From Fimbriimonadales bacterium (GTDB lineage Bacteria; Armatimonadota; Fimbriimonadia; Fimbriimonadales; GBS-DC), in the NCBI GenBank assembly GCA_025061985.1, contig JANXAW010000027.1, positions 4,499 through 68,498 of the forward strand: a stretch of DNA of 64,000 bases, written 5' to 3'. The notes under the pieces were generated by a model that saw only the letters and a program-made list of their open reading frames with translations, did not search any database and was not told the DNA's origin. Of the stretch, positions 1-64,000 are shown piece after piece. A program made the translations under genes and the position numbers. Numbering within the stretch: the first letter of the stretch is position 1; each line of letters begins with the position of its first letter.

Positions 1-213
1 TTCGGCTTAGAAGTCGCGTCGCTGCTGTGCGCTGCAAACCCTGCACGCGCCTTGGGCTACGAAAACGAACTGGGTACACTCCGCCCTGGCGCTCAGGCAG
101 ATATAATTTTGTGTAACCCGCACACCCTAAAGGTTTGCTATGTGTTCGTTGCGGGCATCTTGCACAACACTGCCATAGAACCGGCAGGAGTCGAGCCACA
201 GACAACGAAATAG
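1..213 (+). CDS. 3' end of an amidohydrolase-superfamily gene (NagA-like C-terminus), truncated by the window edge
   Basis: Frame 1 is open from base 1 to TAG at 211-213. Translation ...NPARALGYENELGTLRPGAQADIILCNP...YVFVAGIL matches the usual C-terminal A..lGl...G.l..G..ADlvl pattern of metal-dependent amidohydrolases such as GlcNAc-6-P deacetylase. It is absent from the ORF track because there is no start codon in the window. Confidence 0.45.
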   Translation, partial: FGLEVASLLCAANPARALGYENELGTLRPGAQADIILCNPHTLKVCYVFVAGILHNTAIEPAGVEPQTTK

Positions 214-242
214 ACCAACCACCCTAAGGAGGAGCGTGGGTT

Positions 243-1685
243 ATGTGGACAGACGAGCAGACCCGTGAGACCATGTCGACTGAGTCGACCTCGACGACCG
301 AGTCGATGGGGCCAATGCATACGGCGCCAACCGCTGAACCTGCGCCTGAAGGCGAGCCAACCTCTGTGCCTGCTACGGAAAGCGCTGGCGAACCTACGGC
401 AACCGCTGCTGAATCAACAGCTGCTACAACAACCTCCGCCCAAGCGGAACCCATTAGCATGGAGCAGGCGATCGAGCAATCGTTCCCTTCATTTGAGCGA
501 GGGGATGTCATCCGGGCCACGGTAGTGCAAGTAGAACCCGACGCAGTGCTGGTGGATATAGGCGCAAAGACCGAGGTGCGCATCCCCAAGCACGAGCTGG
601 CGCTTGGCGAGGTAGCTTCCGCCGCCGATGTGGTGCAAGTAGGCGACACGATTGAGGTGAAGGTCAAAGGCACCCGCGGCGAAAGCGGGATGCCCGTGCT
701 TTCCAAGCGAGAAGCCGACTTTGACAAGCTGTGGAAATCCATCGTGCGCGCCTACGAGACCAAAGAGACGCTGGAGGCAATGGTCGAAGATGTGGTGAAA
801 GGTGGTGTGATTGTGAACATCGGCGTGCGCTGCTTTGTGCCCGCCAGCCAAATCGCTCGACGCTTGCCTCCTAACCAGCTGGATCGCCTACTGGGCGAAG
901 TTATCCCCATCAAGATAATAGACGTAGACCACGAGCGGCGCAAGGCGGTTGCCTCTAACAAGCTGGCAGAGGAAGAGATTCGCAAGCGGCGCGAGGAAGA
1001 GGAGCGTCAGCGACGCGAGCGCATATTCGCTACGCTCGAGGTTGGGCAACGATTCCGAGGCGTGGTCAAGCGCATCACCTCTTACGGCGCGTTTGTGGAT
1101 ATTGGCGGATACGAGGGGCTGCTGCACGTTAGCGAGATGTCGTGGGCGCGCATCAGCGACCCGCGCGAAGTGCTCAAAGAGGGCGATGAAATCGAGGTCG
1201 AAATCATCCGCCTCGAGCCTGAAAATGGCAAGGTAGCGCTCAGCCGACGCGCTGTACTGCCCGACCCATGGCAACTCGCTGCCCAACAATACAAAGAGGG
1301 CGATGAGATCGAGGTGCCCATCACGCGCATCGTGCGCACAGGGGCGTTCGCCCGTGTGATGGAAGGCGTAGAAGCGTTCCTGCCCCTGTCGGAGCTTTCC
1401 AGCAAGCGAATCAGAAGCGCCGACGAAGTGGTGTCGGTCGGCGAGGTGGTCAAAGGGCGGATTATAGAGCTCGATCCGCGTCGTCGCCGCATGGTGGTTA
1501 GCCTACGCGCTGCTGAGGAGCAGCGGGTAGTGCAGGAGTATCGCCAGCGCGCTCCAGTAAGCCGCGGCACAGGCTTTACCATCGGTGAGCGGCTCCAGTC
1601 GCAACTTCAGCAACTGCGCGCCGAAGCGCAAGCCGAATCGACAGAGCAATCCTCTGAGTCGGCAGCAGGAGCCGAAGGGCAATGA
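243..1685 (+). CDS. rpsA: 30S ribosomal protein S1 with four S1 domains and an N-terminal ~70-aa low-complexity extension
   Basis: There are four repeats of the S1 OB-fold pattern (FERGDVIRATVVQVEPDAVLVDIG, GGVIVNIG.RCFVPASQ, GQRFRGVVKRITSYGAFVDIGGYEGLLHVSEMS, GDEIEVPITRIVRTGAFARV). A strong SD AAGGAGG lies at 226-232, upstream of ATG 243. Confidence 0.9.
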   Translation: MWTDEQTRETMSTESTSTTESMGPMHTAPTAEPAPEGEPTSVPATESAGEPTATAAESTAATTTSAQAEPISMEQAIEQSFPSFERGDVIRATVVQVEPDAVLVDIGAKTEVRIPKHELALGEVASAADVVQVGDTIEVKVKGTRGESGMPVLSKREADFDKLWKSIVRAYETKETLEAMVEDVVKGGVIVNIGVRCFVPASQIARRLPPNQLDRLLGEVIPIKIIDVDHERRKAVASNKLAEEEIRKRREEEERQRRERIFATLEVGQRFRGVVKRITSYGAFVDIGGYEGLLHVSEMSWARISDPREVLKEGDEIEVEIIRLEPENGKVALSRRAVLPDPWQLAAQQYKEGDEIEVPITRIVRTGAFARVMEGVEAFLPLSELSSKRIRSADEVVSVGEVVKGRIIELDPRRRRMVVSLRAAEEQRVVQEYRQRAPVSRGTGFTIGERLQSQLQQLRAEAQAESTEQSSESAAGAEGQ

Positions 1686-1697
1686 CGCAAACTCCTA

Positions 1698-2279
1698 ATG
1701 CAACGGATTGCCATCACGGGTGGCGTCGCCGAGGGCAAGACAACCGTCTTGCGAATGTTCGAGGCGCTTGGCGCTGCTACGCTTAGCAGCGACGCGCTGG
1801 CTGCGACGCTCCTCCATCCAGGGACGGACCTATGGAAACGCCTTGTTGGGGAGTTTGGAGAAAGGATTTTGAACGCCGATGGCACGGTAGCACGCGAGCA
1901 ACTGGCTGCCCTTGCCTTCGGCGATGTGCGCTTGCGTCGCCGCCTCAACCAACTGATGCACCCCCCCATCGTGGAGGCGATGCAAGCACACCTCCAAGCG
2001 CTATCATCGCCGCTGGTGTTTGTCGAGGTGCCTTTGCTCATCGAGGTCGCCCTTCAGGGTGCCTTCGACGCAGTGGTGGTAGTGTATGCAACCCCTACCT
2101 TGCAGCGCCAGCGGCTACTGGCGCGAGGTATCTCAGCGGAGCGTGCGCGCCAAATCTTGCAAGCACAGCTTCCCACCCGATGCAAACTTGCCTTTGCCGA
2201 CTGGATCGTGCGCACCCATCGCCCCTTACCGCAGGTGGAGCGACAGGTGTGCGCCATCTGGCAGGCACTGAACCGTTAG
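1698..2279 (+). CDS. coaE: dephospho-CoA kinase
   Basis: The N-terminal P-loop is IAITGGVAEGKTTV. The size is about 190 aa, and the position directly downstream of rpsA is typical of CoaE. Confidence 0.8.
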   Translation: MQRIAITGGVAEGKTTVLRMFEALGAATLSSDALAATLLHPGTDLWKRLVGEFGERILNADGTVAREQLAALAFGDVRLRRRLNQLMHPPIVEAMQAHLQALSSPLVFVEVPLLIEVALQGAFDAVVVVYATPTLQRQRLLARGISAERARQILQAQLPTRCKLAFADWIVRTHRPLPQVERQVCAIWQALNR

Positions 2280-2286
2280 GTATACT
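2258..2286 (+). promoter_or_regulatory. candidate sigma-70-type promoter for the envelope cluster
   Basis: CTGGCA (2258-2263), a 17-nt spacer, then TATACT (2281-2286). The aGGTATACT form of the -10 recurs at other gene starts in this window. It would give a ~90-nt leader before GTG 2381. Confidence 0.3.
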
Positions 2287-2380
2287 GAACGGCGCAACGG
2301 AATCTCTGCTGGTGCGTCGAAAGCAAGTAGGAATGGGAGACGCTTGAGTAGAACTGAGTAGTGCAAGAGGAGGCTCTACC

Positions 2381-5300
2381 GTGGTGAGGCGAATCTGGCT
2401 GTTGTTCGGAGCGGGGCTACTGCTGCTGGGATGGGCAGGCTATGCGCAGGAAGGCGCGAGCAATCTGCCAAGTGGAGATCCCTATGCAGATCGCCCTGGT
2501 CGTCATGTGCTGCCCAACGCGCGTGTACGCGAGATTCCACCCCAAAACTACCGAGTCGCCCCTTCGCGGGCGCCACAGTCGGGCGCGCGCTGGCGCAAAG
2601 GCGGTCTGTTTGATCCCAACGAGTTCCACCGCAACCTGCAAAATCGCCAGCGACGCACCCGCGCGCCGCGCTGGGACCGCGACATCACCAACTCTGCCAC
2701 CGATGAACTCCATCCTGTGTACAACCCCGGCGCAGCAAAGATCTACTTCTCCAGCAACGCTTCTGCTGTGGTCAACGGCAGGTTGGCAAACCCCACACCA
2801 TACTATCGCATCTGGCGCGGAGATATTGATGACGGCTCAGGGCCGGGGCTTGGAAACGTAGCAAACCCCACTGCTATCACTGGCGACACTCCTGACGAAC
2901 GCTTCGGCAGCCAGATTCAGCCTGCGCTCAACGAAGCAGCCAACCTCCTCGCTTACGCCAACCGTACCGCTTCAGGCAACTACAACATTGTAGTGCGCAA
3001 TCTCAGCACCGGGCGGCGCGTGGTGATTACCGCCGACAACGACGGAATTACCCAAAACCTGCGCCCCACCCTCAGCCCCGACGGTAGCTTGGTGGTTTTT
3101 GCATCGAACCGACTGCTGCCCACAGACCCTCCGGGCACCGAACGCCGCTTCCGATTGTACTTAGCCCGTACCGACGGACGCCCGTTTGAGAACAACGAAT
3201 ACTTCCGTCGCCTCACTAACCCGCCTGCAGGCTTTAACGATGTGGAACCCGCTTGGTCGCCCGACGGCACCCGCATTGCGTTTGCACGCGTTGCCAGCGA
3301 CGGCAGCAGCTCTATCTTCATCTTAGATTTCGGCACCTTACGCGAGACCCGCTGGACCAACTTCGTAGACCCCAACACGGGCAACCGCGCCAGCGATCGG
3401 CAACCCTCATGGGCGACTTTCAATGGGGTACCCATCTTGGTGTTCTCCTCCACGCGGAAATCGGGCGATCCGCACCGCATCGCAGCCCCTGCTGACCGCG
3501 TCGACTCCACAAACCGTATCTACGATATCTATCGCATTGAGGCGACTTTGCCTGAGGAGCTAGGGGGCGGCCCAGCAATTTCTATCTCTGCCGACCGCAG
3601 CACGCCCCAGCTGGCACAGCCCGATGTGCCCTACCTTACCACACCGCCCTTTGCTCCTGCAGCGGGCGCGAAGTATCCCACTGGTGCAGTAGACGAGCGC
3701 AACCGCGTAGCATACCACTCCCCACGCACCGAGGGTGCCGAACCACCCGGCCCAGGCATCCACGACCTGTGGGAGACCCAACTATTTGATGTGACTCCGC
3801 CTATTTTGGAAGTGCTACCCATCGTGCGCCCGAAAGAGGGCTTCCCAGGCGATGAGGTCACCATTCGCGTGCGGGTAGTGGACTTCCAAAGCGGTGTGGA
3901 CTTCGTGCGCGTGCAATTCAAAGACCCTGACAGCGCCGAACAAGACGCGGAAGGCTTAGAACACCGCATCTACCTGCTGTTCCCATTTGACCCGTTCTTC
4001 CCGAACCGAATTTTGGTGGAGCAAATAAGTGGCGCTTACGTGCCATTGTTTGTGGAGGTTGGACACCAAGCAATCAACCCCAACACCTACGAGTACAAAG
4101 ACCCCTACACGCTGGTGCGGTTAGGCTTTGACGGGAGCTTGGACGACACGCTACTGCTAACGCCCGTGCTCGATGGACAGGGCAACCCCACCAACTTCTA
4201 TGAGGGGACGTGGCGCACACCTGATGTGCCCAGCGACTTCTATGTGGATGTGATTGTGCGCGACCGTGCGGGGAACGAGTTTATCTACGACAATATCACA
4301 GGCTTTACCACACGCCCGTTTGTGGGTGCCAACAACATCCTGCTGGTCTCCGACTATATGGGCGGGCAGATTTTCGTGCAACACCGTATTGATGTGATCG
4401 GCAACAGCGTTGCCCGCCCCACATGGCAGCCCGTGGAAAGCTACTGGACAGACAACCCTACGGGCAAGTTCCCGTTTGACCTCACCCAGCCGCCTTCGGG
4501 AACGCCTCAAATCATCATCGGGGATGGTGCGATCCCCCACCCGCGCGTCCTGGGCGCCTTTGTGCGCTCCGATACATTAGGCGAGAACACCACCTACGGC
4601 AACCTGTATGATATCTGGCGCGTGCAATGCCGCAACCCAATTCGACCTTCGGTGTTGGCGGGCTATCTGCCGCGTATCGAGCGTGAGCCAACCGACTTGG
4701 AAGGCACTTTCCGCGACAAATTGCATGCGCCACGCATCGTGATTTGGGCAAGCCCCTACACAGGCAACCTGTGGGCAGGACCGGGGCACTTGTTAGACCC
4801 AGAGGTGCAGCAGCTCCTGCGCGACTTCCTCAACAGCAGCGGACGCTTGGTCATCAGCGGTCAGGATATCGCGTGGGCACTCACCTTGGGCGGTACTGCC
4901 ACCAGTCAGTTCCTGCGCAACGAGCTGCAAGCGCAGTTGGACAGCGATGTGGCAGAAGACATTTTCCTCGTAGCCTATCAAGGGTTGCGCCGCGAGCTTA
5001 CCAGTTCAGGGTTGGAAACCGACCCCATTACTGGCGACCCCAACCCGATTGCCCGCAACCCTGCTGCACTTCCCATCTGGGTGCGTCTGGAAGGCAACGT
5101 GTTTGTGGTTGACCGCCCAGAAACACTCCGCCTCTCCCACCCAGGCAACTACTACATCACGCCATCTGGCGACTTCATAGATGTGGTAGTACCTGTCGGC
5201 GCGACAACAACCACCCCGCTGTTTACCGACGCCGCGTGGAACCAGGTGTGGCCCGATACCGTGCTTGCCAACCCCGACAACCGCGCGCCTTACCGCTATG

Positions 5301-7885
5301 CCAGCCCCGGTCAGTTAGCAGACCAGCAGCGCCAACGCGCAGGCACCTACTATCATAACACCACCAACCGCTCGAAAGTGGTGTTCTTCTCGTTCGGAGT
5401 AGAAGGGGTCAACTCGGGCTACAGCCAAGGTCCTGCAGACTTTCTGTGGTGTCGCGCGTTGCGCAACAAGGTCCTTCACAACGCCTTCGCCTGGCTGACC
5501 CATGGCGTCATTCAGGGCACAGTGCGCGAATATAACCCCGAGCTTCGCACGTACCTCCCCCTGCGACGAGCGCTGGTGCGCGCTACCGCACTTACACCGC
5601 CCAGCATCGCTGGTAGAGTAGAAGGCTACGCGATTACCGACTCAAACGGCTTCTACCGAATTGTGGGACTGGAAGCAGGCATTTATATCGTGGACGCAGT
5701 GCGCCCTGGCTACCGCATCCAGCACCCCGAGTCGGTAACTGTCGTGGCTAGCACGGTAACGCTCAACTTGGTGATGCTCAAAGTGCCTCCGGGGCAAATC
5801 AGCGGGCGCGTCATTGACATCAACAACCAGCCTGTGCGCGGTGCGGTCGTACGCGCCACCAGTGCGGAAGACCCCGAATTGGCACCGATTGAGACCTTCA
5901 CCGACCCAGATGGCAACTTCCTGCTGACACGCGTACCCGTTGGACGCTGGAACGTAACAGTAGTAGACCTTGCCTTTGGCGGCTACCGCTTGCCTCCTGT
6001 GCAGCCCCCCGGTGGCGTGTACCGTGACGTGGTGGTGCGCAGCAGCGAAACCACAAACGTGGGCGACTTCGTGCTGGAGCCGCTTCCCGGCACGGTGCAG
6101 GGTGTCGTAACCGACGCCGATACGGGGCAACCAATTGCAGGGGCACGCATTACAGCAATAGCCGGCACAACTACCCGCGCAGAAACCACCACTGGCACAG
6201 ACGGAAGGTACTCGTTTGAAGTGCCAGCGGGCGAGTACGTTGTCACCGCAACCGCACCAGGCTACACGGCGGTTAGCGAGACCCTTAGTGTGCGCGCGAA
6301 CGAAACCACAACACTCAACTTCCAGCTGCGCCGCCTGCCACCAGGCGAGGTAGTGGGCAGGATTGTGCGTCGCTTCAGCGGCACACCTGAGCCAGGTGTA
6401 ACGGTGCGCATCTTGTTCAACGAAAGCGATGTTGTGCCATCCGTGGTTACAAACGCCAACGGCGAATTCCGGTTCACGAATGTGCCGCCCGGCGAATATG
6501 TGGTGCGACCGAGCAAGCCTGGTTTCACCTTCATTCCCAGCCAGCGCACGGTGGTGGTCGAGCCAGGGCGGCGCGTCACGGTGCCAGAGTTCAAGGCGGA
6601 ACCGTTACGCACCTTCTTCCGCGGGCGGGCCTTGGTGTCGGCGCCATATGACTATGCGCAGGATGTGCGCGCTCTCCTGAATGTGCCAGCGGACGCTACC
6701 TTCCGCTTCTTCACGTGGGATCCTGAACAGGCGCGCTATGTGTTCTATCCAGTAGCGCCTGCCGATCGGTTCCAACTGGGGCGCGGCTACTTCTTGGAGA
6801 CCTCGATAGATTTGGCTCTGAGCGTGGAGGGTGCGCCTGCGGACCGTACGCGCCCGTTCGAAATCCCCGTGCGTGCCGGTTGGAACCTCATCGGCAACCC
6901 CTTCCCGTTTGACATTGACTGGACACGCATTCAGGTGATCGACCCCGACACCAATGCGCCTGTGGCGCTACCAGTGGCGGTGGGCAAGGGCATCGTAGCG
7001 AACACCCTGTGGGGCTTCACCTTCGGCTCTTACACGCCCACAACACGCATGCGCGTGTGGGAGGGCTACTGGGTGTACGCTTACCGCGATACGCGCTTGC
7101 TGATTCCGCCTACCGCAGAAGCCACTCGCGGACAAAGCACGTCTGTCGCTGCTGCGGGCGAATGGCGACTGACCATAGAGGCGCAAGCAGGCGAATTCAA
7201 GGACCGGGTGTACCTTGGCGTGTCCCGCGCAGCGACCGTGGGTTATGACCGCGAGTATGACCTGCTCAAACCACCGCCTGCTGCGGGCGATACGGTGTAC
7301 ATCAGCATTCCACGCCTCACTTGGGGTGCGCACAGCGGTAGCTACGGCGTGGACATCCAACCCATCAGCCGCTCCGCAAGCTGGGAGTTCACTGTAGAAA
7401 CTCGCCAGCCCAACCAGGAGGTCACCTTGCGCTGGCCCGACGCTCAACAACTGCCGCGCACGGTAAACCTCGTGCTGGTGAACTTGCAGACAGGTGAGCG
7501 GCGCTACCTGCGCACCACCAGTGCCTACACCTTCCGCACAGATACCAATGGCATCGGACGCTTCCGCCTTGAGACAGCTCCTGTCAGTCGTCTGCTTCGC
7601 ATCCAGCAAGCGCAGGTGCTCGCTGGACGCGGTAACCAATACACCATCACCTTCCAACTGACAGGAGACGCTACCGTGGAGGTGAATATCCTTTCGGGCG
7701 GCAAGGTGGTGCGTCAACTGCTGCATCAAGCCACTCGTAGTGGCGGGCTGCAGCAGGCCACTTGGGACGGACGCGACCAAAGCGGCATCGCCTTACCGCC
7801 AGGCACGTACATTGTTGAGATTCGTGCGGTGAGCGACGACGGTCAGGTCGCCCGTGCGACAGTGCCGTTGGTGCTCACTCGCTAA
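2381..7885 (+). CDS. 1834-aa secreted multidomain protein: TolB-type PD40 propeller, unknown central region, at least five CarboxypepD_reg-like repeats, and a shared C-terminal module with a FlgD-Ig-like end
   Basis: GTG start 7 nt after GAGGAGG (2367-2373). Signal-like N-terminus LLFGAGLLLLGWAGYAQ. PD40 repeats (RPTLSPDGSLVVFASNR, EPAWSPDGTRIAFARV). CarboxypepD_reg repeats (GRVIDINNQPVRGAVVRA..DPDGNFLL, GVVTDADTGQPIAGARITA..TDGRYSFEVPAGEYVV, TNANGEFRFTNVPPGEYVV). The C-terminus reads ATWDGRDQSGIALPPGTYIVEI...VPLVLTR. Confidence 0.85.
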   Translation: MVRRIWLLFGAGLLLLGWAGYAQEGASNLPSGDPYADRPGRHVLPNARVREIPPQNYRVAPSRAPQSGARWRKGGLFDPNEFHRNLQNRQRRTRAPRWDRDITNSATDELHPVYNPGAAKIYFSSNASAVVNGRLANPTPYYRIWRGDIDDGSGPGLGNVANPTAITGDTPDERFGSQIQPALNEAANLLAYANRTASGNYNIVVRNLSTGRRVVITADNDGITQNLRPTLSPDGSLVVFASNRLLPTDPPGTERRFRLYLARTDGRPFENNEYFRRLTNPPAGFNDVEPAWSPDGTRIAFARVASDGSSSIFILDFGTLRETRWTNFVDPNTGNRASDRQPSWATFNGVPILVFSSTRKSGDPHRIAAPADRVDSTNRIYDIYRIEATLPEELGGGPAISISADRSTPQLAQPDVPYLTTPPFAPAAGAKYPTGAVDERNRVAYHSPRTEGAEPPGPGIHDLWETQLFDVTPPILEVLPIVRPKEGFPGDEVTIRVRVVDFQSGVDFVRVQFKDPDSAEQDAEGLEHRIYLLFPFDPFFPNRILVEQISGAYVPLFVEVGHQAINPNTYEYKDPYTLVRLGFDGSLDDTLLLTPVLDGQGNPTNFYEGTWRTPDVPSDFYVDVIVRDRAGNEFIYDNITGFTTRPFVGANNILLVSDYMGGQIFVQHRIDVIGNSVARPTWQPVESYWTDNPTGKFPFDLTQPPSGTPQIIIGDGAIPHPRVLGAFVRSDTLGENTTYGNLYDIWRVQCRNPIRPSVLAGYLPRIEREPTDLEGTFRDKLHAPRIVIWASPYTGNLWAGPGHLLDPEVQQLLRDFLNSSGRLVISGQDIAWALTLGGTATSQFLRNELQAQLDSDVAEDIFLVAYQGLRRELTSSGLETDPITGDPNPIARNPAALPIWVRLEGNVFVVDRPETLRLSHPGNYYITPSGDFIDVVVPVGATTTTPLFTDAAWNQVWPDTVLANPDNRAPYRYASPGQLADQQRQRAGTYYHNTTNRSKVVFFSFGVEGVNSGYSQGPADFLWCRALRNKVLHNAFAWLTHGVIQGTVREYNPELRTYLPLRRALVRATALTPPSIAGRVEGYAITDSNGFYRIVGLEAGIYIVDAVRPGYRIQHPESVTVVASTVTLNLVMLKVPPGQISGRVIDINNQPVRGAVVRATSAEDPELAPIETFTDPDGNFLLTRVPVGRWNVTVVDLAFGGYRLPPVQPPGGVYRDVVVRSSETTNVGDFVLEPLPGTVQGVVTDADTGQPIAGARITAIAGTTTRAETTTGTDGRYSFEVPAGEYVVTATAPGYTAVSETLSVRANETTTLNFQLRRLPPGEVVGRIVRRFSGTPEPGVTVRILFNESDVVPSVVTNANGEFRFTNVPPGEYVVRPSKPGFTFIPSQRTVVVEPGRRVTVPEFKAEPLRTFFRGRALVSAPYDYAQDVRALLNVPADATFRFFTWDPEQARYVFYPVAPADRFQLGRGYFLETSIDLALSVEGAPADRTRPFEIPVRAGWNLIGNPFPFDIDWTRIQVIDPDTNAPVALPVAVGKGIVANTLWGFTFGSYTPTTRMRVWEGYWVYAYRDTRLLIPPTAEATRGQSTSVAAAGEWRLTIEAQAGEFKDRVYLGVSRAATVGYDREYDLLKPPPAAGDTVYISIPRLTWGAHSGSYGVDIQPISRSASWEFTVETRQPNQEVTLRWPDAQQLPRTVNLVLVNLQTGERRYLRTTSAYTFRTDTNGIGRFRLETAPVSRLLRIQQAQVLAGRGNQYTITFQLTGDATVEVNILSGGKVVRQLLHQATRSGGLQQATWDGRDQSGIALPPGTYIVEIRAVSDDGQVARATVPLVLTR
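6614..7882 (+). repeat. copy 1 of the shared ~430-aa C-terminal module (protein-level paralogous block)
   Basis: Aligns with 11394-12740 and 14173-15462. Shared motifs are GWNLIGNPFPF, EGYWVYA, EWRLTIEAQ, EVTLRWP, LVNLQTGERRYL, YTFRT, and the FlgD-Ig-like end. Confidence 0.8.
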
Positions 7886-7891
7886 CGCTTT

Positions 7892-9706
7892 GTGAAGGAG
7901 GAGTGTAGCGTGAAAGCAGGGACGAAACGGATTTGGACAACGCGCACCACGTGGCTTGGCGTTTTGAGCACGATAGCCATAAGCGTGCTGTATCCTTACA
8001 GCGCTGCTCGCGCTCTCGCCCAGCAACTGGTGCAACTGCCTCGGATTGCAGTGCTGGATTTTGAAAACAAAAGTGGCTACGGCGGCGCCAGCATCGCACG
8101 CGCTGCTACGGACGCCGTTGCGGGCGAGTTCCAAAAACTACGCAAGTACGAGGTCTTAGCACGCGGTGAGGTGGAGCAACAGCTAAAAGACTTAGACCTT
8201 GCGCCACCCCTTGACCGCACGGGCTTTCTGCGATTGGGACGCGCCTTGCAAGTGGAGTCGATCGTTACAGGCGAAGTGAACGTTGTGAACTTTGTGGGCA
8301 GCCCCAAGCAAGCCCAAGTTGTGCTCACCGTGCGCGTGATCGATGTCGCCTCAGGCGAACCTGTCAATGGGGCGGTCGCTACAGGCTACAGCAACCGCCG
8401 CCCCGGCTATAGCGGGGATGATGACACCTTAGTGCAGGAAGCCGTGCGCAATGCTGCTTTTGAAGCAGTGCGCACCATCAACAACTACACCATCCCCGAA
8501 GCGACAGTGCTAACCACGCGCGCGGGCAAAGAGGTACTCCTCAATCGCGGCATCCGCGGTGGACTGCAACCAGGCATGGAGATGATCGTCATCCGCCGCG
8601 GCGAGGAAGTAGGGCGCATCCGTGTGGTACAAGTGTCTGATAGCGATGCCATAGCTGAGATTATCGACTTTGGACGCGGTATTCAAAGCGAAGACCGCGC
8701 ACGCGCTATTTTCCGCGTGCCGACTGTGCGAGTGAAGCCAAGTGGTAGAGTAGTCACTGAGCGTCCGCGTCCGCGTGGGCAGGGTAATCCGCTGTTGCGC
8801 GCGCTCGGTCCCCTGTTGGTGGTTGGGCTGATTGCGTTCGGAGTTGCCCGCGCTGCCTCGGGGGGCAATACGCCCGTAGAGCGCGTGATCGCCGAAGCGG
8901 GCGCCGATGCCAACTTCGAACCGTTTATCCGTGTCCGATGGAACACAACCCTCTTTGCGAAAAGCGGTCCAGACCTCTTCCAGTGGCAAATCTATCGCTC
9001 CGATGTCATCGGCACGGATGAGAACGGTCAGCTCCGCCCCGTTGGCGTGACACCGGGCAATCAGAACTTCTTCATTGATACCACGGTGCCACGCGCTTTC
9101 GTGTATGTAAGCGCGCCTCGCCTGCGCGAGGGCATCGAGGACCCCGATTTCGTAGAGGTCGGTGAGGACTCACCCGCGCCTGGCGTTGCGCCCGGACGCT
9201 CCTACACCTACCAAGTAGCGCTTGTTTACCGCGAGCAGCGGTTCGCAGATGGGCAAACAATTACCCTGTTTCGCATCACTGACCGCGTGCGCTCGGGACA
9301 GGCAACAGCAATTGCCCCTGTGGTGCTGCTGGAACCTGTGCAACGCAGCGAAGATGTCAATCCAAGGTCCGTGCGCTTCAGCTGGTTAGCTGCGGAAGGG
9401 GCTAACGCTTACCGTGTGGAAGTTTCGCTTGACCCCACCTTCCGTAACCGCGCACATACCTTCGTCTCGGACGAGATTCTTTCTACCGCTGCTGGGGGCA
9501 CGCCTGTTTCCACGGAAAACATCAATCTTGAGTCTGCTTTCTTAGCGCGCTTAGGATTGGTAGGGCGGCGCGTAACGCTCTACTGGCGTGTGGGGGCTCG
9601 CAACCTCTCGGATGACCCCGGTCCCATTCCTGGTCCCGGCGGGCTGCGCTATGTGTGGAGCCGCCCGTTTGAGTTCACTACGCAAGAGCTGCCCCCTGCC
9701 CCCTAA
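7892..9706 (+). CDS. membrane-anchored protein: CsgG/LpoB/TolB-N-like domain, SH3-like barrel, hydrophobic segment and two FN3-like domains
   Basis: The probable true start is GTG 7910, 6 nt after GGAGGAG. After a signal-like segment comes LPRIAVLDFENKSGYGG...YEVLARGEVEQQL...ESIVTGEV...VVLTVRVIDVASGEPV, which is the classic CsgG/LpoB/FlgO-type pattern. Then PLLRALGPLLVVGLIAFGVARAA, followed by FN3-like VRFSWLAAEGANAYRVEVS. Confidence 0.8.
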   Translation: MKEECSVKAGTKRIWTTRTTWLGVLSTIAISVLYPYSAARALAQQLVQLPRIAVLDFENKSGYGGASIARAATDAVAGEFQKLRKYEVLARGEVEQQLKDLDLAPPLDRTGFLRLGRALQVESIVTGEVNVVNFVGSPKQAQVVLTVRVIDVASGEPVNGAVATGYSNRRPGYSGDDDTLVQEAVRNAAFEAVRTINNYTIPEATVLTTRAGKEVLLNRGIRGGLQPGMEMIVIRRGEEVGRIRVVQVSDSDAIAEIIDFGRGIQSEDRARAIFRVPTVRVKPSGRVVTERPRPRGQGNPLLRALGPLLVVGLIAFGVARAASGGNTPVERVIAEAGADANFEPFIRVRWNTTLFAKSGPDLFQWQIYRSDVIGTDENGQLRPVGVTPGNQNFFIDTTVPRAFVYVSAPRLREGIEDPDFVEVGEDSPAPGVAPGRSYTYQVALVYREQRFADGQTITLFRITDRVRSGQATAIAPVVLLEPVQRSEDVNPRSVRFSWLAAEGANAYRVEVSLDPTFRNRAHTFVSDEILSTAAGGTPVSTENINLESAFLARLGLVGRRVTLYWRVGARNLSDDPGPIPGPGGLRYVWSRPFEFTTQELPPAP

Positions 9707-9722
9707 ATCCATACGCTCTTAC

Positions 9723-9751
9723 GCGGGACGCTGGCGAAACCAGCGCCCCGC
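9723..9751 (+). promoter_or_regulatory. intergenic hairpin between cluster genes 2 and 3 (possible attenuator or processing site)
   Basis: GCGGGACGCTGG / CGAAA loop / CCAGCGCCCCGC gives a 12-bp stem with one mismatch. There is no T-run. It sits 44 nt before ATG 9795. Confidence 0.35.
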
Positions 9752-9794
9752 ATGAGCGTACCTACAAAATGGCTATTATCAGGAGGAACCGTTT

Positions 9795-12743
9795 ATGAAG
9801 TGGATGTGGCGCTGGTGGATCGGTTTGGTAATCGCCCTGCATGGGGCGAGTGCGCAAACGCTTACGCCAGAGGATGTAATCAAGGGCGAAATCATCGTGC
9901 GCCTCAAGCCCGGACGTACCATAGACACCGCCCGCGCAATCGCTAACCTTATCAACGCCGAAGCAACCCCCATCCTTGTCCAGGACACTTATCGTCTGCG
10001 CTTGCGCAACATACACCAACTTTCCGATGAAGACGCCCTCCGAGCCGTGCAATCGGCTATTCAGCAGCTGGCACAGCACCCTGACGTGCTCTACGTTGAC
10101 CCTAACTACCGCTGCATAATGCTGGACCGTCCAAATGACCCCTTGTTCCCTGAGCAGTGGGCGCTGCAAATGATGCGTCTGCCAGCAGCGTGGGACATTC
10201 AAAAAGGAGACCCGCGCATCCGCATGGCGTTTATCGACGACAATTTCCAGCGCTCGCATCCCGATTTGCGGAATGTGTTCGATGCGCTTTCGCGCAACTT
10301 TGCAGCTGACCCCCCCAACACAAACATTGACCCAGAAACCCCCGGCTTTTCTCACGGCACTTCCACCGTGGGCGTAGCAGCGGCAATCACTGACAATGGT
10401 ATCGGTATCGCGGGGCTAACATGGCAACGCGCCCTCCCCGACGATGCATCCATCAAGCCCGTAGTGGCACTCAAAGTCGAGGCGCGCGCCGACACATCCT
10501 TTCTCGACTACAGCAACATCTTAGAAGCCTACCAGTACGTCATTGATAACGCCTCACAGATCTTTGTGCTCAACATGAGCTATGGACGTCTTTTCTACTC
10601 TTCCCACGAGAACTCGCTCATCCAAGCGATTTACCAACGCGGTATTGTGCCGGTTGCCGCTGCGGGCAACTTTAACAGCGACATTCCAATGTACCCTGCG
10701 AACTATCCCAACGTTGTGTCTGTGGCAGCGGTAGGGCGAACCGGGGCGCGTGCTTCCTACTCTAACTACGGCAATATCGACCTGGCTGCGCCTGGGGGTG
10801 ATCAAGCCAGGGGCTATACCGACGGGGTGCTAACTACCTCGTCCACCGTACTGCAATACGAGTATGTGCAAGGTACCTCATACGCAGCGCCTTACGTGAC
10901 TGCAGCGATCGCATTGTTGCTGGCTGCGGGGGTGCCGCGCCACGCTTCCGATGCTGTGGAGCCTGCTGCGGTAACCATCCTCAAGGAGACCGCTGACCCG
11001 CGTGGACGCTCCGTACCCGACCCCGAGCTGGGGTTTGGCATTATAGATTTGGAGCAAGCTCTCAGGGGCGCAGGGCGAGTTAATATCGCCTTCCTCGAGC
11101 CCGAAGCAGGAGCCAGCTTCGACTCGCGACGAGTGCGCGTGCAGGTTGAAGTGCGCCGCGTGTTGGGCAACAATCCTGCCAACATCCGGCGCGTCCTGCT
11201 CAACGACCAACCGCTTCCGCGCGATTTGTGGGAGCCGACCGCCCGAGTAGATGTCGAGCGCAAACTGATCCTTCTCGACTTTGTTGTTGAGGTGCCAGGT
11301 GCGGGCGCTTACACCATTGTAGTGGAAGCTATTGGTCAAGATGAGCGGCTGGGGACAAATAGCGTGCGGTTTGCCGTGCGGGCGCGCCAGCAGATGGAAG
11401 GTCTTGCGATGTTTTCTACTCCTTACCAGCTGGAGCGCACCCCCGAAGAGTTGTTTGGCGCGGACGTGATCTTAGCGCGCTACATTCCTAGCGCAGGCAC
11501 CTACGCGCGCTACACTGTGGCGAACCGAGACCCGCGCGCCAGCTTCAACCCGCCTGGCGTTGGCGTTCGTCCCGATGGCTCCGATCGCCCCACCCCACCT
11601 CGTGGGCTGGGCTACTTCTTGCGCATCACCTCACCCGCCAGCCTGTTGGGCAATGAAGTCATTGACCTGAACACAGCCTACCTGATCCCGCTGGAAGAGG
11701 GCTGGAACATGATTGGCAACCCCTTCCCGTTCAACGTGCCGTGGGCAGCGTGTGAGGTGGAAATCACAGGCTTGGGCGGACAACGCCAACGCATCACCTT
11801 AGAGGAGGCAGTGCGCCGCGAGATTATCCGCCCACAGATTTACCGCTATGTCCCGCTCACCGGTGAATACACGTGGCGCACCGCACCGCTGGGCGAGCTG
11901 CTAGCATGGCAAGCGCACTGGGTCAAGGCGCTCAAGCCGTGCACGCTGGTGGTTCCACCCGTAGGAAGCAAACGCAGCCGTGCCGAAACCGAACCATCGC
12001 GAGCGGCTCCCAACCCAACTGACGGGTGGCTACTCCGACTCATCGCGCGCTGCGGCGACCGTGAAGACGCGAACAACTTCATCGGAACCGCTTCTCAAGC
12101 GCAGGAAGGCATCGGCAACGAGGACGTCGAAAAACCACCCGCTTTTGAGTCCTACGTAGCACTGGTGCTTCGCGAACCCCGCTCGCGCAGCGCGTTGGCG
12201 CAAGATGTACGCCCTGCTAGCAAACGAACCCAGCGATGGGAACTCGAAGTCACCACCGACCAGCCGAACGCCGAAGTGACGCTGCAGTGGGTGCAAGAGG
12301 TGCCTCTACCCAGAGGCGTGCGCTTGACCCTTATTGACCAAGCTACAGGCGAGCGCGTCTCGATGCAGCAGCATAGCGCATATCGGTTCCGCACCGATGA
12401 ACAAAGCCGACGTCGCCTTGTTATAGAAGCGCAGCCCGCGCGCACAGCACGCCTGCAAATCACCAACATCTCTATCACCCAATCACGGGGCGGACAGTTT
12501 GTCATCCAATATGCCCTCAGTGACGCGGCTGAAGTGCAAGTGCTAGTGCAAGATGCAACGGGACGCACCATCGCACGTCTACAAGGAGGGAACCGCACTG
12601 CAGGGGTAAGCACCGTGAGCTGGAACGGGCGTACCGATGCAGGAGTAGCCGTGCCGCCAGGTGCCTACCATCTGCAGATTGTGGCAACCACAGCGGAAGG
12701 CGAAACTGTGCGCGTCGTGCGCCCGCTGATAGTCACCCGCTAA
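9795..12743 (+). CDS. secreted subtilisin-like serine protease (peptidase S8) carrying the shared C-terminal module
   Basis: SD AGGAGG at 9780-9785. The protein has a signal peptide and an I9-like propeptide. The catalytic motifs are AFIDDN (Asp), HGTSTVGVAAA (His) and GTSYAAPYVTAAIALL (Ser). The C-terminus reads GWNMIGNPFPF ... VSWNGRTDAGVAVPPGAYHLQI ... RPLIVTR. Confidence 0.9.
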   Translation: MKWMWRWWIGLVIALHGASAQTLTPEDVIKGEIIVRLKPGRTIDTARAIANLINAEATPILVQDTYRLRLRNIHQLSDEDALRAVQSAIQQLAQHPDVLYVDPNYRCIMLDRPNDPLFPEQWALQMMRLPAAWDIQKGDPRIRMAFIDDNFQRSHPDLRNVFDALSRNFAADPPNTNIDPETPGFSHGTSTVGVAAAITDNGIGIAGLTWQRALPDDASIKPVVALKVEARADTSFLDYSNILEAYQYVIDNASQIFVLNMSYGRLFYSSHENSLIQAIYQRGIVPVAAAGNFNSDIPMYPANYPNVVSVAAVGRTGARASYSNYGNIDLAAPGGDQARGYTDGVLTTSSTVLQYEYVQGTSYAAPYVTAAIALLLAAGVPRHASDAVEPAAVTILKETADPRGRSVPDPELGFGIIDLEQALRGAGRVNIAFLEPEAGASFDSRRVRVQVEVRRVLGNNPANIRRVLLNDQPLPRDLWEPTARVDVERKLILLDFVVEVPGAGAYTIVVEAIGQDERLGTNSVRFAVRARQQMEGLAMFSTPYQLERTPEELFGADVILARYIPSAGTYARYTVANRDPRASFNPPGVGVRPDGSDRPTPPRGLGYFLRITSPASLLGNEVIDLNTAYLIPLEEGWNMIGNPFPFNVPWAACEVEITGLGGQRQRITLEEAVRREIIRPQIYRYVPLTGEYTWRTAPLGELLAWQAHWVKALKPCTLVVPPVGSKRSRAETEPSRAAPNPTDGWLLRLIARCGDREDANNFIGTASQAQEGIGNEDVEKPPAFESYVALVLREPRSRSALAQDVRPASKRTQRWELEVTTDQPNAEVTLQWVQEVPLPRGVRLTLIDQATGERVSMQQHSAYRFRTDEQSRRRLVIEAQPARTARLQITNISITQSRGGQFVIQYALSDAAEVQVLVQDATGRTIARLQGGNRTAGVSTVSWNGRTDAGVAVPPGAYHLQIVATTAEGETVRVVRPLIVTR
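11394..12740 (+). repeat. copy 2 of the shared C-terminal module
   Basis: Aligns with 6614-7882 and 14173-15462. Shared motifs are GWNMIGNPFPF, WLLRLIARC, EVTLQWV, LTLIDQATGERV, YRFRT, and the FlgD-Ig-like end. Confidence 0.8.
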
Positions 12744-12765
12744 GCACGAAGGAGGCAAGTACGCT

Positions 12766-15465
12766 ATGAAACGATGGATTTACGCACTTATTTTGAGCAG
12801 CGGTATCAGCTCGATGGCGATTGCGCAGGGCGGAGAATACAACCCCTTCGTGGGGGTTTGTGTGTGCCCTAACAGCCAAAATCCCGTTAGTGATGACTAC
12901 TACGACATTAGGATCAACAACGGGGTTTTGGGAGCGACTTTAGGGATCAGCGGTACCGTAACATGGCGTACGGGTTGCTTCCCGCTAGAACGAACGGAAT
13001 GTACTACGCGCCCTGCGCAAGGGAGCATCCAGATTGGTACTGCCGATGGAAGCTCCCTCATTCAGGGCGATGAGAGCGTTGCGCTCACCTCAGGCTACCC
13101 GTGGGGGGTCTACCCAGGCGGGATCTATATCTCTCTGCAAACGCGCCGCGAGGGGCAGACCCAAACCTTCGTGTGGGGACGCGAAGAGGGAGCGCCCGGC
13201 TTGCGCTTCTCCCAAGCGTGGGCTGGGGCTAGTGGCTTTTACATTCGCCAAATCTGGAACATTGAAGGTTGGGATACTGACCTGCGCATTGACCTAATAC
13301 AATCTGTGGCACGGATTAGTCTGCGCGTGCGCAATGTAGGCGACACCGCTGCTTCGATGGCACTTCGCCTCGCCTCCGACGTGGAAGTAGGTGTAGAGGC
13401 GGGATTCGAGCGCTCCGGTGCCTCTCGACCACCGTATGTTTACGTGCATGGGCAGCGCCCAATAAAGGTCTACACAGACCTGCGCGGGGTACAAATCCCC
13501 AACGCAATAGAGTTTTATCTGGGGCGAGGGATTTTGGCTGGCTCCTCACGCTACCTCCTACGCCCCACCAAAGGCTTCGAGGACCAAACACCTATTGACC
13601 GCTTAGTAATCGGCGACTGGTTCTATGTGCAGGGCACACGCATCTGGGAGCCTACCCTATTCCCTGACGTCTACATCGGGGACGTCGCTATCAACATGTT
13701 TGTGAGCCCGCGCAACTTTGCACCGGGGCAGCAACGCGAGTTCGTGTTCTACATCATGCTTACCCCTGTAGACGTTGACGTGCAACCTCCTGTGGCGGTA
13801 AGCTTAGAGGCGCTGCCGGTGGTGGAGCCCGACCTTGAGGATCTAACAAAGCTCGCAAACAACGGCGAGTTCGTCCTCGTGGCAAACGTGACTAACCAGT
13901 ACTTTGTTGTAGGACGCGAAATTGACCTTACGGACATCTCCGTAGATATCGCGCTACCTCCAGGTGTCTCGTTGGCACCTGGGCAGCGACGCGCTCAAAC
14001 AATTGAGCGCCTTGCCCCCGGTCAAACGGGCTCAGTGAGATGGCGTGTGATCGCAGACCCCACTACAGTCGGGTTTGTCACCTTCCGCGTTGCTGTGCAG
14101 GCGCCTCCTGCACCACCAAAAACGGTCTTGCGCACTGTGCTCATCTCCGCTACTGCCAGCCGCAAGTTCGAAAGCGGCTTCCAGATGGTCTCTATCCCGT
14201 TTGAGGTCAGAGGAGATGTTAGGGACGTATTTTCGACCCTTCCGTCAGCTTTTCAGGTGAAGCGTTGGAACCCTGAGCGCGAGACCTATGAGATTCCTGA
14301 GGTGGTCCGCCCGGGCGAGGGGTTCTGGGTGTACCTACCAACGCCCTCAATTGTGGCATCGTACAATACTGAGTTTCTGCGCTTCCCTGAAAATGTGTTT
14401 AGCCAGAGTGTGCCCGTACCCCTCAAGCGCGGGTGGAACATGATTGGTAACCCCTACCCCTACCCGCTGGTACTGGGGCAGGCAGTGATAGTAAGCTCCA
14501 CAAACCCGCGCCAAAGCATTACCTTCTTTGAGGCGGCGCAACGCGGGATTATCCGTGGCGTGCTTTACTACTGGGATGAGTTCACGGGCGAGTACAAGTT
14601 CACCTCCGACCCAAGCACTCCCCTGCTCCCACATCGGGGTTACTGGATTAAGGTAAATGAGGACATAGAGTTTGTCTATCCGCCGGTGTTCCTACCGGGT
14701 ACGGGGTTCGGCGGTATCCCGCGCAGCGCGCCCGAGCTGCCCAACCGCCCGAATGAGTGGCGCTTGCAAATCGTGGCGCGCACGCAAAAGGGTGTAGACA
14801 CGCAAAACTTTGTTGGCATTACCAGCAGCGCAACCCCTGCGGAAGTTGAAGAGCCGCCTGTGCCCTTGCCCGAGCGAGCCGTTGACCTCGCGATTGTGAA
14901 GCCGGGCACCGGCGCACGACTAATGCAGGAGCTGCGTCCCGTTGCCAACCGCCATCAGTTTGACCTCGTTGTAGAAGCTGAGCCAGGTGAAGAAGTTACG
15001 CTCACCTTCCCCAACTTGAACACTGTACCGCAAGCCTACCGCCTGCGCCTGCTCGACCTAAGCACGGGGCGCGCAATCGACCTACGCACCACGCCCGAGT
15101 ATCGGTTTGTCTCCACTGGGCGTGCCCGTCTGCAGGTCATTGTGGAGCGCGCTGCGCGCACAGGCGCCCTAATCACTAATGTGAGCGTGAGCAGCGCAGG
15201 GCGCGGGGTCAACAGCATCTCCATCACCTACGTGCTGGCAAGCGACGCCCAGACAAGCGTTCAAATCCTCACACCTGATGGGCGTACAATCGCGCACTTG
15301 CAGCGCGGTCGTGCTGCCACGCGTGGCGTGAACACCCTCGCGTGGAACCTGCGCGATGACGAGGGGCGCGCGGTACCTCCCGGAACCTACCATGTGCAGG
15401 TGGAAGCACGTACCGAAGACGGCCAGATCGCGCGCGTAGTACGCCCAGTGGTAGTGACTCGCTAA
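12766..15465 (+). CDS. 899-aa secreted protein of unknown function with a CARDB-like segment and the shared C-terminal module
   Basis: SD AGGAGG lies before ATG 12766. The signal peptide is ILSSGISSMAIAQG. There is a Cys-rich N-terminal stretch and an Ig-like VANVTNQ...IALPPGVSLAPGQ...LAPGQTGSVRWRV segment. The C-terminus reads GWNMIGNPYPY ... LAWNLRDDEGRAVPPGTYHVQV ... RPVVVTR. Confidence 0.85.
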   Translation: MKRWIYALILSSGISSMAIAQGGEYNPFVGVCVCPNSQNPVSDDYYDIRINNGVLGATLGISGTVTWRTGCFPLERTECTTRPAQGSIQIGTADGSSLIQGDESVALTSGYPWGVYPGGIYISLQTRREGQTQTFVWGREEGAPGLRFSQAWAGASGFYIRQIWNIEGWDTDLRIDLIQSVARISLRVRNVGDTAASMALRLASDVEVGVEAGFERSGASRPPYVYVHGQRPIKVYTDLRGVQIPNAIEFYLGRGILAGSSRYLLRPTKGFEDQTPIDRLVIGDWFYVQGTRIWEPTLFPDVYIGDVAINMFVSPRNFAPGQQREFVFYIMLTPVDVDVQPPVAVSLEALPVVEPDLEDLTKLANNGEFVLVANVTNQYFVVGREIDLTDISVDIALPPGVSLAPGQRRAQTIERLAPGQTGSVRWRVIADPTTVGFVTFRVAVQAPPAPPKTVLRTVLISATASRKFESGFQMVSIPFEVRGDVRDVFSTLPSAFQVKRWNPERETYEIPEVVRPGEGFWVYLPTPSIVASYNTEFLRFPENVFSQSVPVPLKRGWNMIGNPYPYPLVLGQAVIVSSTNPRQSITFFEAAQRGIIRGVLYYWDEFTGEYKFTSDPSTPLLPHRGYWIKVNEDIEFVYPPVFLPGTGFGGIPRSAPELPNRPNEWRLQIVARTQKGVDTQNFVGITSSATPAEVEEPPVPLPERAVDLAIVKPGTGARLMQELRPVANRHQFDLVVEAEPGEEVTLTFPNLNTVPQAYRLRLLDLSTGRAIDLRTTPEYRFVSTGRARLQVIVERAARTGALITNVSVSSAGRGVNSISITYVLASDAQTSVQILTPDGRTIAHLQRGRAATRGVNTLAWNLRDDEGRAVPPGTYHVQVEARTEDGQIARVVRPVVVTR
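14173..15462 (+). repeat. copy 3 of the shared C-terminal module
   Basis: Aligns with 6614-7882 and 11394-12740. Shared motifs are GWNMIGNPYPY, RGYWIKV, EWRLQIVAR, EVTLTFP, LRLLDLSTGRAI, YRFVS, and the FlgD-Ig-like end. Confidence 0.8.
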
Positions 15466-15471
15466 CCGTTT

Positions 15472-15493
15472 GGGGCTGGCGCTTGCCAGCCCC
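15472..15493 (+). terminator. GC-rich hairpin after cluster gene 4 (weak terminator or attenuator)
   Basis: GGGGCTGGC / GCTT / GCCAGCCCC forms a perfect 9-bp stem followed by CTTTGTG. The same stem sequence recurs at 56156-56179. Confidence 0.4.
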
Positions 15494-16211
15494 CTTTGTG
15501 GGAGGCACGACAGTGAAACGCATAGGGATTGTGTTGGCGGTAATCGGTCTGCTAACTCAAAATGCACCAGCTCAAACGCGTGAACTGGTGCTGTTTCCTT
15601 TCGGGATCGGTCCTGCAGTCCAGCCCACCGAGGAGTTCAATGTGGGCGTGGAACTGTTGAATGCACTCTATGCCCAACTCAAGCAGATACCGAACCTATA
15701 TGTAGTGCGTTTTCGCGAAACCAATCCCTCCATCCTTCGCGCCCTTGAGGAGAATCGCTTGCGTCGCGATCGATTGGTACCGCCCTTCAATGAGCGCGAA
15801 GCCGACGGTACGTGGCGGGCTGCGCGCATCGGCGCGGTAATGGGCGCGAATCTTGCCTTTGCTGGGCGCATCGAAGAGTTCCGCTACGACCCCCGAACAC
15901 GCGAGGTTACGCTTACCGTTAGCGGCGACCTAATCGATGTTGCGTCAGGCGAAGTGCTACTATCGGTGGCGGAGACGGGGCGGGGGCGTTTAGGCAGCGG
16001 CGAGGAAGACCCCAACCTTGCGCGTATCGCCGCAGTTGCCCAAGCCGCGGAGCGCATTGGTGCTGCAATACGCGCTCGATTAGTGCCTGCTGAACCCTCT
16101 CCAGCAGCCTCCGAGCCACCCAAGCGTGTCGATCAACGGAACGAGCGCGCAGTCTTCTCCTTGTTTATGCTAATCTTGGGTGCATTGTTGGCAGACTATT
16201 CAAACCGTTGA
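15483..16211 (+). CDS. small tail-anchored paralog of the CsgG/LpoB/TolB-N-like protein
   Basis: The probable start is GTG 15513, 7 nt after GGGAGG. Signal peptide IGIVLAVIGLLTQNAPAQ. The domain LVLFPFG...LAFAGRIEEF...VTLTVSGDLIDVASGEVL parallels VVLTVRVIDVASGEPV of the 7892 gene. The C-terminal hydrophobic tail is VFSLFMLILGALLADY. Confidence 0.75.
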   Translation: MPAPFVGGTTVKRIGIVLAVIGLLTQNAPAQTRELVLFPFGIGPAVQPTEEFNVGVELLNALYAQLKQIPNLYVVRFRETNPSILRALEENRLRRDRLVPPFNEREADGTWRAARIGAVMGANLAFAGRIEEFRYDPRTREVTLTVSGDLIDVASGEVLLSVAETGRGRLGSGEEDPNLARIAAVAQAAERIGAAIRARLVPAEPSPAASEPPKRVDQRNERAVFSLFMLILGALLADYSNR

Positions 16212-18154
16212 TGCCAACGCTCAAAGCTTTCACGTACGCGAAACTGCTGGCAGGGGGACTGATGTTCCTCTGCCTTTGCGTTAGTTGGGCTGATGGAGTG
16301 ATCCGACTGACGGCGTATCCTGCGGCGGCGGTAGCGGATGGGGCGTCGCAGGTGCTGATCGTCGCAGAGGTACGCACTGCCCGCGGGAAACCAGCCCCTG
16401 ATGGCACCAAAGTCGCATTCAGTGCGACCTCAGGAACATTTCGCGAAGCAGTAGTGGCGACCGAAGGAGGCGTTGCACGCGCAACGCTCATCGCTAGTCA
16501 ACTGCCCAGCGTGGCAACTGTCACTGCCACTGTGATCGGGTTGGGCGTGGTAGGCGAAACCCAAGTGCTTTTCGTTGCAACCCAGGACGAATTGCGCACG
16601 GCAACCGAGTATGTGCAGGTTCTGGGGCGCGAGTACTTAGCCTACGCAAACGAGCAACGGGTGATCGCTGCCTCTGGCAAGGAACGCGGAGCGCGAGTGC
16701 GGTTTGGCTTTACTGAGATTACCGCAGACGACCTTCAGCTAGAAGTAGACACTCTACGAGTGAAAGCGCGCAATGCCCGTCTTCGCTTCGGCTCGGCACA
16801 AATAGAGTGCATCGAACTTAGCTACGAGCTGCGGACGGCGCAAGGCTACGCGCTGGTGCAATATCCTGAGCGATGGGCTCTGGTACGCCTGCGCAATGCT
16901 ACACCCGAACCCCACGAAGCACCCGTCTCACCTGAACTGTTTCGTTTCGTAGACATTTCAGAATCGGAGCTGGTGATAAAGGCAGCCCAGATCTGGTTCT
17001 ACCCCAACGAGCGGATTCAGTTTCACCGCGCTGAGTTTTATGTGGGGGCGGTACGCACGCTGAGCCTGCCGTTGTACTCTCAAGCCCTCTGGGGAGCTGG
17101 AGTTGGCACGGACAGCCTAATAGGGATCCAGAACGGTCAAGTGTATCTCGATGTTCCCTATTATTACGCGCTAACGCCGCGCCAGATTGGTGCCCTCCGT
17201 TTGCGTACGGCTCAAGTTAGCGGGCGCACGGTGGGGGTGGCGCGTGGACTGTTCGTAGACTTAGAGCACGAGTATCGCTTGGGCACAGGCACAGGTACAG
17301 TAAGCGTGCTGGGGCTAGCGCGTACAGATTGGGGACTTCGGTGGCAGCATCAGCATTCCTTGTCGCCAGACACTCGCCTTGCGCTTTGGCTAGACTCGCC
17401 CGCCCACCAAGGGCTATACGGCTCGGCTCAGCTTACCAGTCGAGGGCATGGCTACTCCATTGGGCTAACAGTCGCTGGGAGCACACTTTGGCATGGGGGG
17501 CGGACGCGCAGTTGGCGCACAGACGCCTTCCTCGAGACGAACCCCCATCGCTTGGGGCAATTACCTTTGCGTCAGAGCGTTGCGCTTAGCGCAGCGGTTA
17601 GCCATACCCAGCTCGCTGCGGGGACGCTGCGTCGGGCAGGCATAGGCATTCGCGCTCGATGGAGCTTAGTGCCTCAGTCGCTGGGGCGCACCACAACGCT
17701 TACGGGTAGCCTGTCAGTAGGACGCTATGTGGGCAACCTGCCCAATGCAGGCTGGAGCATTATGGGCACGCTGGGAATCACCCACGCTCTGGGTGCCCAA
17801 GGCGCGCTCAACCTCACCTACGATTACGCCCAAGACGCCCTGGGAACTAGCCTCTTGGGGCAGCATCGCCTCTCCAGCAGCCTTAGCTGGAGCTTGGGCG
17901 AGCGATATGCCCTCAGCAGCTACTTCAGCCGTGCCTTAGACACAAAATCGATCAGCTTCGGAGGCGATTTCTCGTGGCGGCTAAGCCACCTATGGCGGAT
18001 CAGCACAGGATACACGTGGCAAGCCTATCAAGGGTACGAGTTTCGCGACCAAACATTCACGCTCGCTTACCGCATTGGGTACCGTGAATTGGCGCTGACG
18101 TGGTCGTCAGCCTCGCGGCGATGGAGCCTCGACCTGCTGATGGCGGTCTACTAA
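16208..18154 (+). CDS. outer-membrane beta-barrel protein, LptD/OstA-like, with an N-terminal Big_1 (invasin-type Ig) domain
   Basis: ATG 16211 overlaps the upstream stop (TGATG). After the signal peptide comes the Big_1-like ADGASQVLIVAEVRTARGKPAPDGTKVAFSATSGTF...ATLIAS. Next is an OstA-like DDLQLEVDTLRVKARNARLRF, then a long run of alternating amphipathic strands. The C-terminus ends ...RWSLDLLMAVY with an aromatic terminal residue. Confidence 0.6.
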   Translation: MMPTLKAFTYAKLLAGGLMFLCLCVSWADGVIRLTAYPAAAVADGASQVLIVAEVRTARGKPAPDGTKVAFSATSGTFREAVVATEGGVARATLIASQLPSVATVTATVIGLGVVGETQVLFVATQDELRTATEYVQVLGREYLAYANEQRVIAASGKERGARVRFGFTEITADDLQLEVDTLRVKARNARLRFGSAQIECIELSYELRTAQGYALVQYPERWALVRLRNATPEPHEAPVSPELFRFVDISESELVIKAAQIWFYPNERIQFHRAEFYVGAVRTLSLPLYSQALWGAGVGTDSLIGIQNGQVYLDVPYYYALTPRQIGALRLRTAQVSGRTVGVARGLFVDLEHEYRLGTGTGTVSVLGLARTDWGLRWQHQHSLSPDTRLALWLDSPAHQGLYGSAQLTSRGHGYSIGLTVAGSTLWHGGRTRSWRTDAFLETNPHRLGQLPLRQSVALSAAVSHTQLAAGTLRRAGIGIRARWSLVPQSLGRTTTLTGSLSVGRYVGNLPNAGWSIMGTLGITHALGAQGALNLTYDYAQDALGTSLLGQHRLSSSLSWSLGERYALSSYFSRALDTKSISFGGDFSWRLSHLWRISTGYTWQAYQGYEFRDQTFTLAYRIGYRELALTWSSASRRWSLDLLMAVY

Positions 18155-18274
18155 ACTCCGCTTCTCTTTACAGCAGAGCCTGCCAGCGCACAGTGGCGCC
18201 AAGTGTGGACGCGGATTTGCACGGATAGCGAAGCAACACGCCTCAACTCGCTGTAAAGGAGGTCGGCAACGGGC

Positions 18275-18766
18275 ATGGGCACTTTTCAAGGCGGGCTGAT
18301 AGCAGCCCCATGCACGGCAAGATATTGCGCTGTGGGAGCCGGGGTAGGCGTTTCGACTTTTGAGTTAGTCGCCTTCGATCGCGCTTTGAGGCAGGCAGGG
18401 TTTGCGGATTACAACCTGCTACGAGTATCCAGCATCTTACCTGCAGGAGTGCAGCTGCTGCCTGCGATTGATTTGCCAAAGGGCAGCTTAGTGCCAGTTG
18501 CTTACGGCGTATTTTCCTCAAGCGAGGAGGGGCGTACAATCGCCGCAGCAGTCGCGCTGGCGTTCCCCCAAGACCCTAAAGAGATTGGGGTGATTATGGA
18601 AGCCGAGGGCTACATGTCGGAACAAGAAGCGCGGGAATTGGTTGCGGCGATGGCGGAGGAGGCAATGGAAGACCGCAATCTTACGATTGGGCGCTTAGAG
18701 GTGGTAGCGGCTGCTGCGACTGTAGAGCTGTGTACCGCTGTATTTGCAGGGGTAGCGCTTTGGTAG
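18275..18766 (+). CDS. pdaD: pyruvoyl-dependent arginine decarboxylase
   Basis: The motif FDRALRQAGFADYNLLRVSSILP contains the self-cleaving Ser-Ser of the PdaD family. The size is about 160 aa. SD AAAGGAGG lies upstream. Confidence 0.8.
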   Translation: MGTFQGGLIAAPCTARYCAVGAGVGVSTFELVAFDRALRQAGFADYNLLRVSSILPAGVQLLPAIDLPKGSLVPVAYGVFSSSEEGRTIAAAVALAFPQDPKEIGVIMEAEGYMSEQEARELVAAMAEEAMEDRNLTIGRLEVVAAAATVELCTAVFAGVALW

Positions 18767-18767
18767 C

Positions 18768-19697
18768 CTAAGGTAGTGGGCGGCGCGCCAGCTCTTCAAA
18801 CTGAAGCGCCACATCGGCTATCACGGAACGCAAGTCTGAAAGCAAGGGCAGCTGGGCGCGGGCGATCGCCACATCGTCCAAGTCCAGCGGCACCACAATC
18901 AGCGCCTCTTGGTTGACAGGCCCCTGCGCCATCACCCTGCCAAATGGGTCAACAATCCACGAAGCTCCCGCAAACCCTTTGCCCCCCTCAAACCCCACCA
19001 AACTTGATTGCACTACATAGATGGTGTGCTCGCTGGCAATTTGGGTGAGTATCCGACGGTAGATTTCTACGTTTTCAATCTGTTCGGAGTGGAAACCGCG
19101 TGCAGGCGAGGCGGTGGGCACGTACAGTACCTGCGCTCCTTTGAGCGCCACAATCGCGCTGCTCACTGAGTGCCACACATCCTCGCAAATCAGTATTGCG
19201 GCGCGTCCAAAGCGCGTCATAAAGGTGTCCAAGCGTCTGCCTCGCGCGACAAAGCGCTCTTCTTCAAACACGCCGTAGGTGGGCAGAAAGAACTTCTGAT
19301 GCACATGCAGCAGGCGCGATTGTGTAGGTTCTGGCTCTAAAGTTGCATACAAGGCAGAGTTGTAGTATTCGCCGTCAAGATACTCATAGAAGCCGACACA
19401 AATGTCTAGCGGGCGGTTGGGCTGGAGGTCGGCGTACAAGCAGGCGAGGTCTGTTAGCAGGCGTGAGGCAGGCATCGCTAACTCGCGCACGCCCCCCTCA
19501 ACGAAGTAGCCTGTAGTGGCGGTTTCAGGCAGAACCAGCACCTCCACGCCCTCCTGCACTGCCTGAGCCATTAGCTGTCCAATCCGTTCCAAGTTGCGCT
19601 GATACTGCCCTTTTGTGGGCTTGAACTGCCCCACGCCCACCACAAACCGCCGCTGGACACCCTCTTGGTGGTAGATCGGCATAGGCGCACTCCTCAA
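18768..19697 (-). CDS. carbon-nitrogen hydrolase (nitrilase superfamily), probable stand-alone glutaminase subunit of NAD+ synthetase
   Basis: The Glu-Lys-Cys signature elements VLVLPETATTGY and AILICEDVWH are present. The start overlaps the nadE stop by 4 nt. Confidence 0.75.
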   Translation of the reverse strand: MRSAPMPIYHQEGVQRRFVVGVGQFKPTKGQYQRNLERIGQLMAQAVQEGVEVLVLPETATTGYFVEGGVRELAMPASRLLTDLACLYADLQPNRPLDICVGFYEYLDGEYYNSALYATLEPEPTQSRLLHVHQKFFLPTYGVFEEERFVARGRRLDTFMTRFGRAAILICEDVWHSVSSAIVALKGAQVLYVPTASPARGFHSEQIENVEIYRRILTQIASEHTIYVVQSSLVGFEGGKGFAGASWIVDPFGRVMAQGPVNQEALIVVPLDLDDVAIARAQLPLLSDLRSVIADVALQFEELARRPLP

Positions 19698-20560
19698 AAG
19701 TCGACAGGTCGCAGGTAATACTCGCCAATGGCACTAGTGGAAAGCATCGCCACCGTAGGCAGATGGCGCTTCCAGTGGGTGCTGTCTACCTTGTCCTTGA
19801 CGAGGCGCACCTCGTGTTCAGGAAAGCCCATCTCAATCAGCCGCTCTGGCGAATAACCTAAGGTGAGGTAGTACAGGATTCGGTCGGCGCGCCTGTAGGA
19901 AATCCCAAAGTCGCCCTCATCGGTTTGCCCCACGATCAGGTCGGCAGAGGCAGGCTTTTCCACGATCACCTCTGGCACCCCCACATAGCGTGCTAGCTGC
20001 CACACTTGAGTCTTGAACAAGTCGCCCAGAGGATTGATAGGGGGCGAGTCGTCGCCATGCCAAGTAAAGTAACCGAACAGTCGCTCGCTCTTGTTGCCCG
20101 TGCCAATCGGCAGCGCATTCAACTTGGCAGATTGGTCAAACAGGATAATCGTTCGCATCCGCGCGCAAATGTTGCCAATGCGCGTGGGACTGGCATCAGG
20201 CTCGAACTGATTTATGTAGGCGTCCACCATTGGCGTGATCTCAATGATCCGATGGTGAATGCCCAGCAAGTTGACCACCAGCATCGCATGCTCAATCGAT
20301 TCGGGGCTACTGGTTTTGTACGGCATCAAAAAAGCGTACACGTTTTCGGGTCCGAAGGCGCGTGTACATAGGAAGGCGACCAGCGAGGAGTCTACACCGC
20401 CTGAAAGCCCTAACACCACCTTGGAAAAGCCACGGCGTCGCTGCACCTCATCGCGTAGGAACTCCACCAGCCACTCCGCCACAAGCGGAGCGTTGATCCG
20501 TAGTGGGTCGTCAGATTCTGGGTCATAAACAGTCGGTTTCAATACAGGAAACGCTTGCAT
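19694..20560 (-). CDS. nadE: NAD+ synthetase (synthetase domain only)
   Basis: PP-loop VVLGLSGGVDSSLVAF. The remaining pattern (LPIGTGNKSE, GDLFKTQVWQLARYVGVP) is typical of NadE. Confidence 0.85.
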   Translation of the reverse strand: MQAFPVLKPTVYDPESDDPLRINAPLVAEWLVEFLRDEVQRRRGFSKVVLGLSGGVDSSLVAFLCTRAFGPENVYAFLMPYKTSSPESIEHAMLVVNLLGIHHRIIEITPMVDAYINQFEPDASPTRIGNICARMRTIILFDQSAKLNALPIGTGNKSERLFGYFTWHGDDSPPINPLGDLFKTQVWQLARYVGVPEVIVEKPASADLIVGQTDEGDFGISYRRADRILYYLTLGYSPERLIEMGFPEHEVRLVKDKVDSTHWKRHLPTVAMLSTSAIGEYYLRPVDF

Positions 20561-20566
20561 AGTGGC

Positions 20567-21670
20567 TCACCTCGCAAATCGGTTCGGGTCAAATGGAGCG
20601 ATGGGTAGGTTTGTTTCGCCGCCAAGCAGAAGGTCGGCGATAGCGCACGCAGTGGCGGGCGCAAGCAAAATCCCGTGGTATGCATGCCCTGCAGCGGCGT
20701 ATAGCCCCTCATAGCCGCCGACCTTGCCGATGTAGGGGTTGTGGTCGGGTGTGTCGGGGCGCAGTCCCACAGCGTGCCCCACGAGCGTAGCGCGCATTAA
20801 GGTAGGCGCAATTTGCGACAATGTTCGAGTCAAATGGGCGTAGCCTTCGGCAGTTGCTCGAAGGTCGTAGCCGACCCGCTCGCGCGTGGCTCCCACCAAG
20901 ATTGTCCCATTAGCACGAGGCACTACATAGCCCACTGGGGTGGATAGGATGCGAGAGACGGGCAAGGGTAAGTCGGTAAGCAGCAGAAGTTGCCCGCGCA
21001 CGGGTTCAGTGGGAGCGTGAATGCCCAACGGTTGGAGCAGTGCACCTGACCACGCACCTGCTGCTACAACGACCGCATCTCCTTGCACTAGGCCGGAGGC
21101 TGTGCGCACACCGTATGCGCGAATACCCTGCACTTCAATGCTGAGCGCAGGCGCAGCAGCGTAGATACTTACCCCCTCTTGTTGGAGCGCGCGGTGCAGG
21201 GCACGCATTAAACGCGGAGTGTGTACCCACCCTTCGTTAGGCAAATAGAGCGCCTCCCCGATTTCGGGATGTAATGCTGGCTCCAGTCGGCGCGCCTCAT
21301 TCCCATCAATCAGTTGAACACTTGGGTCATAGCGTCGAACCCACTCGTAGGTGGCGTGCAGCGTTTCCCTATCTGCAGGCGAGAGCGCCACACGCAAAGT
21401 ACCGTTGGCACGCCACTCAGGGTCTATACCAGTGCGCTCGCGCAACTGCTCAATCCATGCGGGATACATTTGAAAACTGCGCCAGTACAAGGGCACTGCG
21501 GGGGAGTCGTTGGGCGTCAAGCTGAACGGGTTGACCATTCCTGCAGAGGCAGCAGAGGTATGCCCACCCTCTGCCATGCTTTCAATAAGCGCTACCTCAA
21601 TCCTTCGGTGGCGAAGTTCCCACGCGATGGCGCTGCCAATAATCCCCGCACCGACCACGACCACACGCAT
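20567..21670 (-). CDS. thiO: FAD-dependent glycine oxidase
   Basis: The N-terminal dinucleotide fold is VVVVGAGIIGSAIAWEL. It belongs to the DAO family and sits directly downstream of thiS. Confidence 0.7.
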   Translation of the reverse strand: MRVVVVGAGIIGSAIAWELRHRRIEVALIESMAEGGHTSAASAGMVNPFSLTPNDSPAVPLYWRSFQMYPAWIEQLRERTGIDPEWRANGTLRVALSPADRETLHATYEWVRRYDPSVQLIDGNEARRLEPALHPEIGEALYLPNEGWVHTPRLMRALHRALQQEGVSIYAAAPALSIEVQGIRAYGVRTASGLVQGDAVVVAAGAWSGALLQPLGIHAPTEPVRGQLLLLTDLPLPVSRILSTPVGYVVPRANGTILVGATRERVGYDLRATAEGYAHLTRTLSQIAPTLMRATLVGHAVGLRPDTPDHNPYIGKVGGYEGLYAAAGHAYHGILLAPATACAIADLLLGGETNLPIAPFDPNRFAR

Positions 21671-21672
21671 AG

Positions 21673-21873
21673 CTAGCCCCCTGCAGTCATTTGCACGATC
21701 TCGAGGTTATCGCCCTCTTTGAGGTAAACCTCAGCGTAGCGCTCACGGGGCAAGATTTCGTAGTTGTACTCCACCACGACCATTCGAGGGTCTATCCCGC
21801 GCGCCTGAAGCAGTTGGAGGATGGTGATTGGTTCGGGCAGTTCGCGCTCAGCACCATTGATGCGTACTCGCAT
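21673..21873 (-). CDS. thiS: sulfur carrier protein ThiS
   Basis: The 66-aa beta-grasp protein MRVRINGAERELPE...GDNLEIVQMTAGG ends in Gly-Gly. The ORF track extends it to 21912, but the internal Met matches normal ThiS length. Confidence 0.75.
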   Translation of the reverse strand: MRVRINGAERELPEPITILQLLQARGIDPRMVVVEYNYEILPRERYAEVYLKEGDNLEIVQMTAGG

Positions 21874-21931
21874 TTTCAGCTTGATTATACCCAACAGGGC
21901 AGGAGAGGACACTCAGGTACAATTCGCTCCG

Positions 21932-23464
21932 ATGGATTGGCTAGGCTTGGTGCTCAGCTGGACGCTTTGGATGCCCACAATAGGGGCGGTGTTGCTGATG
22001 TTGGTGCCAAAGGGGCAGGAATTAGTGGCTCGCGCTGTTGCGCTTGCCGTCGCGCTAATCACGCTCGGAATGGCAGGCGTGCTGATTGTCGGGTTTGATA
22101 CCACGCGCGTGGGCTATCAGTTTGTCGAGCAGCTTGCGTGGCTGCCCGACTATGGTGTGAGCTATTACTTGGGGGTGGACGCAGTAAGCGTGTGGTTAGT
22201 GGGGCTAACCGCTTTGCTAAGTGTGTTGGCGGTGGCACTGGCGTTTAGCGTGCACGAGCGCGTACGCGAGTTTCTCATCTGGATGCTGGTACTGGAAACC
22301 GCTCTATTAGGCGTGTTTATGGCACTGGATGTGATTTTGTTCTATGTATTTTTTGAGCTGACGCTAGTGCCTACCTACTTTTTGATCAGCCAGTGGGGCG
22401 GTCGCGACCGCGCGGCTGCTGCATTGAAGTTCTTCCTGTATACCTTTTTCGGGTCGCTGCTGATGCTGGTTGCGACGCTGGTGCTTGCTTTTGAGTATCA
22501 GAAGGAGTTTGGTTCGCTGACCTTTGAGCTGCCGCGTTTGCAAGCGTTTGTAGCAACGCGCGAGTTGCCAAACAATCTTGAAGTGTGGCTGTTTTGGGGG
22601 TTTGTGTTAGCGTTTGCGGTAAAGTTGCCGTTAGTGCCGTTTCACACGTGGTGGCCTCACGCGATGGGCGTTGCGCCACTGCCGCTGCTGGTGGTCTTTC
22701 TCAAGACGGGCGCATACGGTCTGATGCGGTATGCGATCCCGCTATTTCCCGACGCGGCACAGGCATTCGCGCCGACGCTGGTGGCTTGGGGAGCGATTGC
22801 GGTAGTCTACGGAGCTATCGTTGCGATAATGCAGAGTGAGCTGAGGCGCGTCGTGCTGTACGCGATCATCAGCCACGCGGGCTTCATCGTGATGGGGCTG
22901 TTTTCGCTCACGCCTGAAGGGTTTACGGGCAGCGTTCTGCAACAGCTCAATCACGGAATCACGATGGGAGCGATGTTCCTCTTGCTGGCGCTATTGGAGG
23001 CGCGCACACGAACCCTGCAAATTGCCGAACTGGGCGGGCTAAAACACCAGATGCCGCTTTTCTCGGCAGTGTTTCTGATTACCGTTCTGGCAGCAGTGGC
23101 ACTCCCTGGCACGAACAATTTCATCGGCGAGCTTCTCTGTTTGCTGGGAACGTATTACTCAGCGCATCTGCGGGGCTACTCGGTGGTGTGGGTCGTGGTG
23201 GGGTTAGCGGGCACAGTGCTGGCAGTTGTTTATATGCTGTGGATGTTCCAGCGTGTGTTTTACGGGGCGACCCCTGCGCGTTGGCGCGGGCTACCCGACC
23301 TGCGCCCACTAGAACTGCTGCTGGTGGCGCCACTACTAGCGCTGATTTTCGCGATAGGAGTTCGTCCTGTGCATTGGACGAAGGCGATAGAGCCTGTGGC
23401 ATTGAAGTGGGCAGAGCCTTATGTGGCTGCACGCTCCATGCCTGAGCAGCAGGTAATGCGCTAA
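21932..23464 (+). CDS. nuoM: NuoM/NdhD-type proton-conducting antiporter-like subunit, not in a nuo operon
   Basis: About 510 aa and polytopic. MDWLGLVLSWTLWMPTIGAVLLMLVP...YYLGVDAVSVWLVGLTALL is typical of complex I chain 4. The track start at 21821 adds a non-membrane extension that overlaps thiS. Confidence 0.75.
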   Translation: MDWLGLVLSWTLWMPTIGAVLLMLVPKGQELVARAVALAVALITLGMAGVLIVGFDTTRVGYQFVEQLAWLPDYGVSYYLGVDAVSVWLVGLTALLSVLAVALAFSVHERVREFLIWMLVLETALLGVFMALDVILFYVFFELTLVPTYFLISQWGGRDRAAAALKFFLYTFFGSLLMLVATLVLAFEYQKEFGSLTFELPRLQAFVATRELPNNLEVWLFWGFVLAFAVKLPLVPFHTWWPHAMGVAPLPLLVVFLKTGAYGLMRYAIPLFPDAAQAFAPTLVAWGAIAVVYGAIVAIMQSELRRVVLYAIISHAGFIVMGLFSLTPEGFTGSVLQQLNHGITMGAMFLLLALLEARTRTLQIAELGGLKHQMPLFSAVFLITVLAAVALPGTNNFIGELLCLLGTYYSAHLRGYSVVWVVVGLAGTVLAVVYMLWMFQRVFYGATPARWRGLPDLRPLELLLVAPLLALIFAIGVRPVHWTKAIEPVALKWAEPYVAARSMPEQQVMR

Positions 23465-23475
23465 ATACAAAGTCA

Positions 23476-23497
23476 GGGCAGCCGCGAAGGGCTGCCC
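23476..23497. terminator. hairpin between convergent genes
   Basis: GGGCAGCC / GCGAAG / GGCTGCCC forms a perfect 8-bp stem. There is no U-run on either side. Confidence 0.35.
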
Positions 23498-23522
23498 CGC
23501 GTCCGCCTACGAGAGGAGGCTA

Positions 23523-24086
23523 CTATCCACGCAACTGCTTCTGTGAAGCTTTTGCTTCCAAACGGTTCAGCCACACGAGGACACCGACTAAGGCTGCTGC
23601 TACAACGACTGCGGTCAGCAGGTAAGGCAGGCCCAATACTTCGTGGAGCGTGAGCTTACCCAAGTCTAACGGCTTGATCAACACAGGCTCTAACCACGGG
23701 TAAGCGAGGATGAAGGCGAACGCGCCTGTCAAGCCACCAAGCACTGCCAGTAGCCCGTCGCGTGTGCCGCTGCCTAAGCCAACCAGCGCAGTGCCAGGGC
23801 AAAAGCCTGCCACTGCCATACCAACACCAAATATCAGCCCGCCCACTAATACGCCCCACACATAGAGCGGCTTCACCTTTAGGTGGGCGTAGTCGGGAGC
23901 GAAGGTAGCTAACGTGGCAGCACCTAACAATCCGACTGTAATCGCCGTGAGCATCACTTTGAGCATTGTAAAGTCGCGGAATGCTAGCCCGCGGATCACA
24001 ATCCCGCAGCGGCTAAATCCTGCGCGATGTAGGGCGAACCCGAAAAGGATTCCCGTGAGCAATCCCAAGATGTGAGTGGTTTCCAT
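23523..24086 (-). CDS. YeeE/YedE-family sulfur-compound transporter half-protein
   Basis: Polytopic, with the motifs GILFGFALHRAGFSRCG and GMAVAGFCPGTALVGLG. Confidence 0.75.
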   Translation of the reverse strand: METTHILGLLTGILFGFALHRAGFSRCGIVIRGLAFRDFTMLKVMLTAITVGLLGAATLATFAPDYAHLKVKPLYVWGVLVGGLIFGVGMAVAGFCPGTALVGLGSGTRDGLLAVLGGLTGAFAFILAYPWLEPVLIKPLDLGKLTLHEVLGLPYLLTAVVVAAALVGVLVWLNRLEAKASQKQLRG

Positions 24087-24097
24087 ACTTACCTCCC

Positions 24098-24715
24098 CTA
24101 AGAAGCGTTGTTAGTGCGTCGCAGCAGCAAGGTTGCCGTCAACACGCCTGTTGCAAAGGCAGCCGCACCAAATAGGAAGCCGCTAAGCGCCAGTTGCGCG
24201 ATACCGCTGAGCATATGCCCCGAGGTACAACCACCTGCGAGGCGTGCTCCAAACAGGATCAAAAACCCGCCGACAAACGCTGCTAATCCGCGTGCCCAAC
24301 TGCTGCGAAACAGGTTCGGGATATCGCATGCGGGCGTGCTGCGCCCCCCTGGAAGGAGGCTCGATAAAAACGCCCCTAACACCATCCCTGTAATCAGCAT
24401 CACTTCCCAACCGATTTTGGCGCCGATTTTTTGCAGGTACGGCTGGGATTCGGCAAATCCAGGCACGATTTTGTCTACCAGCCAGCCTACAAGCTGCGGG
24501 TAAGCAGTGGAAACCCCCAGCGGCTGCACCGTTGCAATGGCGAAGATTTGTGCCAAACCTATCAGTCCACCCCACACCAGCCACGACGGCACCAATAGGC
24601 GGGAGACCCTTTGTGCCTTGGGTAGGGTAGACGCTTGAGCCTTCGCTTGCTCCGTTATCATCCCTGTGGATACCTCCCAAAGCATAAGAGGCGCAGTCGC
24701 ACCGAAACGATTCAT
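24098..24715 (-). CDS. YeeE/YedE-family sulfur-compound transporter half-protein
   Basis: Polytopic, with the conserved ARLAGGCTSGHMLSGIAQL motif. It is adjacent to its partner half. Confidence 0.75.
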   Translation of the reverse strand: MNRFGATAPLMLWEVSTGMITEQAKAQASTLPKAQRVSRLLVPSWLVWGGLIGLAQIFAIATVQPLGVSTAYPQLVGWLVDKIVPGFAESQPYLQKIGAKIGWEVMLITGMVLGAFLSSLLPGGRSTPACDIPNLFRSSWARGLAAFVGGFLILFGARLAGGCTSGHMLSGIAQLALSGFLFGAAAFATGVLTATLLLRRTNNAS

Positions 24716-24766
24716 CCCCTCACAAAGTCAGTAGGGCATGGTGTATAATACACGCGGAGGTGCCTG

Positions 24767-25669
24767 ATGAATCAGCAACGACGAGGGTTCACCCTGATTG
24801 AGCTGTTAGTGGTTATCGCGATCATTGCGATTCTGGCGGCGATCCTGTTCCCCGTGTTTTCCCAGGCACGCGAGAAGGGGCGCCAATCGATGTGCCTTTC
24901 GAACCTACGCCAAAACATCCAGTCAGTGCTGATGTACACGGGCGACTACGACGAGTTCTACCCGCGTGGGATTAGTGGCGAAGGCACGCTGATTGTGCAC
25001 TTGTTTGACCTGCTGCATCCGTACCGCAAGAGTGCGGGGATCTTGACTTGCCCGTCTTACCCGAATGCGGAAGGGGGAATGGATTGGCCAGGTCGGTTGC
25101 GCGCTCGCAATGCTTCAAATCGGAGTGTGGGTACCTTCCGCTACTTCGCTTTTGTGCCGAACTACGGTGTGTTCAGCTTGAACACGTGTCGGATCTCTAC
25201 GATTGGATACCGTAGGGAAGGCAAATTGATTTCCGAGGCATACGTGCCGCGTCCTGCTGACACGATCGCCCTGGTGGACGGCTATTGGTACTACAACGCG
25301 GGTACGTATTGGTTTGAGTATTGGTTCAAAATCGACGTCTGGCCACGCCATCATCTGGGCAGCAACATAGCGTATTTAGACGGGCATGTGAAGTGGGCAC
25401 ACCATTTGGGTATCCCGCGTGGGGGCGAGATCCCGCCTGCGTGGCGCCAGAGCTTCCCGGGGGTATGTGTCCAGCGCAACACAACCGCTTATTACTTCTT
25501 CGACTATCCCCCAGGCTGGAGGGGGCGCGTCCCACGAAGCGAGGGTGAGTTCAATACAGTCGACCCGCATGGTCAATGCTTTGGTGATTTCTTCGGTATC
25601 CCTGATACGCCCGTCGTGAACGTGTGCGAGCGTGCTTGCGGCTCTACAACCGTGCCCATTTGCTGGTAA
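24767..25669 (+). CDS. prepilin-type N-terminal cleavage/methylation protein with a DUF1559-like H-X9-DG tail
   Basis: [26 protein letters not shown], then CLSNLRQN and a late [17 protein letters not shown] lies at 24744-24749 and GGAGG at 24756-24760 upstream. Confidence 0.85.
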
Positions 25670-25790
25670 GCGGGGCATATGTGTTCGCGTATGCGAGTAA
25701 GGCAGCGGCAAGAATGCCGTTGTAGTTGAGCCTGGGTATAATAGAGGCGCAGTGTAAACTGCGCTCAATTTCTAAGCCAGGAGGGTCTAA

Positions 25791-26315
25791 ATGATGCACA
25801 AGGGAATGCTTTATGTGGCTACAGTGGTGGCGGCGAGCCTACTCGCGCTAATTACGCCTACCCCCGCCCAAGAAACGGCTCAAACAGGCATAACCCTCAG
25901 CATTGGGGCGTTTTTCCCAAGCGAGAAGGATGTCCGCCGTGCCTCGGAAGACGCTTGGTTTAGCGTTGAACTGGACTACAGGCTGCAAACCAGCGAACCA
26001 AATGAGCGTGGCTACTACTACGATTTGGGCGTTTCCGTCGGCTACCGCGGCAGCGGAGATAACTATTACATCCCTGTTCACGCTACCTTCACGGGCTACC
26101 TCAGCGAGCAGTTCTTTTACCGCGCAGGTGCGGGCATAGGCTTTCCGAAGCAGGGTCGCGTCTTTACTGCGGATGATGCCTCGTTTTCCTACTCGATCGA
26201 GTTAGGTTACAACTTCACCGCTGGCGAGACGCCGATCGCGCTTACTGTAGGCTATGCAGGCATCGCGCGCAATAGCGTGAACGGCTTCACTGTGGGCATC
26301 TCCGCACGTTTCTAA
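25791..26315 (+). CDS. small outer-membrane beta-barrel protein (OMP_b-brl/OmpW-like)
   Basis: It has a signal peptide ending PAQE and alternating aromatic/hydrophobic strands. The C-terminus is GFTVGISARF, with terminal Phe. Confidence 0.55.
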   Translation: MMHKGMLYVATVVAASLLALITPTPAQETAQTGITLSIGAFFPSEKDVRRASEDAWFSVELDYRLQTSEPNERGYYYDLGVSVGYRGSGDNYYIPVHATFTGYLSEQFFYRAGAGIGFPKQGRVFTADDASFSYSIELGYNFTAGETPIALTVGYAGIARNSVNGFTVGISARF

Positions 26316-26344
26316 ACCATCGGTAGCTCAGCACGCAGAAAAAA

Positions 26345-26381
26345 ATCCCCCTGCCGGCTAAGCGAGGCAGGGGGATTTTTC
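26345..26381. terminator. bidirectional rho-independent terminator
   Basis: AAAAA, then ATCCCCCTGCC / GGCTAAGCGA / GGCAGGGGGAT (an 11-bp perfect stem), then TTTT. Confidence 0.8.
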
Positions 26382-26485
26382 TACAGGAAGGAAGGCACTC
26401 TCCACAAGGGTAAGACTCTCGAAGTGGCAGGAAACGGACATCCTGCTTTGAAGCCCTGAATTCTTTCCAGCGTCTAATCGGCGGG

Positions 26486-27091
26486 ATGAAGGGGCAACGC
26501 GGTTTTTCAGTAGGGGAGTGCCTGAGTGTGGTTGCAATCATCGCGCTTCTTGCAGCGTTGATGTTTCCTGCTGTTGGGCTTGCGCGGCGAGCTGCCCAGC
26601 GCACGGTATGCATTTCGCAGCTGCGTCAAGTAGGGCTAGCCATTCGGCTGTACCGAGAAGACTATCAAGAACTTCCTCCCTACTTGTCAGCGGTTCGGAT
26701 TTACGTGAGTGATCCGCGCGTGTTTGTATGTCCTACTGACCCGTTGGAAGGCAAACACGCGGTTCAAGACACTTTGGGCGACTCGTTGCGCTTAGAGGGC
26801 AACTTCTACCTGCCTACGGGCGTGAGCTACACCTATGTCCCAAACTGGGGGATCGCGCGAATGCTGGGTTGGTGGCAGCCTGGACCCCCTTACGGGGAAG
26901 GGAAGTGGGGTGAGCTAACCCCCCTTTCGGAGTGCCATTGGCATTGGGCGCGCTACTTCAATCCGCGCTGGCAGACCGATCGCATCACAGGTGCCCGAGG
27001 GTGGGTACTGGTTTTGACGCTAAGTGGCGCGGTGCGTCGTGTGCGCGCTGAACTTCCCCCAGAAGCGTTCAGCCCTGAACACTACTACTAA
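26486..27091 (+). CDS. divergent prepilin-like protein
   Basis: The N-terminus MKGQRGFSVGECLSVVAIIALLAALMFPAV keeps the G/F cleavage context, Glu+5 and the hydrophobic helix. It continues CISQLRQVG, as in the DUF1559-like paralogs, but the H-X9-DG tail is not evident. Confidence 0.6.
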   Translation: MKGQRGFSVGECLSVVAIIALLAALMFPAVGLARRAAQRTVCISQLRQVGLAIRLYREDYQELPPYLSAVRIYVSDPRVFVCPTDPLEGKHAVQDTLGDSLRLEGNFYLPTGVSYTYVPNWGIARMLGWWQPGPPYGEGKWGELTPLSECHWHWARYFNPRWQTDRITGARGWVLVLTLSGAVRRVRAELPPEAFSPEHYY

Positions 27092-27115
27092 CCCATAGGC
27101 GGGAAGGGCGTTGGG

Positions 27116-27121
27116 TATAAT
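27116..27121 (+). promoter_or_regulatory. -10 element for the tRNA-Arg gene
   Basis: GGGTATAAT lies 14 nt before the mature tRNA 5' end. Confidence 0.4.
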
Positions 27122-27135
27122 TCTACGCACCTCGC

Positions 27136-27207
27136 GCCCCCGTAGCTCAGTGGATAGAGCGCAGGCCTCCGGAGCCTGGTGCGCAGGTTCGATTCCTGCC
27201 GGGGGCG
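27136..27207 (+). tRNA. tRNA-Arg (anticodon CCG)
   Basis: The cloverleaf was folded by hand. Acceptor GCCCCCG/CGGGGGC, D arm GCTC-AGTGGATA-GAGC, anticodon arm CAGGC-CTCCGGA-GCCTG, T arm GCAGG-TTCGATT-CCTGC, discriminator G. CCA is not encoded. Confidence 0.9.
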
Positions 27208-27276
27208 CATAGCTGATTTAACGCCCCTGTTGTTGGGAGCATCATTTACGAAATCCAAATTCTCCGACGCGCGCTT

Positions 27277-27588
27277 ATGATGGGCATTTCCATTCGCGAC
27301 CCAAACGCCCCTGCAGAAACCATACCCGTTTTTTGGCTTGCTGACAAAGGAGCCTTGCTGTTTTGGATATCGGGCATTCGCGATGCCTATTGCCATCTTG
27401 CAGTGATGGCACAGCTCAAATCGCAGCCTCCGCGAACCATTTCGCCAGCAGAACTGCTTCGGATGCCGCATGAGATTTCGCTTGAAGAGACCCTCATCTT
27501 TGGGGAGCCTTATTCCACTTGCGACGAAATCATTGTGCCGTTTGCGCTGGAGGACTTGGATGAGGTGTGCGCGCGTTTTGATCGCTGA
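27277..27588 (+). CDS. hypothetical 103-aa protein (weak call)
   Basis: This is the only sizeable ORF in a 441-bp gap that looks more AT-rich than its surroundings. It has no SD and no recognisable motif. Confidence 0.25.
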   Translation: MMGISIRDPNAPAETIPVFWLADKGALLFWISGIRDAYCHLAVMAQLKSQPPRTISPAELLRMPHEISLEETLIFGEPYSTCDEIIVPFALEDLDEVCARFDR

Positions 27589-27648
27589 CCCTGTCCCTGC
27601 GCCCATGATTGGAGGGGGAATCAGGTGGGTATTCCTTCCACAGGCATC

Positions 27649-28302
27649 TTACCGTCGCGCTGCAACCAAGCTGCGCCGGTAGGTGGGATGGCTCAGATGG
27701 TCAATATACACCCCGCCGCGCGAGCGGACGCTGTGGATGAAGTAGCCATCACCGATGTATAACCCTGTATGGTCAATCTCTTTGCCCTTGATGGCGAAGT
27801 AGAGGCGGTCGCCAGGGCGCAAGTCTTCGATTCGAGTAATGGGGATGCCGACTTTGGCTTGGTCGCGGGCGCGGCGAGGCAAGCGGATGCCCATCTGGGC
27901 ATAAATCAACTGCACAAAGCCAGAGCAGTCCAGCCCCGAGCGTGGGTCATTACCACCCCACCGATAGCGTACCCCCAAGTAGCGCATTGCCAAGCGCGTC
28001 ACATGCGCAGGGTCTGCCCCTCGTGGCAAGGTGTAAACCACATCGTAGGGCGTGGGCTTGAGTACCGCGCGCGGTACCCACCCCACTCCACCGTTGCTCA
28101 TCAGCACCGCACACCACGCGCCCCTCTGTTGGGTCATGATAAGGTAGAAGCGCGCCTGCACTTGTGGATAGAGAATGGGGCTGTAGCGATGCGGCTGCGC
28201 GTAGATGGGCGTGGGGCGCACTGTTTCCACTAACCGCCCGACCCGGTAGCGCACATAGGCTAATCCCTGCTCTGCTTTGCCCCAAGCGCCTCGGAATGGC
28301 AT
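27649..28302 (-). CDS. NlpC/P60 (C40) cell-wall peptidase with an N-terminal SH3b-like domain
   Basis: LDCSGFVQLIYAQMG (catalytic Cys) and IDHTGLYIGDGYFIHS (His). The start chosen at ATG 28302 is 1 nt after the gmk stop. The track ORF extends to 28335. Confidence 0.8.
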   Translation of the reverse strand: MPFRGAWGKAEQGLAYVRYRVGRLVETVRPTPIYAQPHRYSPILYPQVQARFYLIMTQQRGAWCAVLMSNGGVGWVPRAVLKPTPYDVVYTLPRGADPAHVTRLAMRYLGVRYRWGGNDPRSGLDCSGFVQLIYAQMGIRLPRRARDQAKVGIPITRIEDLRPGDRLYFAIKGKEIDHTGLYIGDGYFIHSVRSRGGVYIDHLSHPTYRRSLVAARR

Positions 28303-28303
28303 C

Positions 28304-28978
28304 TTACTCGTGCCCCTCCGCTGGTGGCAACGCAAGATTGCGCACGCGATGACGCTCTGCTATCAAGATGCATCGCAGCGTTTCTAAAGCGCGATTGAGG
28401 TCGTCGTTGACGACAAGGTAGTCGTACTGTGGGATGTATTTCATTTCCTCAAGGGCGTTCTGCAAGCGCACGCGGATAGCTTCCTCGTCATCGCGTCCGC
28501 GCCGCCGCAGGCGTTGTTCCAGCTCCTCCAGCGAAGGAGGCGCTACGAAGATGAGAATCGCCTCAGGGTACTTTTGGCGTACTTGCATCGCGCCTTGCAC
28601 GTCAATGCGCAGCACCACATCACGCCCGGCGTTGCGCAGCTCTTCCATTTCAAGGCGTGGCGTGCCGTACCAGTTGCCGTGTACTTCGGCGCATTCAATG
28701 AAAGCGCCTTGCTCGCGCAGGGCGTGAAACTCTTCTTCAGTCACGAAGTAGTAATCCAGCCCGTGGCGTTCGTGGAGGGCTTGGCGACGCGTCGTGTAGG
28801 TGACTACGCGGCGTAGGTTAGGCGCGACCAGCTGCCATTGCTCAATCAGTGTGTCCTTCCCTACGCCTGCAGGTCCAGAAAGCACGATTAGCAATCCGCG
28901 CGGGGGCGCTCCAGGTTTCGCAAAGCCAGTCAACTGGTGCCACCTCCTCTGCTTGGATGTGCGCTGCTCCCTTGCCAA
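28304..28978 (-). CDS. gmk: guanylate kinase
   Basis: P-loop LSGPAGVGKDT, then YTTRRQALHERHGLDYYFV. An internal TTG preceded by GAGGAGG may be the real start. Confidence 0.85.
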   Translation of the reverse strand: MAREQRTSKQRRWHQLTGFAKPGAPPRGLLIVLSGPAGVGKDTLIEQWQLVAPNLRRVVTYTTRRQALHERHGLDYYFVTEEEFHALREQGAFIECAEVHGNWYGTPRLEMEELRNAGRDVVLRIDVQGAMQVRQKYPEAILIFVAPPSLEELEQRLRRRGRDDEEAIRVRLQNALEEMKYIPQYDYLVVNDDLNRALETLRCILIAERHRVRNLALPPAEGHE

Positions 28979-29140
28979 CTGCGCGTGCTACCACTTGCCA
29001 ACCCGCTTGCACTGCGGTGCCTCAACCTACACCGCCTGAATTATCGGCACCCAAATCGTCTTCGTCAGAGGGCGCACGGTAGGTATACGCAACGCCGAAC
29101 GCGATTCCTGCTAATCACCTATGCGTTTGCCCTCAAGCGC

Positions 29141-31060
29141 TTACTCCAACCATACGAGAGCCACATGCTGAGGAAGCGCCTCAAGATGCACGCGCACGCT
29201 GTTTGAGCGAGTATTGCGCAGGCGGATGGGCGTATGTGTACCATTAGGCTGGGACAGGGTTGCACGCCGCACTCGCAACCATCGCGGCAGGTAGAGTGCG
29301 ACCTCTATTCCGTGCTGAGGGCGGAAGCGATAGCCTTGGGAATGCATCTCGTAGTCTAAGTTGGTTAGCCACAGGGCAGCCGTGTGCTCTCCCACCAGCA
29401 GAGCGACATCTAAGCGGCGTGGGTTGCTTGCGCTCAGCAGGCGCGCCCCACTTGGGCACCACTCCATCCGCAGCAACGCGCTGCCAAACATTTGAAGCAA
29501 TCGGTTTAGACGCGCTTGTTCCTCAAGCGCCTCCTGCCACTGCTGTTCCGCTTGTTCCACTCGTGCGATACGCTCTGCTTCTGGCAACGCGCGCAAGGCA
29601 CGGGCTGACCCCGCTTCAAGGAAACGACGGCGAGGCTCGTTTGCATTTGAGCCAACGATCCACAACACCCCTTTCGCACCTCGGCTTAGCTGGAGCCAGA
29701 GCCGAACGCGGATTTCTTCGGGGGTGAGATAGACGCGCTGAGGCACCCCCTCTGTCCAAACGCGCTCATCCAGTGGGTAAGTGCAGGATACCACTGCCCA
29801 AAACGGTATCGGCTCACTATGGGAGCGCAAATGCTCGACCGCCGTTCTCAGTTGTTCCAACGGGCTTCCCATCCGATATCGTGCGAGGTTCAACTCGCTC
29901 TCCGCTTCTCGCAGTGCGTCGTAGCCCACGATATCAGCGGTTTCGGCAAGCGCGCCGGAATCACGCAGGCGCGTAAGGTGCAAGTAAATGGACGGCATGC
30001 CCTCCCGATCGCGAATAAATTTCGCCACGCGCTCGTACAGCGCAGGGAGGTGCCAGTGGCTGAAAGGCGCGAGCGCGTTCGGGTCGGGCGTGTCTTCAAG
30101 CACATACGCAAGGAGATGGGGGTTATGACGGTGTCGCTCGAGGAAAGGCGTGGCTGGACGCGGGAAACCCACGCGCGCTATCGCGTAAACACCTTCACGC
30201 GGACAAACCTCGCTGAAGACGCGCTGCTCGACTGCGGTCGGTTCAGCAGTGGCGTCAAACATAAAGGCGGTAAAACCGCGCTCGCGCCACGCCTGACGCT
30301 CGGCGTCGTTATCCCAAACACGCACGCCCCACACGCCTGAGGGGAAGTGGCGTGAGGTGGGGCGCACCACACCGCCCAACATCCATACCTGCTCGCCAAC
30401 CTGCACGTCCACTTGCAACGGCAAGCTGCGAATAGGTTCCGACAAGCGTGGGAGAGTAGCCATCAGGAAGGTCAACCCACCAGGCTCAGCGAATGAGGCA
30501 AGCGTGCGAAACCGAATCGGGCGCCCATCCACGCGCAGTCGCAGGGGCTGAGCAGGCTGTTGCCCATCGTTGCGCACCACCACTGTCAGTCTGCGCCCTT
30601 CCAGCCACGCACAGGCGATAACAACGGGGCTGATGCGTGGTTCTAACATCGTGCGCGCTTCCGTGCCATCGCTCAAGAACACGGCAAGCTCAATCGGCGC
30701 GCGCTTCAGCAGTTCGGGCTGAAGGTTCAAAATCAGCATCGCTGTTGTGCGCGGCGGGATCAGCTCGTGCGTAAGGCGATACCAATTCAGCCCTTTGCCA
30801 CGCGGGATCGACTCCACATCGCGCCCGTTTATCTGGATGGAACTCACCGAGCGATGCGCTCGCGCAGCGTTGTGCAGGTACACCCAAAATGTGCCGCCCG
30901 ACGGCTCTGCCCCTGAGCGCCGAGTGCCTGAGCGATGAGGGCGATACCAGTACTCCAGCCGCATCAGAGTGAGATTGTACCTGAGCGCTTCGGGGTGGTA
31001 TACTTTTGCGGAGGTTATTGCAACGAATGTTAGACCCAGCCGTTCGCACGGAACGCGCAC
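29141..31060 (-). CDS. large hypothetical protein (beta-sandwich plus possible TIM-barrel-like region)
   Basis: The 639-aa ORF shows coding-like composition but no motif I recognise. The start may be Met33 (30964), because the first 55 nt overlap the divergent radical SAM gene. Confidence 0.6.
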   Translation of the reverse strand: MRVPCERLGLTFVAITSAKVYHPEALRYNLTLMRLEYWYRPHRSGTRRSGAEPSGGTFWVYLHNAARAHRSVSSIQINGRDVESIPRGKGLNWYRLTHELIPPRTTAMLILNLQPELLKRAPIELAVFLSDGTEARTMLEPRISPVVIACAWLEGRRLTVVVRNDGQQPAQPLRLRVDGRPIRFRTLASFAEPGGLTFLMATLPRLSEPIRSLPLQVDVQVGEQVWMLGGVVRPTSRHFPSGVWGVRVWDNDAERQAWRERGFTAFMFDATAEPTAVEQRVFSEVCPREGVYAIARVGFPRPATPFLERHRHNPHLLAYVLEDTPDPNALAPFSHWHLPALYERVAKFIRDREGMPSIYLHLTRLRDSGALAETADIVGYDALREAESELNLARYRMGSPLEQLRTAVEHLRSHSEPIPFWAVVSCTYPLDERVWTEGVPQRVYLTPEEIRVRLWLQLSRGAKGVLWIVGSNANEPRRRFLEAGSARALRALPEAERIARVEQAEQQWQEALEEQARLNRLLQMFGSALLRMEWCPSGARLLSASNPRRLDVALLVGEHTAALWLTNLDYEMHSQGYRFRPQHGIEVALYLPRWLRVRRATLSQPNGTHTPIRLRNTRSNSVRVHLEALPQHVALVWLE

Positions 31061-32121
31061 AGTTTGAGCGAATTGCAGAAAAGGTGCTTGCAGGCGAACG
31101 CCTGAGCTTTGAAGACGGCGTAGCGCTCTTTCGCTACCCCAACCTTACGGAGCTGGGCGCATTGGCGCACTATGTGCGGATGCGCAAAAACCCCCACCCC
31201 TACGTAACCTATGTCATCGGGCGGATTATCAACTACACGAATGTGTGCTGGGTGCGCTGTCGGTTCTGCGCCTTCTATCGCCCTCCTAACCATAGTGAAG
31301 GCTACCTGCTAAGCGATGAGCAAATCTTGCAAAAGATCGACGAGTTGGTGCGTCAGGGCGGGGTGGAAGTGCTTATCCAAGGCGGCTTGAACCCCAAGCT
31401 CAAGATTGACTACTTTGAGCGGCTGTTTCGGCTTATCAAGCAGCACTACCCGCAGGTGATTATTCACGGGCTATCGCCCACAGAGATTATGTACATTGCG
31501 CACATTTCACGGCTTAGCGTGCGTGAGGCGCTCCTACGCCTCAAGGAGGCAGGGCTGAACTCCGTGCCGGGTGCGGGGGGCGAGATTTTAGTGGATCGGG
31601 TGCGTCAACAGATTGCGCCGTTCAAAGACACCGCCCAAGAATGGCTTGACTTTATGCGCGAAGCGCACCGAGTGGGGCTGCGCACTTCCGCCAGCATGAT
31701 GTATGGGCACGTGGAGACGATTGAAGACCGCGTAGAGCACCTGATTCGCCTGCGCGAAGTGCAAGATGAGACGGGCGGGTTTACGGCGTTCATCTGCTGG
31801 AACTTCCAGCCAGAGGGCACCGAGCTACACTACATCCCGAAAGCGACCGCTGTGGACTATTTGCGCACGGTGGCAGTGGCGCGCCTGATGCTGGACAACT
31901 TTGACCATCTGCAAGCCAGCATCCTTACGCAAGGTCCGAAGGTGATTTCGGTGGCGCTCCGCTACGGTTTGGACGATATGGGGTCTACAATGATTGAGGA
32001 AAATGTGGTCTCGGCGCAAGGCTCGAAGTTTATTCTGAGCGCGGCGGAGATTGAGCGCGTAATCCGCAGCGCGGGCTTTATCCCGAAGCGCCGCAACACG
32101 CGCTACGAGATTTTAGACTGA
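31006..32121 (+). CDS. mqnC: radical SAM enzyme of the futalosine menaquinone pathway (MqnC-like; MqnE not excluded)
   Basis: INYTNVCWVRCRFCAFYR (CX3CX2C), LIQGGLNPKLKIDYF, MMYGHVETIEDRVEHL, ETGGFTAFICWNFQP and GSTMIEENVVSAQG. Confidence 0.65.
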   Translation: MRRLLQRMLDPAVRTERAQFERIAEKVLAGERLSFEDGVALFRYPNLTELGALAHYVRMRKNPHPYVTYVIGRIINYTNVCWVRCRFCAFYRPPNHSEGYLLSDEQILQKIDELVRQGGVEVLIQGGLNPKLKIDYFERLFRLIKQHYPQVIIHGLSPTEIMYIAHISRLSVREALLRLKEAGLNSVPGAGGEILVDRVRQQIAPFKDTAQEWLDFMREAHRVGLRTSASMMYGHVETIEDRVEHLIRLREVQDETGGFTAFICWNFQPEGTELHYIPKATAVDYLRTVAVARLMLDNFDHLQASILTQGPKVISVALRYGLDDMGSTMIEENVVSAQGSKFILSAAEIERVIRSAGFIPKRRNTRYEILD

Positions 32122-32327
32122 AGCCGAACGCACACCTCGCGTACGTACCCCTCCCTTCTGAGGGCTGGTGCAGTTTGAGAGTGAAGCATTGCCCTGTGGG
32201 ATGAAAGCAACTCGCTGATGCCGCAAGATGATGCATTAGCCATTCTTTCGGAGCCTTGGGAACGCCCTGCAATGTTCAATCCGAGCCAAGGGCTTTTGGG
32301 AAATCGATTCCTTAGCCACGCGAAAGG

Positions 32328-32333
32328 TATACT
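32328..32333 (+). promoter_or_regulatory. -10 element giving a near-leaderless feoB transcript
   Basis: AGGTATACT with only 9 nt between the hexamer and ATG 32343. There is no SD. Confidence 0.3.
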
Positions 32334-32342
32334 CTATAGAAA

Positions 32343-32909
32343 ATGGCGACTGAGACCAAGCGACAAGGGCGCGCGCAGAGGGGCACGCGCCGCAAGCCAA
32401 CGGTGCTGATTGCAGGCAACCCGAACGTGGGCAAAAGCATGCTCTTCCATAAGCTCACGGGGCGGTATGTTACGGTTTCTAACTACCCCGGCACTACTGT
32501 AGAGGTCTTGCGCGGGCAGATGCGTTGGCGCGGGCAGGAGTTCGAAGTTATAGACGCGCCCGGGATGTACTCTCTGATACCGATTACCGAGGAAGAGCGC
32601 GTTGCGCGACGCATCCTGCTTCACGATAAGCCTGATTTGGTGTTGCATGTGATTGACGCCAAAAACCTTGCGCGGATGTTGCCCCTAACGGCGCAGCTGA
32701 TAGAGATGGGGATTCCTGTCGTGGTGGTGCTGAACATGATGGACGAGTTGGAGCGGGCGGGGCTAAGCATTCAAGTGGAGGCGCTCCAACAGCAGTTGGG
32801 CGTGCCTGTGGTGCCAACCGTATGCCTTACTGGACAGGGGATCAATAACCTCAAGGAGCTAATCTATGAGCGACTTGCCGCCAACCCTGACTTATCCGCC
32901 CGCGATTGA
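32343..32909 (+). CDS. feoB: ferrous iron transporter FeoB, G-domain only
   Basis: G1 GNPNVGKS, G2 YPGTTV, G3 DAPG, G4 NMMD. It stops just after the end of the GTPase domain. Confidence 0.8.
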   Translation: MATETKRQGRAQRGTRRKPTVLIAGNPNVGKSMLFHKLTGRYVTVSNYPGTTVEVLRGQMRWRGQEFEVIDAPGMYSLIPITEEERVARRILLHDKPDLVLHVIDAKNLARMLPLTAQLIEMGIPVVVVLNMMDELERAGLSIQVEALQQQLGVPVVPTVCLTGQGINNLKELIYERLAANPDLSARD

Positions 32910-34329
32910 ACACGCAATCGCGCAGATTAGCCAGCTGCTGCGGGGGGACTATCCGCTCAGCTACCGCACATTGGCGTTGCTATTGCTGCAAGATGACCCC
33001 GAAATCTGGGAAGAGGTGCAAGCGCAGGAAAGCCCCGCCACGCTGGCGCAGATTCGTGCCCTCAAGGAACAGTTAGAGCGAGAGGGCGGAATGCCCCTTG
33101 GTTGGCAGATCGAACAGGAGCGCCAACGCTGGAGCCAGCAGATTGCAGCCCAAGTGACCCAAATCACTAGCCCGCCACGACCACACACCGTCGCTGAGTG
33201 GGTGGGTTGGCTTTGCATGAACCCGTGGACGGGCTTTCCCATTCTCGCGCTTGTGCTTTACTTTGGGCTGTACCAGTTTGTGGGGGTTTTCGGCGCAGGA
33301 ACAGTGGTCGAGCTGATTGAGGAAGGGTTGTTTGGGGCGTACATCAACCCCTTCGTGGAGCGATTGGTACGGGCGACTGTCCCGTGGCAGCCCATTCAGG
33401 AGCTATTGGTCGGCGAGTATGGGGTTTGGACGCTGGGTGTGACCTATGCCGTCGCGCTCATCCTGCCGATTGTGACCTTTTTCTTCTTGGTGTTCGCGAT
33501 TCTGGAGGATACAGGCTATCTTCCGCGCTTGGCGATGCTGGTAGATCGAGCGTTCAAGGGGCTGGGGCTGAACGGACGTGCGGTCATCCCGATTGTGCTG
33601 GGTTTTGGGTGCGACACGATGGCGACAGTGGTCACGCGCGTCTTGGAAACACGCCGCGAGCGGATTATTGCTACCCTGCTGCTTACGCTTACCATCCCTT
33701 GCTCGGCGCAGCTGGGAGTTGTGTTGGCACTGTTGGCTTCGTACCCGCTGGGATTGGCGATTTGGGCAGGGATTTTAGTGGTTGTGTTCCTGCTAGCAGG
33801 TTGGTTGGCGGCGCAGATTTTGCCTGGGCGTGCGATGCCGTTTTACATGGAGATCCCCCCGATGCGCTTGCCAAGTCTGTCAAATGTGTTGCTTAAGACC
33901 GTTGCTCGCTTGCAGTGGTACTTTTTGGAGGTGCTGCCGCTGTTTCTGATTGCCAGCGTGCTGATTTGGATTGGGCAGCTGACGGGGCTATTTGAGTTGG
34001 CGTTGCGTGTGTTGCAGCCCCTTGTGCAGGTGTTGGGCTTGCCCGCCGAGACGGGAGTGGCGTTCTTGTTTGGCTTTTTCCGACGCGATTACGGTGCTGC
34101 GGGGTTGTATGACCTGCACAAGAGGGGCTTGCTTTCGGGTAACGATTTGCTGATTACGGCAGTGATCCTAACCTTGTTTGTGCCTTGCGTGGCGCAGTTC
34201 TTGGTTACGATTAAGGAGCGTGGCTGGCGCACAGCGCTTGGGATGTTCGTGATTGCGATGAGCGTTGCCTTTGGAGTGGGGTTTGTGCTGAGCCGCGCGT
34301 TGACCGTGCTGGGGGTGCATATTGGATGA
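32866..34329 (+). CDS. feoB: ferrous iron transporter FeoB, helical plus membrane domains
   Basis: It begins LTYPPAIEHAIAQI, the normal continuation after the G domain. The gate motifs and polytopic FeoB core follow. It is in the +1 frame relative to the G-domain ORF, with a 44-nt overlap. Confidence 0.8.
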   Translation: MSDLPPTLTYPPAIEHAIAQISQLLRGDYPLSYRTLALLLLQDDPEIWEEVQAQESPATLAQIRALKEQLEREGGMPLGWQIEQERQRWSQQIAAQVTQITSPPRPHTVAEWVGWLCMNPWTGFPILALVLYFGLYQFVGVFGAGTVVELIEEGLFGAYINPFVERLVRATVPWQPIQELLVGEYGVWTLGVTYAVALILPIVTFFFLVFAILEDTGYLPRLAMLVDRAFKGLGLNGRAVIPIVLGFGCDTMATVVTRVLETRRERIIATLLLTLTIPCSAQLGVVLALLASYPLGLAIWAGILVVVFLLAGWLAAQILPGRAMPFYMEIPPMRLPSLSNVLLKTVARLQWYFLEVLPLFLIASVLIWIGQLTGLFELALRVLQPLVQVLGLPAETGVAFLFGFFRRDYGAAGLYDLHKRGLLSGNDLLITAVILTLFVPCVAQFLVTIKERGWRTALGMFVIAMSVAFGVGFVLSRALTVLGVHIG

Positions 34330-34526
34330 GGTGTAGCCTATGCGGATTGGAACTGACGGAGGAGGGGATTGAGAAGGCGTGTCGCAGCTGTGCGGCGTTT
34401 GGCGGTTGTCGCTTGGTCAAATGCCCGCGCTGCGGCTATGAGCAACCTCAGGAGCCACGATGGATGCGCACACTGATTCAGTGGGTTCAACGCAGGCGTC
34501 CCAAGCCTCGGCGGCAATCCCCTTAA
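34326..34526 (+). CDS. Cys-rich zinc-ribbon-like mini-protein
   Basis: MRCSLCG...CRSCAAFGGCRLVKCPRCG has seven Cys, including three CxxC pairs. ATG overlaps the feoB stop (ATGA). The 3' end overlaps the feoA start by 67 nt. Confidence 0.45.
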   Translation: MRCSLCGLELTEEGIEKACRSCAAFGGCRLVKCPRCGYEQPQEPRWMRTLIQWVQRRRPKPRRQSP

Positions 34527-34762
34527 CTCAGCTGCCCGTGGGTGTGCCTGCGCGGGTAGTGCAGATTGTCCACGATGCCGATGGGCACTGGCGCAAGCTC
34601 AGTGTGCTGGGGCTGGTGCCTGGAGTGACACTTTGTTTGCTGCAGCGGTTTCCTACCTATGCCGTGCGCGTGGGGCTGGCGACGATAGCCATTGACGGGC
34701 AGTTAGCCAGCCTTGTTAGGGTAGAGCCGTTGCAGACGCCCCAAACATCGGCAGGCACGTAA
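34460..34762 (+). CDS. feoA: FeoA
   Basis: LTQLPVGVPARVVQI...LSVLGLVPGVTLCLLQRFPTYAVRVGLATIAIDGQLASLVRVE matches the FeoA SH3-like domain. Confidence 0.75.
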   Translation: MDAHTDSVGSTQASQASAAIPLTQLPVGVPARVVQIVHDADGHWRKLSVLGLVPGVTLCLLQRFPTYAVRVGLATIAIDGQLASLVRVEPLQTPQTSAGT

Positions 34763-34780
34763 GTTGTGGGCGCGCTAGGC

Positions 34781-34801
34781 GGGCGAGTGTGCACCTCGCC
34801 C
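34781..34801. terminator. hairpin between convergent feoA and the sugar nucleotidyltransferase gene
   Basis: GGGCGAG / TGTGCAC / CTCGCCC forms a 7-bp stem that can be extended by CTAG/CTAG flanks. There is no U-run. Confidence 0.3.
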
Positions 34802-34820
34802 TAGGCTAAGCGCACAAGTG

Positions 34821-35912
34821 CTACGCCTCCGCAGCGCTGTAAGCCCGAACCACCGAGCCTGCGCCTAGCACTGCGTTGCGCAAGCGTACGTGTGGTTCAA
34901 TCACGCACTCATCGTCAATGATGCAGTTTTCTAAGTGGCAGCCGTCGCCGATTTGCACGCGCTCGCCGATGATACAGCCGTGCAACACGCTCCCACCTCC
35001 AATGGAGCTGCCCGCGCCCACGACCGTGTAGCCGCTTAGTTGTACGCGCGACTCAATCGTAGCGCCGTTCCCTATGGAGCAGCCCGCTTCGATTTCCGCA
35101 TCGGGCTGGATGTCCACTTCCGCGCCGATCCAGTAGCCCTGCTCGGTGCGGTATCCTGCAGGGGGCAGCGCGGTCTTGACCTCGCCGCTGAGCAAGGCGC
35201 GCGTGGCACGCAGGTATTGCGCAGGGCGACCAATATCGAGCCAGAAACCTTTGCCCTCCACGCCATACACGGGCACGCCCTCTGCCAAAATCTGCGGGTA
35301 AAACTCGCGCTCAATCGAGCAGGGGCGCAAAGGAATGCGCACCAGCGTCTCTGGCTCAATAATGTAAATGCCTGCGTTGATAAAGTCGCTACCCTCCATT
35401 GGTTCACCGCGATCGGCGGCGCGCTTCTGTTCCTCGGTGGGTTCAATGAATGCTTGCACGCGCCCGTCGGCAGCGACTTGAATGACGCCGTAGGGGTGCG
35501 GGCGTCGCACACGATACAGTGTCAAGGTCACTTGCGCGCGGGTTTCAATATGCTGGCGCACGATGGCGCCGATGTCAAAATCGGTGAGGATATCGCCGTT
35601 GAACACAATCGCGCGGTCGGGTGGCAAGCCCTCTACGGCGTTGCGGATTGCCCCCGCGGTGCCCAGCGGTTCGGTCTCGACGGCGTAGCGCATCCGTACG
35701 CCGAAGCGGCTACCGTCGCCAAAGTGCGCCTCGATGCGGTCAGCCAAGTAGTTGGTGGCAAACACAATTTCATCCGCCCCTGCCGCCTTGAGCTGTGCGA
35801 CTTGGTACTCCAAAAACGGGCGGTTCGCCACAGGAATCAGAGGCTTGGGTCGGCGAAGGGTGAGTGGGCGTAAGCGTGTACCGAAGCCACCAGCGATGAT
35901 AATCCCTCGCAA
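34821..35912 (-). CDS. NDP-sugar pyrophosphorylase with a C-terminal left-handed beta-helix (mannose-1-P guanylyltransferase-like)
   Basis: GIIIAGGFGTRLRPLTLRRPKPLIPV at the N-terminus. Hexapeptide repeats fill the last ~100 aa. TTG start 8 nt after AAAGGAGGT. Confidence 0.8.
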   Translation of the reverse strand: MRGIIIAGGFGTRLRPLTLRRPKPLIPVANRPFLEYQVAQLKAAGADEIVFATNYLADRIEAHFGDGSRFGVRMRYAVETEPLGTAGAIRNAVEGLPPDRAIVFNGDILTDFDIGAIVRQHIETRAQVTLTLYRVRRPHPYGVIQVAADGRVQAFIEPTEEQKRAADRGEPMEGSDFINAGIYIIEPETLVRIPLRPCSIEREFYPQILAEGVPVYGVEGKGFWLDIGRPAQYLRATRALLSGEVKTALPPAGYRTEQGYWIGAEVDIQPDAEIEAGCSIGNGATIESRVQLSGYTVVGAGSSIGGGSVLHGCIIGERVQIGDGCHLENCIIDDECVIEPHVRLRNAVLGAGSVVRAYSAAEA

Positions 35913-35964
35913 GCGCCTATACCTCCTTTTTTAGGGATTAGTGTACCCGCTTTTGGCGCGGGGG

Positions 35965-36651
35965 CTACTCCGTGCGGATATCACGTAGCCACTTCACGTG
36001 CCCGTCGAGGAACAGGCGGTTGCGTCCCCCGCGATGTACGGCGCGTCCGCGCAGGGCAGGCTCTACGGTGCTAATCGTGCGCGGAAAGTAGGGGTCTACC
36101 ACCAGTTCCACATCGGCGATCCCTTCTGGGCGCGAGTAGAACGGGCTGGGGTTGGCTTGCAAATCGGCAACGGCTTGTTCAGGGGTTTTGCCCCAAAAGT
36201 TATCGGGCGGTACGGGGTCGTTAATGCGGTCAAAGCGCCACATCCAGTAGTGTGTGACGCGGTGGGCGTCTACTTGCTGGCGTACTTGCACCACTTCGCC
36301 CATGATGCTTCCCGCCACGCTAGGGCAGTTCCAGATGTGCCACTCGCGCGCATATGGCTCCAGCACGATGCCTGCCCAACCGCAGCGCGGGTCAGAGGGA
36401 GGCCAGCTGCTCCACGGGCGATAGCCCAGCGCTTGCTTGAGGTCGCGTCGGTCGGGCATTCTCTCGTCGTAGTCCTGAAGGTACATCCAGAACGCCTGTC
36501 CGATTTGGCGCAGGTTTGACTCGCAGCTGGCTTGACGCGCAAGCTCCCGCGCCTGCGTCAGCACAGGGAACAAGGTCGCGGCGAGTATGGCGATAATTGC
36601 AATCACCACCAGCAGCTCGATAAGCGTGAAGCCCCGATTTACGCCCCGCAT
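35965..36651 (-). CDS. prepilin-type N-terminal cleavage/methylation protein with a DUF1559-like tail
   Basis: [41 protein letters not shown], and a C-terminal [12 protein letters not shown]. Confidence 0.85.
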
Positions 36652-36715
36652 ACCGTTCCCCTCCGAAAGAATACCTCACCCGCATGGCGTGCCCTTAGGT
36701 ATCCTCTGGCATAGC

Positions 36716-37684
36716 ATGTCGGAGTTGCGCTGGCATCCGCTGCTGCAAGAGTGGGTCATCACTGCCACTCATCGGCAGGAGCGCACCTACCACCCCCCTC
36801 CTGAATATTGCCCCTTCTGCCCTACGCGCCCTAACAGCACGCCCACCGAAGTACCTGAGCCGACTTATGAGATTGTGGTGTTTGAGAATCGCTTCCCTTC
36901 GCTGTGGCGCGAGCCGCCAACGCCTGCGGTAGCGCCCACGCCGTTCTCGCCTGTGCAGCCCGCCTATGGCGTGTGCGAAGTCGTGCTGTACACGCCCGAC
37001 CACCACACCACCCTTGCCGAGTTGCCTGTGGAGCGGATTGAGCAGCTGCTGTATGTGTGGCGCGATCGGTATGCCGAGTTAGGGGCACGTCCAGAGGTGC
37101 AGTATGTGTTCATCTTTGAGAACAAGGGGCGCGAAATCGGCGTGACGCTGACGCACCCGCATGGGCAAATCTACGCCTACCCGTTCATCCCGCCTAAGAT
37201 CGAGCGCGAACTGGAGGCTATGCGACGCCACTACGACTCCACAGGAAGCAACCTGCTGCTAGAGATCGCTCGCTGTGAGCAAGCGGAGGGCACGCGCGTG
37301 GTGAGCCAAGTTGGGAATTGGCTTGCTTTCGTGCCGTTTTTTGCCCGCTATCCGTATGAGGTGTACTTGGTGCCTCTGGAGCCGCGTCGCGATCTGCTGG
37401 ATTTGACCGAGCGCGAGCTGACGGCGTTAGCCCACTTGCTCAAAGATGTACTGCAGCGGTATGATGCCCTGTGGGGCTTCTCGCTGCCATACATTATGGC
37501 GCAGCACCCACGCCCTACCGACGGCGCGGAACACCCCTACTGGCAGTTTCATATAGAGTTTTATCCGCCCCATCGCACACGCGACAAGCTCAAGTACTTG
37601 GCAGGCTCCGAGTCGGGCGCAGGCGTATTCATCAACGATACCTTGCCTGAGGAGACGGCAGCGGCGCTGCGGGCTGCCCGTTAG
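36716..37684 (+). CDS. galT: galactose-1-phosphate uridylyltransferase
   Basis: CPFCP zinc motif and the active site HPHGQIYAYPFIPP. The start chosen is MSELRWHPLL. The track start at 36587 runs antisense through the pilin-like gene. Confidence 0.85.
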   Translation: MSELRWHPLLQEWVITATHRQERTYHPPPEYCPFCPTRPNSTPTEVPEPTYEIVVFENRFPSLWREPPTPAVAPTPFSPVQPAYGVCEVVLYTPDHHTTLAELPVERIEQLLYVWRDRYAELGARPEVQYVFIFENKGREIGVTLTHPHGQIYAYPFIPPKIERELEAMRRHYDSTGSNLLLEIARCEQAEGTRVVSQVGNWLAFVPFFARYPYEVYLVPLEPRRDLLDLTERELTALAHLLKDVLQRYDALWGFSLPYIMAQHPRPTDGAEHPYWQFHIEFYPPHRTRDKLKYLAGSESGAGVFINDTLPEETAAALRAAR

Positions 37685-38526
37685 GGGCTTACGAGCGTGT
37701 TATCGATGAGCCGCGCCGTGCCGAAAAAGGCTGCCACGGCAATCAGCGTGGGGCGTTCAATCCGCTCTACGGGTTGGAGCGTTTCGGCGTCAACGACCTC
37801 CACATAGTCGATGCGTGCCAGCGGTTCGGCGGCGATGCGCTGGTAAACGCCCTCGCGCAGGGCATGGGCATTGCGCTCGCCCGCTGCTACTTGCTCCTGT
37901 GCCCACTGCAGGCTTCGGTACAGCACCGTGGCGGCAGCACGCTCCTCAGGAGAGAGGTAAACATTGCGCGAGGACATCGCCAACCCGTCTGGCTCGCGCA
38001 CGATGGGGCAGGGCACAATCTCTACGGGCAAGTTCATGTCGCGCACCAGTTGCTGGATGATGCGCAGTTGCTGGTAGTCTTTCATCCCAAAGTAGGCGCG
38101 ATCGGGCGTTACGATGTTGAACAGTTTCAGCACTACCGTCGCTACGCCCTCGAAGTGCCCTGGGCGCGACTTGCCGCACAGCGGCTTGGAAAGCTCCTTG
38201 ACGCGCACCTCGGTTTGGAAGCCTTCGGGGTACATTTCCGCGACTTCGGGGTAGAAGATGGCGTCCACGCCGACCGATTCTGCCATCTGGCGGTCGCGCT
38301 CGAAGTCGCGTGGGTAGCGGGCGTAGTCTTCGTGGGGTCCGAATTGCAGCGGGTTGACGAAGATGCTGACGATTACTGCGCCGCCGTCGGCTTTGGCGCG
38401 ACGCATGAGGCTCAAGTGCCCCTCGTGGAAGTAGCCCATGGTGGGCACGAAGTGGATGGCGCGCCCTTGCGCGCGCTGCCGACGCACCCATTCCCGAACC
38501 GATTCGACTGTGCGTAGGATTTCCAT
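37681..38526 (-). CDS. panC: pantoate--beta-alanine ligase
   Basis: VPTMGYFHEGHLSLM and the overall PanC pattern. The stop overlaps the galT stop (TTAG). Confidence 0.9.
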   Translation of the reverse strand: MEILRTVESVREWVRRQRAQGRAIHFVPTMGYFHEGHLSLMRRAKADGGAVIVSIFVNPLQFGPHEDYARYPRDFERDRQMAESVGVDAIFYPEVAEMYPEGFQTEVRVKELSKPLCGKSRPGHFEGVATVVLKLFNIVTPDRAYFGMKDYQQLRIIQQLVRDMNLPVEIVPCPIVREPDGLAMSSRNVYLSPEERAAATVLYRSLQWAQEQVAAGERNAHALREGVYQRIAAEPLARIDYVEVVDAETLQPVERIERPTLIAVAAFFGTARLIDNTLVSP

Positions 38527-38559
38527 CGCCCTTGGCTAACTGCTGTTGTTACTTCGAAT

Positions 38560-38664
38560 GCAGCGAGTCCCTCCGTCACCCCGGCGGAGCGAGGGGTCTA
38601 AGATTCCTCGCTGCGCTCGGAATGACAGGGAGGTTGGGTAGCGTCGGCGAGACGCCGACGCTAC
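38560..38664. repeat. hairpin-rich GC palindromic element cluster in the gltX-panC spacer
   Basis: Three hairpins are present. GCAGCGAG (38560-67) pairs with CTCGCTGC (38607-14). ATTCC (38603-07) pairs with GGAAT (38619-23) and competes with the first. A perfect 12-bp stem GTAGCGTCGGCG-AGA-CGCCGACGCTAC lies at 38638-38664. Confidence 0.6.
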
Positions 38665-38723
38665 GGGTAGCCCACGTAGGCGGGCTTTGTTTGCACAGGA
38701 GCGGCTTTAGCCGCTATTCCACT

Positions 38724-40190
38724 TTACTTCCGAAACACCCAGCTTTGGGCGCGGCGCAGGCGTTGCAGGGTGCGCTGCTTGCCCAATGCCTCAATCATCT
38801 CAAACAGGCTTGGCCCTGTAGTGCGCCCGCTGAGCGCCACGCGCACGGGGTGGATCACCTCGCCACCTTTTACGCCCAGCCACGCAGCTACCTCGCGCGT
38901 GACACGCTCAATCTCGGGCGCGGTAAACGGCTCCAGTGCCTCGTAGCGGCGGATGAGCTCCTCCAGCATCTGCGGGATGTGCGGCTCGCCAAACCACTTG
39001 CGCACTGCTGCTTCGTCAATCGGGTAGTTGTCCATGAAGAAGAAATCTAGCAGCTTTGGCGCGTCGCTGAGCAGTTTCATCTTTTCCTGCTCCAGCGGCA
39101 CTACCTTCTCCACATAGGCGCGCGTCTCCGCGTCCAGCTCTTTCGGCACAAGCCCTGCCTCTTGCAGATAAGGCAGGCATCGCTCTATAAGTTCTTCCTT
39201 GGGCAGATGGCGGATGTAGTAGCCGTTCATCCACAGCAACTTGTCGTGGTGAAACACGAACGGGTTATCTGAGACGCGCTCGAGGCTGAACAGCTCGATG
39301 ATTTCCTCGCGCGAGAGGATTTCGCGGTCGTCGCCGGGGTTCCAGCCGCACAGCGCCAAGAAGTTGAACATCGCTTCGGGCAGGTAGCCCTTGCGAATGA
39401 ACTCTGTAAACTCCACATCGCCATGTCGCTTGGAGAGTTTTTGCTTGTCTGGTCCTAGCAATAGGGGCAAATGGGCGAACTTCGGCGGCTCCCAGCCCAA
39501 CGCCTGGTAGAGGTTCAAGTGACGCGGCATACTGGAAATCCACTCATCACCGCGCAGCACGTGCGTGATTCCCATCAGGTGGTCGTCCACGACACTTGCC
39601 AAGTGATAAGTGGGGTAGCCATCGGACTTGAGCATTACAAAGTCGTCCGTGAGTTTGTTCTGGAACACGGTGCGTCCGTGAATCAGGTCTTCATATTCTA
39701 CTGTGCCTTCGAGGGGCATCTTGAAGCGAATCACGTAGGGAACGCCTGCTTCTTCGCGGGCTTTGACTTCGGCGGGCGACAGGTTGCGGCAGCGGCGGTC
39801 GTACATCGTGGCAGCGGCGCCCGCTGCGCGTTGCTGTGCCCGCATCTGCTCCAGCTCCTCTTGCGTGCAGAAGCACTTGTACGCCTTGCCCTCCTCGACG
39901 AGCTGGTGGGCAATCCGTCGGTAGATTTCCAGTCGCTGCGATTGGTAGTACGGTGCGTGCGGACCGCCGACTTCGGGACCCTCGTCCCAATCTAACCCCA
40001 GCCAGCGCAGCGAGTAGAGGATCGCTTGCTCGGCGCCTTCTACATACCGGTTGCGGTCGGTGTCTTCGATTCGGACGATGAACTTACCTCCGTGACGGCG
40101 TGCGAAAATCCAGTTGAACAGGGCGGTGCGAATGTTGCCCACATGGGGCATCCCTGTGGGGCTGGGTGCATAGCGCACGCGAACCATCAA
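38724..40190 (-). CDS. gltX: glutamate--tRNA ligase
   Basis: RYAPSPTGMPHVGNIRTALFNW (HIGH-type motif) and KLSKRHG (KMSKS-type motif). Confidence 0.9.
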   Translation of the reverse strand: MMVRVRYAPSPTGMPHVGNIRTALFNWIFARRHGGKFIVRIEDTDRNRYVEGAEQAILYSLRWLGLDWDEGPEVGGPHAPYYQSQRLEIYRRIAHQLVEEGKAYKCFCTQEELEQMRAQQRAAGAAATMYDRRCRNLSPAEVKAREEAGVPYVIRFKMPLEGTVEYEDLIHGRTVFQNKLTDDFVMLKSDGYPTYHLASVVDDHLMGITHVLRGDEWISSMPRHLNLYQALGWEPPKFAHLPLLLGPDKQKLSKRHGDVEFTEFIRKGYLPEAMFNFLALCGWNPGDDREILSREEIIELFSLERVSDNPFVFHHDKLLWMNGYYIRHLPKEELIERCLPYLQEAGLVPKELDAETRAYVEKVVPLEQEKMKLLSDAPKLLDFFFMDNYPIDEAAVRKWFGEPHIPQMLEELIRRYEALEPFTAPEIERVTREVAAWLGVKGGEVIHPVRVALSGRTTGPSLFEMIEALGKQRTLQRLRRAQSWVFRK

Positions 40191-40317
40191 GCAATGCCTC
40201 CTGTGCGAATAGTTTGCATACAGAGATTCTACCTGAGTGTTGGCAAGAGGCAGTGGTCACCAGAAGCGAACACGATAGCCAATCTCCAAGAGGTAGAATC
40301 GACGCAGGAGGCGAACG

Positions 40318-40767
40318 ATGCGGTTTCCATTCAAGAAAATCTTGGCGCCGACAGACTTCAGTGAGCCGTCTTATAAAGCTCTCGATATGGCAGTTGCGTT
40401 AGCGCAGCATTTCGATGCGGAGCTGCACATTCTGCATGTGGTGCCGCCATTGCATGTGGTGCCCGTACCGGTAAATGTGGAGGTGACCTTGTACGAAAGT
40501 GAGCTGCGGGAAGCAGCGGAACGATCTATGCAAGAACTGATCGCTCAGCGCATCCCAGAAGGCTTAACGGTGTTCGCCAGCGTCGTGTGGGGCGATCCTG
40601 CAGACGAGATTATTAGCTATCAGAAGGAGAAGGACATAGACCTAATTGTCATCGCCACGCATGGGCGCACGGGTTGGCGACGCTGGGTATTTGGCTCCGT
40701 GACGGAAAAAGTGGTACGCCATCCCACCTGCCCCGTGCTTACCATCAACATCACGCCTGAGGGGTAA
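40318..40767 (+). CDS. uspA: universal stress protein
   Basis: ILAPTDFSE...ELHILHVV...IVIATHGRTGWRRWVFGSVTEKVVRHPTCPVLTI. SD AGGAGG lies upstream. Confidence 0.85.
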   Translation: MRFPFKKILAPTDFSEPSYKALDMAVALAQHFDAELHILHVVPPLHVVPVPVNVEVTLYESELREAAERSMQELIAQRIPEGLTVFASVVWGDPADEIISYQKEKDIDLIVIATHGRTGWRRWVFGSVTEKVVRHPTCPVLTINITPEG

Positions 40768-40776
40768 ACGCGAGGG

Positions 40777-41505
40777 ATGCGGTTCTGGCAGTCAGGGCGG
40801 CCGCTAATTTTCGCGCATCGGGGCGCTAGTATGCACGCGCCCGAAAACACACTTTCAGCGTTTCGCCTTGCGCTGGAGATGGGCGCCGATGGCATTGAGT
40901 TGGACATCACGCCCAGCGCCGACGGCGTACCGATGGTGATCCACGACCCCACCTTGGAACGCACTACCAACGGCAAGGGAGATGTGCGCCAGCTCAGTGC
41001 CGCGGAGATCCAGCGGTATGATGCGGGCATCAAGTTCGGCAGCAAGTACGCGGGCGAGCGCGTGCCCACCCTGCGCGAGGTGTTCGAGGCGTTCGGCAAC
41101 CGCACGCGCTACAACTTGGATATGAAAACCTTCTATGACGCCGACCGCCCGATTGTGCGCACAGTGCTGGCACTGATTGAAGAGTTCCAGCTAGTGCCCT
41201 ATGTGCTGATTTCTTCGTTCAGTTTGGACACCTTGCGGTGGTTCACCGAAGAGTCGCGCAGGGTTCGTTTAGGCGTGCTGATTAGCCAATACACGCCACA
41301 CATGCTGCGCGAAGATGGGCGGCGTTGGGGCATCCGCTACGAAGCGCTCCACCCCCACCATTCACTGGTGGACGCTGCTGTTATTCAGCAGGCGCGTCGG
41401 CAGCGCAAGAAGATTGTTGTGTGGACAGTGAACGACACCGCGCGCAAGCGCGAGCTAACGCAGCTCGGCGTGGATGCGATTATCACCGACGATCCCGTGC
41501 GCTAA
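40777..41505 (+). CDS. ugpQ: glycerophosphodiester phosphodiesterase
   Basis: IFAHRGAS..APENTLSAF..GADGIELDI..VIHDPTLERTTNG matches the GDPD signature. Confidence 0.85.
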   Translation: MRFWQSGRPLIFAHRGASMHAPENTLSAFRLALEMGADGIELDITPSADGVPMVIHDPTLERTTNGKGDVRQLSAAEIQRYDAGIKFGSKYAGERVPTLREVFEAFGNRTRYNLDMKTFYDADRPIVRTVLALIEEFQLVPYVLISSFSLDTLRWFTEESRRVRLGVLISQYTPHMLREDGRRWGIRYEALHPHHSLVDAAVIQQARRQRKKIVVWTVNDTARKRELTQLGVDAIITDDPVR

Positions 41506-41513
41506 GGTAGCAG

Positions 41514-42479
41514 CTACAGCGATTGCTTGCCTAAGGTTACGGTGAGCGTGATAGGTTGCCCCTCTCGCAGGATAGTGATAGACACGCGCTGATTGGGCTG
41601 GGCGAAGTAGAGAGCGCGTGTGAGGTCTACTACGGTGCGCACAGGCTTATCGCCAAACTGCGTGATAATGTCACCCGGCTGGATACCTGCTACTTGCGCA
41701 GGGCTGTTGGGCCACACGCGGCGCACGATGACGCCTGTAGGCAAGCCTTGATAGTCGATCCCCAGCCAAGCGTATTCGGCACGCCCCTTCGTGCGCAGCT
41801 CGTTGACCACACGCTGAGCGATTTCAGCAGGGATTGCAAAGCCCACGATCCCCGTTCCGCCTGCGGGGACGCCCTCCACGGGCGCCAGCTCGCCCACAAT
41901 CACGCCAATCACGCGCCCTTGAATATCCAGCAGTGGCGCGCCTTGCTCGCCGGGACCAACCGTGCCGTTGAACTGCAACAGCAGCACCATCCGCTGATTG
42001 TCACGGCGAACCCCCACGCGGTCTTTGCCCCCTATCGTGCCCACCGTCACGCTACCCTCTAAGCCACTGCGGTTGCCGATTAGGATTGCCGCAGCGCCGA
42101 TGAGCACGCGCTCAGAGTCGCCCCAGCTGAGGGCAGGCAAACGCGAGGAAGCGTTCGCCCGTAGCAATGCCAAACCCGTAATGTTATCTACCCCCGCCAC
42201 ACTCGCAGCGAGTTGCTGCCCGTTATAAAGATAAACGGTTGCCTGTGGGTGGGCGCGCACCACCTCTGCGGCGCATACCACCAGACCGTCGGCGTCTATG
42301 ATGAACCCGCTGCCGCGCAATAGTCGCCCGCCATGGCTTACCTCAACTGTTACCACGGCGGGCAGGGCACGCTCCACCACGCGATTCACCTCTTGGTTGG
42401 CGCGCTCCAACAGAGAAAGCTGCTGCCCAAAGGCAGCAAATGTCCACACAATCAGGCTAAAAAGAACCAACCATCGCAT
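41514..42479 (-). CDS. HtrA/DegP-like trypsin-fold plus PDZ protein with all three catalytic residues substituted (pseudoprotease)
   Basis: GSGFIIDADGLVVCAAEVV has Glu at the His position, compared with TNxHVV. ITGLALLRA has Gly at the Asp position. GPGEQGAPLLD has Gln at the Ser position, compared with GNSGGPL. The PDZ is intact (PNSPAQVAGIQPGDIITQFGDKPV). The start chosen is MRWLVLFSL. The track ORF extends to 42545. Confidence 0.75.
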   Translation of the reverse strand: MRWLVLFSLIVWTFAAFGQQLSLLERANQEVNRVVERALPAVVTVEVSHGGRLLRGSGFIIDADGLVVCAAEVVRAHPQATVYLYNGQQLAASVAGVDNITGLALLRANASSRLPALSWGDSERVLIGAAAILIGNRSGLEGSVTVGTIGGKDRVGVRRDNQRMVLLLQFNGTVGPGEQGAPLLDIQGRVIGVIVGELAPVEGVPAGGTGIVGFAIPAEIAQRVVNELRTKGRAEYAWLGIDYQGLPTGVIVRRVWPNSPAQVAGIQPGDIITQFGDKPVRTVVDLTRALYFAQPNQRVSITILREGQPITLTVTLGKQSL

Positions 42480-43239
42480 GCTCGCTATCCCCACTCTCGG
42501 ATGATTGCTCCGATGGCATCTCATACTGAAGCGGCAAGTAGTCAACCTCTGTCGCAGAGGCGACTTCGAACTGGCTCAGGGGCGGGCTTTCTACTTTTGG
42601 CACGCCTGCTATAAACAAGGCAGGTTTGTCAGTGGAGCTTTGGCGCGCGATTAGGCGTGCCGAACCGTTGTTCCCACGCTTTGGCAGTGGCTTTACGATG
42701 CGCGTGCGCGCAGCATGCGGGGGATGGGTTACCCTGCGCGTTTGTGGCGTTCCCAAGGACGCAGAGCCTGCTATGCGGGGCCTTGTGGAGACGGGTGCTG
42801 AAGGTCGCCCCGTCAGCTGCGTACTGTAGTCCAATAGACGTGTGCCTAAAGGAAGCGCGTGCTTGAGGGCAGGCGATGTCGCTTTGGGCGCTGGCGTAGC
42901 GCTGTCGGGCGTTGGCTCCAAGGGGCGCGTAAGCAACAGTAGGCTCAAGCCCACGAACGCCATCGCCGTTAGCCCAAATGCGGGTGCATAGCGCCATACT
43001 ATCGGGCGCGTACGCACCGCGGCGCGCGCATTTAGCTGCGCCTGAATGCGCTCCCACGCGAGGGTGGTGGCAGGCACAGGTGTCTCGCGCACTGCCCCCA
43101 CCACACGGCGATATGTCTGCTCTAGCTGCAACGCGCGTTGACAGCGCGCGCAGCGTGCCGCATGGGCGCGTACCGCCTCAGGCAGGGTCTCAAGCTCGCC
43201 TGCCAAATATGCCTCAAACTGATCGCAGTACCGTCTCAT
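42457..43239 (-). CDS. anti-sigma factor (zf-HC2 type), single-pass membrane protein
   Basis: The N-terminus is CDQFEAYLAGEL...HAARCARC (H-x3-C-x2-C). One TM segment, FGLTAMAFVGLSLLLL. The start overlaps the sigma gene stop by 4 nt. Confidence 0.75.
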   Translation of the reverse strand: MRRYCDQFEAYLAGELETLPEAVRAHAARCARCQRALQLEQTYRRVVGAVRETPVPATTLAWERIQAQLNARAAVRTRPIVWRYAPAFGLTAMAFVGLSLLLLTRPLEPTPDSATPAPKATSPALKHALPLGTRLLDYSTQLTGRPSAPVSTRPRIAGSASLGTPQTRRVTHPPHAARTRIVKPLPKRGNNGSARLIARQSSTDKPALFIAGVPKVESPPLSQFEVASATEVDYLPLQYEMPSEQSSESGDSEHAMVGSF

Positions 43240-43859
43240 TCTATCTCACCTATCGCACGCAACAAAGGCTCCAGTTTGGCTTTGAAGGCGCGGCGCGCCC
43301 GCATCACCCGCAGCTTCACCGCGCCAACACTCACGCCGAGGATCTCGGCGATTTGCTCATAATCCATTTCTTCCAAATCGCGCATGATGATCAGCTGCTG
43401 GTGATGGGCGGGCAGCTGATGCAATGCAGTGTAGAATGCTTCCTCGAAGGCGTACCGGCGTACGCTTTCCAGTGGGTCGGGCGGTTTAGGGTGGCTCCAT
43501 GCGAGGCGATGTTCTGCTTCGCGCTCCACAAGCAGCTGGCGTCGTTGGCGCATGCGCGCACGGTCTGTGCATAGGTTCAGCGCAATGCGCATCAGCCATG
43601 TGCTGAAGCGGCTCTGCTCGCGGAAGGTGTGCAGGCGTTCAAACGCTTTGAGGAACACTTCCTGCACAATGTCTTCCGCTTCATCGGCGTTGCGCGTGGA
43701 GCGGTAGACTATCCGAAATATGGGCTGGCGGTAGCGCAGGTAAAGTTCTTCCATGGCGCTTGTGTCTCCTGCACGGGCTTTCGCTGCCAGTTGCTCATCC
43801 GTGAGCACAGAGCCTACCGCTCCAGCGTAGCGCTCCTCCATTGCTAGCGCCCGTTCCAT
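43236..43859 (-). CDS. ECF-type RNA polymerase sigma-70 factor
   Basis: Region 2 is EDIVQEVFLKAFERLHTFREQSRFSTWLMRIALNLCTDR. Region 4 is MDYEQIAEILGVSVGAVKLRVMRARR. The track ORF runs to 43919 and overlaps tilS, so an internal Met was chosen. Confidence 0.8.
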   Translation of the reverse strand: MERALAMEERYAGAVGSVLTDEQLAAKARAGDTSAMEELYLRYRQPIFRIVYRSTRNADEAEDIVQEVFLKAFERLHTFREQSRFSTWLMRIALNLCTDRARMRQRRQLLVEREAEHRLAWSHPKPPDPLESVRRYAFEEAFYTALHQLPAHHQQLIIMRDLEEMDYEQIAEILGVSVGAVKLRVMRARRAFKAKLEPLLRAIGEIE

Positions 43860-43875
43860 CCCAAAGGATGGACGT

Positions 43876-45270
43876 TTATCGTTCTGCATCGTTTCGGTAA
43901 AGGCGTGCGTGCAGCACACGCTGCGTAGACGGAGTTATCTTGGCGCGCTCGGCAATCGTGTAGGTGGGAATCCAGAGAACGCCTGCGTCATCACATAGCA
44001 AGGGCAGTCGCCAGCGTTCTGCGCGGGGCACCTTGCGATCGGTGAAGATATCGCTGAGCTTTTTGGGCGCGGGCATCCCTAGTGGTTGGAACCGCTCGCC
44101 TGTGCGCCCGTTGCGCACACGCAGCATACCCTGAACGGCATCAGCATCTAGGAACGCCTCCGTAGGAAGAGCTTGCCAGTTGGCGGGAACAGCGTCGGTA
44201 GCGAGTAGGCGCACCTCCAGCCACACACCTGCTTCAGGGATATAGGTGGGAGCTTCGGGCACTACGGGGTACTCATAGGGCGCGGGTTCGGCAGACGCAT
44301 GGTGGAGCGTCAGGGCATTAGGGTCGGTGGTCAGGCGCAAAGTGGGGCTAAGTTGCCATGAGGTGCGCTCACCCTGCATCGCTGCATGGCGAATTGCCTC
44401 GAGGATTTCAAACGGGGGTAGATTGAGCGTGCCCACATGCGGGCGCAACCACTCGCGCAATACGCGCCGCTGCACTGCAGGGTGCAAGTGGGCAAAATCG
44501 GCTCGCGGCAACACCTGTGGGTGAGACGCAGTGCTACTCAGTTGTGCCAGCACGCGCTGGATTTCGTCTGCCCACCATGCCTCTTCGGCTTCTACAATTG
44601 CTGCTAAGCGGAGCAGGTGGCGCTCGAAAGCAGGCGCGATTGCCCGTAGCACAGGAATCAGCTCTGCCCGTACGCGACGGCGCATCTGGTGGGGGTCTAA
44701 GTTTGTGATGTCGAACACCGTGGGCAGGTTGTGGTCGGCGCAGTAGCGGTGCGTTTGCTCGCGCGACACATCCAGCAACGGGCGGATAATGCGGTCGCGT
44801 TTGTAGGGCATCCCCCGTAACCCGCGTGGACCTGTGCCTCGCAACAGGTTGATGAGGATGGTTTCGATCTGGTCGTCGCGTGTGTGGGCGAGGGCAACGG
44901 CGGTTGCGCCCAATTCGTCTGCCAGTCGTTCGAAGAACTCATAGCGGGCGTTGCGCCCTGCTTCTTCAAGGGAGATTTTTTGGGCACGCGCTCGCGCGGG
45001 CACATCAACGCGTTCAACATGCAACGGCACGCCTAAGGTGGTACACACCTGCCGACAGACTTCCACATCGGCGTCGGCTTCGGTGCGCATGCCGTGATGC
45101 AGGTGGGCGGCGTGCACACAAATCCGCAGCTCGTCTTGGAGGCGCGTTAGTAGATGCAGTAGGGCGGTAGAGTCAGCACCGCCTGAGTAGCCTACAATCA
45201 CCACGCCGCCTTCGGGGGGCAGCAGGTGGCGTTCGCGAATGGTGGCGCGCACGCGCTCTAAAATCTCCAT
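43876..45270 (-). CDS. tilS: tRNA(Ile)-lysidine synthase
   Basis: PP-loop VGYSGGADSTALLHLL, then AHLHHGMR and HTRDDQIETILINLLRG. Confidence 0.85.
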   Translation of the reverse strand: MEILERVRATIRERHLLPPEGGVVIVGYSGGADSTALLHLLTRLQDELRICVHAAHLHHGMRTEADADVEVCRQVCTTLGVPLHVERVDVPARARAQKISLEEAGRNARYEFFERLADELGATAVALAHTRDDQIETILINLLRGTGPRGLRGMPYKRDRIIRPLLDVSREQTHRYCADHNLPTVFDITNLDPHQMRRRVRAELIPVLRAIAPAFERHLLRLAAIVEAEEAWWADEIQRVLAQLSSTASHPQVLPRADFAHLHPAVQRRVLREWLRPHVGTLNLPPFEILEAIRHAAMQGERTSWQLSPTLRLTTDPNALTLHHASAEPAPYEYPVVPEAPTYIPEAGVWLEVRLLATDAVPANWQALPTEAFLDADAVQGMLRVRNGRTGERFQPLGMPAPKKLSDIFTDRKVPRAERWRLPLLCDDAGVLWIPTYTIAERAKITPSTQRVLHARLYRNDAER

Positions 45271-45273
45271 CGC

Positions 45274-46200
45274 CTAGTAGGCGCGCCAGTAGCGTCGGAT
45301 CATGTCGCGCGTTTTGCGGATGCCGTCTAGCAGGTCGCCCTCGCCGAAGTACTCAATCGAGAGCGCGCCGACATAGCTGGCGAGGCGCAAGCTGCTCAAG
45401 AGACGCCCGTAGTCGAGACTGGTTTCCTCGCCGCGGGGGTCAAAGGCGTGGCTTTTGGCGTGTACGTGGAAAGCGTAGGGGGCAAGCAAGCGGGTTGCGT
45501 CGTAGATACGCTCAGGGTCGCCGTGCCCAAAATCTAAGCATACGCCAACCCAGCGCGGGTCTACGGCACGGATGAGGCTTATAAGTAGCTCAGGGCGTCG
45601 CCCGATGCCTTCGCGGTTTTCGATGGTGATTCGCACGCGCCGTCGTCGCGCTTCGGGGAGCAGTCGTTGCAGCCAGTGCGCGGAGCGCTCAAACAGTTCG
45701 TCCTCGCGCTCTCCGCTGAGGTGCAACCGTATCAAGGGCGCGCCTATCACGGCGGCTGCTTGCAGGTACTCTATGGCTTCTTCCAGTCGCCGATTGAGGC
45801 TCGGCTCGTCGTTGAGGTTGACGGGTTCGCTCACCATCACGCCTGTAATGGCGAGGTTGTGCCGATAGCAGGTCTCACGAAGGTTCTCTAAGTAGCGCGG
45901 ATGCAGGCTTTGCAGATGGCGACTGCTAAGGCTAATGCCTTGGATGTCTAGGTCGCGCAGCAACGCGCAGCAACTCTCAAGGGTCAGTTGCCCTGTTTCC
46001 AGCAGGGGGTGTAGGGTGCGGGTTTCGCAGCTTAGCACGGGCATCAGGGGAGCAGGCTTGGGTTCGCCGCGCTCCATCAGTTCGCCCATCCGCTCCAGCT
46101 TTTCGAACACACCCCCAAATCCTGCGCGCACCAGGGAGCGTAGTCCTTCGCGGAGGAAATCGCGTCGACTGGTGGGTCGGTCGTGTCGGTTCATCTGCAA
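45274..46200 (-). CDS. xylose-isomerase-like TIM-barrel protein (sugar phosphate isomerase/epimerase family) with a Tat-type signal
   Basis: Twin-arginine motif TSRRDFLREG at the N-terminus. The later pattern (IRLHL, ITIEN.EG, HVHAK) is typical of the AP-endonuclease-2/TIM family. Confidence 0.65.
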   Translation of the reverse strand: MQMNRHDRPTSRRDFLREGLRSLVRAGFGGVFEKLERMGELMERGEPKPAPLMPVLSCETRTLHPLLETGQLTLESCCALLRDLDIQGISLSSRHLQSLHPRYLENLRETCYRHNLAITGVMVSEPVNLNDEPSLNRRLEEAIEYLQAAAVIGAPLIRLHLSGEREDELFERSAHWLQRLLPEARRRRVRITIENREGIGRRPELLISLIRAVDPRWVGVCLDFGHGDPERIYDATRLLAPYAFHVHAKSHAFDPRGEETSLDYGRLLSSLRLASYVGALSIEYFGEGDLLDGIRKTRDMIRRYWRAY

Positions 46201-46210
46201 AGATTATACC

Positions 46211-46555
46211 TCACGCTTCGGAGGCGGCGCGGTAGATGAGCGCTAATGCAGCGTAATCATCGTACGGTTCTGGGGGTATGCGCAGCCCTTCGGGCAGCAG
46301 GCGTCGCCAACCGCGTGGGGGGTGATGCTCAAAGTATAAGCGGCGGGCTTGCAGCGTAGTATCGTGCTCTGGCACCAGCTCCCACAAGATGTGGGGAAAC
46401 CAAGTTTGCAGGTGGGGCAGGAGGCGTTTTACGCCTGTGCCTGCCCCTACTAAGTACCGCTGAGGCGCGTACTGCGCGATTACCTGCTCCAGGGTGGCGC
46501 ACAGCTGCTCCAGCGGCACGATCGCACGGAACAGCACGTGCCACCGCTCCGCCAC
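46211..46555 (-). CDS. RuvX/YqgF-like (RNase H fold) putative resolvase/nuclease. The annotated GTG start probably truncates it.
   Basis: The C-terminal pattern LVGAGTGVKRL...EHDTTLQARRLYFEHHPPRGWRRLLPEGLRIPPEPYDDYAALALIYR is present. The in-frame upstream sequence encodes IRYLAIDPGTHKAGIAIAE, the expected catalytic DxG..K.G motif, but it contains no ATG, GTG or TTG. Confidence 0.6.
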   Translation of the reverse strand: MAERWHVLFRAIVPLEQLCATLEQVIAQYAPQRYLVGAGTGVKRLLPHLQTWFPHILWELVPEHDTTLQARRLYFEHHPPRGWRRLLPEGLRIPPEPYDDYAALALIYRAASEA

Positions 46556-46602
46556 GCGTTCGGCAATCGCTATGCCCGCCTTGTGGGTACCTGGGTCAAT
46601 CG

Positions 46603-47628
46603 CTAAATACCGGATGGCGTCTCCTCCTTGGGCGACAGGCTCACGAAGGTCACAGGCTCCAGAAAGGCGTCGACAACAAGCGGGTCAAACTGGCGTCCGC
46701 GTTCGGCGCGAATAATCTCGACGGCTTGTTCGTGGCTTAGCGCGGGTCGATAGGGGCGCGGGTTGGTCATGGCGTCGTACGCATCGGCAACGGCAACGAT
46801 TCGCCCCCACAACGGGATCTGCTCGCGGTGCAGCCCTTGCGGATAGCCTTGCCCATCCCAACGCTCATGGTGCGTGAGCGCAATCTGGCGTGCCATCTCC
46901 ACCACCGGGTAGGGGCAATCAGACAAGATGCGCGCGCCGATCTCAGTGTGCCGCTTCATTATCTCCCACTCTTCGCGGCTCAAGGCGCTGGGCTTGAGCA
47001 AAATGGCATCGGGAATGCCTATCTTGCCGATGTCGTGAAGCGGGGCTGCATGACGCAGCTGGAACAACTGCTCCTCGCTTAGCCCTAGCACACGACCAAT
47101 TTGTTCGCTAAGACGTCCAACCCGAATGATGTGCTGCCCCGTTGCGTCATCGCGACATTCGGCTGCACGTGCTAAGCGCTCCAAGATTTCCAGCCGTGCC
47201 AACTCCAATTCGCGGGTGCGCGTCGCATGTAGTCGCCGAATCTCCAGTAGGTTGCGTACCCGCAGCTGCGCCTCGGCGACTTCCAAGGGCTTGTGCAGAA
47301 AATCGGAGGCACCTGCGCGTAGGGCTTGGTGCTTGACGCTAGGCGCAGGATCCGCAGTTAGCACAATCACAGGAATGATTTCCTCGGGGTAGGCTGTACG
47401 CAATGCATGAATGACTTCGCTGCCGTCCTCTTGGCCTAAGTGCCAGTCGAGTAAGACAAGGTCGGGGCGAACCGTTGAAATCAGCCGAACAGCCTCCGTC
47501 ACACTCCGCGCCTCGACCACTCGCTGGTACCCCGCCTCGCACAAAAGCGCATGAATGAATTCTCGCACGCTCGGATCGTCATCCACAACGTAGATTGTGG
47601 CATCTGCATATGTTCTGCCGCTAAGCAT
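46603..47628 (-). CDS. response regulator with an HD-GYP output domain (c-di-GMP phosphodiesterase type)
   Basis: REC domain: IYVVDDDPSVREF...DLVLLDWHLGQEDG...VLTA. HD-GYP domain: HDIGKIGIPDAILLKP and HHERWDGQGYPQGL. The start chosen is MLSGRTY. The track ORF runs to 47727. Confidence 0.85.
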   Translation of the reverse strand: MLSGRTYADATIYVVDDDPSVREFIHALLCEAGYQRVVEARSVTEAVRLISTVRPDLVLLDWHLGQEDGSEVIHALRTAYPEEIIPVIVLTADPAPSVKHQALRAGASDFLHKPLEVAEAQLRVRNLLEIRRLHATRTRELELARLEILERLARAAECRDDATGQHIIRVGRLSEQIGRVLGLSEEQLFQLRHAAPLHDIGKIGIPDAILLKPSALSREEWEIMKRHTEIGARILSDCPYPVVEMARQIALTHHERWDGQGYPQGLHREQIPLWGRIVAVADAYDAMTNPRPYRPALSHEQAVEIIRAERGRQFDPLVVDAFLEPVTFVSLSPKEETPSGI

Positions 47629-47845
47629 CCGCTCACCGCCAACCCCCTGAACTCTATCCCGAGCCTCCTGCTTGCGGATTGCTCCTGCTTTCAGGGGCAG
47701 TAATTTATACTGGCTCCACGAATGCACTCCTGCAGCAGATTAGAGGGATTTTGCAGGAAAATTCGCGTTTGGTGAAAGGTTTTGAAACACTTAAAGGCAC
47801 TCTCAGGGCAGGAACACCGAACCCGCAAAAGAATCTAAGGGTTAT

Positions 47846-49072
47846 ATGCGGATCAGACTGTTTGTCGTGTGTACGGCGCTAACGATAAGCTTAGGGGCGG
47901 CGCAAGCGGAGAAGCAGCCTGCATCCTCACCTGCGCCGAAATCTGAGCCTGCTCCCAAAGTGCGTGAAACCACGCTTAGTTTTTCCCAAGCAGGTGAGCG
48001 CTGGTGGTGGGCAGAAGACAAGGCAGGCAAGCCCTTTGGCGCTCCGCAAAAGATTAGCGACACCAGCGCTATCGTCAAGCTACCAGAAAACGCGCAAACG
48101 CTGTGGGTGTATGATGCGAAAACGGGCAACCTCGCGCAACTGGAGGTTGCCAGCCTAAAGGAGAAAACGGAGCTTACCAGCGACCGCTGGACGCATGTGG
48201 CGCGCGTGCAAGTAAACCTTGTGGCACAGGGGAAGCCAGTGGCGAGTGCGTTGGTGACCCTCAAAGACGCCAAAGGCAATGAGCAAACGCGCGTGCTGGA
48301 ACCATCAGCAGAGGGGGTAGTGGTGTTCGAGCGGGTGCCGCTAGGCAAAGTGGAAGTGATTGCTCGTTATGGCGATGACCAGAAAGCCTCGCAAGAGATC
48401 GTGTTGGAGCGTGAGCGCGAGTTGCGCGTGCCCGTGATTGAGCTTACGCTTAGTGGCACGGTTGCCACGATTGAGCCGCGCACAGGCACTGCCCGCGAAG
48501 TCGCTTCGGAGGAAGCCCCGCCTGCGAGCCGCATCGGGGCAACTGTGATGTTCGTCGTTGCACTGGTACTGGCAGTAGGGCTAATCGTGCTCTTAGTACG
48601 TTTGGCAGCTCAAAAGCCTCAGCAGTTGGAGCAAGCGATGAGCAAGTTGGGCGTGGAGTTGCCCCAAGCAGCCACCACAGGCACAGCCGCAACCCCAGCA
48701 GCAGCTCCCTCGCCCGACCTGCCCCCGTTGGAGACAGCAGGCGTGCCTCCAACTGCCTCAACCGCAGCGATGGGCGCAGCGCCCGCCACACGCTTAGTGG
48801 TGGTGCAGGGTCCCCACGCGGGGCAAGTGTTTGACCTCAGCAGCGACCTAATGACCATCGGACGCGAGCCAATCCATCCGATTGCGCTCACCAACGACAT
48901 GAGCGTAAGTCGCCGCCACGCCCAAATCATCCGCCAAGGCGATCAGATATTGATAGAGGACTTGAGCAGCACCAACGGCACTTATGTGAATGGGGTTCGG
49001 ATCACGGCGCCTACGCCCCTCAAGGCGGGCGACACAATTCAAATGGGCAACACCATCTTGCGGGCAGAATAG
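47846..49072 (+). CDS. single-pass membrane protein: extracytoplasmic CarboxypepD_reg-like domain, TM segment, cytoplasmic FHA domain
   Basis: Signal peptide, then a VQVNLVAQGKPVASALVTLKDAKGNEQ...VVVFERVPLGKVEV segment. TM segment VMFVVALVLAVGLIVLLV. FHA: MTIGREP...VSRRHAQI...DLSSTNGTYVNG. Confidence 0.8.
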   Translation: MRIRLFVVCTALTISLGAAQAEKQPASSPAPKSEPAPKVRETTLSFSQAGERWWWAEDKAGKPFGAPQKISDTSAIVKLPENAQTLWVYDAKTGNLAQLEVASLKEKTELTSDRWTHVARVQVNLVAQGKPVASALVTLKDAKGNEQTRVLEPSAEGVVVFERVPLGKVEVIARYGDDQKASQEIVLERERELRVPVIELTLSGTVATIEPRTGTAREVASEEAPPASRIGATVMFVVALVLAVGLIVLLVRLAAQKPQQLEQAMSKLGVELPQAATTGTAATPAAAPSPDLPPLETAGVPPTASTAAMGAAPATRLVVVQGPHAGQVFDLSSDLMTIGREPIHPIALTNDMSVSRRHAQIIRQGDQILIEDLSSTNGTYVNGVRITAPTPLKAGDTIQMGNTILRAE

Positions 49073-49075
49073 CAT

Positions 49076-50482
49076 ATGGTGACCAAGCTCATCTATCTGA
49101 TGCTGTTTGGCGCAGTAGGTGGGCTGCTGGGGTGGAGCGTACTTGAGCCGTTCTACGATGATACGCTCCGCCGCAGCGTGGATTGGGGGCGTTTGGTGCT
49201 GTTTGGAGCGGTTGCTGGGGGCTTTATCGGCGCGATGATTGGCTTAGCGTCAGGGCTATCGCTGGGCACAGGCAAGCACATCGCGCGGGGCACAGCATTA
49301 GGTGCGCTAGTGGGCATCGTGGGCGGCTGGATAGGCGTAACGGTTGGGCAGATTATTTTTGGAGTGCTAATCCAAGGATTGCCCGTGGTGGGGTTGATTA
49401 TCGGGCGGATTTTGGGCTGGATGGCGTTTGGGGCGGCGATTGGGTTTGCGGAAGGTGTGGTGGCGCGCTCGCCCAAGCGGATGCGCAACGGCGCGCTGGG
49501 CGGCGCAATCGGCGGCGGGTTGGGGGGCGCGTTGTTTGATATGCTGGGGCTAATGATGGCGTCGGGGCTCGCTTTTATTCCTGGCACTGAGCACGATGCG
49601 GGGGCACCCTCGCGTGCCGTTGGTCTTACGCTAATTGGCGCAGGGATTGGGCTATTTATTGGCTTGCTGGAGCTGCTCACACGCTCGGTATGGGTGCGTG
49701 TACTGTATGGGCGCAACGAGTACAAGGAGTATCCCATTGACCGCGATGGGGCATATTTGGGGCGCGACGAGTTAGCCGATGTGCCGTTGCGCGGCGACCC
49801 TCAGGTTGCCCCACGCCACGCTGAGATTCGAATGGCAGGCGGTAGCTACACACTGGTGCCGCTGGCGCCCTTGCTGGTGAACGGGCAGACCATCACGACA
49901 CCCACTCTGCTCAACGATGGCGATATGCTCCAGATTGGGCAGTTTCAGTTGCAGTTTTTGTTGCGTGAGGGACAGGCACAATACGCGCCGCGTGATGTAG
50001 CGCGCCCATCCCTCACACCGCTCCCTACTCGCCCTGGCACTTGCCCCTACTGCGGGCAGCCTCAAGACCCCCTCACAGGCGCGTGCGCATGCACACCAAC
50101 CACCACGCCATCTCCTACCCCAACGCCACCTCCCGCGCCTACACCCACCACTTACGCACCTTTCCCTGCTGCCACTGCAGGCGTGGTGGTAGTCGCCCCC
50201 GCTACGCAACTGGTGGGCTTAGACGGCGCGCTGGCAGGACAACGCTTCACTGTGCCCCCTGCGGGGCTGACGATCGGGCGCGAGACCGACAACGCCCTCG
50301 TGATTCCCGATCCTACCGTCAGCCGCCACCACGCCCGAATCGCCATCGAAAACGGCACGCTTGTCGTCTACGACCTCAACAGCACCAACGGCACTTATGT
50401 AAACGAGCAGCGCATTAGCCGCCAACCGCTTAAGGCAGGCGATCTGGTGCGCTTCGGCAACGTTCGCTTTCGCGTAGAGTAG
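49076..50482 (+). CDS. polytopic Gly-rich membrane protein with two FHA domains and a CxxC...CxC knuckle
   Basis: Five or six glycine-zipper-like TM segments. FHA1: YLGRDELADVPL..APRHAEI. Then CPYCGQPQDPLTGACAC and a T/P-rich linker. FHA2: LTIGRETDNALVIPDPTVSRHHARI...DLNSTNGTYVNE. Confidence 0.8.
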   Translation: MVTKLIYLMLFGAVGGLLGWSVLEPFYDDTLRRSVDWGRLVLFGAVAGGFIGAMIGLASGLSLGTGKHIARGTALGALVGIVGGWIGVTVGQIIFGVLIQGLPVVGLIIGRILGWMAFGAAIGFAEGVVARSPKRMRNGALGGAIGGGLGGALFDMLGLMMASGLAFIPGTEHDAGAPSRAVGLTLIGAGIGLFIGLLELLTRSVWVRVLYGRNEYKEYPIDRDGAYLGRDELADVPLRGDPQVAPRHAEIRMAGGSYTLVPLAPLLVNGQTITTPTLLNDGDMLQIGQFQLQFLLREGQAQYAPRDVARPSLTPLPTRPGTCPYCGQPQDPLTGACACTPTTTPSPTPTPPPAPTPTTYAPFPAATAGVVVVAPATQLVGLDGALAGQRFTVPPAGLTIGRETDNALVIPDPTVSRHHARIAIENGTLVVYDLNSTNGTYVNEQRISRQPLKAGDLVRFGNVRFRVE

Positions 50483-50521
50483 CAGGAATGCCTTGCCTCC
50501 AGTGCGAATCTATGCTGTGCT

Positions 50522-51496
50522 ATGCGGGTACTGGCGGTTTGGGGAGTTTCGCTGGTAGGCGTTTCGCTGATGCTGGTGGGGGCAAAGTTCACAGCGCGGG
50601 CAACGCCCGCCTACAGCGTATCTGACCTACCCAAAACGCGCGGTGATTGCCAAACCTGCCATCCGAACGAAGCCCGCGATTGGGCGGAATCGCGCCACGC
50701 CGCTGCATGGGAGAGCGAAACCTTTGCGCAAGCCTCGCGCAATCGCACACTCAAAATGTGCCTGCCCTGCCACGCCCCAGAGCCGATCCTCCACAAGGGC
50801 TTCGGCGAGCATCCCGCCCTGCGCAACGACGAACGCGCCCACGGCATCGACTGCATCAGCTGCCACCAAGACGCCAATGGCGCGTATCACGGCACTTTGG
50901 GCACGCAAACCGACGCCCACCCTACCGTGAAAAACGAAAAGTTTGGCACGGTGGAAATGTGCGCCACCTGCCACGAGATTTTCGGCACAGTAGACTGGTA
51001 TAAGCAAAGCGAATGGGGCAAAGACCCCCACGGATGTGTGAACTGCCATATGCCCGTCGTGGAGCGACCAATCGCCATGGGCGAGGGCTTGCCCGCCCGC
51101 AAAGCCCGCGTGCATAAGTTCGAAGGCGCCACACCCGAAATGTTCCAGAAGGGCGTCAAAATCAGCCATGAGCGACGCGACGACCTGCTGCAAATCAAAC
51201 TCGAAAGCGTGTGGGTGGGGCACACGGTGCCCACAGGTCCAGAGTATGTTGTGGCGATTGTAGAGGCGCGCTTTATGCGCGGCGATACGGAAGTTGGCAA
51301 GCACCAGACCCTGCTGGCAGACAATACGGCGATTGACGGCAACGATACGCGCCTCAAACCTGGCGAGCGACGGGTCATCCGCACGCCCATCCCAGAAGGG
51401 GCAACCCATGCGGTTGTGCGTGTGCTTCACAAGCGCAACCGCGACCTGCCCGATGAGCAGGCGCGCATTCTCTACGAAGCTGAAGTGCGCTGGTAG
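50522..51496 (+). CDS. pentaheme c-type cytochrome (cytochrome c554/NrfB-like multiheme family)
   Basis: It has an N-terminal hydrophobic signal or anchor. There are five CxxCH motifs: CQTCH, CLPCH, CISCH, CATCH, CVNCH. Confidence 0.85.
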   Translation: MRVLAVWGVSLVGVSLMLVGAKFTARATPAYSVSDLPKTRGDCQTCHPNEARDWAESRHAAAWESETFAQASRNRTLKMCLPCHAPEPILHKGFGEHPALRNDERAHGIDCISCHQDANGAYHGTLGTQTDAHPTVKNEKFGTVEMCATCHEIFGTVDWYKQSEWGKDPHGCVNCHMPVVERPIAMGEGLPARKARVHKFEGATPEMFQKGVKISHERRDDLLQIKLESVWVGHTVPTGPEYVVAIVEARFMRGDTEVGKHQTLLADNTAIDGNDTRLKPGERRVIRTPIPEGATHAVVRVLHKRNRDLPDEQARILYEAEVRW

Positions 51497-51516
51497 CGCG
51501 CAGGGGGCGAAACGCC

Positions 51517-53223
51517 TTGCGCCAGCCCAAGCCGATTCCGTTTGACAGCCTGAGCCTCTACGCCACGCTACACGAGCGTGGCTTCTTTATTGGCGGGCGA
51601 ATCCAAGAGATTCGCCAGCCCGAGCCGCTCACGATTGTGCTCAACATCTACGCCCAGCGCACCGAGCACTGGCTACTCATCTCAGCAGATGCCCAGTTTG
51701 CCCGCATGCACTGCATCAGTCGCAAACTGCCAAATGCCCCCACTCCGCCGCCATTCCTACAGAGCCTGCGCAAGCACATTGAGGGCGGCATCGTCCGCGC
51801 CTGCCACTTGGTGGGCTTTGACCGCATCGTGCAAATGGAGGTGCAAACCCGCGAAGGCGTCTACCGTCTGATGGTGGAGCTAATGGGCAAGCACTCCAAC
51901 GTCATTTTGGTAGAGCCAGTGGGGCTAATTCGCAGCGCGATCAAGTGGGTATCGCCGCGCCAGAGCGAGGCGCGCCCGATTCGGGCAGGCGATCCCTATC
52001 GCCTGCCGCCTACGCGCGTAGAAGGGCTGCGCAATCCCCTCACAATGACCGATGAGGATTGGTACGCCCTCTGGCACGCGATGGGCGAGCCGCGCGACTG
52101 GCAAGCCCACATAGAAGGGCTAAGCCGTTTCACTGCCGACGAACTGGAGGCAATTGCTCAGACGCAGGGGCTATCTGGCATTTTGGAGTGGGCGTACCGG
52201 CTGCGTGAGGGGCTATGGGAGCCAGTTATAGTGCGCGACCCCACCACGCGCCGCGCGTTGGGCGCCTACCCCTTCCGTTGCTTACAGCTTCCTGCTGAGT
52301 GGCAGCACGTGCGCACGAGCGTCAATCTCGCGTGGGAGCAGGCGTTCCATGAGCGAATCCAGCACGCACAGTTTGAGAGCTTGCGTCAGACGCTGCTACC
52401 GAACCTGCGCCGCGCTTTGCAGGCTCGCGAGCGTGCCGTTGCTGACCTTGAACGCGCCCTACACGACACCCAACAAGCCGACCGTTGGCAGCTCTACGGC
52501 GAGCTGATTTTGGCGTTCGGGCATAGCCTATCCCCTGGCGCCACAGTGCTTCACGCCCCCGACTACACGCAACCCGACGCTCCCCTTATTGAAATCCCGC
52601 TCGACCCCGACAAGAGCCTTGTTGAGAACGCGGAGCGATACTTTCAGAAGGCACGACGCGCTCGCGAAAGCCGCGGCGAACTTCAGGCGCGCCTGGAACG
52701 CCTACGCGAGGAACTCACGGCGCTCCATCATACCCTACACACTGCCGAGCAAGCCACCGACGAAGCCACTCTGCGCACCCTGCACGAGCAAGCCAAGCAA
52801 CAGGGTTGGCTCCGCGAGGCGCCACCTGCCCCCACCAAGCGTCCCGAAAAAGACCCCTTTGAGGGGCACAAAATCCGCGTGCACCTCAGCCCCGACGGCT
52901 ACCAAGTGCTGGTAGGCGAGAATGCCCAAGCCAACGACTACCTGCTAACGCGCGTTGCTAAGCCCAACGACTGGTGGTTGCACGTGCGCACGGGCACAGG
53001 CGCGCACGTGATCATCCGCACCAATAACCAACCTGAGCGCGTGCCCAAGAGCACCTTAGAGTTTGCCGCTAAGTTGGCTGCGCAGCATAGCGCCGATAGA
53101 CACGCAGGCGTGGTCGAGGTGGACTACACGCTGCGTAAGTACGTGCGCAAACCCAAAGGTGCGCCCGCAGGCTTTGCGCTCTACACCCACGAAAAGACCC
53201 TGCGCGTGGAACCAAAAGGTTAG
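51517..53223 (+). CDS. rqcH: NFACT-family ribosome quality control protein (RqcH/FbpA-like)
   Basis: NFACT-N pattern FDSLSLYATLHE...GGRIQEIRQP and GKHSNVILV. A central coiled coil follows. NFACT-R/DUF814: DWWLHVRTGTGAHVIIR. TTG start. Confidence 0.8.
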   Translation: MRQPKPIPFDSLSLYATLHERGFFIGGRIQEIRQPEPLTIVLNIYAQRTEHWLLISADAQFARMHCISRKLPNAPTPPPFLQSLRKHIEGGIVRACHLVGFDRIVQMEVQTREGVYRLMVELMGKHSNVILVEPVGLIRSAIKWVSPRQSEARPIRAGDPYRLPPTRVEGLRNPLTMTDEDWYALWHAMGEPRDWQAHIEGLSRFTADELEAIAQTQGLSGILEWAYRLREGLWEPVIVRDPTTRRALGAYPFRCLQLPAEWQHVRTSVNLAWEQAFHERIQHAQFESLRQTLLPNLRRALQARERAVADLERALHDTQQADRWQLYGELILAFGHSLSPGATVLHAPDYTQPDAPLIEIPLDPDKSLVENAERYFQKARRARESRGELQARLERLREELTALHHTLHTAEQATDEATLRTLHEQAKQQGWLREAPPAPTKRPEKDPFEGHKIRVHLSPDGYQVLVGENAQANDYLLTRVAKPNDWWLHVRTGTGAHVIIRTNNQPERVPKSTLEFAAKLAAQHSADRHAGVVEVDYTLRKYVRKPKGAPAGFALYTHEKTLRVEPKG

Positions 53224-53286
53224 CAAATGCCTCGGTTCTGCCTTGGAAAGGGGAACCTGTAGGTGGGGGCGAACAATCTCAGCCCC

Positions 53287-54864
53287 CTAAAAAGTCACGA
53301 TGCGGGCGTTGCCTACACCCTCCATCTGCTGGATCTGCCGAAATGCCTCTGGCGGGATGGGGTTGTCTACCTGCAAGATCATAATCGCGCGCCCGCCTAC
53401 TGACTCGCGCCCTACATGCATCCCCGCAATGTTCACTTGGTAGTTGCCTAGCACGGTGCCCACGCGCCCGATGATGCCAGGGCGGTCTTGGTGCTCAGTC
53501 ATTAGCCAAATCCCTTCGGGGCGGATGTCCACAAATAGGTCGTCTAAGTGGGTAATGCGCAGGTCGCTGCGCCCGAACACTGTGCCCGTGAGCTTGTGCG
53601 AGCTGCGCGAGGTGTAGGCAATCAAGGTGAGCGTATCAGGATAGAGTTCGGTTTCGGGGCGCACGCTCCACTCCAAGTGCACGCCGCGCTGTTGGGCAAT
53701 CAGCGGCGCGTTCACGAGGTTGACAGGGGTATCCGTGGTGCCGCGAAACAGTCCTGCAAGCGCAGCGCGTGCAATCAAATCTAACGGCAAATCGCCCCAC
53801 TCGCCCGCGAATATAGCGTGCACGCGCTCAACGGGCGCGTCTGCGAGCTGGCTATGCAAAATTCCCATTCGCTCCGCAAGCTGAAGGTACGGCTCAACGC
53901 GCGCCATCAGCTCCGCAGGAATTGGGGGGAGGTTCACGGGGCTGCGCGGCGCCTTGCCCTGCAATACCGCTACAATCTGCTCTGCCACATCGATAGCCAC
54001 CTTAACCTGCGCCTCAACTGTGGATGCCCCCAAGTGAGGTGTCAGCACATTTTGCGGCTGGTGCAAGAGCTTGAGGTCAGCAGGAGGTGGCTCCACTGGA
54101 AACACATCGAGCGCAGCGCCCGCCACATGCCCCGACTCAATGAACTCAGCTAAGGCGTCGGCATCAATCAGCTCACCCCGCGCACAGTTCACAATCCGCA
54201 CACCAGGCTTGGTAAGCGCGAGCGTATCGCGATTGAGCAGATTGCGTGTCTCAGGTGTCAGCGGCGCATGAAGGCTGATGAAATCGCTCTCGCGCAAGAG
54301 TGTCTCCAGCGTGACGGGTTCTGCTCCGACTTGGCGCATCTGCGACTCTGCCACGTAGGGGTCATAGGCGAGCACGCGCATGCCAAATGCTCGTGCACGG
54401 CGCGCCACCTCGCGCCCGATCTTGCCTAAGCCGATGATCCCCAGCGTCTTGCGCGAAAGCTCCACGCCCACAAACCGCGTGCGTTGCCATTCTCCTGCGC
54501 GAAGCGAGCGATCCGCTTGCGGAATGTGGCGCGCCAGCGCCAGTAGGTGCGCCATTGTAAGCTCCGCCGCTGCGATTGTGTTGCCCTCAGGCGAGTTGAC
54601 CACCACAATGCCGCGGCGCGTGGCGGTTTCCACGTCAATGTTATCCACGCCTACGCCAGCGCGCCCAATCACTTTGAGGCGCACGCCTGCCTCAATCACA
54701 GGGGCGTCCACGCGCGTCTGCGAACGTACCATCAGCGCGTCATATGCGCCAATAATCTGCAGAAGCGTCTCACGAGGCAGGTTGGGGTGATAGTCCACTT
54801 CAGCGGCTTGGCGCAGCACCGCCAGCCCTTCCTCTGCGATCGCATCACTGACCAGCACGCGCAT
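53287..54864 (-). CDS. serA: D-3-phosphoglycerate dehydrogenase with C-terminal ASB/ACT domains
   Basis: MRVLVSD..., NAD fold LGIIGLGKIGREVARRA, catalytic region NCARGELID...TPHLGAST, and a C-terminal ACT-like segment. Confidence 0.9.
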   Translation of the reverse strand: MRVLVSDAIAEEGLAVLRQAAEVDYHPNLPRETLLQIIGAYDALMVRSQTRVDAPVIEAGVRLKVIGRAGVGVDNIDVETATRRGIVVVNSPEGNTIAAAELTMAHLLALARHIPQADRSLRAGEWQRTRFVGVELSRKTLGIIGLGKIGREVARRARAFGMRVLAYDPYVAESQMRQVGAEPVTLETLLRESDFISLHAPLTPETRNLLNRDTLALTKPGVRIVNCARGELIDADALAEFIESGHVAGAALDVFPVEPPPADLKLLHQPQNVLTPHLGASTVEAQVKVAIDVAEQIVAVLQGKAPRSPVNLPPIPAELMARVEPYLQLAERMGILHSQLADAPVERVHAIFAGEWGDLPLDLIARAALAGLFRGTTDTPVNLVNAPLIAQQRGVHLEWSVRPETELYPDTLTLIAYTSRSSHKLTGTVFGRSDLRITHLDDLFVDIRPEGIWLMTEHQDRPGIIGRVGTVLGNYQVNIAGMHVGRESVGGRAIMILQVDNPIPPEAFRQIQQMEGVGNARIVTF

Positions 54865-54962
54865 CGTGCCGATTTTACCTAACCCTAAGGCGGTTGCTTA
54901 AAGGGTAGGCATGAGGTATACAAATGTCTACCGCCTCATCCTACAAAGATGGAGGCAAGGCA

Positions 54963-55376
54963 ATGCAAGCCAAGGAGCTGGAGTTTTTGATTGCATCGGA
55001 ACGCAATAGCGAGTATCCGTTCACGCGCGAAGACTCCTTTGAACGCAAACTACGTCGGCACCGCAAATTGCATGCGCAGTTGGGGGAGCTTTTGGACACG
55101 CAGCAACGCGCCATCGCCTATCTGGAACGAGTGGAGATGGAGTGCTTGCTGCAGCGGGCGGAGCTGACTCCGCGCCAGCGCTACGTGTGCGAGCAATACC
55201 TGAACGGCTTGACCTTACGCGAAATCGGCAAGCGGATGGGGATTTCCAAGCAAGCAGCCGCGAAAACGCTCAAGTTCGCGCTTCTCAAGCTCAAGAAGGC
55301 ATGGCGCACCAACCCGTTTCACGGACTGGCAGAAGTGTATCGACTTGAAACCACGCGCTATAGTGGGCGACGTTGA
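54963..55376 (+). CDS. small sigma-70 region-4-like HTH protein
   Basis: LTPRQRYVCEQYLNGLTLREIGKRMGISKQAAAKTLKFALLKLKK. The start chosen is ATG 54963, 7 nt after GGAGG. The track ORF starts at 54924. Confidence 0.6.
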   Translation: MQAKELEFLIASERNSEYPFTREDSFERKLRRHRKLHAQLGELLDTQQRAIAYLERVEMECLLQRAELTPRQRYVCEQYLNGLTLREIGKRMGISKQAAAKTLKFALLKLKKAWRTNPFHGLAEVYRLETTRYSGRR

Positions 55377-55384
55377 AAAGATTG

Positions 55385-55393
55385 TGGTATAAT
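55385..55393 (+). promoter_or_regulatory. extended -10 promoter (TGgTATAAT)
   Basis: TGGTATAAT is a perfect extended -10. It lies about 110 nt upstream of the PEP-CTERM gene start. Confidence 0.45.
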
Positions 55394-55407
55394 GTACATG
55401 CGCATAC

Positions 55408-55480
55408 GTGCGGCCCGAAGCTGCGCAGGGGCAATCGCTGTTGCCCCAAGAAGTTGGCCCTGTTCGCTCCAGGGCCGCAC
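55408..55480 (+). promoter_or_regulatory. structured 5' leader (nested hairpins) of the PEP-CTERM gene
   Basis: The outer 9-bp stem is GTGCGGCCC...GGGCCGCAC. It encloses the inner 7-bp hairpin GGGGCAA-TCGCTG-TTGCCCC. The SD GGAAAGGAGGA follows at 55490-55500. Confidence 0.4.
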
Positions 55481-55504
55481 CACAACATCGGAAAGGAGGA
55501 TACT

Positions 55505-56125
55505 ATGCGACGGGTATTGCTAGCAGTTGCGGTAAGCGCGCTGATTGCAGGTGCATACGCGCAGTGGAATGTCATAATAATCCAGAGTCAGGGTGTGCTG
55601 AACCCTGGTGGTGTCCAGACTTCGGTACCAGCCCAAGTGTTTGTCAACCCCTTGCCCCAGGTGACCTTCCTGACAGCTGCGGGCAACCCGCATCCCATCT
55701 TGGTAGGTGATGGCACAAGTTTTACTAACGCTAGTTACAGCGCTACCTACCGAATTCAAGCCACAGCGGGTGGGCAGCTGACGGGGTTCAACTTTGTCAT
55801 TTCTGCTTTCTTGCAAGGGAGTGCTCAGATCACCTGGCAGAAGAAGGTTGTACGCACTGCCGACAACGCTATCCTGTACAACCAGACGGACACGATCACG
55901 GGCAGTGGCCCGATCGTTGTGTCGCTGCCTGTTTCCCTGCCAGCGCCTGCAAGCGATGTAACCGTGTATGAGGATTTCAGCTTGTCCATCTCAGGTCCTG
56001 CGCCCGGTACGGATACCGCTTCGTTGCTGTTGGTGCAGCAAGACTGGGTGCCTGAGCCAGCGAGCTTGTTGGCGCTGGGTGCAGGCTTGGCTGGGTTGAT
56101 TGGGTTGCGCCGACGCATCCGCTAA
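55505..56125 (+). CDS. PEP-CTERM sorting-domain protein
   Basis: Signal peptide MRRVLLAVAVSALIAGAYAQ. C-terminus VPEPASLLALGAGLAGLIGLRRRIR, which is a PEP motif, a TM helix and an Arg cluster. The track start at 55373 was rejected. Confidence 0.8.
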   Translation: MRRVLLAVAVSALIAGAYAQWNVIIIQSQGVLNPGGVQTSVPAQVFVNPLPQVTFLTAAGNPHPILVGDGTSFTNASYSATYRIQATAGGQLTGFNFVISAFLQGSAQITWQKKVVRTADNAILYNQTDTITGSGPIVVSLPVSLPAPASDVTVYEDFSLSISGPAPGTDTASLLLVQQDWVPEPASLLALGAGLAGLIGLRRRIR

Positions 56126-56155
56126 GCGCGGACTTCTGCAGAGGTCGCGCGGTAT

Positions 56156-56179
56156 GGGGCTGGCAACCCTGCCAGCCCC
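56156..56179 (+). terminator. rho-independent-like terminator after the PEP-CTERM gene
   Basis: GGGGCTGGCA / ACCC / TGCCAGCCCC forms a perfect 10-bp stem, followed by GCGCGCGTATTTATT. Confidence 0.55.
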
Positions 56180-56200
56180 GCGCGCGTATTTATTACGGGG

Positions 56201-56590
56201 ATGGCAACGCCCAAGGATGCGCACCATTGGCTGCTGTGGGATGGCGCATGTGGCTTTTGCGCGTGGGTTGTGGCACAAGTGCGCCGACGCGACACCCAAG
56301 GGCGGTTCCGAATTGTGCCCTTCCAGAGCGCTCCACCTGAACTGGTGCAGCAGGTTTCGCTCGAATCACTTCAGCGCGCTTTGCATGTCATCACTGCCGA
56401 TGGACGCATCTTGCGAGCAGGGCGTGCTGTGCTGTTTATCGGTGAGCAGCTGGGCTACGGCTGGCTAACACGCCCCCTAAGCGTGCCTCCACTTGTGTGG
56501 CTCGTCGAGGGGGTATACTGGCTAATAGCGCGTGTGCGAGGGAAGCTGAGCCAATGGCTACGCTGCAGCGAGACCGAGTGCCTCCGATAG
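56201..56590 (+). CDS. thiol-disulfide oxidoreductase DCC family (DUF393)
   Basis: WLLWDGACGFCAWVV matches the DxxCxxC signature of the family. Size about 130 aa. Confidence 0.75.
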   Translation: MATPKDAHHWLLWDGACGFCAWVVAQVRRRDTQGRFRIVPFQSAPPELVQQVSLESLQRALHVITADGRILRAGRAVLFIGEQLGYGWLTRPLSVPPLVWLVEGVYWLIARVRGKLSQWLRCSETECLR

Positions 56591-57312
56591 ATGAGGGTGC
56601 ATGGCGTCCTGTGCTAAGCATGCGCTGGCAGCACCTGCTGTTTGTGCACTGGCGCGTGCTGCCCGAGACTCTGCGCCCACTCATCCCCGAGCCGCTGCAA
56701 ATAGACACTTACGACGGCTATGCATGGGTTGGGTTTGTGCCGTTTATGATGACCTACGTGCGCCCTGTGTGGTTGCCCCCAATTCCCAAACTGTTCGATT
56801 TCCCCGAAGCAAACATCCGCACTTATGTGCGCTATGGTGAGCAGCGTGGGGTGTGGTTCTTCAGCTTAGATGCGGCGCATCGGCTCGGCGTGTGGGTCGC
56901 CCGACGCTTCTGGCGATTGCCGTACTACTACGCCCGCATGCATTGGCACAAACCCGCTCCCGACCAGATCTTGTTTGAAACCCGTCGTCGGGGGCGAGTC
57001 TCCGCCTACGCCCGCGTGCACTATGCCATTGAGGGCACACCCAAGGAAACCCGCCCCGATACGCTGGAGCATTTCTTAGTAGAACGCTACACCCTGTTCA
57101 CTGTTTACCGCGACGAACTCTATCGCGCCGAGGTAGCGCACATCCCCTACGCCATCCAACCCGCACAGATTATCGAACTGGAGCAGACACTCACCGACGC
57201 CGTAGGCATCCTTATTACCGAAGCCCCAGCCATCGCGTTTTACGCGCCTGGCTTTGGTGTGCTGGCTTCGGGACTGCAGCGCGTTTCAGTAGCAAGCCCC
57301 ATGCATCCGTGA
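56554..57312 (+). CDS. DUF2071 (YqjF-like) family protein
   Basis: MRWQHLLFVHWRV.PE.LRPLIPEPLQIDTYDGYAWVGFVPFMM matches the family N-terminus. An internal Met was chosen as the start, which leaves a 37-nt overlap with the DCC gene. Confidence 0.65.
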   Translation: MATLQRDRVPPIDEGAWRPVLSMRWQHLLFVHWRVLPETLRPLIPEPLQIDTYDGYAWVGFVPFMMTYVRPVWLPPIPKLFDFPEANIRTYVRYGEQRGVWFFSLDAAHRLGVWVARRFWRLPYYYARMHWHKPAPDQILFETRRRGRVSAYARVHYAIEGTPKETRPDTLEHFLVERYTLFTVYRDELYRAEVAHIPYAIQPAQIIELEQTLTDAVGILITEAPAIAFYAPGFGVLASGLQRVSVASPMHP

Positions 57313-57406
57313 TGCGCCTCAACTACCACAAAATGTAGGACTAAACTGGCGCAAGTCGGAACGAAGTACCGCAGGAGTCGCCCCACTTAGGGGGAACAAG
57401 GGTAGT

Positions 57407-58207
57407 ATGGCAAAGCGCGGCGTAATGGAAGTATCACTGATCTTCCCCGAGCCCGAGGTGATTCGGCGCTACTACAAGGGGCTAATTTACCTTGCAGCGC
57501 GCACCTGCTACAGCGAAAAAACACCCCAGCAAATTTGGGAGGAGTACCTCGCCGACAAAACGCCTCCCGAGCGCGTGATGCGCTTGATTGAGCATGTGAT
57601 TGAGTCAGGGCATCACAGCACGATAGAGCACATTAGCTTCACCTTTGCGATTTCGGGCGTAAGTCGCGCGCTTTCGCACCAGCTGGTGCGCCACCGTATC
57701 GGCGTAGCTTTTGACCAGCAAAGCCAACGCTATGTGAAATACAAAGAGCCACAATATGTCACGCCCCCCAGCATCGAGGCAAACCCCGAAGCCCTGCGCG
57801 AGTTCGAACGCCTACGCGATATCAGCGAGGAGATCTACCACCGCCTCTTAGAACAAGGCATCCCCGCGGAAGACGCCCGCTTCGTGTTTCCCAACGCCGT
57901 GACGACGAACCTTGTGATGACGGTGAACCTGCGCCAACTGATACACATGGCAGGGCTGCGTCTCTGCACCTTAGCTCAATGGGAGATCCGCCAGCTGTTT
58001 AAGCTCATTCGCAAGGAGCTGATGGCAGTCGACCCCTACTTTGGGCGATTGCTGGTGCCTAAGTGTGTGCCCCTTGGCTACTGTGACGAAAAGCGCAACG
58101 AGGATGAACACTGCAAAATCCGCCCGCACAAAAACTCGGTGTTTCGCGTGTGGGAGCTGTATAAGCGCGGGCAGTTGGTAGAGCGCAATCCTACCGAGCC
58201 AACCTAG
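57407..58207 (+). CDS. thyX: FAD-dependent thymidylate synthase
   Basis: GHHSTIEHISFTF and the ThyX motif RHRIGVAFDQQSQRY. Confidence 0.9.
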   Translation: MAKRGVMEVSLIFPEPEVIRRYYKGLIYLAARTCYSEKTPQQIWEEYLADKTPPERVMRLIEHVIESGHHSTIEHISFTFAISGVSRALSHQLVRHRIGVAFDQQSQRYVKYKEPQYVTPPSIEANPEALREFERLRDISEEIYHRLLEQGIPAEDARFVFPNAVTTNLVMTVNLRQLIHMAGLRLCTLAQWEIRQLFKLIRKELMAVDPYFGRLLVPKCVPLGYCDEKRNEDEHCKIRPHKNSVFRVWELYKRGQLVERNPTEPT

Positions 58208-58227
58208 CAAGCAGGTAGAATCAGGCG

Positions 58228-59100
58228 ATGGCTTGGGATGGGGTGCCCACAGAAGTACTGGCGCGGTTAGAACGCTATCGCTTGCAGCCTAAGCGCACGC
58301 ATGCAGCTGCCGTTCGTGGCGAGCGATTGTCGCCGCGCAAAGGCATCTCCATCGAGTTCGCCGACTACCGCCACTATGTGCCAGGCGACGACCTGCGCCA
58401 TTTGGATTGGAACATCTTAGCTCGCCTCGATCGCCCCTACCTGCGCACCTATCAAGACGAGCAAGAATTGCCTGTGCACTTGCTGTTGGATTGCTCGGCT
58501 TCGATGGCGTTTGGCGAGCCGACAAAGTTCGACGCCGCGCGCACTCTGGCAGCGTGTTTGGGCTACATTGGGCTAATCGCAGGCGACGCAGTGTATCCTA
58601 CGGCGCTCCATCATCAGCCTATCGAGGCGCGCCCCTTGCGTGGGCGCGCGGCGTTCGGTCGCTTGGTGGAATGGCTACGCACGCGCCAGCCCGATGGCAA
58701 ACACTTGGCAGCCAGCCTCCAGCGTTTCGCGCACGCCAACCTGCCTACTGGCATGGTGTTCCTGCTCAGCGACGGGTTGGATGAAACGCTTCCCGATGCC
58801 CTCCGTGCTTTGGGCGGGCGCCGCCACGAAGTGGTGTTCTTGCATATCCTCTCTGAAGTGGAGCTGAATCCCGACTTGGAGGGCGACCTTCGGCTTATTG
58901 ACGCCGAAACGGGCGAGGCAGTAGACATCACTGCCACCAGCGGCGTGCTACAGGAGTACCAGCGGCGGCTGAAAGCGCACCTGTACGCCCTGCAAGATGC
59001 CTGTCGCCGAATCGGAGCGCACTATATCCAGGTGCGCAACACCACTCCCGCCCACGAGGTGATTATCCGCGAGCTGCTGGCGCGCGGGGTGATAAGCTAA
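58228..59100 (+). CDS. DUF58 family protein (vWA-like, usually MoxR-associated)
   Basis: GISIEFADYRHYVPGDDLRHLDWNILARLDRPYLRTYQDEQELPVHLLLDCSASM. Confidence 0.8.
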   Translation: MAWDGVPTEVLARLERYRLQPKRTHAAAVRGERLSPRKGISIEFADYRHYVPGDDLRHLDWNILARLDRPYLRTYQDEQELPVHLLLDCSASMAFGEPTKFDAARTLAACLGYIGLIAGDAVYPTALHHQPIEARPLRGRAAFGRLVEWLRTRQPDGKHLAASLQRFAHANLPTGMVFLLSDGLDETLPDALRALGGRRHEVVFLHILSEVELNPDLEGDLRLIDAETGEAVDITATSGVLQEYQRRLKAHLYALQDACRRIGAHYIQVRNTTPAHEVIIRELLARGVIS

Positions 59101-59126
59101 ACGGCGCGGGCTGGGGGTTGAATTGC

Positions 59127-59723
59127 TCACAGCTCCTGCCGACCGCTGAGCGCGTAGCCCAAGGTGGCAGCATCGGCGTAGTCTAGCTCGCCTCCAACAG
59201 GCATCCCGTAAGCGATGCGGGTTACGCGCACCCCCATCGGCTTGAGTAGGCGCGCGATGTAAAGCGCCGTGGCATCCCCCTCCACATTCGCGGGTGTGGC
59301 TAAGATAACCTCGCGTGGGCGTTCTGTGCGCACACGCTCGACCAGCTCACCGATTTTAAGGTCTTCAGGCTGCACGCCCTCCGCAGGCGAAATTAGCCCG
59401 TGCAGCACATGGTACAGCCCGCGGTACTGCTCTAGCCGCTCTATGGCTACGACATCACGCGGGTCAGCGACGACGCAAATCGTGTCGGCGTCACGGGAGG
59501 GGTCACGGCAGATTTCGCAGAGATCATCCTCGCTGAGGAAAAAGCAGCGTTGGCATAGGCGCGTGCGCTGACGCGCTTGCACAAGGCTCTCGGCAAGGCG
59601 CACTATCTCTTCCTCAGGGCGGCGGAGAAGGTAGAGCGCGAGTCGCTGGGCAGAGCGAGTGCCAATGCCTGGCAATCGCTCTAGCTGTTGCATCAATTGG
59701 CGCAAAGTGGGCGGGAACAGCAT
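59127..59723 (-). CDS. recR: recombination protein RecR
   Basis: HhH motif LPGIGTRSAQRLA, zinc finger CQRCFFLSEDDLCEIC, and a Toprim region. Confidence 0.9.
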   Translation of the reverse strand: MLFPPTLRQLMQQLERLPGIGTRSAQRLALYLLRRPEEEIVRLAESLVQARQRTRLCQRCFFLSEDDLCEICRDPSRDADTICVVADPRDVVAIERLEQYRGLYHVLHGLISPAEGVQPEDLKIGELVERVRTERPREVILATPANVEGDATALYIARLLKPMGVRVTRIAYGMPVGGELDYADAATLGYALSGRQEL

Positions 59724-59726
59724 CTG

Positions 59727-60068
59727 CTAAAACGGCAGCCCAAGCTTGTCTAGCCCTAGCCCCCCTGCGAGCTGGCTCATCCGTTCGGCACGCGCCCGCT
59801 CAGCTTGCGCCTGCGCCTCGCGCACCGCGCTAACAATCAGGTCTTGGAGCATCTCGGGGTCGCTGGGGTCAATCACTTCGGGTGCGATTTCTAACGCCAC
59901 CAGCGTGCCTTTGCCGTTGACGGTCGCCTTAACCACGCCGCCGCCCGCGCTGGCATGCACTTGGAGCTGCTCCATCTCCTCTTCAAAGCGTTGCGCCTCT
60001 TCCATCATTCGCTGCGCCTGTTCCATCACTTGGCGCATCGCTCCGCTGGGCAGTTTGGGTAGCTTCAT
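59727..60068 (-). CDS. ybaB: YbaB/EbfC nucleoid-associated protein
   Basis: QAQRMMEEAQRFEEEMEQL...ASAGGGVVKATVNGKGTLVALEI.PEVIDP.DPEMLQDLIVSAV. It sits upstream of recR, as usual. The Met 8 nt after GGAGG was chosen as the start. The track ORF runs to 60107. Confidence 0.85.
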   Translation of the reverse strand: MKLPKLPSGAMRQVMEQAQRMMEEAQRFEEEMEQLQVHASAGGGVVKATVNGKGTLVALEIAPEVIDPSDPEMLQDLIVSAVREAQAQAERARAERMSQLAGGLGLDKLGLPF

Positions 60069-60094
60069 CGGCATCGCCTCCGTAGGTTTTAGGA

Positions 60095-60122
60095 TTGTAC
60101 CCCGCAATGGGTGAGTTATAAT
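60095..60122 (+). promoter_or_regulatory. sigma-70-type promoter producing a leaderless mRNA
   Basis: TTGTAC, a 16-nt spacer, then TATAAT. ATG 60130 begins 8 nt after the hexamer and has no SD. Confidence 0.45.
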
Positions 60123-60129
60123 TCCTGCT

Positions 60130-60894
60130 ATGCGGGCAGGTTTGTGGTTACTCGCGCTTATGATAGCACTTGGCGGGTGCGCCCCAAAGAAGGAGCAGTC
60201 ACCCGCGCAAGCGCTGCTGCAGCAAGGCGTGCAAAAGCTCGAGGCGCGCGACTACGAGGGAGCTGCTGCTGTCTTTCGGCAGTATGTGGAGCAGGCACCG
60301 CACTTTGTCGTAGCGTTGCAAGAGGTCTACCGCGCTTACATGCGACACCCCGCCCGCCCATACGCCCAAGCCTACGAGTTCTTGGTGCAGTATGAACCGC
60401 GCGCCAACGAAATCAACGCTCAAGTAGACCGTGCGGGCTACTACCAAGTGCTGGGCACGCTGGCATTCATGTCGGGTAAGCGCGACGAGTATGCTAAGTG
60501 GTTTGAGAAGGCGTTAGCATTAGACCCTATGAACCACCTCGCGATGAATGACTACGCCTACGCTTTAGCAGAGCACAATCGTGACCTACAGAAAGCGTTG
60601 AAGTTAGCGCAACGCGCGATCGCCATCAAGTCAAATGTAGGCGCCTACCGTGATACGCTAGGCTGGGTGCTGTACAAGCTGGGGCGGTATGAAGAAGCCC
60701 TCAAGGAGCTGCGCTTAGCAGTGCAGACGGCGCCCGACACTGCCGAGTTGCGCTACCACTTAGCAGCAGTGTATGCGAAGCTGGGGCGCAAAGACGATGC
60801 GCTGGTAGAGTTGGAGAAGGCGCTTGCCCTACAGCCAGGGCATAAGCCGTCGCTGGAGCTGCGCAAAGCGCTACTGGGCGGGAGCAAGCAGTGA
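60130..60894 (+). CDS. TPR-repeat lipoprotein
   Basis: Lipobox LMIALGGC. Several TPR units follow (AKWFEKALALDPMNHLAMNDYAYALA, ALKELRLAVQTAPDTAELRYHLAAVYAKLGRKDDA). Confidence 0.75.
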   Translation: MRAGLWLLALMIALGGCAPKKEQSPAQALLQQGVQKLEARDYEGAAAVFRQYVEQAPHFVVALQEVYRAYMRHPARPYAQAYEFLVQYEPRANEINAQVDRAGYYQVLGTLAFMSGKRDEYAKWFEKALALDPMNHLAMNDYAYALAEHNRDLQKALKLAQRAIAIKSNVGAYRDTLGWVLYKLGRYEEALKELRLAVQTAPDTAELRYHLAAVYAKLGRKDDALVELEKALALQPGHKPSLELRKALLGGSKQ

Positions 60895-62810
60895 AGGACT
60901 ACACGCGCGGGCTAAGCCTACTGCTCCTTACACTGGGGCTGACTAACACTTGCAGCGCAGGCACGGTAGAGGTGCCCTCGGTTGCACTGGCAGGCGTGCC
61001 TATCCAAGTGAGCGGGCGTGAATTGCCCCCAAATGTGCCCGTGCAAGTGACGTTTGTAAACGCGCACGGCGAGCGCATAGCAACCGTAGAGGCACAAAGC
61101 GACTCTGAAGGTGCGTTCCAGCGTGAGGTACGCCTACCTAGCACAGCTAAAGTGCGCTACCAGTGGCGCGCAGGCACTGAGCAGGGCGAGGGCACCCTGC
61201 GCGTGCTGCCCGCATGGTGGAGCTTGCTGCCCCCGCTGGTAGCCATCGCGCTGGCGCTACTGTTGCGCCAGGTGGTGCTGGCGTTGGTAGGCGGCGTGTG
61301 GCTGGGGGCGTGGATGGTGGCAGGAGGCGATCCGTTTACCGCCCTCTTGCGCGTGGTGGATACCTACCTGCTAAACGCCTACGCCGACCGCGACCACCTG
61401 CAAATCATCGGCTTTACGATGCTCCTTGGGGGGATGATTGGCGTCATCACGCGCGCGGGCGGGCTGAGGGCACTGGTACAGATGCTCAGCCAGCGTGTGC
61501 GCTCCGAACGCGGGGCGCAACTCAGTGCGTACCTGCTGGGGCTGCTGATTTTCATTGACGACTACGCCAACACGCTGTTTGTAGGCGCGACGATGCGCCC
61601 GCTATCAGACCGCTTCCGCGTCTCGCGCGAGAAGCTGGCATACTTGGTGGATTCCACCGCCGCGCCCGTGGCAAACCTCGCCCTTATCGGTACTTGGATC
61701 GGCTTTGAGGTGTCGCTAATCGCCGATAGCTTCAAGGCAACAGGCATCACGCTGGAGCCATACTGGGCGTTTCTGCTGAGCCTGCCTTATCGGTTCTATC
61801 CGATTTTTGCGCTGGCGTTCATCGCGTGGCTGATTCTGCTGCGACGCGATTTTGGAGCGATGTATCACGCAGAGCTTCGCGCCCGTACCACGGGCAAGGT
61901 GCTGTCAGACACCGCCGCCCCCCTGGCAAACTACGAGTCGGCAGAGCTGGTGCCACCTGACCACGCGCGTGGCAGCGTGTGGGGAGCGATTGCGCCGATT
62001 GGGGTGGCACTCATCGGCACATTAGCGGGGCTGTTCTACACGGGCTACTATGGGGCTTTGGAAGGCGGCGCGCCAGTTAGTCTACGGAGCATTCTTGCGA
62101 ACGCGAACTCGTATGTAAGCCTTACTTGGGGTGCGTTTGGAGGCTGTGGGGTCGCACTGCTATGGGCGGGGCTTTCGCGCGCGCTTTCGCTGCGCGAAGC
62201 ATTTGAGGCGTGGGTGGGCGGAATGCGAATGATGGTGCTGGCGATAGTTATCTTGGGGCTGGCATGGGCGATTAGCGATGTGTGTGAGCAGTTGCATACG
62301 GCGCGGTATCTGGTGCAACTGCTTCAGGGCGCGGTTAGCCCTGCGTGGTTGCCCGCGCTGACAACGCTGACCGCCGCCGCCGTGAGCTTTGCAATTGGCA
62401 GCTCGTGGGGCACGATGGGGCTACTGATGCCCCTAGCCATTCCGCTGGCACATAGCCTCACGCAGGGGATGGATGGCTCAGCGCAGCAGTTTTATCTCAT
62501 TGCAACGCTCTCCTCAGTGCTGGCGGGCGCGACTTTTGGCGACCACTGCTCGCCGATTTCGGATACGACGGTGCTCTCGTCTATCTTCACAGGCTCAGAC
62601 CACATTGACCATGTGCGCACGCAGTTGCCTTATGCGCTTACGGTGGGCGTAGTGGCGTGGCTGGTGGGCGATGTGGCAACGGGGTTCGGCATGCCCGTGT
62701 GGGCTGCGTTAGGGGTGGGCGTGCTTTTGCTAGGGCTGATTGTGCGCGTAGTGGGTAAGCCTGTGCCTGCTTACTGCGGCGAACCGCCAGATTCAGGCGC
62801 AACGAGTTAG
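60891..62810 (+). CDS. NhaC-family Na+/H+ antiporter-like transporter with an N-terminal ~100-aa extracytoplasmic domain
   Basis: GTG overlaps the upstream stop (GTGA). Signal peptide plus a beta-rich segment, then WWSLLPPLVAIALALLLRQ and a polytopic NhaC-like core. Confidence 0.7.
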   Translation: MKDYTRGLSLLLLTLGLTNTCSAGTVEVPSVALAGVPIQVSGRELPPNVPVQVTFVNAHGERIATVEAQSDSEGAFQREVRLPSTAKVRYQWRAGTEQGEGTLRVLPAWWSLLPPLVAIALALLLRQVVLALVGGVWLGAWMVAGGDPFTALLRVVDTYLLNAYADRDHLQIIGFTMLLGGMIGVITRAGGLRALVQMLSQRVRSERGAQLSAYLLGLLIFIDDYANTLFVGATMRPLSDRFRVSREKLAYLVDSTAAPVANLALIGTWIGFEVSLIADSFKATGITLEPYWAFLLSLPYRFYPIFALAFIAWLILLRRDFGAMYHAELRARTTGKVLSDTAAPLANYESAELVPPDHARGSVWGAIAPIGVALIGTLAGLFYTGYYGALEGGAPVSLRSILANANSYVSLTWGAFGGCGVALLWAGLSRALSLREAFEAWVGGMRMMVLAIVILGLAWAISDVCEQLHTARYLVQLLQGAVSPAWLPALTTLTAAAVSFAIGSSWGTMGLLMPLAIPLAHSLTQGMDGSAQQFYLIATLSSVLAGATFGDHCSPISDTTVLSSIFTGSDHIDHVRTQLPYALTVGVVAWLVGDVATGFGMPVWAALGVGVLLLGLIVRVVGKPVPAYCGEPPDSGATS

Positions 62811-62866
62811 CGAAAGGGGTGGCTTGCTGATAGGTTCCCCTCGGAAAGGGAGAAGCTCATGGGGGT

Positions 62867-63925
62867 TCAGGCACTGCTCGCCACGCTTGCCACGCTGATT
62901 GCTGCTGCCAGCTTGCCTGCGATTTCGCGAAACGCTCGCGCCTGCGCCGAATCGGGTGCGGCAATCACCGCCGGCTGCCCTGAGTCGCTGGCAAGGCTCA
63001 CAGCAGGGTCAAGCGGTATGGAACCTAAGAAGGGCACGCCGAGCTTTTCTGCAAACGCTCGCGCCCCAGGACCAGGGAAAATCGCCGTGCGCTGCCCACA
63101 GTGGGGGCATACGAACTCTGCCATATTCTCAATAACGCCCAAAATCGGTGCGTTTAGCCGTCTAAATAGAGCGACGGACTTGCCCGCGATGGAAGCCGCC
63201 ACTGCCTGAGGCGTCATCACAATCACCACGCCCGTGAGGGGAACGGTTTGGGCAGTGGTCATCGGCGCATCGCCTGTGCCAGGGGGCAGGTCTACCAACA
63301 GGTAATCCAACGCGCCCCAGCGCACATCGGCAAATAGCTGGCGTACCGTGCCCGCCACAATCGGGCCACGCCACATCGCTGCTTGCTCTTCCTCCAGCAG
63401 AAAGCCAAGCGACATCATCGACACGCCGTAGCGGCGAATAGGCACGATTTTGCCCGACTCTACCAGCGGTCGCTCGCCCTGACAACCCATCATCTTGGGG
63501 ATGCTGGGACCGTACACATCGGCATCCAGTAGCCCTACCTTCGCGCCTGATTGTGCTAAGGCGACGGCTAAGTTCACAGCGACCGTCGATTTGCCCACAC
63601 CCCCCTTGCCACTGGCGATAGCAATCACATGCTTGACTTCGGGGATGAGGTCTTCGGGCGCAAGGGCACGCCCGCGCACCTGCGCCGTCATCTCCACCTG
63701 CACGCTTCGAACGCCCGGTAGCTGCGCAATCCGCCGCTCGGCTTCGGCTTTCATCTGGTCGCGCACGGGGCACGCAGGCGTGGTGAGTTCAATCACCACC
63801 TTCACCGCGCCGTCGCAGATAGCGACATCCTTCACAAACCCCAACGACACGATATCGCGGTGCAAGTCGGGGTCATGGATTTGGCGCAGCGCTTCCAGCA
63901 CGTCCTCGCGCGTTACGGTTGGCAT
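62867..63925 (-). CDS. apbC: Mrp/ApbC/NBP35-family Fe-S cluster carrier ATPase with an N-terminal DUF59/MIP18 domain
   Basis: DUF59: IHDPDLHRDIVSLGFV. Deviant Walker A: ASGKGGVGKSTVAVNLA. CPHCG motif. Confidence 0.9.
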   Translation of the reverse strand: MPTVTREDVLEALRQIHDPDLHRDIVSLGFVKDVAICDGAVKVVIELTTPACPVRDQMKAEAERRIAQLPGVRSVQVEMTAQVRGRALAPEDLIPEVKHVIAIASGKGGVGKSTVAVNLAVALAQSGAKVGLLDADVYGPSIPKMMGCQGERPLVESGKIVPIRRYGVSMMSLGFLLEEEQAAMWRGPIVAGTVRQLFADVRWGALDYLLVDLPPGTGDAPMTTAQTVPLTGVVIVMTPQAVAASIAGKSVALFRRLNAPILGVIENMAEFVCPHCGQRTAIFPGPGARAFAEKLGVPFLGSIPLDPAVSLASDSGQPAVIAAPDSAQARAFREIAGKLAAAISVASVASSA

Positions 63926-64000
63926 CGCCAGTCTCCTACAAGATATTTAGCGTGGCTAAATTGTACCCGTTTGGGGCACTGTGGGAGTATACTAAGGGTA

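Follow-up and report, generated by a model that had tools for sequence, protein, structure and literature searches.

What do six consecutive genes of a Fimbriimonadales bacterium build, and does their product correspond to any described system? The genes, called here g1 to g6, lie in a 64-kb stretch of contig (the window, meaning the whole stretch that was analysed), where all six ORFs are on the + strand and span 2381-18154. The intergenic distances are 6 nt for g1/g2, 88 nt for g2/g3, 22 nt for g3/g4 and 17 nt for g4/g5, and the stop codon of g5 and the start codon of g6 share bases in the TGATG at 16209-16213, overlapping by 1 nt if the ATG of g6 is used and by 4 nt if the upstream TTG is used; g5 is translationally coupled to g6. 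The same-strand arrangement, the gaps and the overlap given in the preliminary description of this DNA were all reproduced. Tight spacing and overlap make the packing operon-like, and strong terminators are absent from the cluster interior. A sigma-70-like site upstream is kept as a candidate promoter only, because such sites are no more numerous in this region than in shuffled sequence. The N-terminus of each of the six proteins resembles a signal peptide with an AxA(Q) site, and a lipobox is found in none of them.

2258..2286, + strand: candidate sigma-70-like promoter at the coaE-g1 junction, weak, 9/12 consensus positions
2381-7885, + strand: g1, 1834 aa; Sec-type signal peptide (AYAQ/E), propellers, CarboxypepD_reg array, shared module
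7892-9706, + strand: g2, 604 aa, without lipobox
9795-12743, + strand: g3, 982 aa; signal peptide, fervidolysin-like propeptide, S8 subtilase, shared module
12766-15465, + strand: g4, 899 aa; signal peptide, 460-aa N-terminal part, shared module
15483-16211, + strand: g5, 242 aa; signal peptide, CsgG/LpoB/LptE-fold domain (aa ~50-202), basic patch
16208 or 16211 to 18154, + strand: g6, 648 or 647 aa; signal peptide, Big_1/Invasin_D3, jellyroll, barrel

The proposal that these genes form a functional unit was strengthened by their distribution: they occur together and in conserved order in more than 30 loci of divergent Armatimonadota, down to about 27-44% protein identity, so that a scattering of the homologues is decisively contradicted. 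The carriers are Fimbriimonadales, Fimbriimonadia, and F. ginsengisoli-like and other Armatimonadota MAGs, and wherever the upstream flank was read the cluster sits directly after rpsA-coaE. Among the carriers is a complete genome, AP024673.1 (locus L021). The best reading is an operon inherited vertically at the level of this little-studied phylum. Four variants, with 3 or 4, 6 or 7 genes, were distinguished: the six-gene type of the window; a seven-gene type with an added 2021-aa module protein; another seven-gene type in which a C11 peptidase is inserted and g5 has an FN3 domain; and a reduced type consisting of g2, a g4-type gene (its only module protein) and g6, to which a 590-aa protein is added in three loci. 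From these contents, the minimal invariant set is a CsgG-fold helix protein, a module protein and the barrel. In all loci read, g6 is accompanied by a module protein and a g2-type protein, and never by lpx or lpt genes. In one locus, L006, secretin and pilMNO genes adjoin the cluster.

The common element of g1, g3 and g4 is a C-terminal module of ~440 aa (425-456 aa, 29-33% identity), and BLASTP E values of 1e-33 to 1e-57 bear out the ~430-aa shared module of the preliminary description. No further copy is found anywhere in the 64-kb window.

6608..7882, + strand: module copy 1, g1 aa 1410-1834, ending ...VPLVLTR
11373..12740, + strand: module copy 2, g3 aa 527-982, ending ...RPLIVTR
14149..15462, + strand: module copy 3, g4 aa 462-899, ending ...RPVVVTR

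The module always occupies the extreme C-terminus and these copies end in an invariant ...TR-COOH; among the 148 best cluster representatives that carry the module, at least 116 have Arg as the last residue. It is better conserved between orthologues than the N-terminal parts, with identities of 53% vs 37.5% for g3 and 49% vs 39% for g4. The AlphaFold2 model of the g3 copy is all-beta (pLDDT 77.6), and the module is a series of several beta-sandwich domains, of which the last is an Ig domain like that of FlgD and of the T9SS CTD. Its structural matches (the Vpr subtilase fibril, S-layer and adhesin stalks, Ig/Fn3 strings) are generic, with TM-scores of ~0.2. The possibility that it is an already described sorting domain, for example TIGR04183, failed on testing: in NCBIfam neither the type A nor the type B sorting model of T9SS (TIGR04183, TIGR04131) matches at E<=10, and beyond FlgD_ig all three modules only weakly match the C-terminal domain of PorU itself (E 2.7e-4 to 0.013), PorU and PorZ structures being weakly matched by the module profile and model as well. 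A survey of the same 148 representatives shows few classes of N-terminal partner: S8, g1-type, g4-type, the 2021-aa type, and a further type of ~900-1000 aa without assignment. Three module proteins were looked up directly, and each lies within a copy of the cluster, as do those adjacent to distant barrel homologues; since the same holds for every module protein whose context was checked, the module is a cluster-specific domain and not a general sorting tag.

The N-terminal parts differ in how far they can be assigned. The earlier domain calls for g1 and g3 were recovered, with a C-terminal FlgD_ig in addition to each; the subtilase of g3 is Peptidase_S8 at aa 145-415 (E 3e-32). FlgD_ig is the sole domain match of g4, which had been left without a family before and whose N-terminal 460 aa match no recognisable one. 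The features of g1 are as follows.

2906..3463, + strand: PD40/TolB-type propeller blades, aa 176-361, PD40 E 2e-13
5783..6595, + strand: four CarboxypepD_reg (transthyretin-like) domains, aa ~1135-1405, PF13620 E 3e-50 in 4 stretches

The propellers, which are Tricorn/TolB-like, also match TolB models and chains of TolB and acyl-peptide hydrolase, and g1 orthologues match Tricorn_N, Tricorn_2nd and PD40; the region between propellers and CarboxypepD_reg array matches no assigned family. Part of the model of an anammox S-layer glycoprotein resembles this array. The three module proteins are probably Sec-exported, and neither a lipid nor a hydrophobic anchor can be seen on any of them.

The last gene had been described as an LptD-like barrel with a Big_1 domain, and both statements were upheld.

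16301..16579, + strand: Big_1/Invasin_D3 Ig domain of g6, aa 32-124, in 13/13 family members
16610..17086, + strand: periplasmic beta-jellyroll-like region, aa ~135-293, ~15 short strands, pLDDT 85-93
17105..18151, + strand: transmembrane beta-barrel, aa ~300-648, about 22-24 strands in the model

Big_1 is the best conserved part of g6 (57% identity in L006 vs 27% for the barrel), and the terminal residue is aromatic (…LLMAVY). The AlphaFold2 model is of moderate quality (pLDDT 73, pTM 0.42); in Foldseek the top 14 PDB matches are LptD without exception (E 4e-16 to 7e-13, TM-scores ~0.3), full-length LptD (E 1e-16) matching far better than LptD reduced to the barrel (E 1e-7), and ushers come second (E 2.5e-7). 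As modelled, the overall architecture is that of LptD. At the sequence level, Pfam LptD, LptD_N/OstA and DUF3769 match 0/13 diverse family members at E<=5, and at E<=10 neither an LptD chain in the PDB-sequence profile search nor the NCBIfam LptD model is found with g6.

The two remaining proteins, g2 and g5, had been regarded as anchored paralogues with a CsgG/LpoB/TolB_N-like fold, which was confirmed by hhalign (probability 95%, E 2.8e-8 over 145 columns) and by Pfam matches in their families; BLASTP between g2 and g5 is weak (E 0.002). Judged from these comparisons, g5 is a paralogue of the N-terminal domain of g2, and both belong to the CsgG/LpoB/TolB_N/LptE fold class. The order in g2 is signal peptide, CsgG/TolB_N/LpoB-like domain, MreC-barrel-like domain, basic patch, hydrophobic helix, FN3-like region and a PPxP end.

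8030..8491, + strand: CsgG/TolB_N/LpoB/LptE-fold domain of g2, aa 47-200, with CsgG matches in the family
8795..8857, + strand: hydrophobic helix of g2, LRALGPLLVVGLIAFGVARAA, aa 302-322, RPRPRG directly before it
8879..9703, + strand: FN3-like beta-sandwich region of g2, C-terminal, aa 330-604, weak evidence

The CsgG-fold domain is the best conserved part of g2 (68%, 52% and 37% identity in L002, L045 and L006). The g2 of the window misses Pfam CsgG (E 0.13), which matches 9/14 family members (best E 3.8e-7); some members also match TolB_N, LpoB and LptE, and NCBI labels some orthologues 'CsgG/HfaB family protein'. In the g5 family CsgG matches weakly in 7/12 and LpoB in 3/12 members (best E 3.7e-4), and weak LptE matches occur here too. 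The earlier reading of g2 as CsgG-like plus FN3-like holds for the first part, while the second has weak matches, to a PDB Fn3-like chain at E 1.2 and, in one g5-like orthologue, to fn3 at E 0.0011, together with SusE and Pur_ac_phosph_N matches and invariant columns in the family alignment. The helix of g2 is hydrophobic and Gly-rich throughout the family, and that of g5 is C-terminal (aa 222-239). The CsgG, LptE and LpoB of Gracilicutes are lipid-anchored outer-membrane lipoproteins; g5 contains no Cys and therefore is not a lipoprotein. Around both helices the basic residues lie mainly on the presumed periplasmic side, against the positive-inside rule, and the charge distribution fits neither membrane cleanly.

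A literature search found no description of this gene combination, which looks like an undescribed cell-surface assembly system, with a function that we infer from its parts. Our preferred reading, to which we give slightly less than an even chance, is that the barrel and its helix-anchored plug or partners form a platform, and that this platform exports the three module proteins, anchors them at the cell surface or assembles them there. The operon would then encode one multi-protein surface apparatus, in which g6 would be a BAM-type outer-membrane barrel, with Big_1, jellyroll and ~22-24-strand barrel in that order, g5 most likely its stoichiometric partner or plug, and g2 a larger paralogue of g5 extending beyond its helix into FN3-like domains; the Gly-rich hydrophobic helix would replace a lipid anchor in both. 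The module would be the common element recognised by, passed through or docked onto g6/g5/g2, with two candidate contact points, g6 Big_1 and the CsgG-like domain of g2, where conservation is highest, and the outcome would be a protease-bearing complex or coat on the cell surface. Cryo-EM has shown that Armatimonadota, which belong to the Terrabacteria, have a diderm envelope (PMC11535203), and Lol and outer-membrane lipoproteins are missing from diderm Terrabacteria (PMC11784454), a view that a helix without lipobox in g2/g5 fits. In Borrelia and E. coli, LptD homologues have been implicated in the movement of surface lipoproteins (bioRxiv 10.1101/2022.12.21.521298; PMC12065857). The cluster itself encodes no energy source and no periplasmic carrier. 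The jellyroll and lateral gate of LptD are adapted to lipid moieties rather than to folded proteins of 900-1800 aa, which, together with the anchorless module proteins, counts against export by the platform. The preliminary description had proposed cargo plus dedicated machinery; the unit and the folds stand, and cargo and sorting signal are putative roles: module proteins of few paralogous classes, confined to the cluster, support a sorting signal no better than a structural or polymerising role. A set of paralogous subunits of one structure explains them no less well than a general cargo tag does.

Two main rivals were weighed. If g6 and g5 were the true LptD and LptE, that is, the divergent LptD of the phylum with a non-lipoprotein LptE analogue, they would form the LPS translocon, and g2 and the module proteins would be LPS-associated or co-regulated; we consider this distinctly unlikely. 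The likeness covers the full architecture of g6, with its LptD matches, periplasmic jellyroll, very large barrel and aromatic end, as expected of a BAM substrate, and the small alpha/beta LptE/CsgG/LpoB-fold partner directly upstream, whose coupling and gene overlap suggest a 1:1 complex comparable to the LptE plug in the LptD barrel, with weak LptE matches in both families. Core lipid A genes are present in Armatimonadota (PMC5007114, PMC4072686), LptE is unidentifiable in Terrabacteria (PMC11784454), divergence once led to LptD/E being reported missing in diderm Firmicutes (PMC5007114), and housekeeping genes surround the cluster, as for a possibly essential function. However, an HMM does find the LptD that functions in a diderm Firmicute (PMC13018214), whereas g6 is missed by all the LptD and OstA sequence models, LptE models also being unmatched apart from the weak family matches; g6 has the extra, highly conserved N-terminal Big_1, g5 is anchored by a hydrophobic helix instead of lipid, and the neighbours are large secreted module proteins and g2-type proteins, not lpt/lpx genes, in every locus read. 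The other main rival, which we regard as unlikely, has three to four module proteins polymerising or stacking as an S-layer-like coat, sheath or fibre that g2, g5 and g6 merely anchor, after general export by, for example, T2SS. The few cluster-confined paralogous classes, the conservation of the module above the N-terminal parts, the beta-sandwich string with its fibril and stalk matches (PMC10657474), the S-layer likeness of the g1 array, and the T2SS and type IV pilus genes of the phylum (PMC4072686), with secretin/pilMNO beside the cluster in L006, are consistent with it. The generic level of those structural matches argues against it, a large LptD-fold barrel with jellyroll would be an unusual passive anchor, and the literature search found no S-layer report for cultured members.

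Two further readings concern membrane topology and the module terminus. A hydrophobic helix after a Sec signal peptide normally acts as stop-transfer and would retain g2 and g5 in the inner membrane, in textbook type I topology; the set could then form a trans-envelope complex for proteolysis or quality control in the periplasm, not exposed at the surface; TolB-/Tricorn-like propellers and a subtilase could work in that compartment, where the relatives LpoB and TolB_N act. This is improbable: ~280 aa of FN3-like domains of g2 would be cytoplasmic, which is very unusual, the positive-inside rule would be violated at both helices, and the outer-membrane barrel would be left without a role. Very improbable is the terminal FlgD_ig as a type IX-style secretion domain served by SprA/PorV/PorU-like machinery elsewhere in the genome, even though a common C-terminal Ig-like beta-sandwich follows N-terminal parts that are not related to each other, a protease (g3) is among the carriers, and the module weakly resembles the PorU CTD in sequence and PorU/PorZ in structure. 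The basic last residue is a further likeness, as many T9SS CTDs end in one. The sorting models are unmatched, the conserved unit is five times larger (440 aa vs ~80 aa), it is found on only 1-4 proteins per cluster, strictly together with its own barrel and CsgG-fold genes, and no T9SS component is nearby; T9SS is described as confined to Bacteroidota and their relatives (PMC5445135), a known range that does not include Armatimonadota.

The preferred surface platform also shares single traits with other systems. As in curli CsgG/HfaB, CsgG-family-like proteins are in one operon with the extracellular proteins that they would serve, but g2 and g5 are not lipoproteins and in the window stay under the Pfam CsgG threshold, the cluster has a separate large barrel whereas CsgG forms its own pore, and the partners are multidomain proteins of 900-1800 aa instead of small amyloid subunits. 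Chaperone-usher systems (FimD/PapC) likewise combine a large barrel, the second-best match of g6, with proteins ending in Ig-like domains; a PapD-like chaperone is absent, usher Pfam models match a single g6 family member (E 0.36), and in structure LptD matches g6 better than ushers do, by nine orders of magnitude in E. Inverse autotransporters (intimin/invasin) also fuse Big_1/Invasin_D3 to an outer-membrane barrel, in the reversed order, since in g6 the Ig domain precedes the barrel, which is about twice as large, has no IAT_beta match and carries one Ig domain instead of a passenger array. A renewed search of the rest of the 64-kb window gave the same result as before, with no known secretion or sorting component. 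A PEP-CTERM protein, unrelated to the cluster, is encoded at 55373-56125 of the window.

The six genes of the envelope cluster, g1 to g6, encode three large secreted proteins (g1, g3 and g4), which end in a common region of about 440 aa that we call the module, two paralogous proteins with a hydrophobic helix (g2 and g5) and an LptD-like barrel (g6).

Genes of the cluster (window positions)
2381-7885, + strand, ORF: g1, large secreted protein with module
7892-9706, + strand, ORF: g2, helix protein
9795-12743, + strand, ORF: g3, large secreted protein with module
12766-15465, + strand, ORF: g4, large secreted protein with module
15483-16211, + strand, ORF: g5, helix protein
16208/16211-18154, + strand, ORF: g6, barrel

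The intergenic spacing is 6, 88, 22 and 17 nt, and the g5 stop overlaps the g6 start in TGATG. The cluster is preceded in the window by coaE (1698-2279) and followed by a pyruvoyl arginine decarboxylase gene (18275-18766), and its GC content, about 0.59-0.61, is the same as that of these flanks. A promoter and terminator scan of the cluster found sites no more common than in shuffled sequence.

Co-occurrence of the genes in synteny was checked, as the preliminary description had suggested. The cluster was found in more than 30 loci, taken from the neighbourhoods of divergent homologues and from a scan of species-representative genomes, and these loci fall into four types.

Types of the cluster and the loci of other genomes (L numbers) in which they occur
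Type A, the window and about 25 Fimbriimonadales/Fimbriimonadia loci: g1-g2-g3-g4-g5-g6
Type B, L001, L003, L044 and L045 (g2 about 44% identical): g1-g2-g3-g4-(2021-aa module protein)-g5-g6
Type C, L046, L047, L008 and L009: g1-g2-(Peptidase_C11)-g3-g4-(g5 with FN3)-g6
Type D, L006 and L036-L040, F. ginsengisoli-like and Fimbriimonadaceae: g2-like, g4-type module protein, g6-like

All four types have an invariant core in common, made up of a helix protein with the CsgG fold, a module protein and the barrel. The named sources of g2 homologues are Fimbriimonadales and Armatimonadota hot-spring MAGs, which assigns the window to the order Fimbriimonadales of the Armatimonadota. The pair rpsA-coaE precedes the cluster in every locus whose upstream flank was read, and the cluster in this position is a robust genomic marker of Armatimonadota.

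Some lineages carry additional genes. The type D loci L006 (11949-13721), L036 and L038 also encode a conserved secreted protein of 590 aa, which has a signal peptide and matches nothing in Pfam; its gene and the 3' end of the barrel gene overlap. A rhomboid-family protease with a Zn-ribbon is encoded immediately 3' of the barrel gene in one seven-gene variant (L044, 12334-13413), and no rhomboid gene was seen to adjoin the cluster in the window or in the other loci. In one divergent lineage, a gene for a Peptidase_C11, a cysteine protease of the clostripain family, lies between g2 and the S8 gene. Members of this family cleave after Arg, and the terminal residue of the module proteins is an invariant Arg. 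Both the C11 peptidase and the rhomboid genes are absent from the window.

Peptidase_C11 genes
L046, 8678-9871
L047, 8406-9656
L008, 1287-2432

FlgD_ig is the terminal domain of all three large proteins. In g1 it comes after PD40/TolB-type blades and four CarboxypepD_reg domains (g1 orthologues also match Tricorn_N and Tricorn_2nd), in g3, an S8 subtilase, the propeptide is fervidolysin-like, and in g4 the terminal FlgD_ig is the sole recognised domain, the first 460 aa having no Pfam or PDB relative. That the three end in one module was borne out: their last 425-456 aa are homologous, with 29-33% identity and E values of 1e-33 to 1e-57, and the window holds no further copy of the module. The alignment has as invariant features a GWN(M/L)IGNP(F/Y)P(F/Y) motif, a PP pair, an RG pair and a terminal ...P-h-h-h-T-R-COOH. 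Modelled with AlphaFold2 (pLDDT 77.6), the g3 module is an all-beta chain of beta-sandwiches ending in an FlgD-like Ig domain, and the Foldseek matches of this model in the PDB are generic Ig/Fn3 strings, the Vpr subtilase fibril, FlgD and the PorU C-terminal domain. The top match, the Vpr fibril (PMC10657474), has a TM-score of 0.2 and was not taken for a homologue. Sequence profile searches of the PDB with the g2, g6 and module alignments retrieved only invasin Ig, FlgD Ig and a marginal Fn3 match, and a profile-profile comparison found no relationship between the module and g2. Sortase, exosortase and rhombosortase signals, in which a motif, a transmembrane helix and a basic tail are expected at the C-terminus, were also rejected for g1, g3 and g4, because these proteins lack a hydrophobic tail and end (...TR) in an Ig domain that is folded.

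A word-indexed search with the module gave only 19 mostly fragmentary matches, and an exhaustive profile search was used in its place. It retrieved 2822 cluster representatives at E<=1e-30, most of which span the whole module at the extreme C-terminus. The N-terminal partners of the best 148 representatives are S8 (62), g4-type (16), g1-type (15) and others (55), the last comprising fragments, arrays of FlgD_ig repeats, divergent S8 proteins, members of the 2021-aa class and proteins of about 900-1000 aa of no recognised kind; at least 116 of these 148 end in Arg. The three module proteins that were looked up directly all belong to a copy of the cluster, as do those encoded next to distant homologues of the barrel, and between orthologues the module is more conserved than the N-terminal parts.

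The description of g6 as LptD-like came from sequence inspection, and structure comparison upheld it, the 14 best Foldseek matches in the PDB all being LptD (E 4e-16 to 7e-13). In the AlphaFold2 model (pLDDT 73.4, pTM 0.42), a signal helix and an Ig domain are followed by about 15 short strands at aa 135-293 (pLDDT 85-93) and by a barrel that has about 22-24 strands and the C-terminus ...MAVY. This is the arrangement that marks LptD, in which an N-terminal periplasmic beta-jellyroll is joined to a barrel of over 20 strands at the C-terminus. The next tier of matches, at about 1e-7, consists of barrel-only LptD entries and the ushers FimD/PapC, and since full-length LptD scores far above the barrel-only entries, the comparison indicates that the modelled jellyroll is matched too, and not the barrel alone. 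At the sequence level, none of 13 diverse g6 family members matches LptD (PF04453) or LptD_N/OstA (PF03968) at E<=5, no NCBIfam LptD model matches g6 at E<=10, and the g6 profile search of PDB sequences found no LptD chain at E<=10. As modelled, g6 is an LptD architecture that carries no detectable LptD sequence signal. All 13 members have a Big_1/Invasin_D3 domain near the N-terminus, and none matches DUF3769 or IAT_beta. Comparison of orthologues shows g6 to be most conserved in its Big_1 domain and g2 in its CsgG-like domain. Two other barrel systems were considered and set aside. An inverse autotransporter of the intimin/invasin kind is contradicted by the position of Big_1/Invasin_D3, N-terminal to the barrel, and by the missing IAT_beta match; for chaperone-usher systems, the only usher domain found is PapC_C in one of the 13 members (E 0.36), the cluster has no gene for a PapD-like chaperone, and ushers are a second-tier fold match.

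The paralogy of g2 and g5 was confirmed, the g5 domain being homologous to the N-terminal domain of g2 (profile-profile probability 95%, E 2.8e-8, 145 columns). Their reported likeness to CsgG, LpoB and TolB-N came out in family-wide scans; the window copies themselves pass no Pfam or NCBIfam threshold (g2 against CsgG, PF03783: E 0.13, 12 bits, cut-off 20.8). CsgG is matched in 9 of 14 members of the g2 family (best E 3.8e-7), several of which have precomputed PF03783 matches, and the family also matches TolB_N, LpoB and LptE, with a second domain that is MreC-barrel-like. In the g5 family, CsgG is matched by 7 of 12 members (best E 0.017) and LpoB by 3 of 12 (best E 3.7e-4), along with FlgT_M and LptE. 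Both proteins fall short of LptE membership, with scores for PF04390 that are only sub-threshold (g2 family 4/14, best E 0.021; g5 family 1/12, E 0.074) and no lipobox Cys: neither has a Cys near the signal-peptide cleavage, and g5 is free of Cys throughout. They start with signal-peptide-like sequences, with apparent cleavage at ALA-QQ and APA-QT, and share a hydrophobic helix that is rich in Gly and has a basic patch in front of it. This helix is C-terminal in g5 and internal in g2 (aa 302-322), where about 280 aa of FN3-like sequence with a PPxP end follow it. An intermediate is seen in a divergent lineage, where a single FN3 domain follows the helix of a g5-like protein. On our reading, g2 and g5 belong to a single family, in which a CsgG-fold domain is followed by a helix and, in some members, by FN3 domains. 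The g5 C-terminus was rejected as a sortase-type signal: the terminal helix is present, but the basic patch precedes it and there is no known motif. Most g5 orthologues (L010-L035) end in Phe, as in ...GGSQF, ...LxxF or similar, and the window copy ends in ...DYSNR. A terminal Phe is also found in the outer-membrane beta-signal.

Tight packing, translational coupling and co-inheritance across the phylum indicate that the six work together, and the folds and signal peptides would make their products envelope proteins. The Armatimonadota have a diderm envelope (PMC11535203) and genes for lipid A (PMC5007114, PMC4072686), and diderm Terrabacteria, as a group, have been reported to have neither Lol nor outer-membrane lipoproteins (PMC11784454). 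In a lipoprotein-free outer membrane of this kind, CsgG, LptE and LpoB folds, normally lipidated, would sensibly be anchored by a helix instead. We suggest an outer-membrane platform in which g5 would be coupled to the LptD-fold barrel g6 as a partner or plug, and to which g2 would belong as the larger paralogue. This platform would recognise g1, g3 and g4 through their common tail, and the module proteins could then be exported, inserted or docked, leading to their joint display at the surface. Such recognition and display is our best explanation of the cluster, and we hold it tentatively, at slightly less than an even chance. LptD homologues have been reported in the export of surface lipoproteins (bioRxiv 10.1101/2022.12.21.521298; PMC12065857), so an Lpt chassis may handle cargo beyond LPS, and a second, distant LptD-like barrel of unknown role occurs in a diderm Firmicute (PMC13018214). 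A broader reading is possible, if rather doubtful, in which diderm Terrabacteria would have a distinct pathway of outer-membrane protein export or surface assembly, with an LptD-fold barrel and helix-anchored, non-lipoprotein CsgG/LptE-fold partners recognising, and then translocating or inserting, proteins with a module of about 440 aa ending in ...TR-COOH.

Other explanations can be weighed against this platform. The module proteins might instead build an S-layer-like coat or fibre from their Ig-string tails, with g2, g5 and g6 serving only as its anchor; that the module classes are few and confined to the cluster fits such a structure, which we regard as fairly unlikely. That g6 and g5 are a true, divergent LptD/LptE pair agrees with the architecture of g6 and with the missing LptE of Terrabacteria, but it is an unlikely reading given that no OstA/LptD sequence signal is seen at all, that g6 has a conserved Big_1 domain in addition, and that the genes invariably keep company with module genes and not with lpt or lpx, neither of which adjoins the cluster in the 22-kb loci read. 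We find it improbable that the products form a periplasmic proteolysis complex anchored in the inner membrane. A helix in that membrane would leave the FN3 domains of g2 in the cytoplasm and violate the positive-inside rule; for anchoring in the outer membrane by such a helix we know of few precedents.

A C-terminal domain of T9SS type, with the machinery encoded elsewhere in the genome, is the least probable of these explanations and a very remote one. The cluster resembles T9SS sorting in having a common C-terminal Ig domain, and isolated modules match the PorU C-terminus (E 2.7e-4 to 0.013) besides FlgD_ig (PF13860), and nothing else; but the T9SS sorting models (TIGR04183/TIGR04131, PF18962) match neither the full proteins at E<=0.01 nor the isolated modules at E<=10, and SprA, PorV, PorU and GldKLMN are not found within the 64-kb window. 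Likewise, LptDE shares with g6/g5 the combination of barrel and plug, whereas g6/g5 fail LptD/LptE sequence membership, and CsgG/HfaB operons similarly encode a CsgG-fold protein beside extracellular clients, whereas g2 and g5 have no lipobox.

Literature searches on the combination of Armatimonadota, CsgG, FlgD_ig and LptD-like proteins turned up no account of such a cluster, and neither the 440-aa module nor CsgG/LptE-fold proteins anchored by a helix were found described. Nearly all that is known about outer membranes has been learned from Proteobacteria. How diderm Terrabacteria build and use an outer membrane with neither Lol nor lipoproteins is an open question (PMC11784454), for which the operon offers a concrete, phylum-wide test case, with an LptD-fold barrel, a co-translated LptE/CsgG-fold partner and a helix in place of a lipid anchor. 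Should the three module proteins be handled by the barrel, a new route of protein export or assembly would be added, and the emerging idea that Lpt-like machines have cargoes other than LPS would be extended; if the broader pathway exists, it would be a new system on an Lpt-like chassis and a model for outer-membrane machines that use no lipoproteins. If g6/g5 are instead a true LptDE, the missing LptE equivalent of Terrabacteria would be identified. The module could also act as a surface-display tag in thermophiles.

Outside the cluster, the window contains housekeeping genes, one unrelated PEP-CTERM protein and several prepilin-like proteins, and no known secretion or sorting machinery is recognisable in the 64 kb, in agreement with the preliminary description. 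For exosortase this statement needs a qualification: no such machinery was recognised in the window, but a 250-aa protein at 55373-56125 (+), unrelated to the cluster, has a C-terminal PEP-CTERM motif (PF07589, E 2.7e-6), and because of it an exosortase system is probably present somewhere in the source genome. Three dispersed proteins have a prepilin-type N-terminal methylation motif and/or DUF1559 (24767-25669, +; 26486-27091, +; 35965-36651, -), and scattered proteins of this kind are typical of Armatimonadota and Planctomycetota. A 639-aa ORF at 29141-31060 (-) has no Pfam match at E<=1e-5. FeoB is divided between two ORFs on the + strand that overlap by 44 nt, with the G-domain at 32343-32909 and the membrane domain at 32866-34329, a split that could be natural, a frameshift or an assembly error. 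At 41514-43919 (-), consecutive genes encode an ECF-type sigma factor, a 260-aa protein with no matches (perhaps an anti-sigma factor) and a trypsin/PDZ protease resembling HtrA, a row that looks like an envelope-stress module. At 47846-51496 (+), two FHA-domain proteins in succession are followed by a multihaem cytochrome (MtrC/c554-like).
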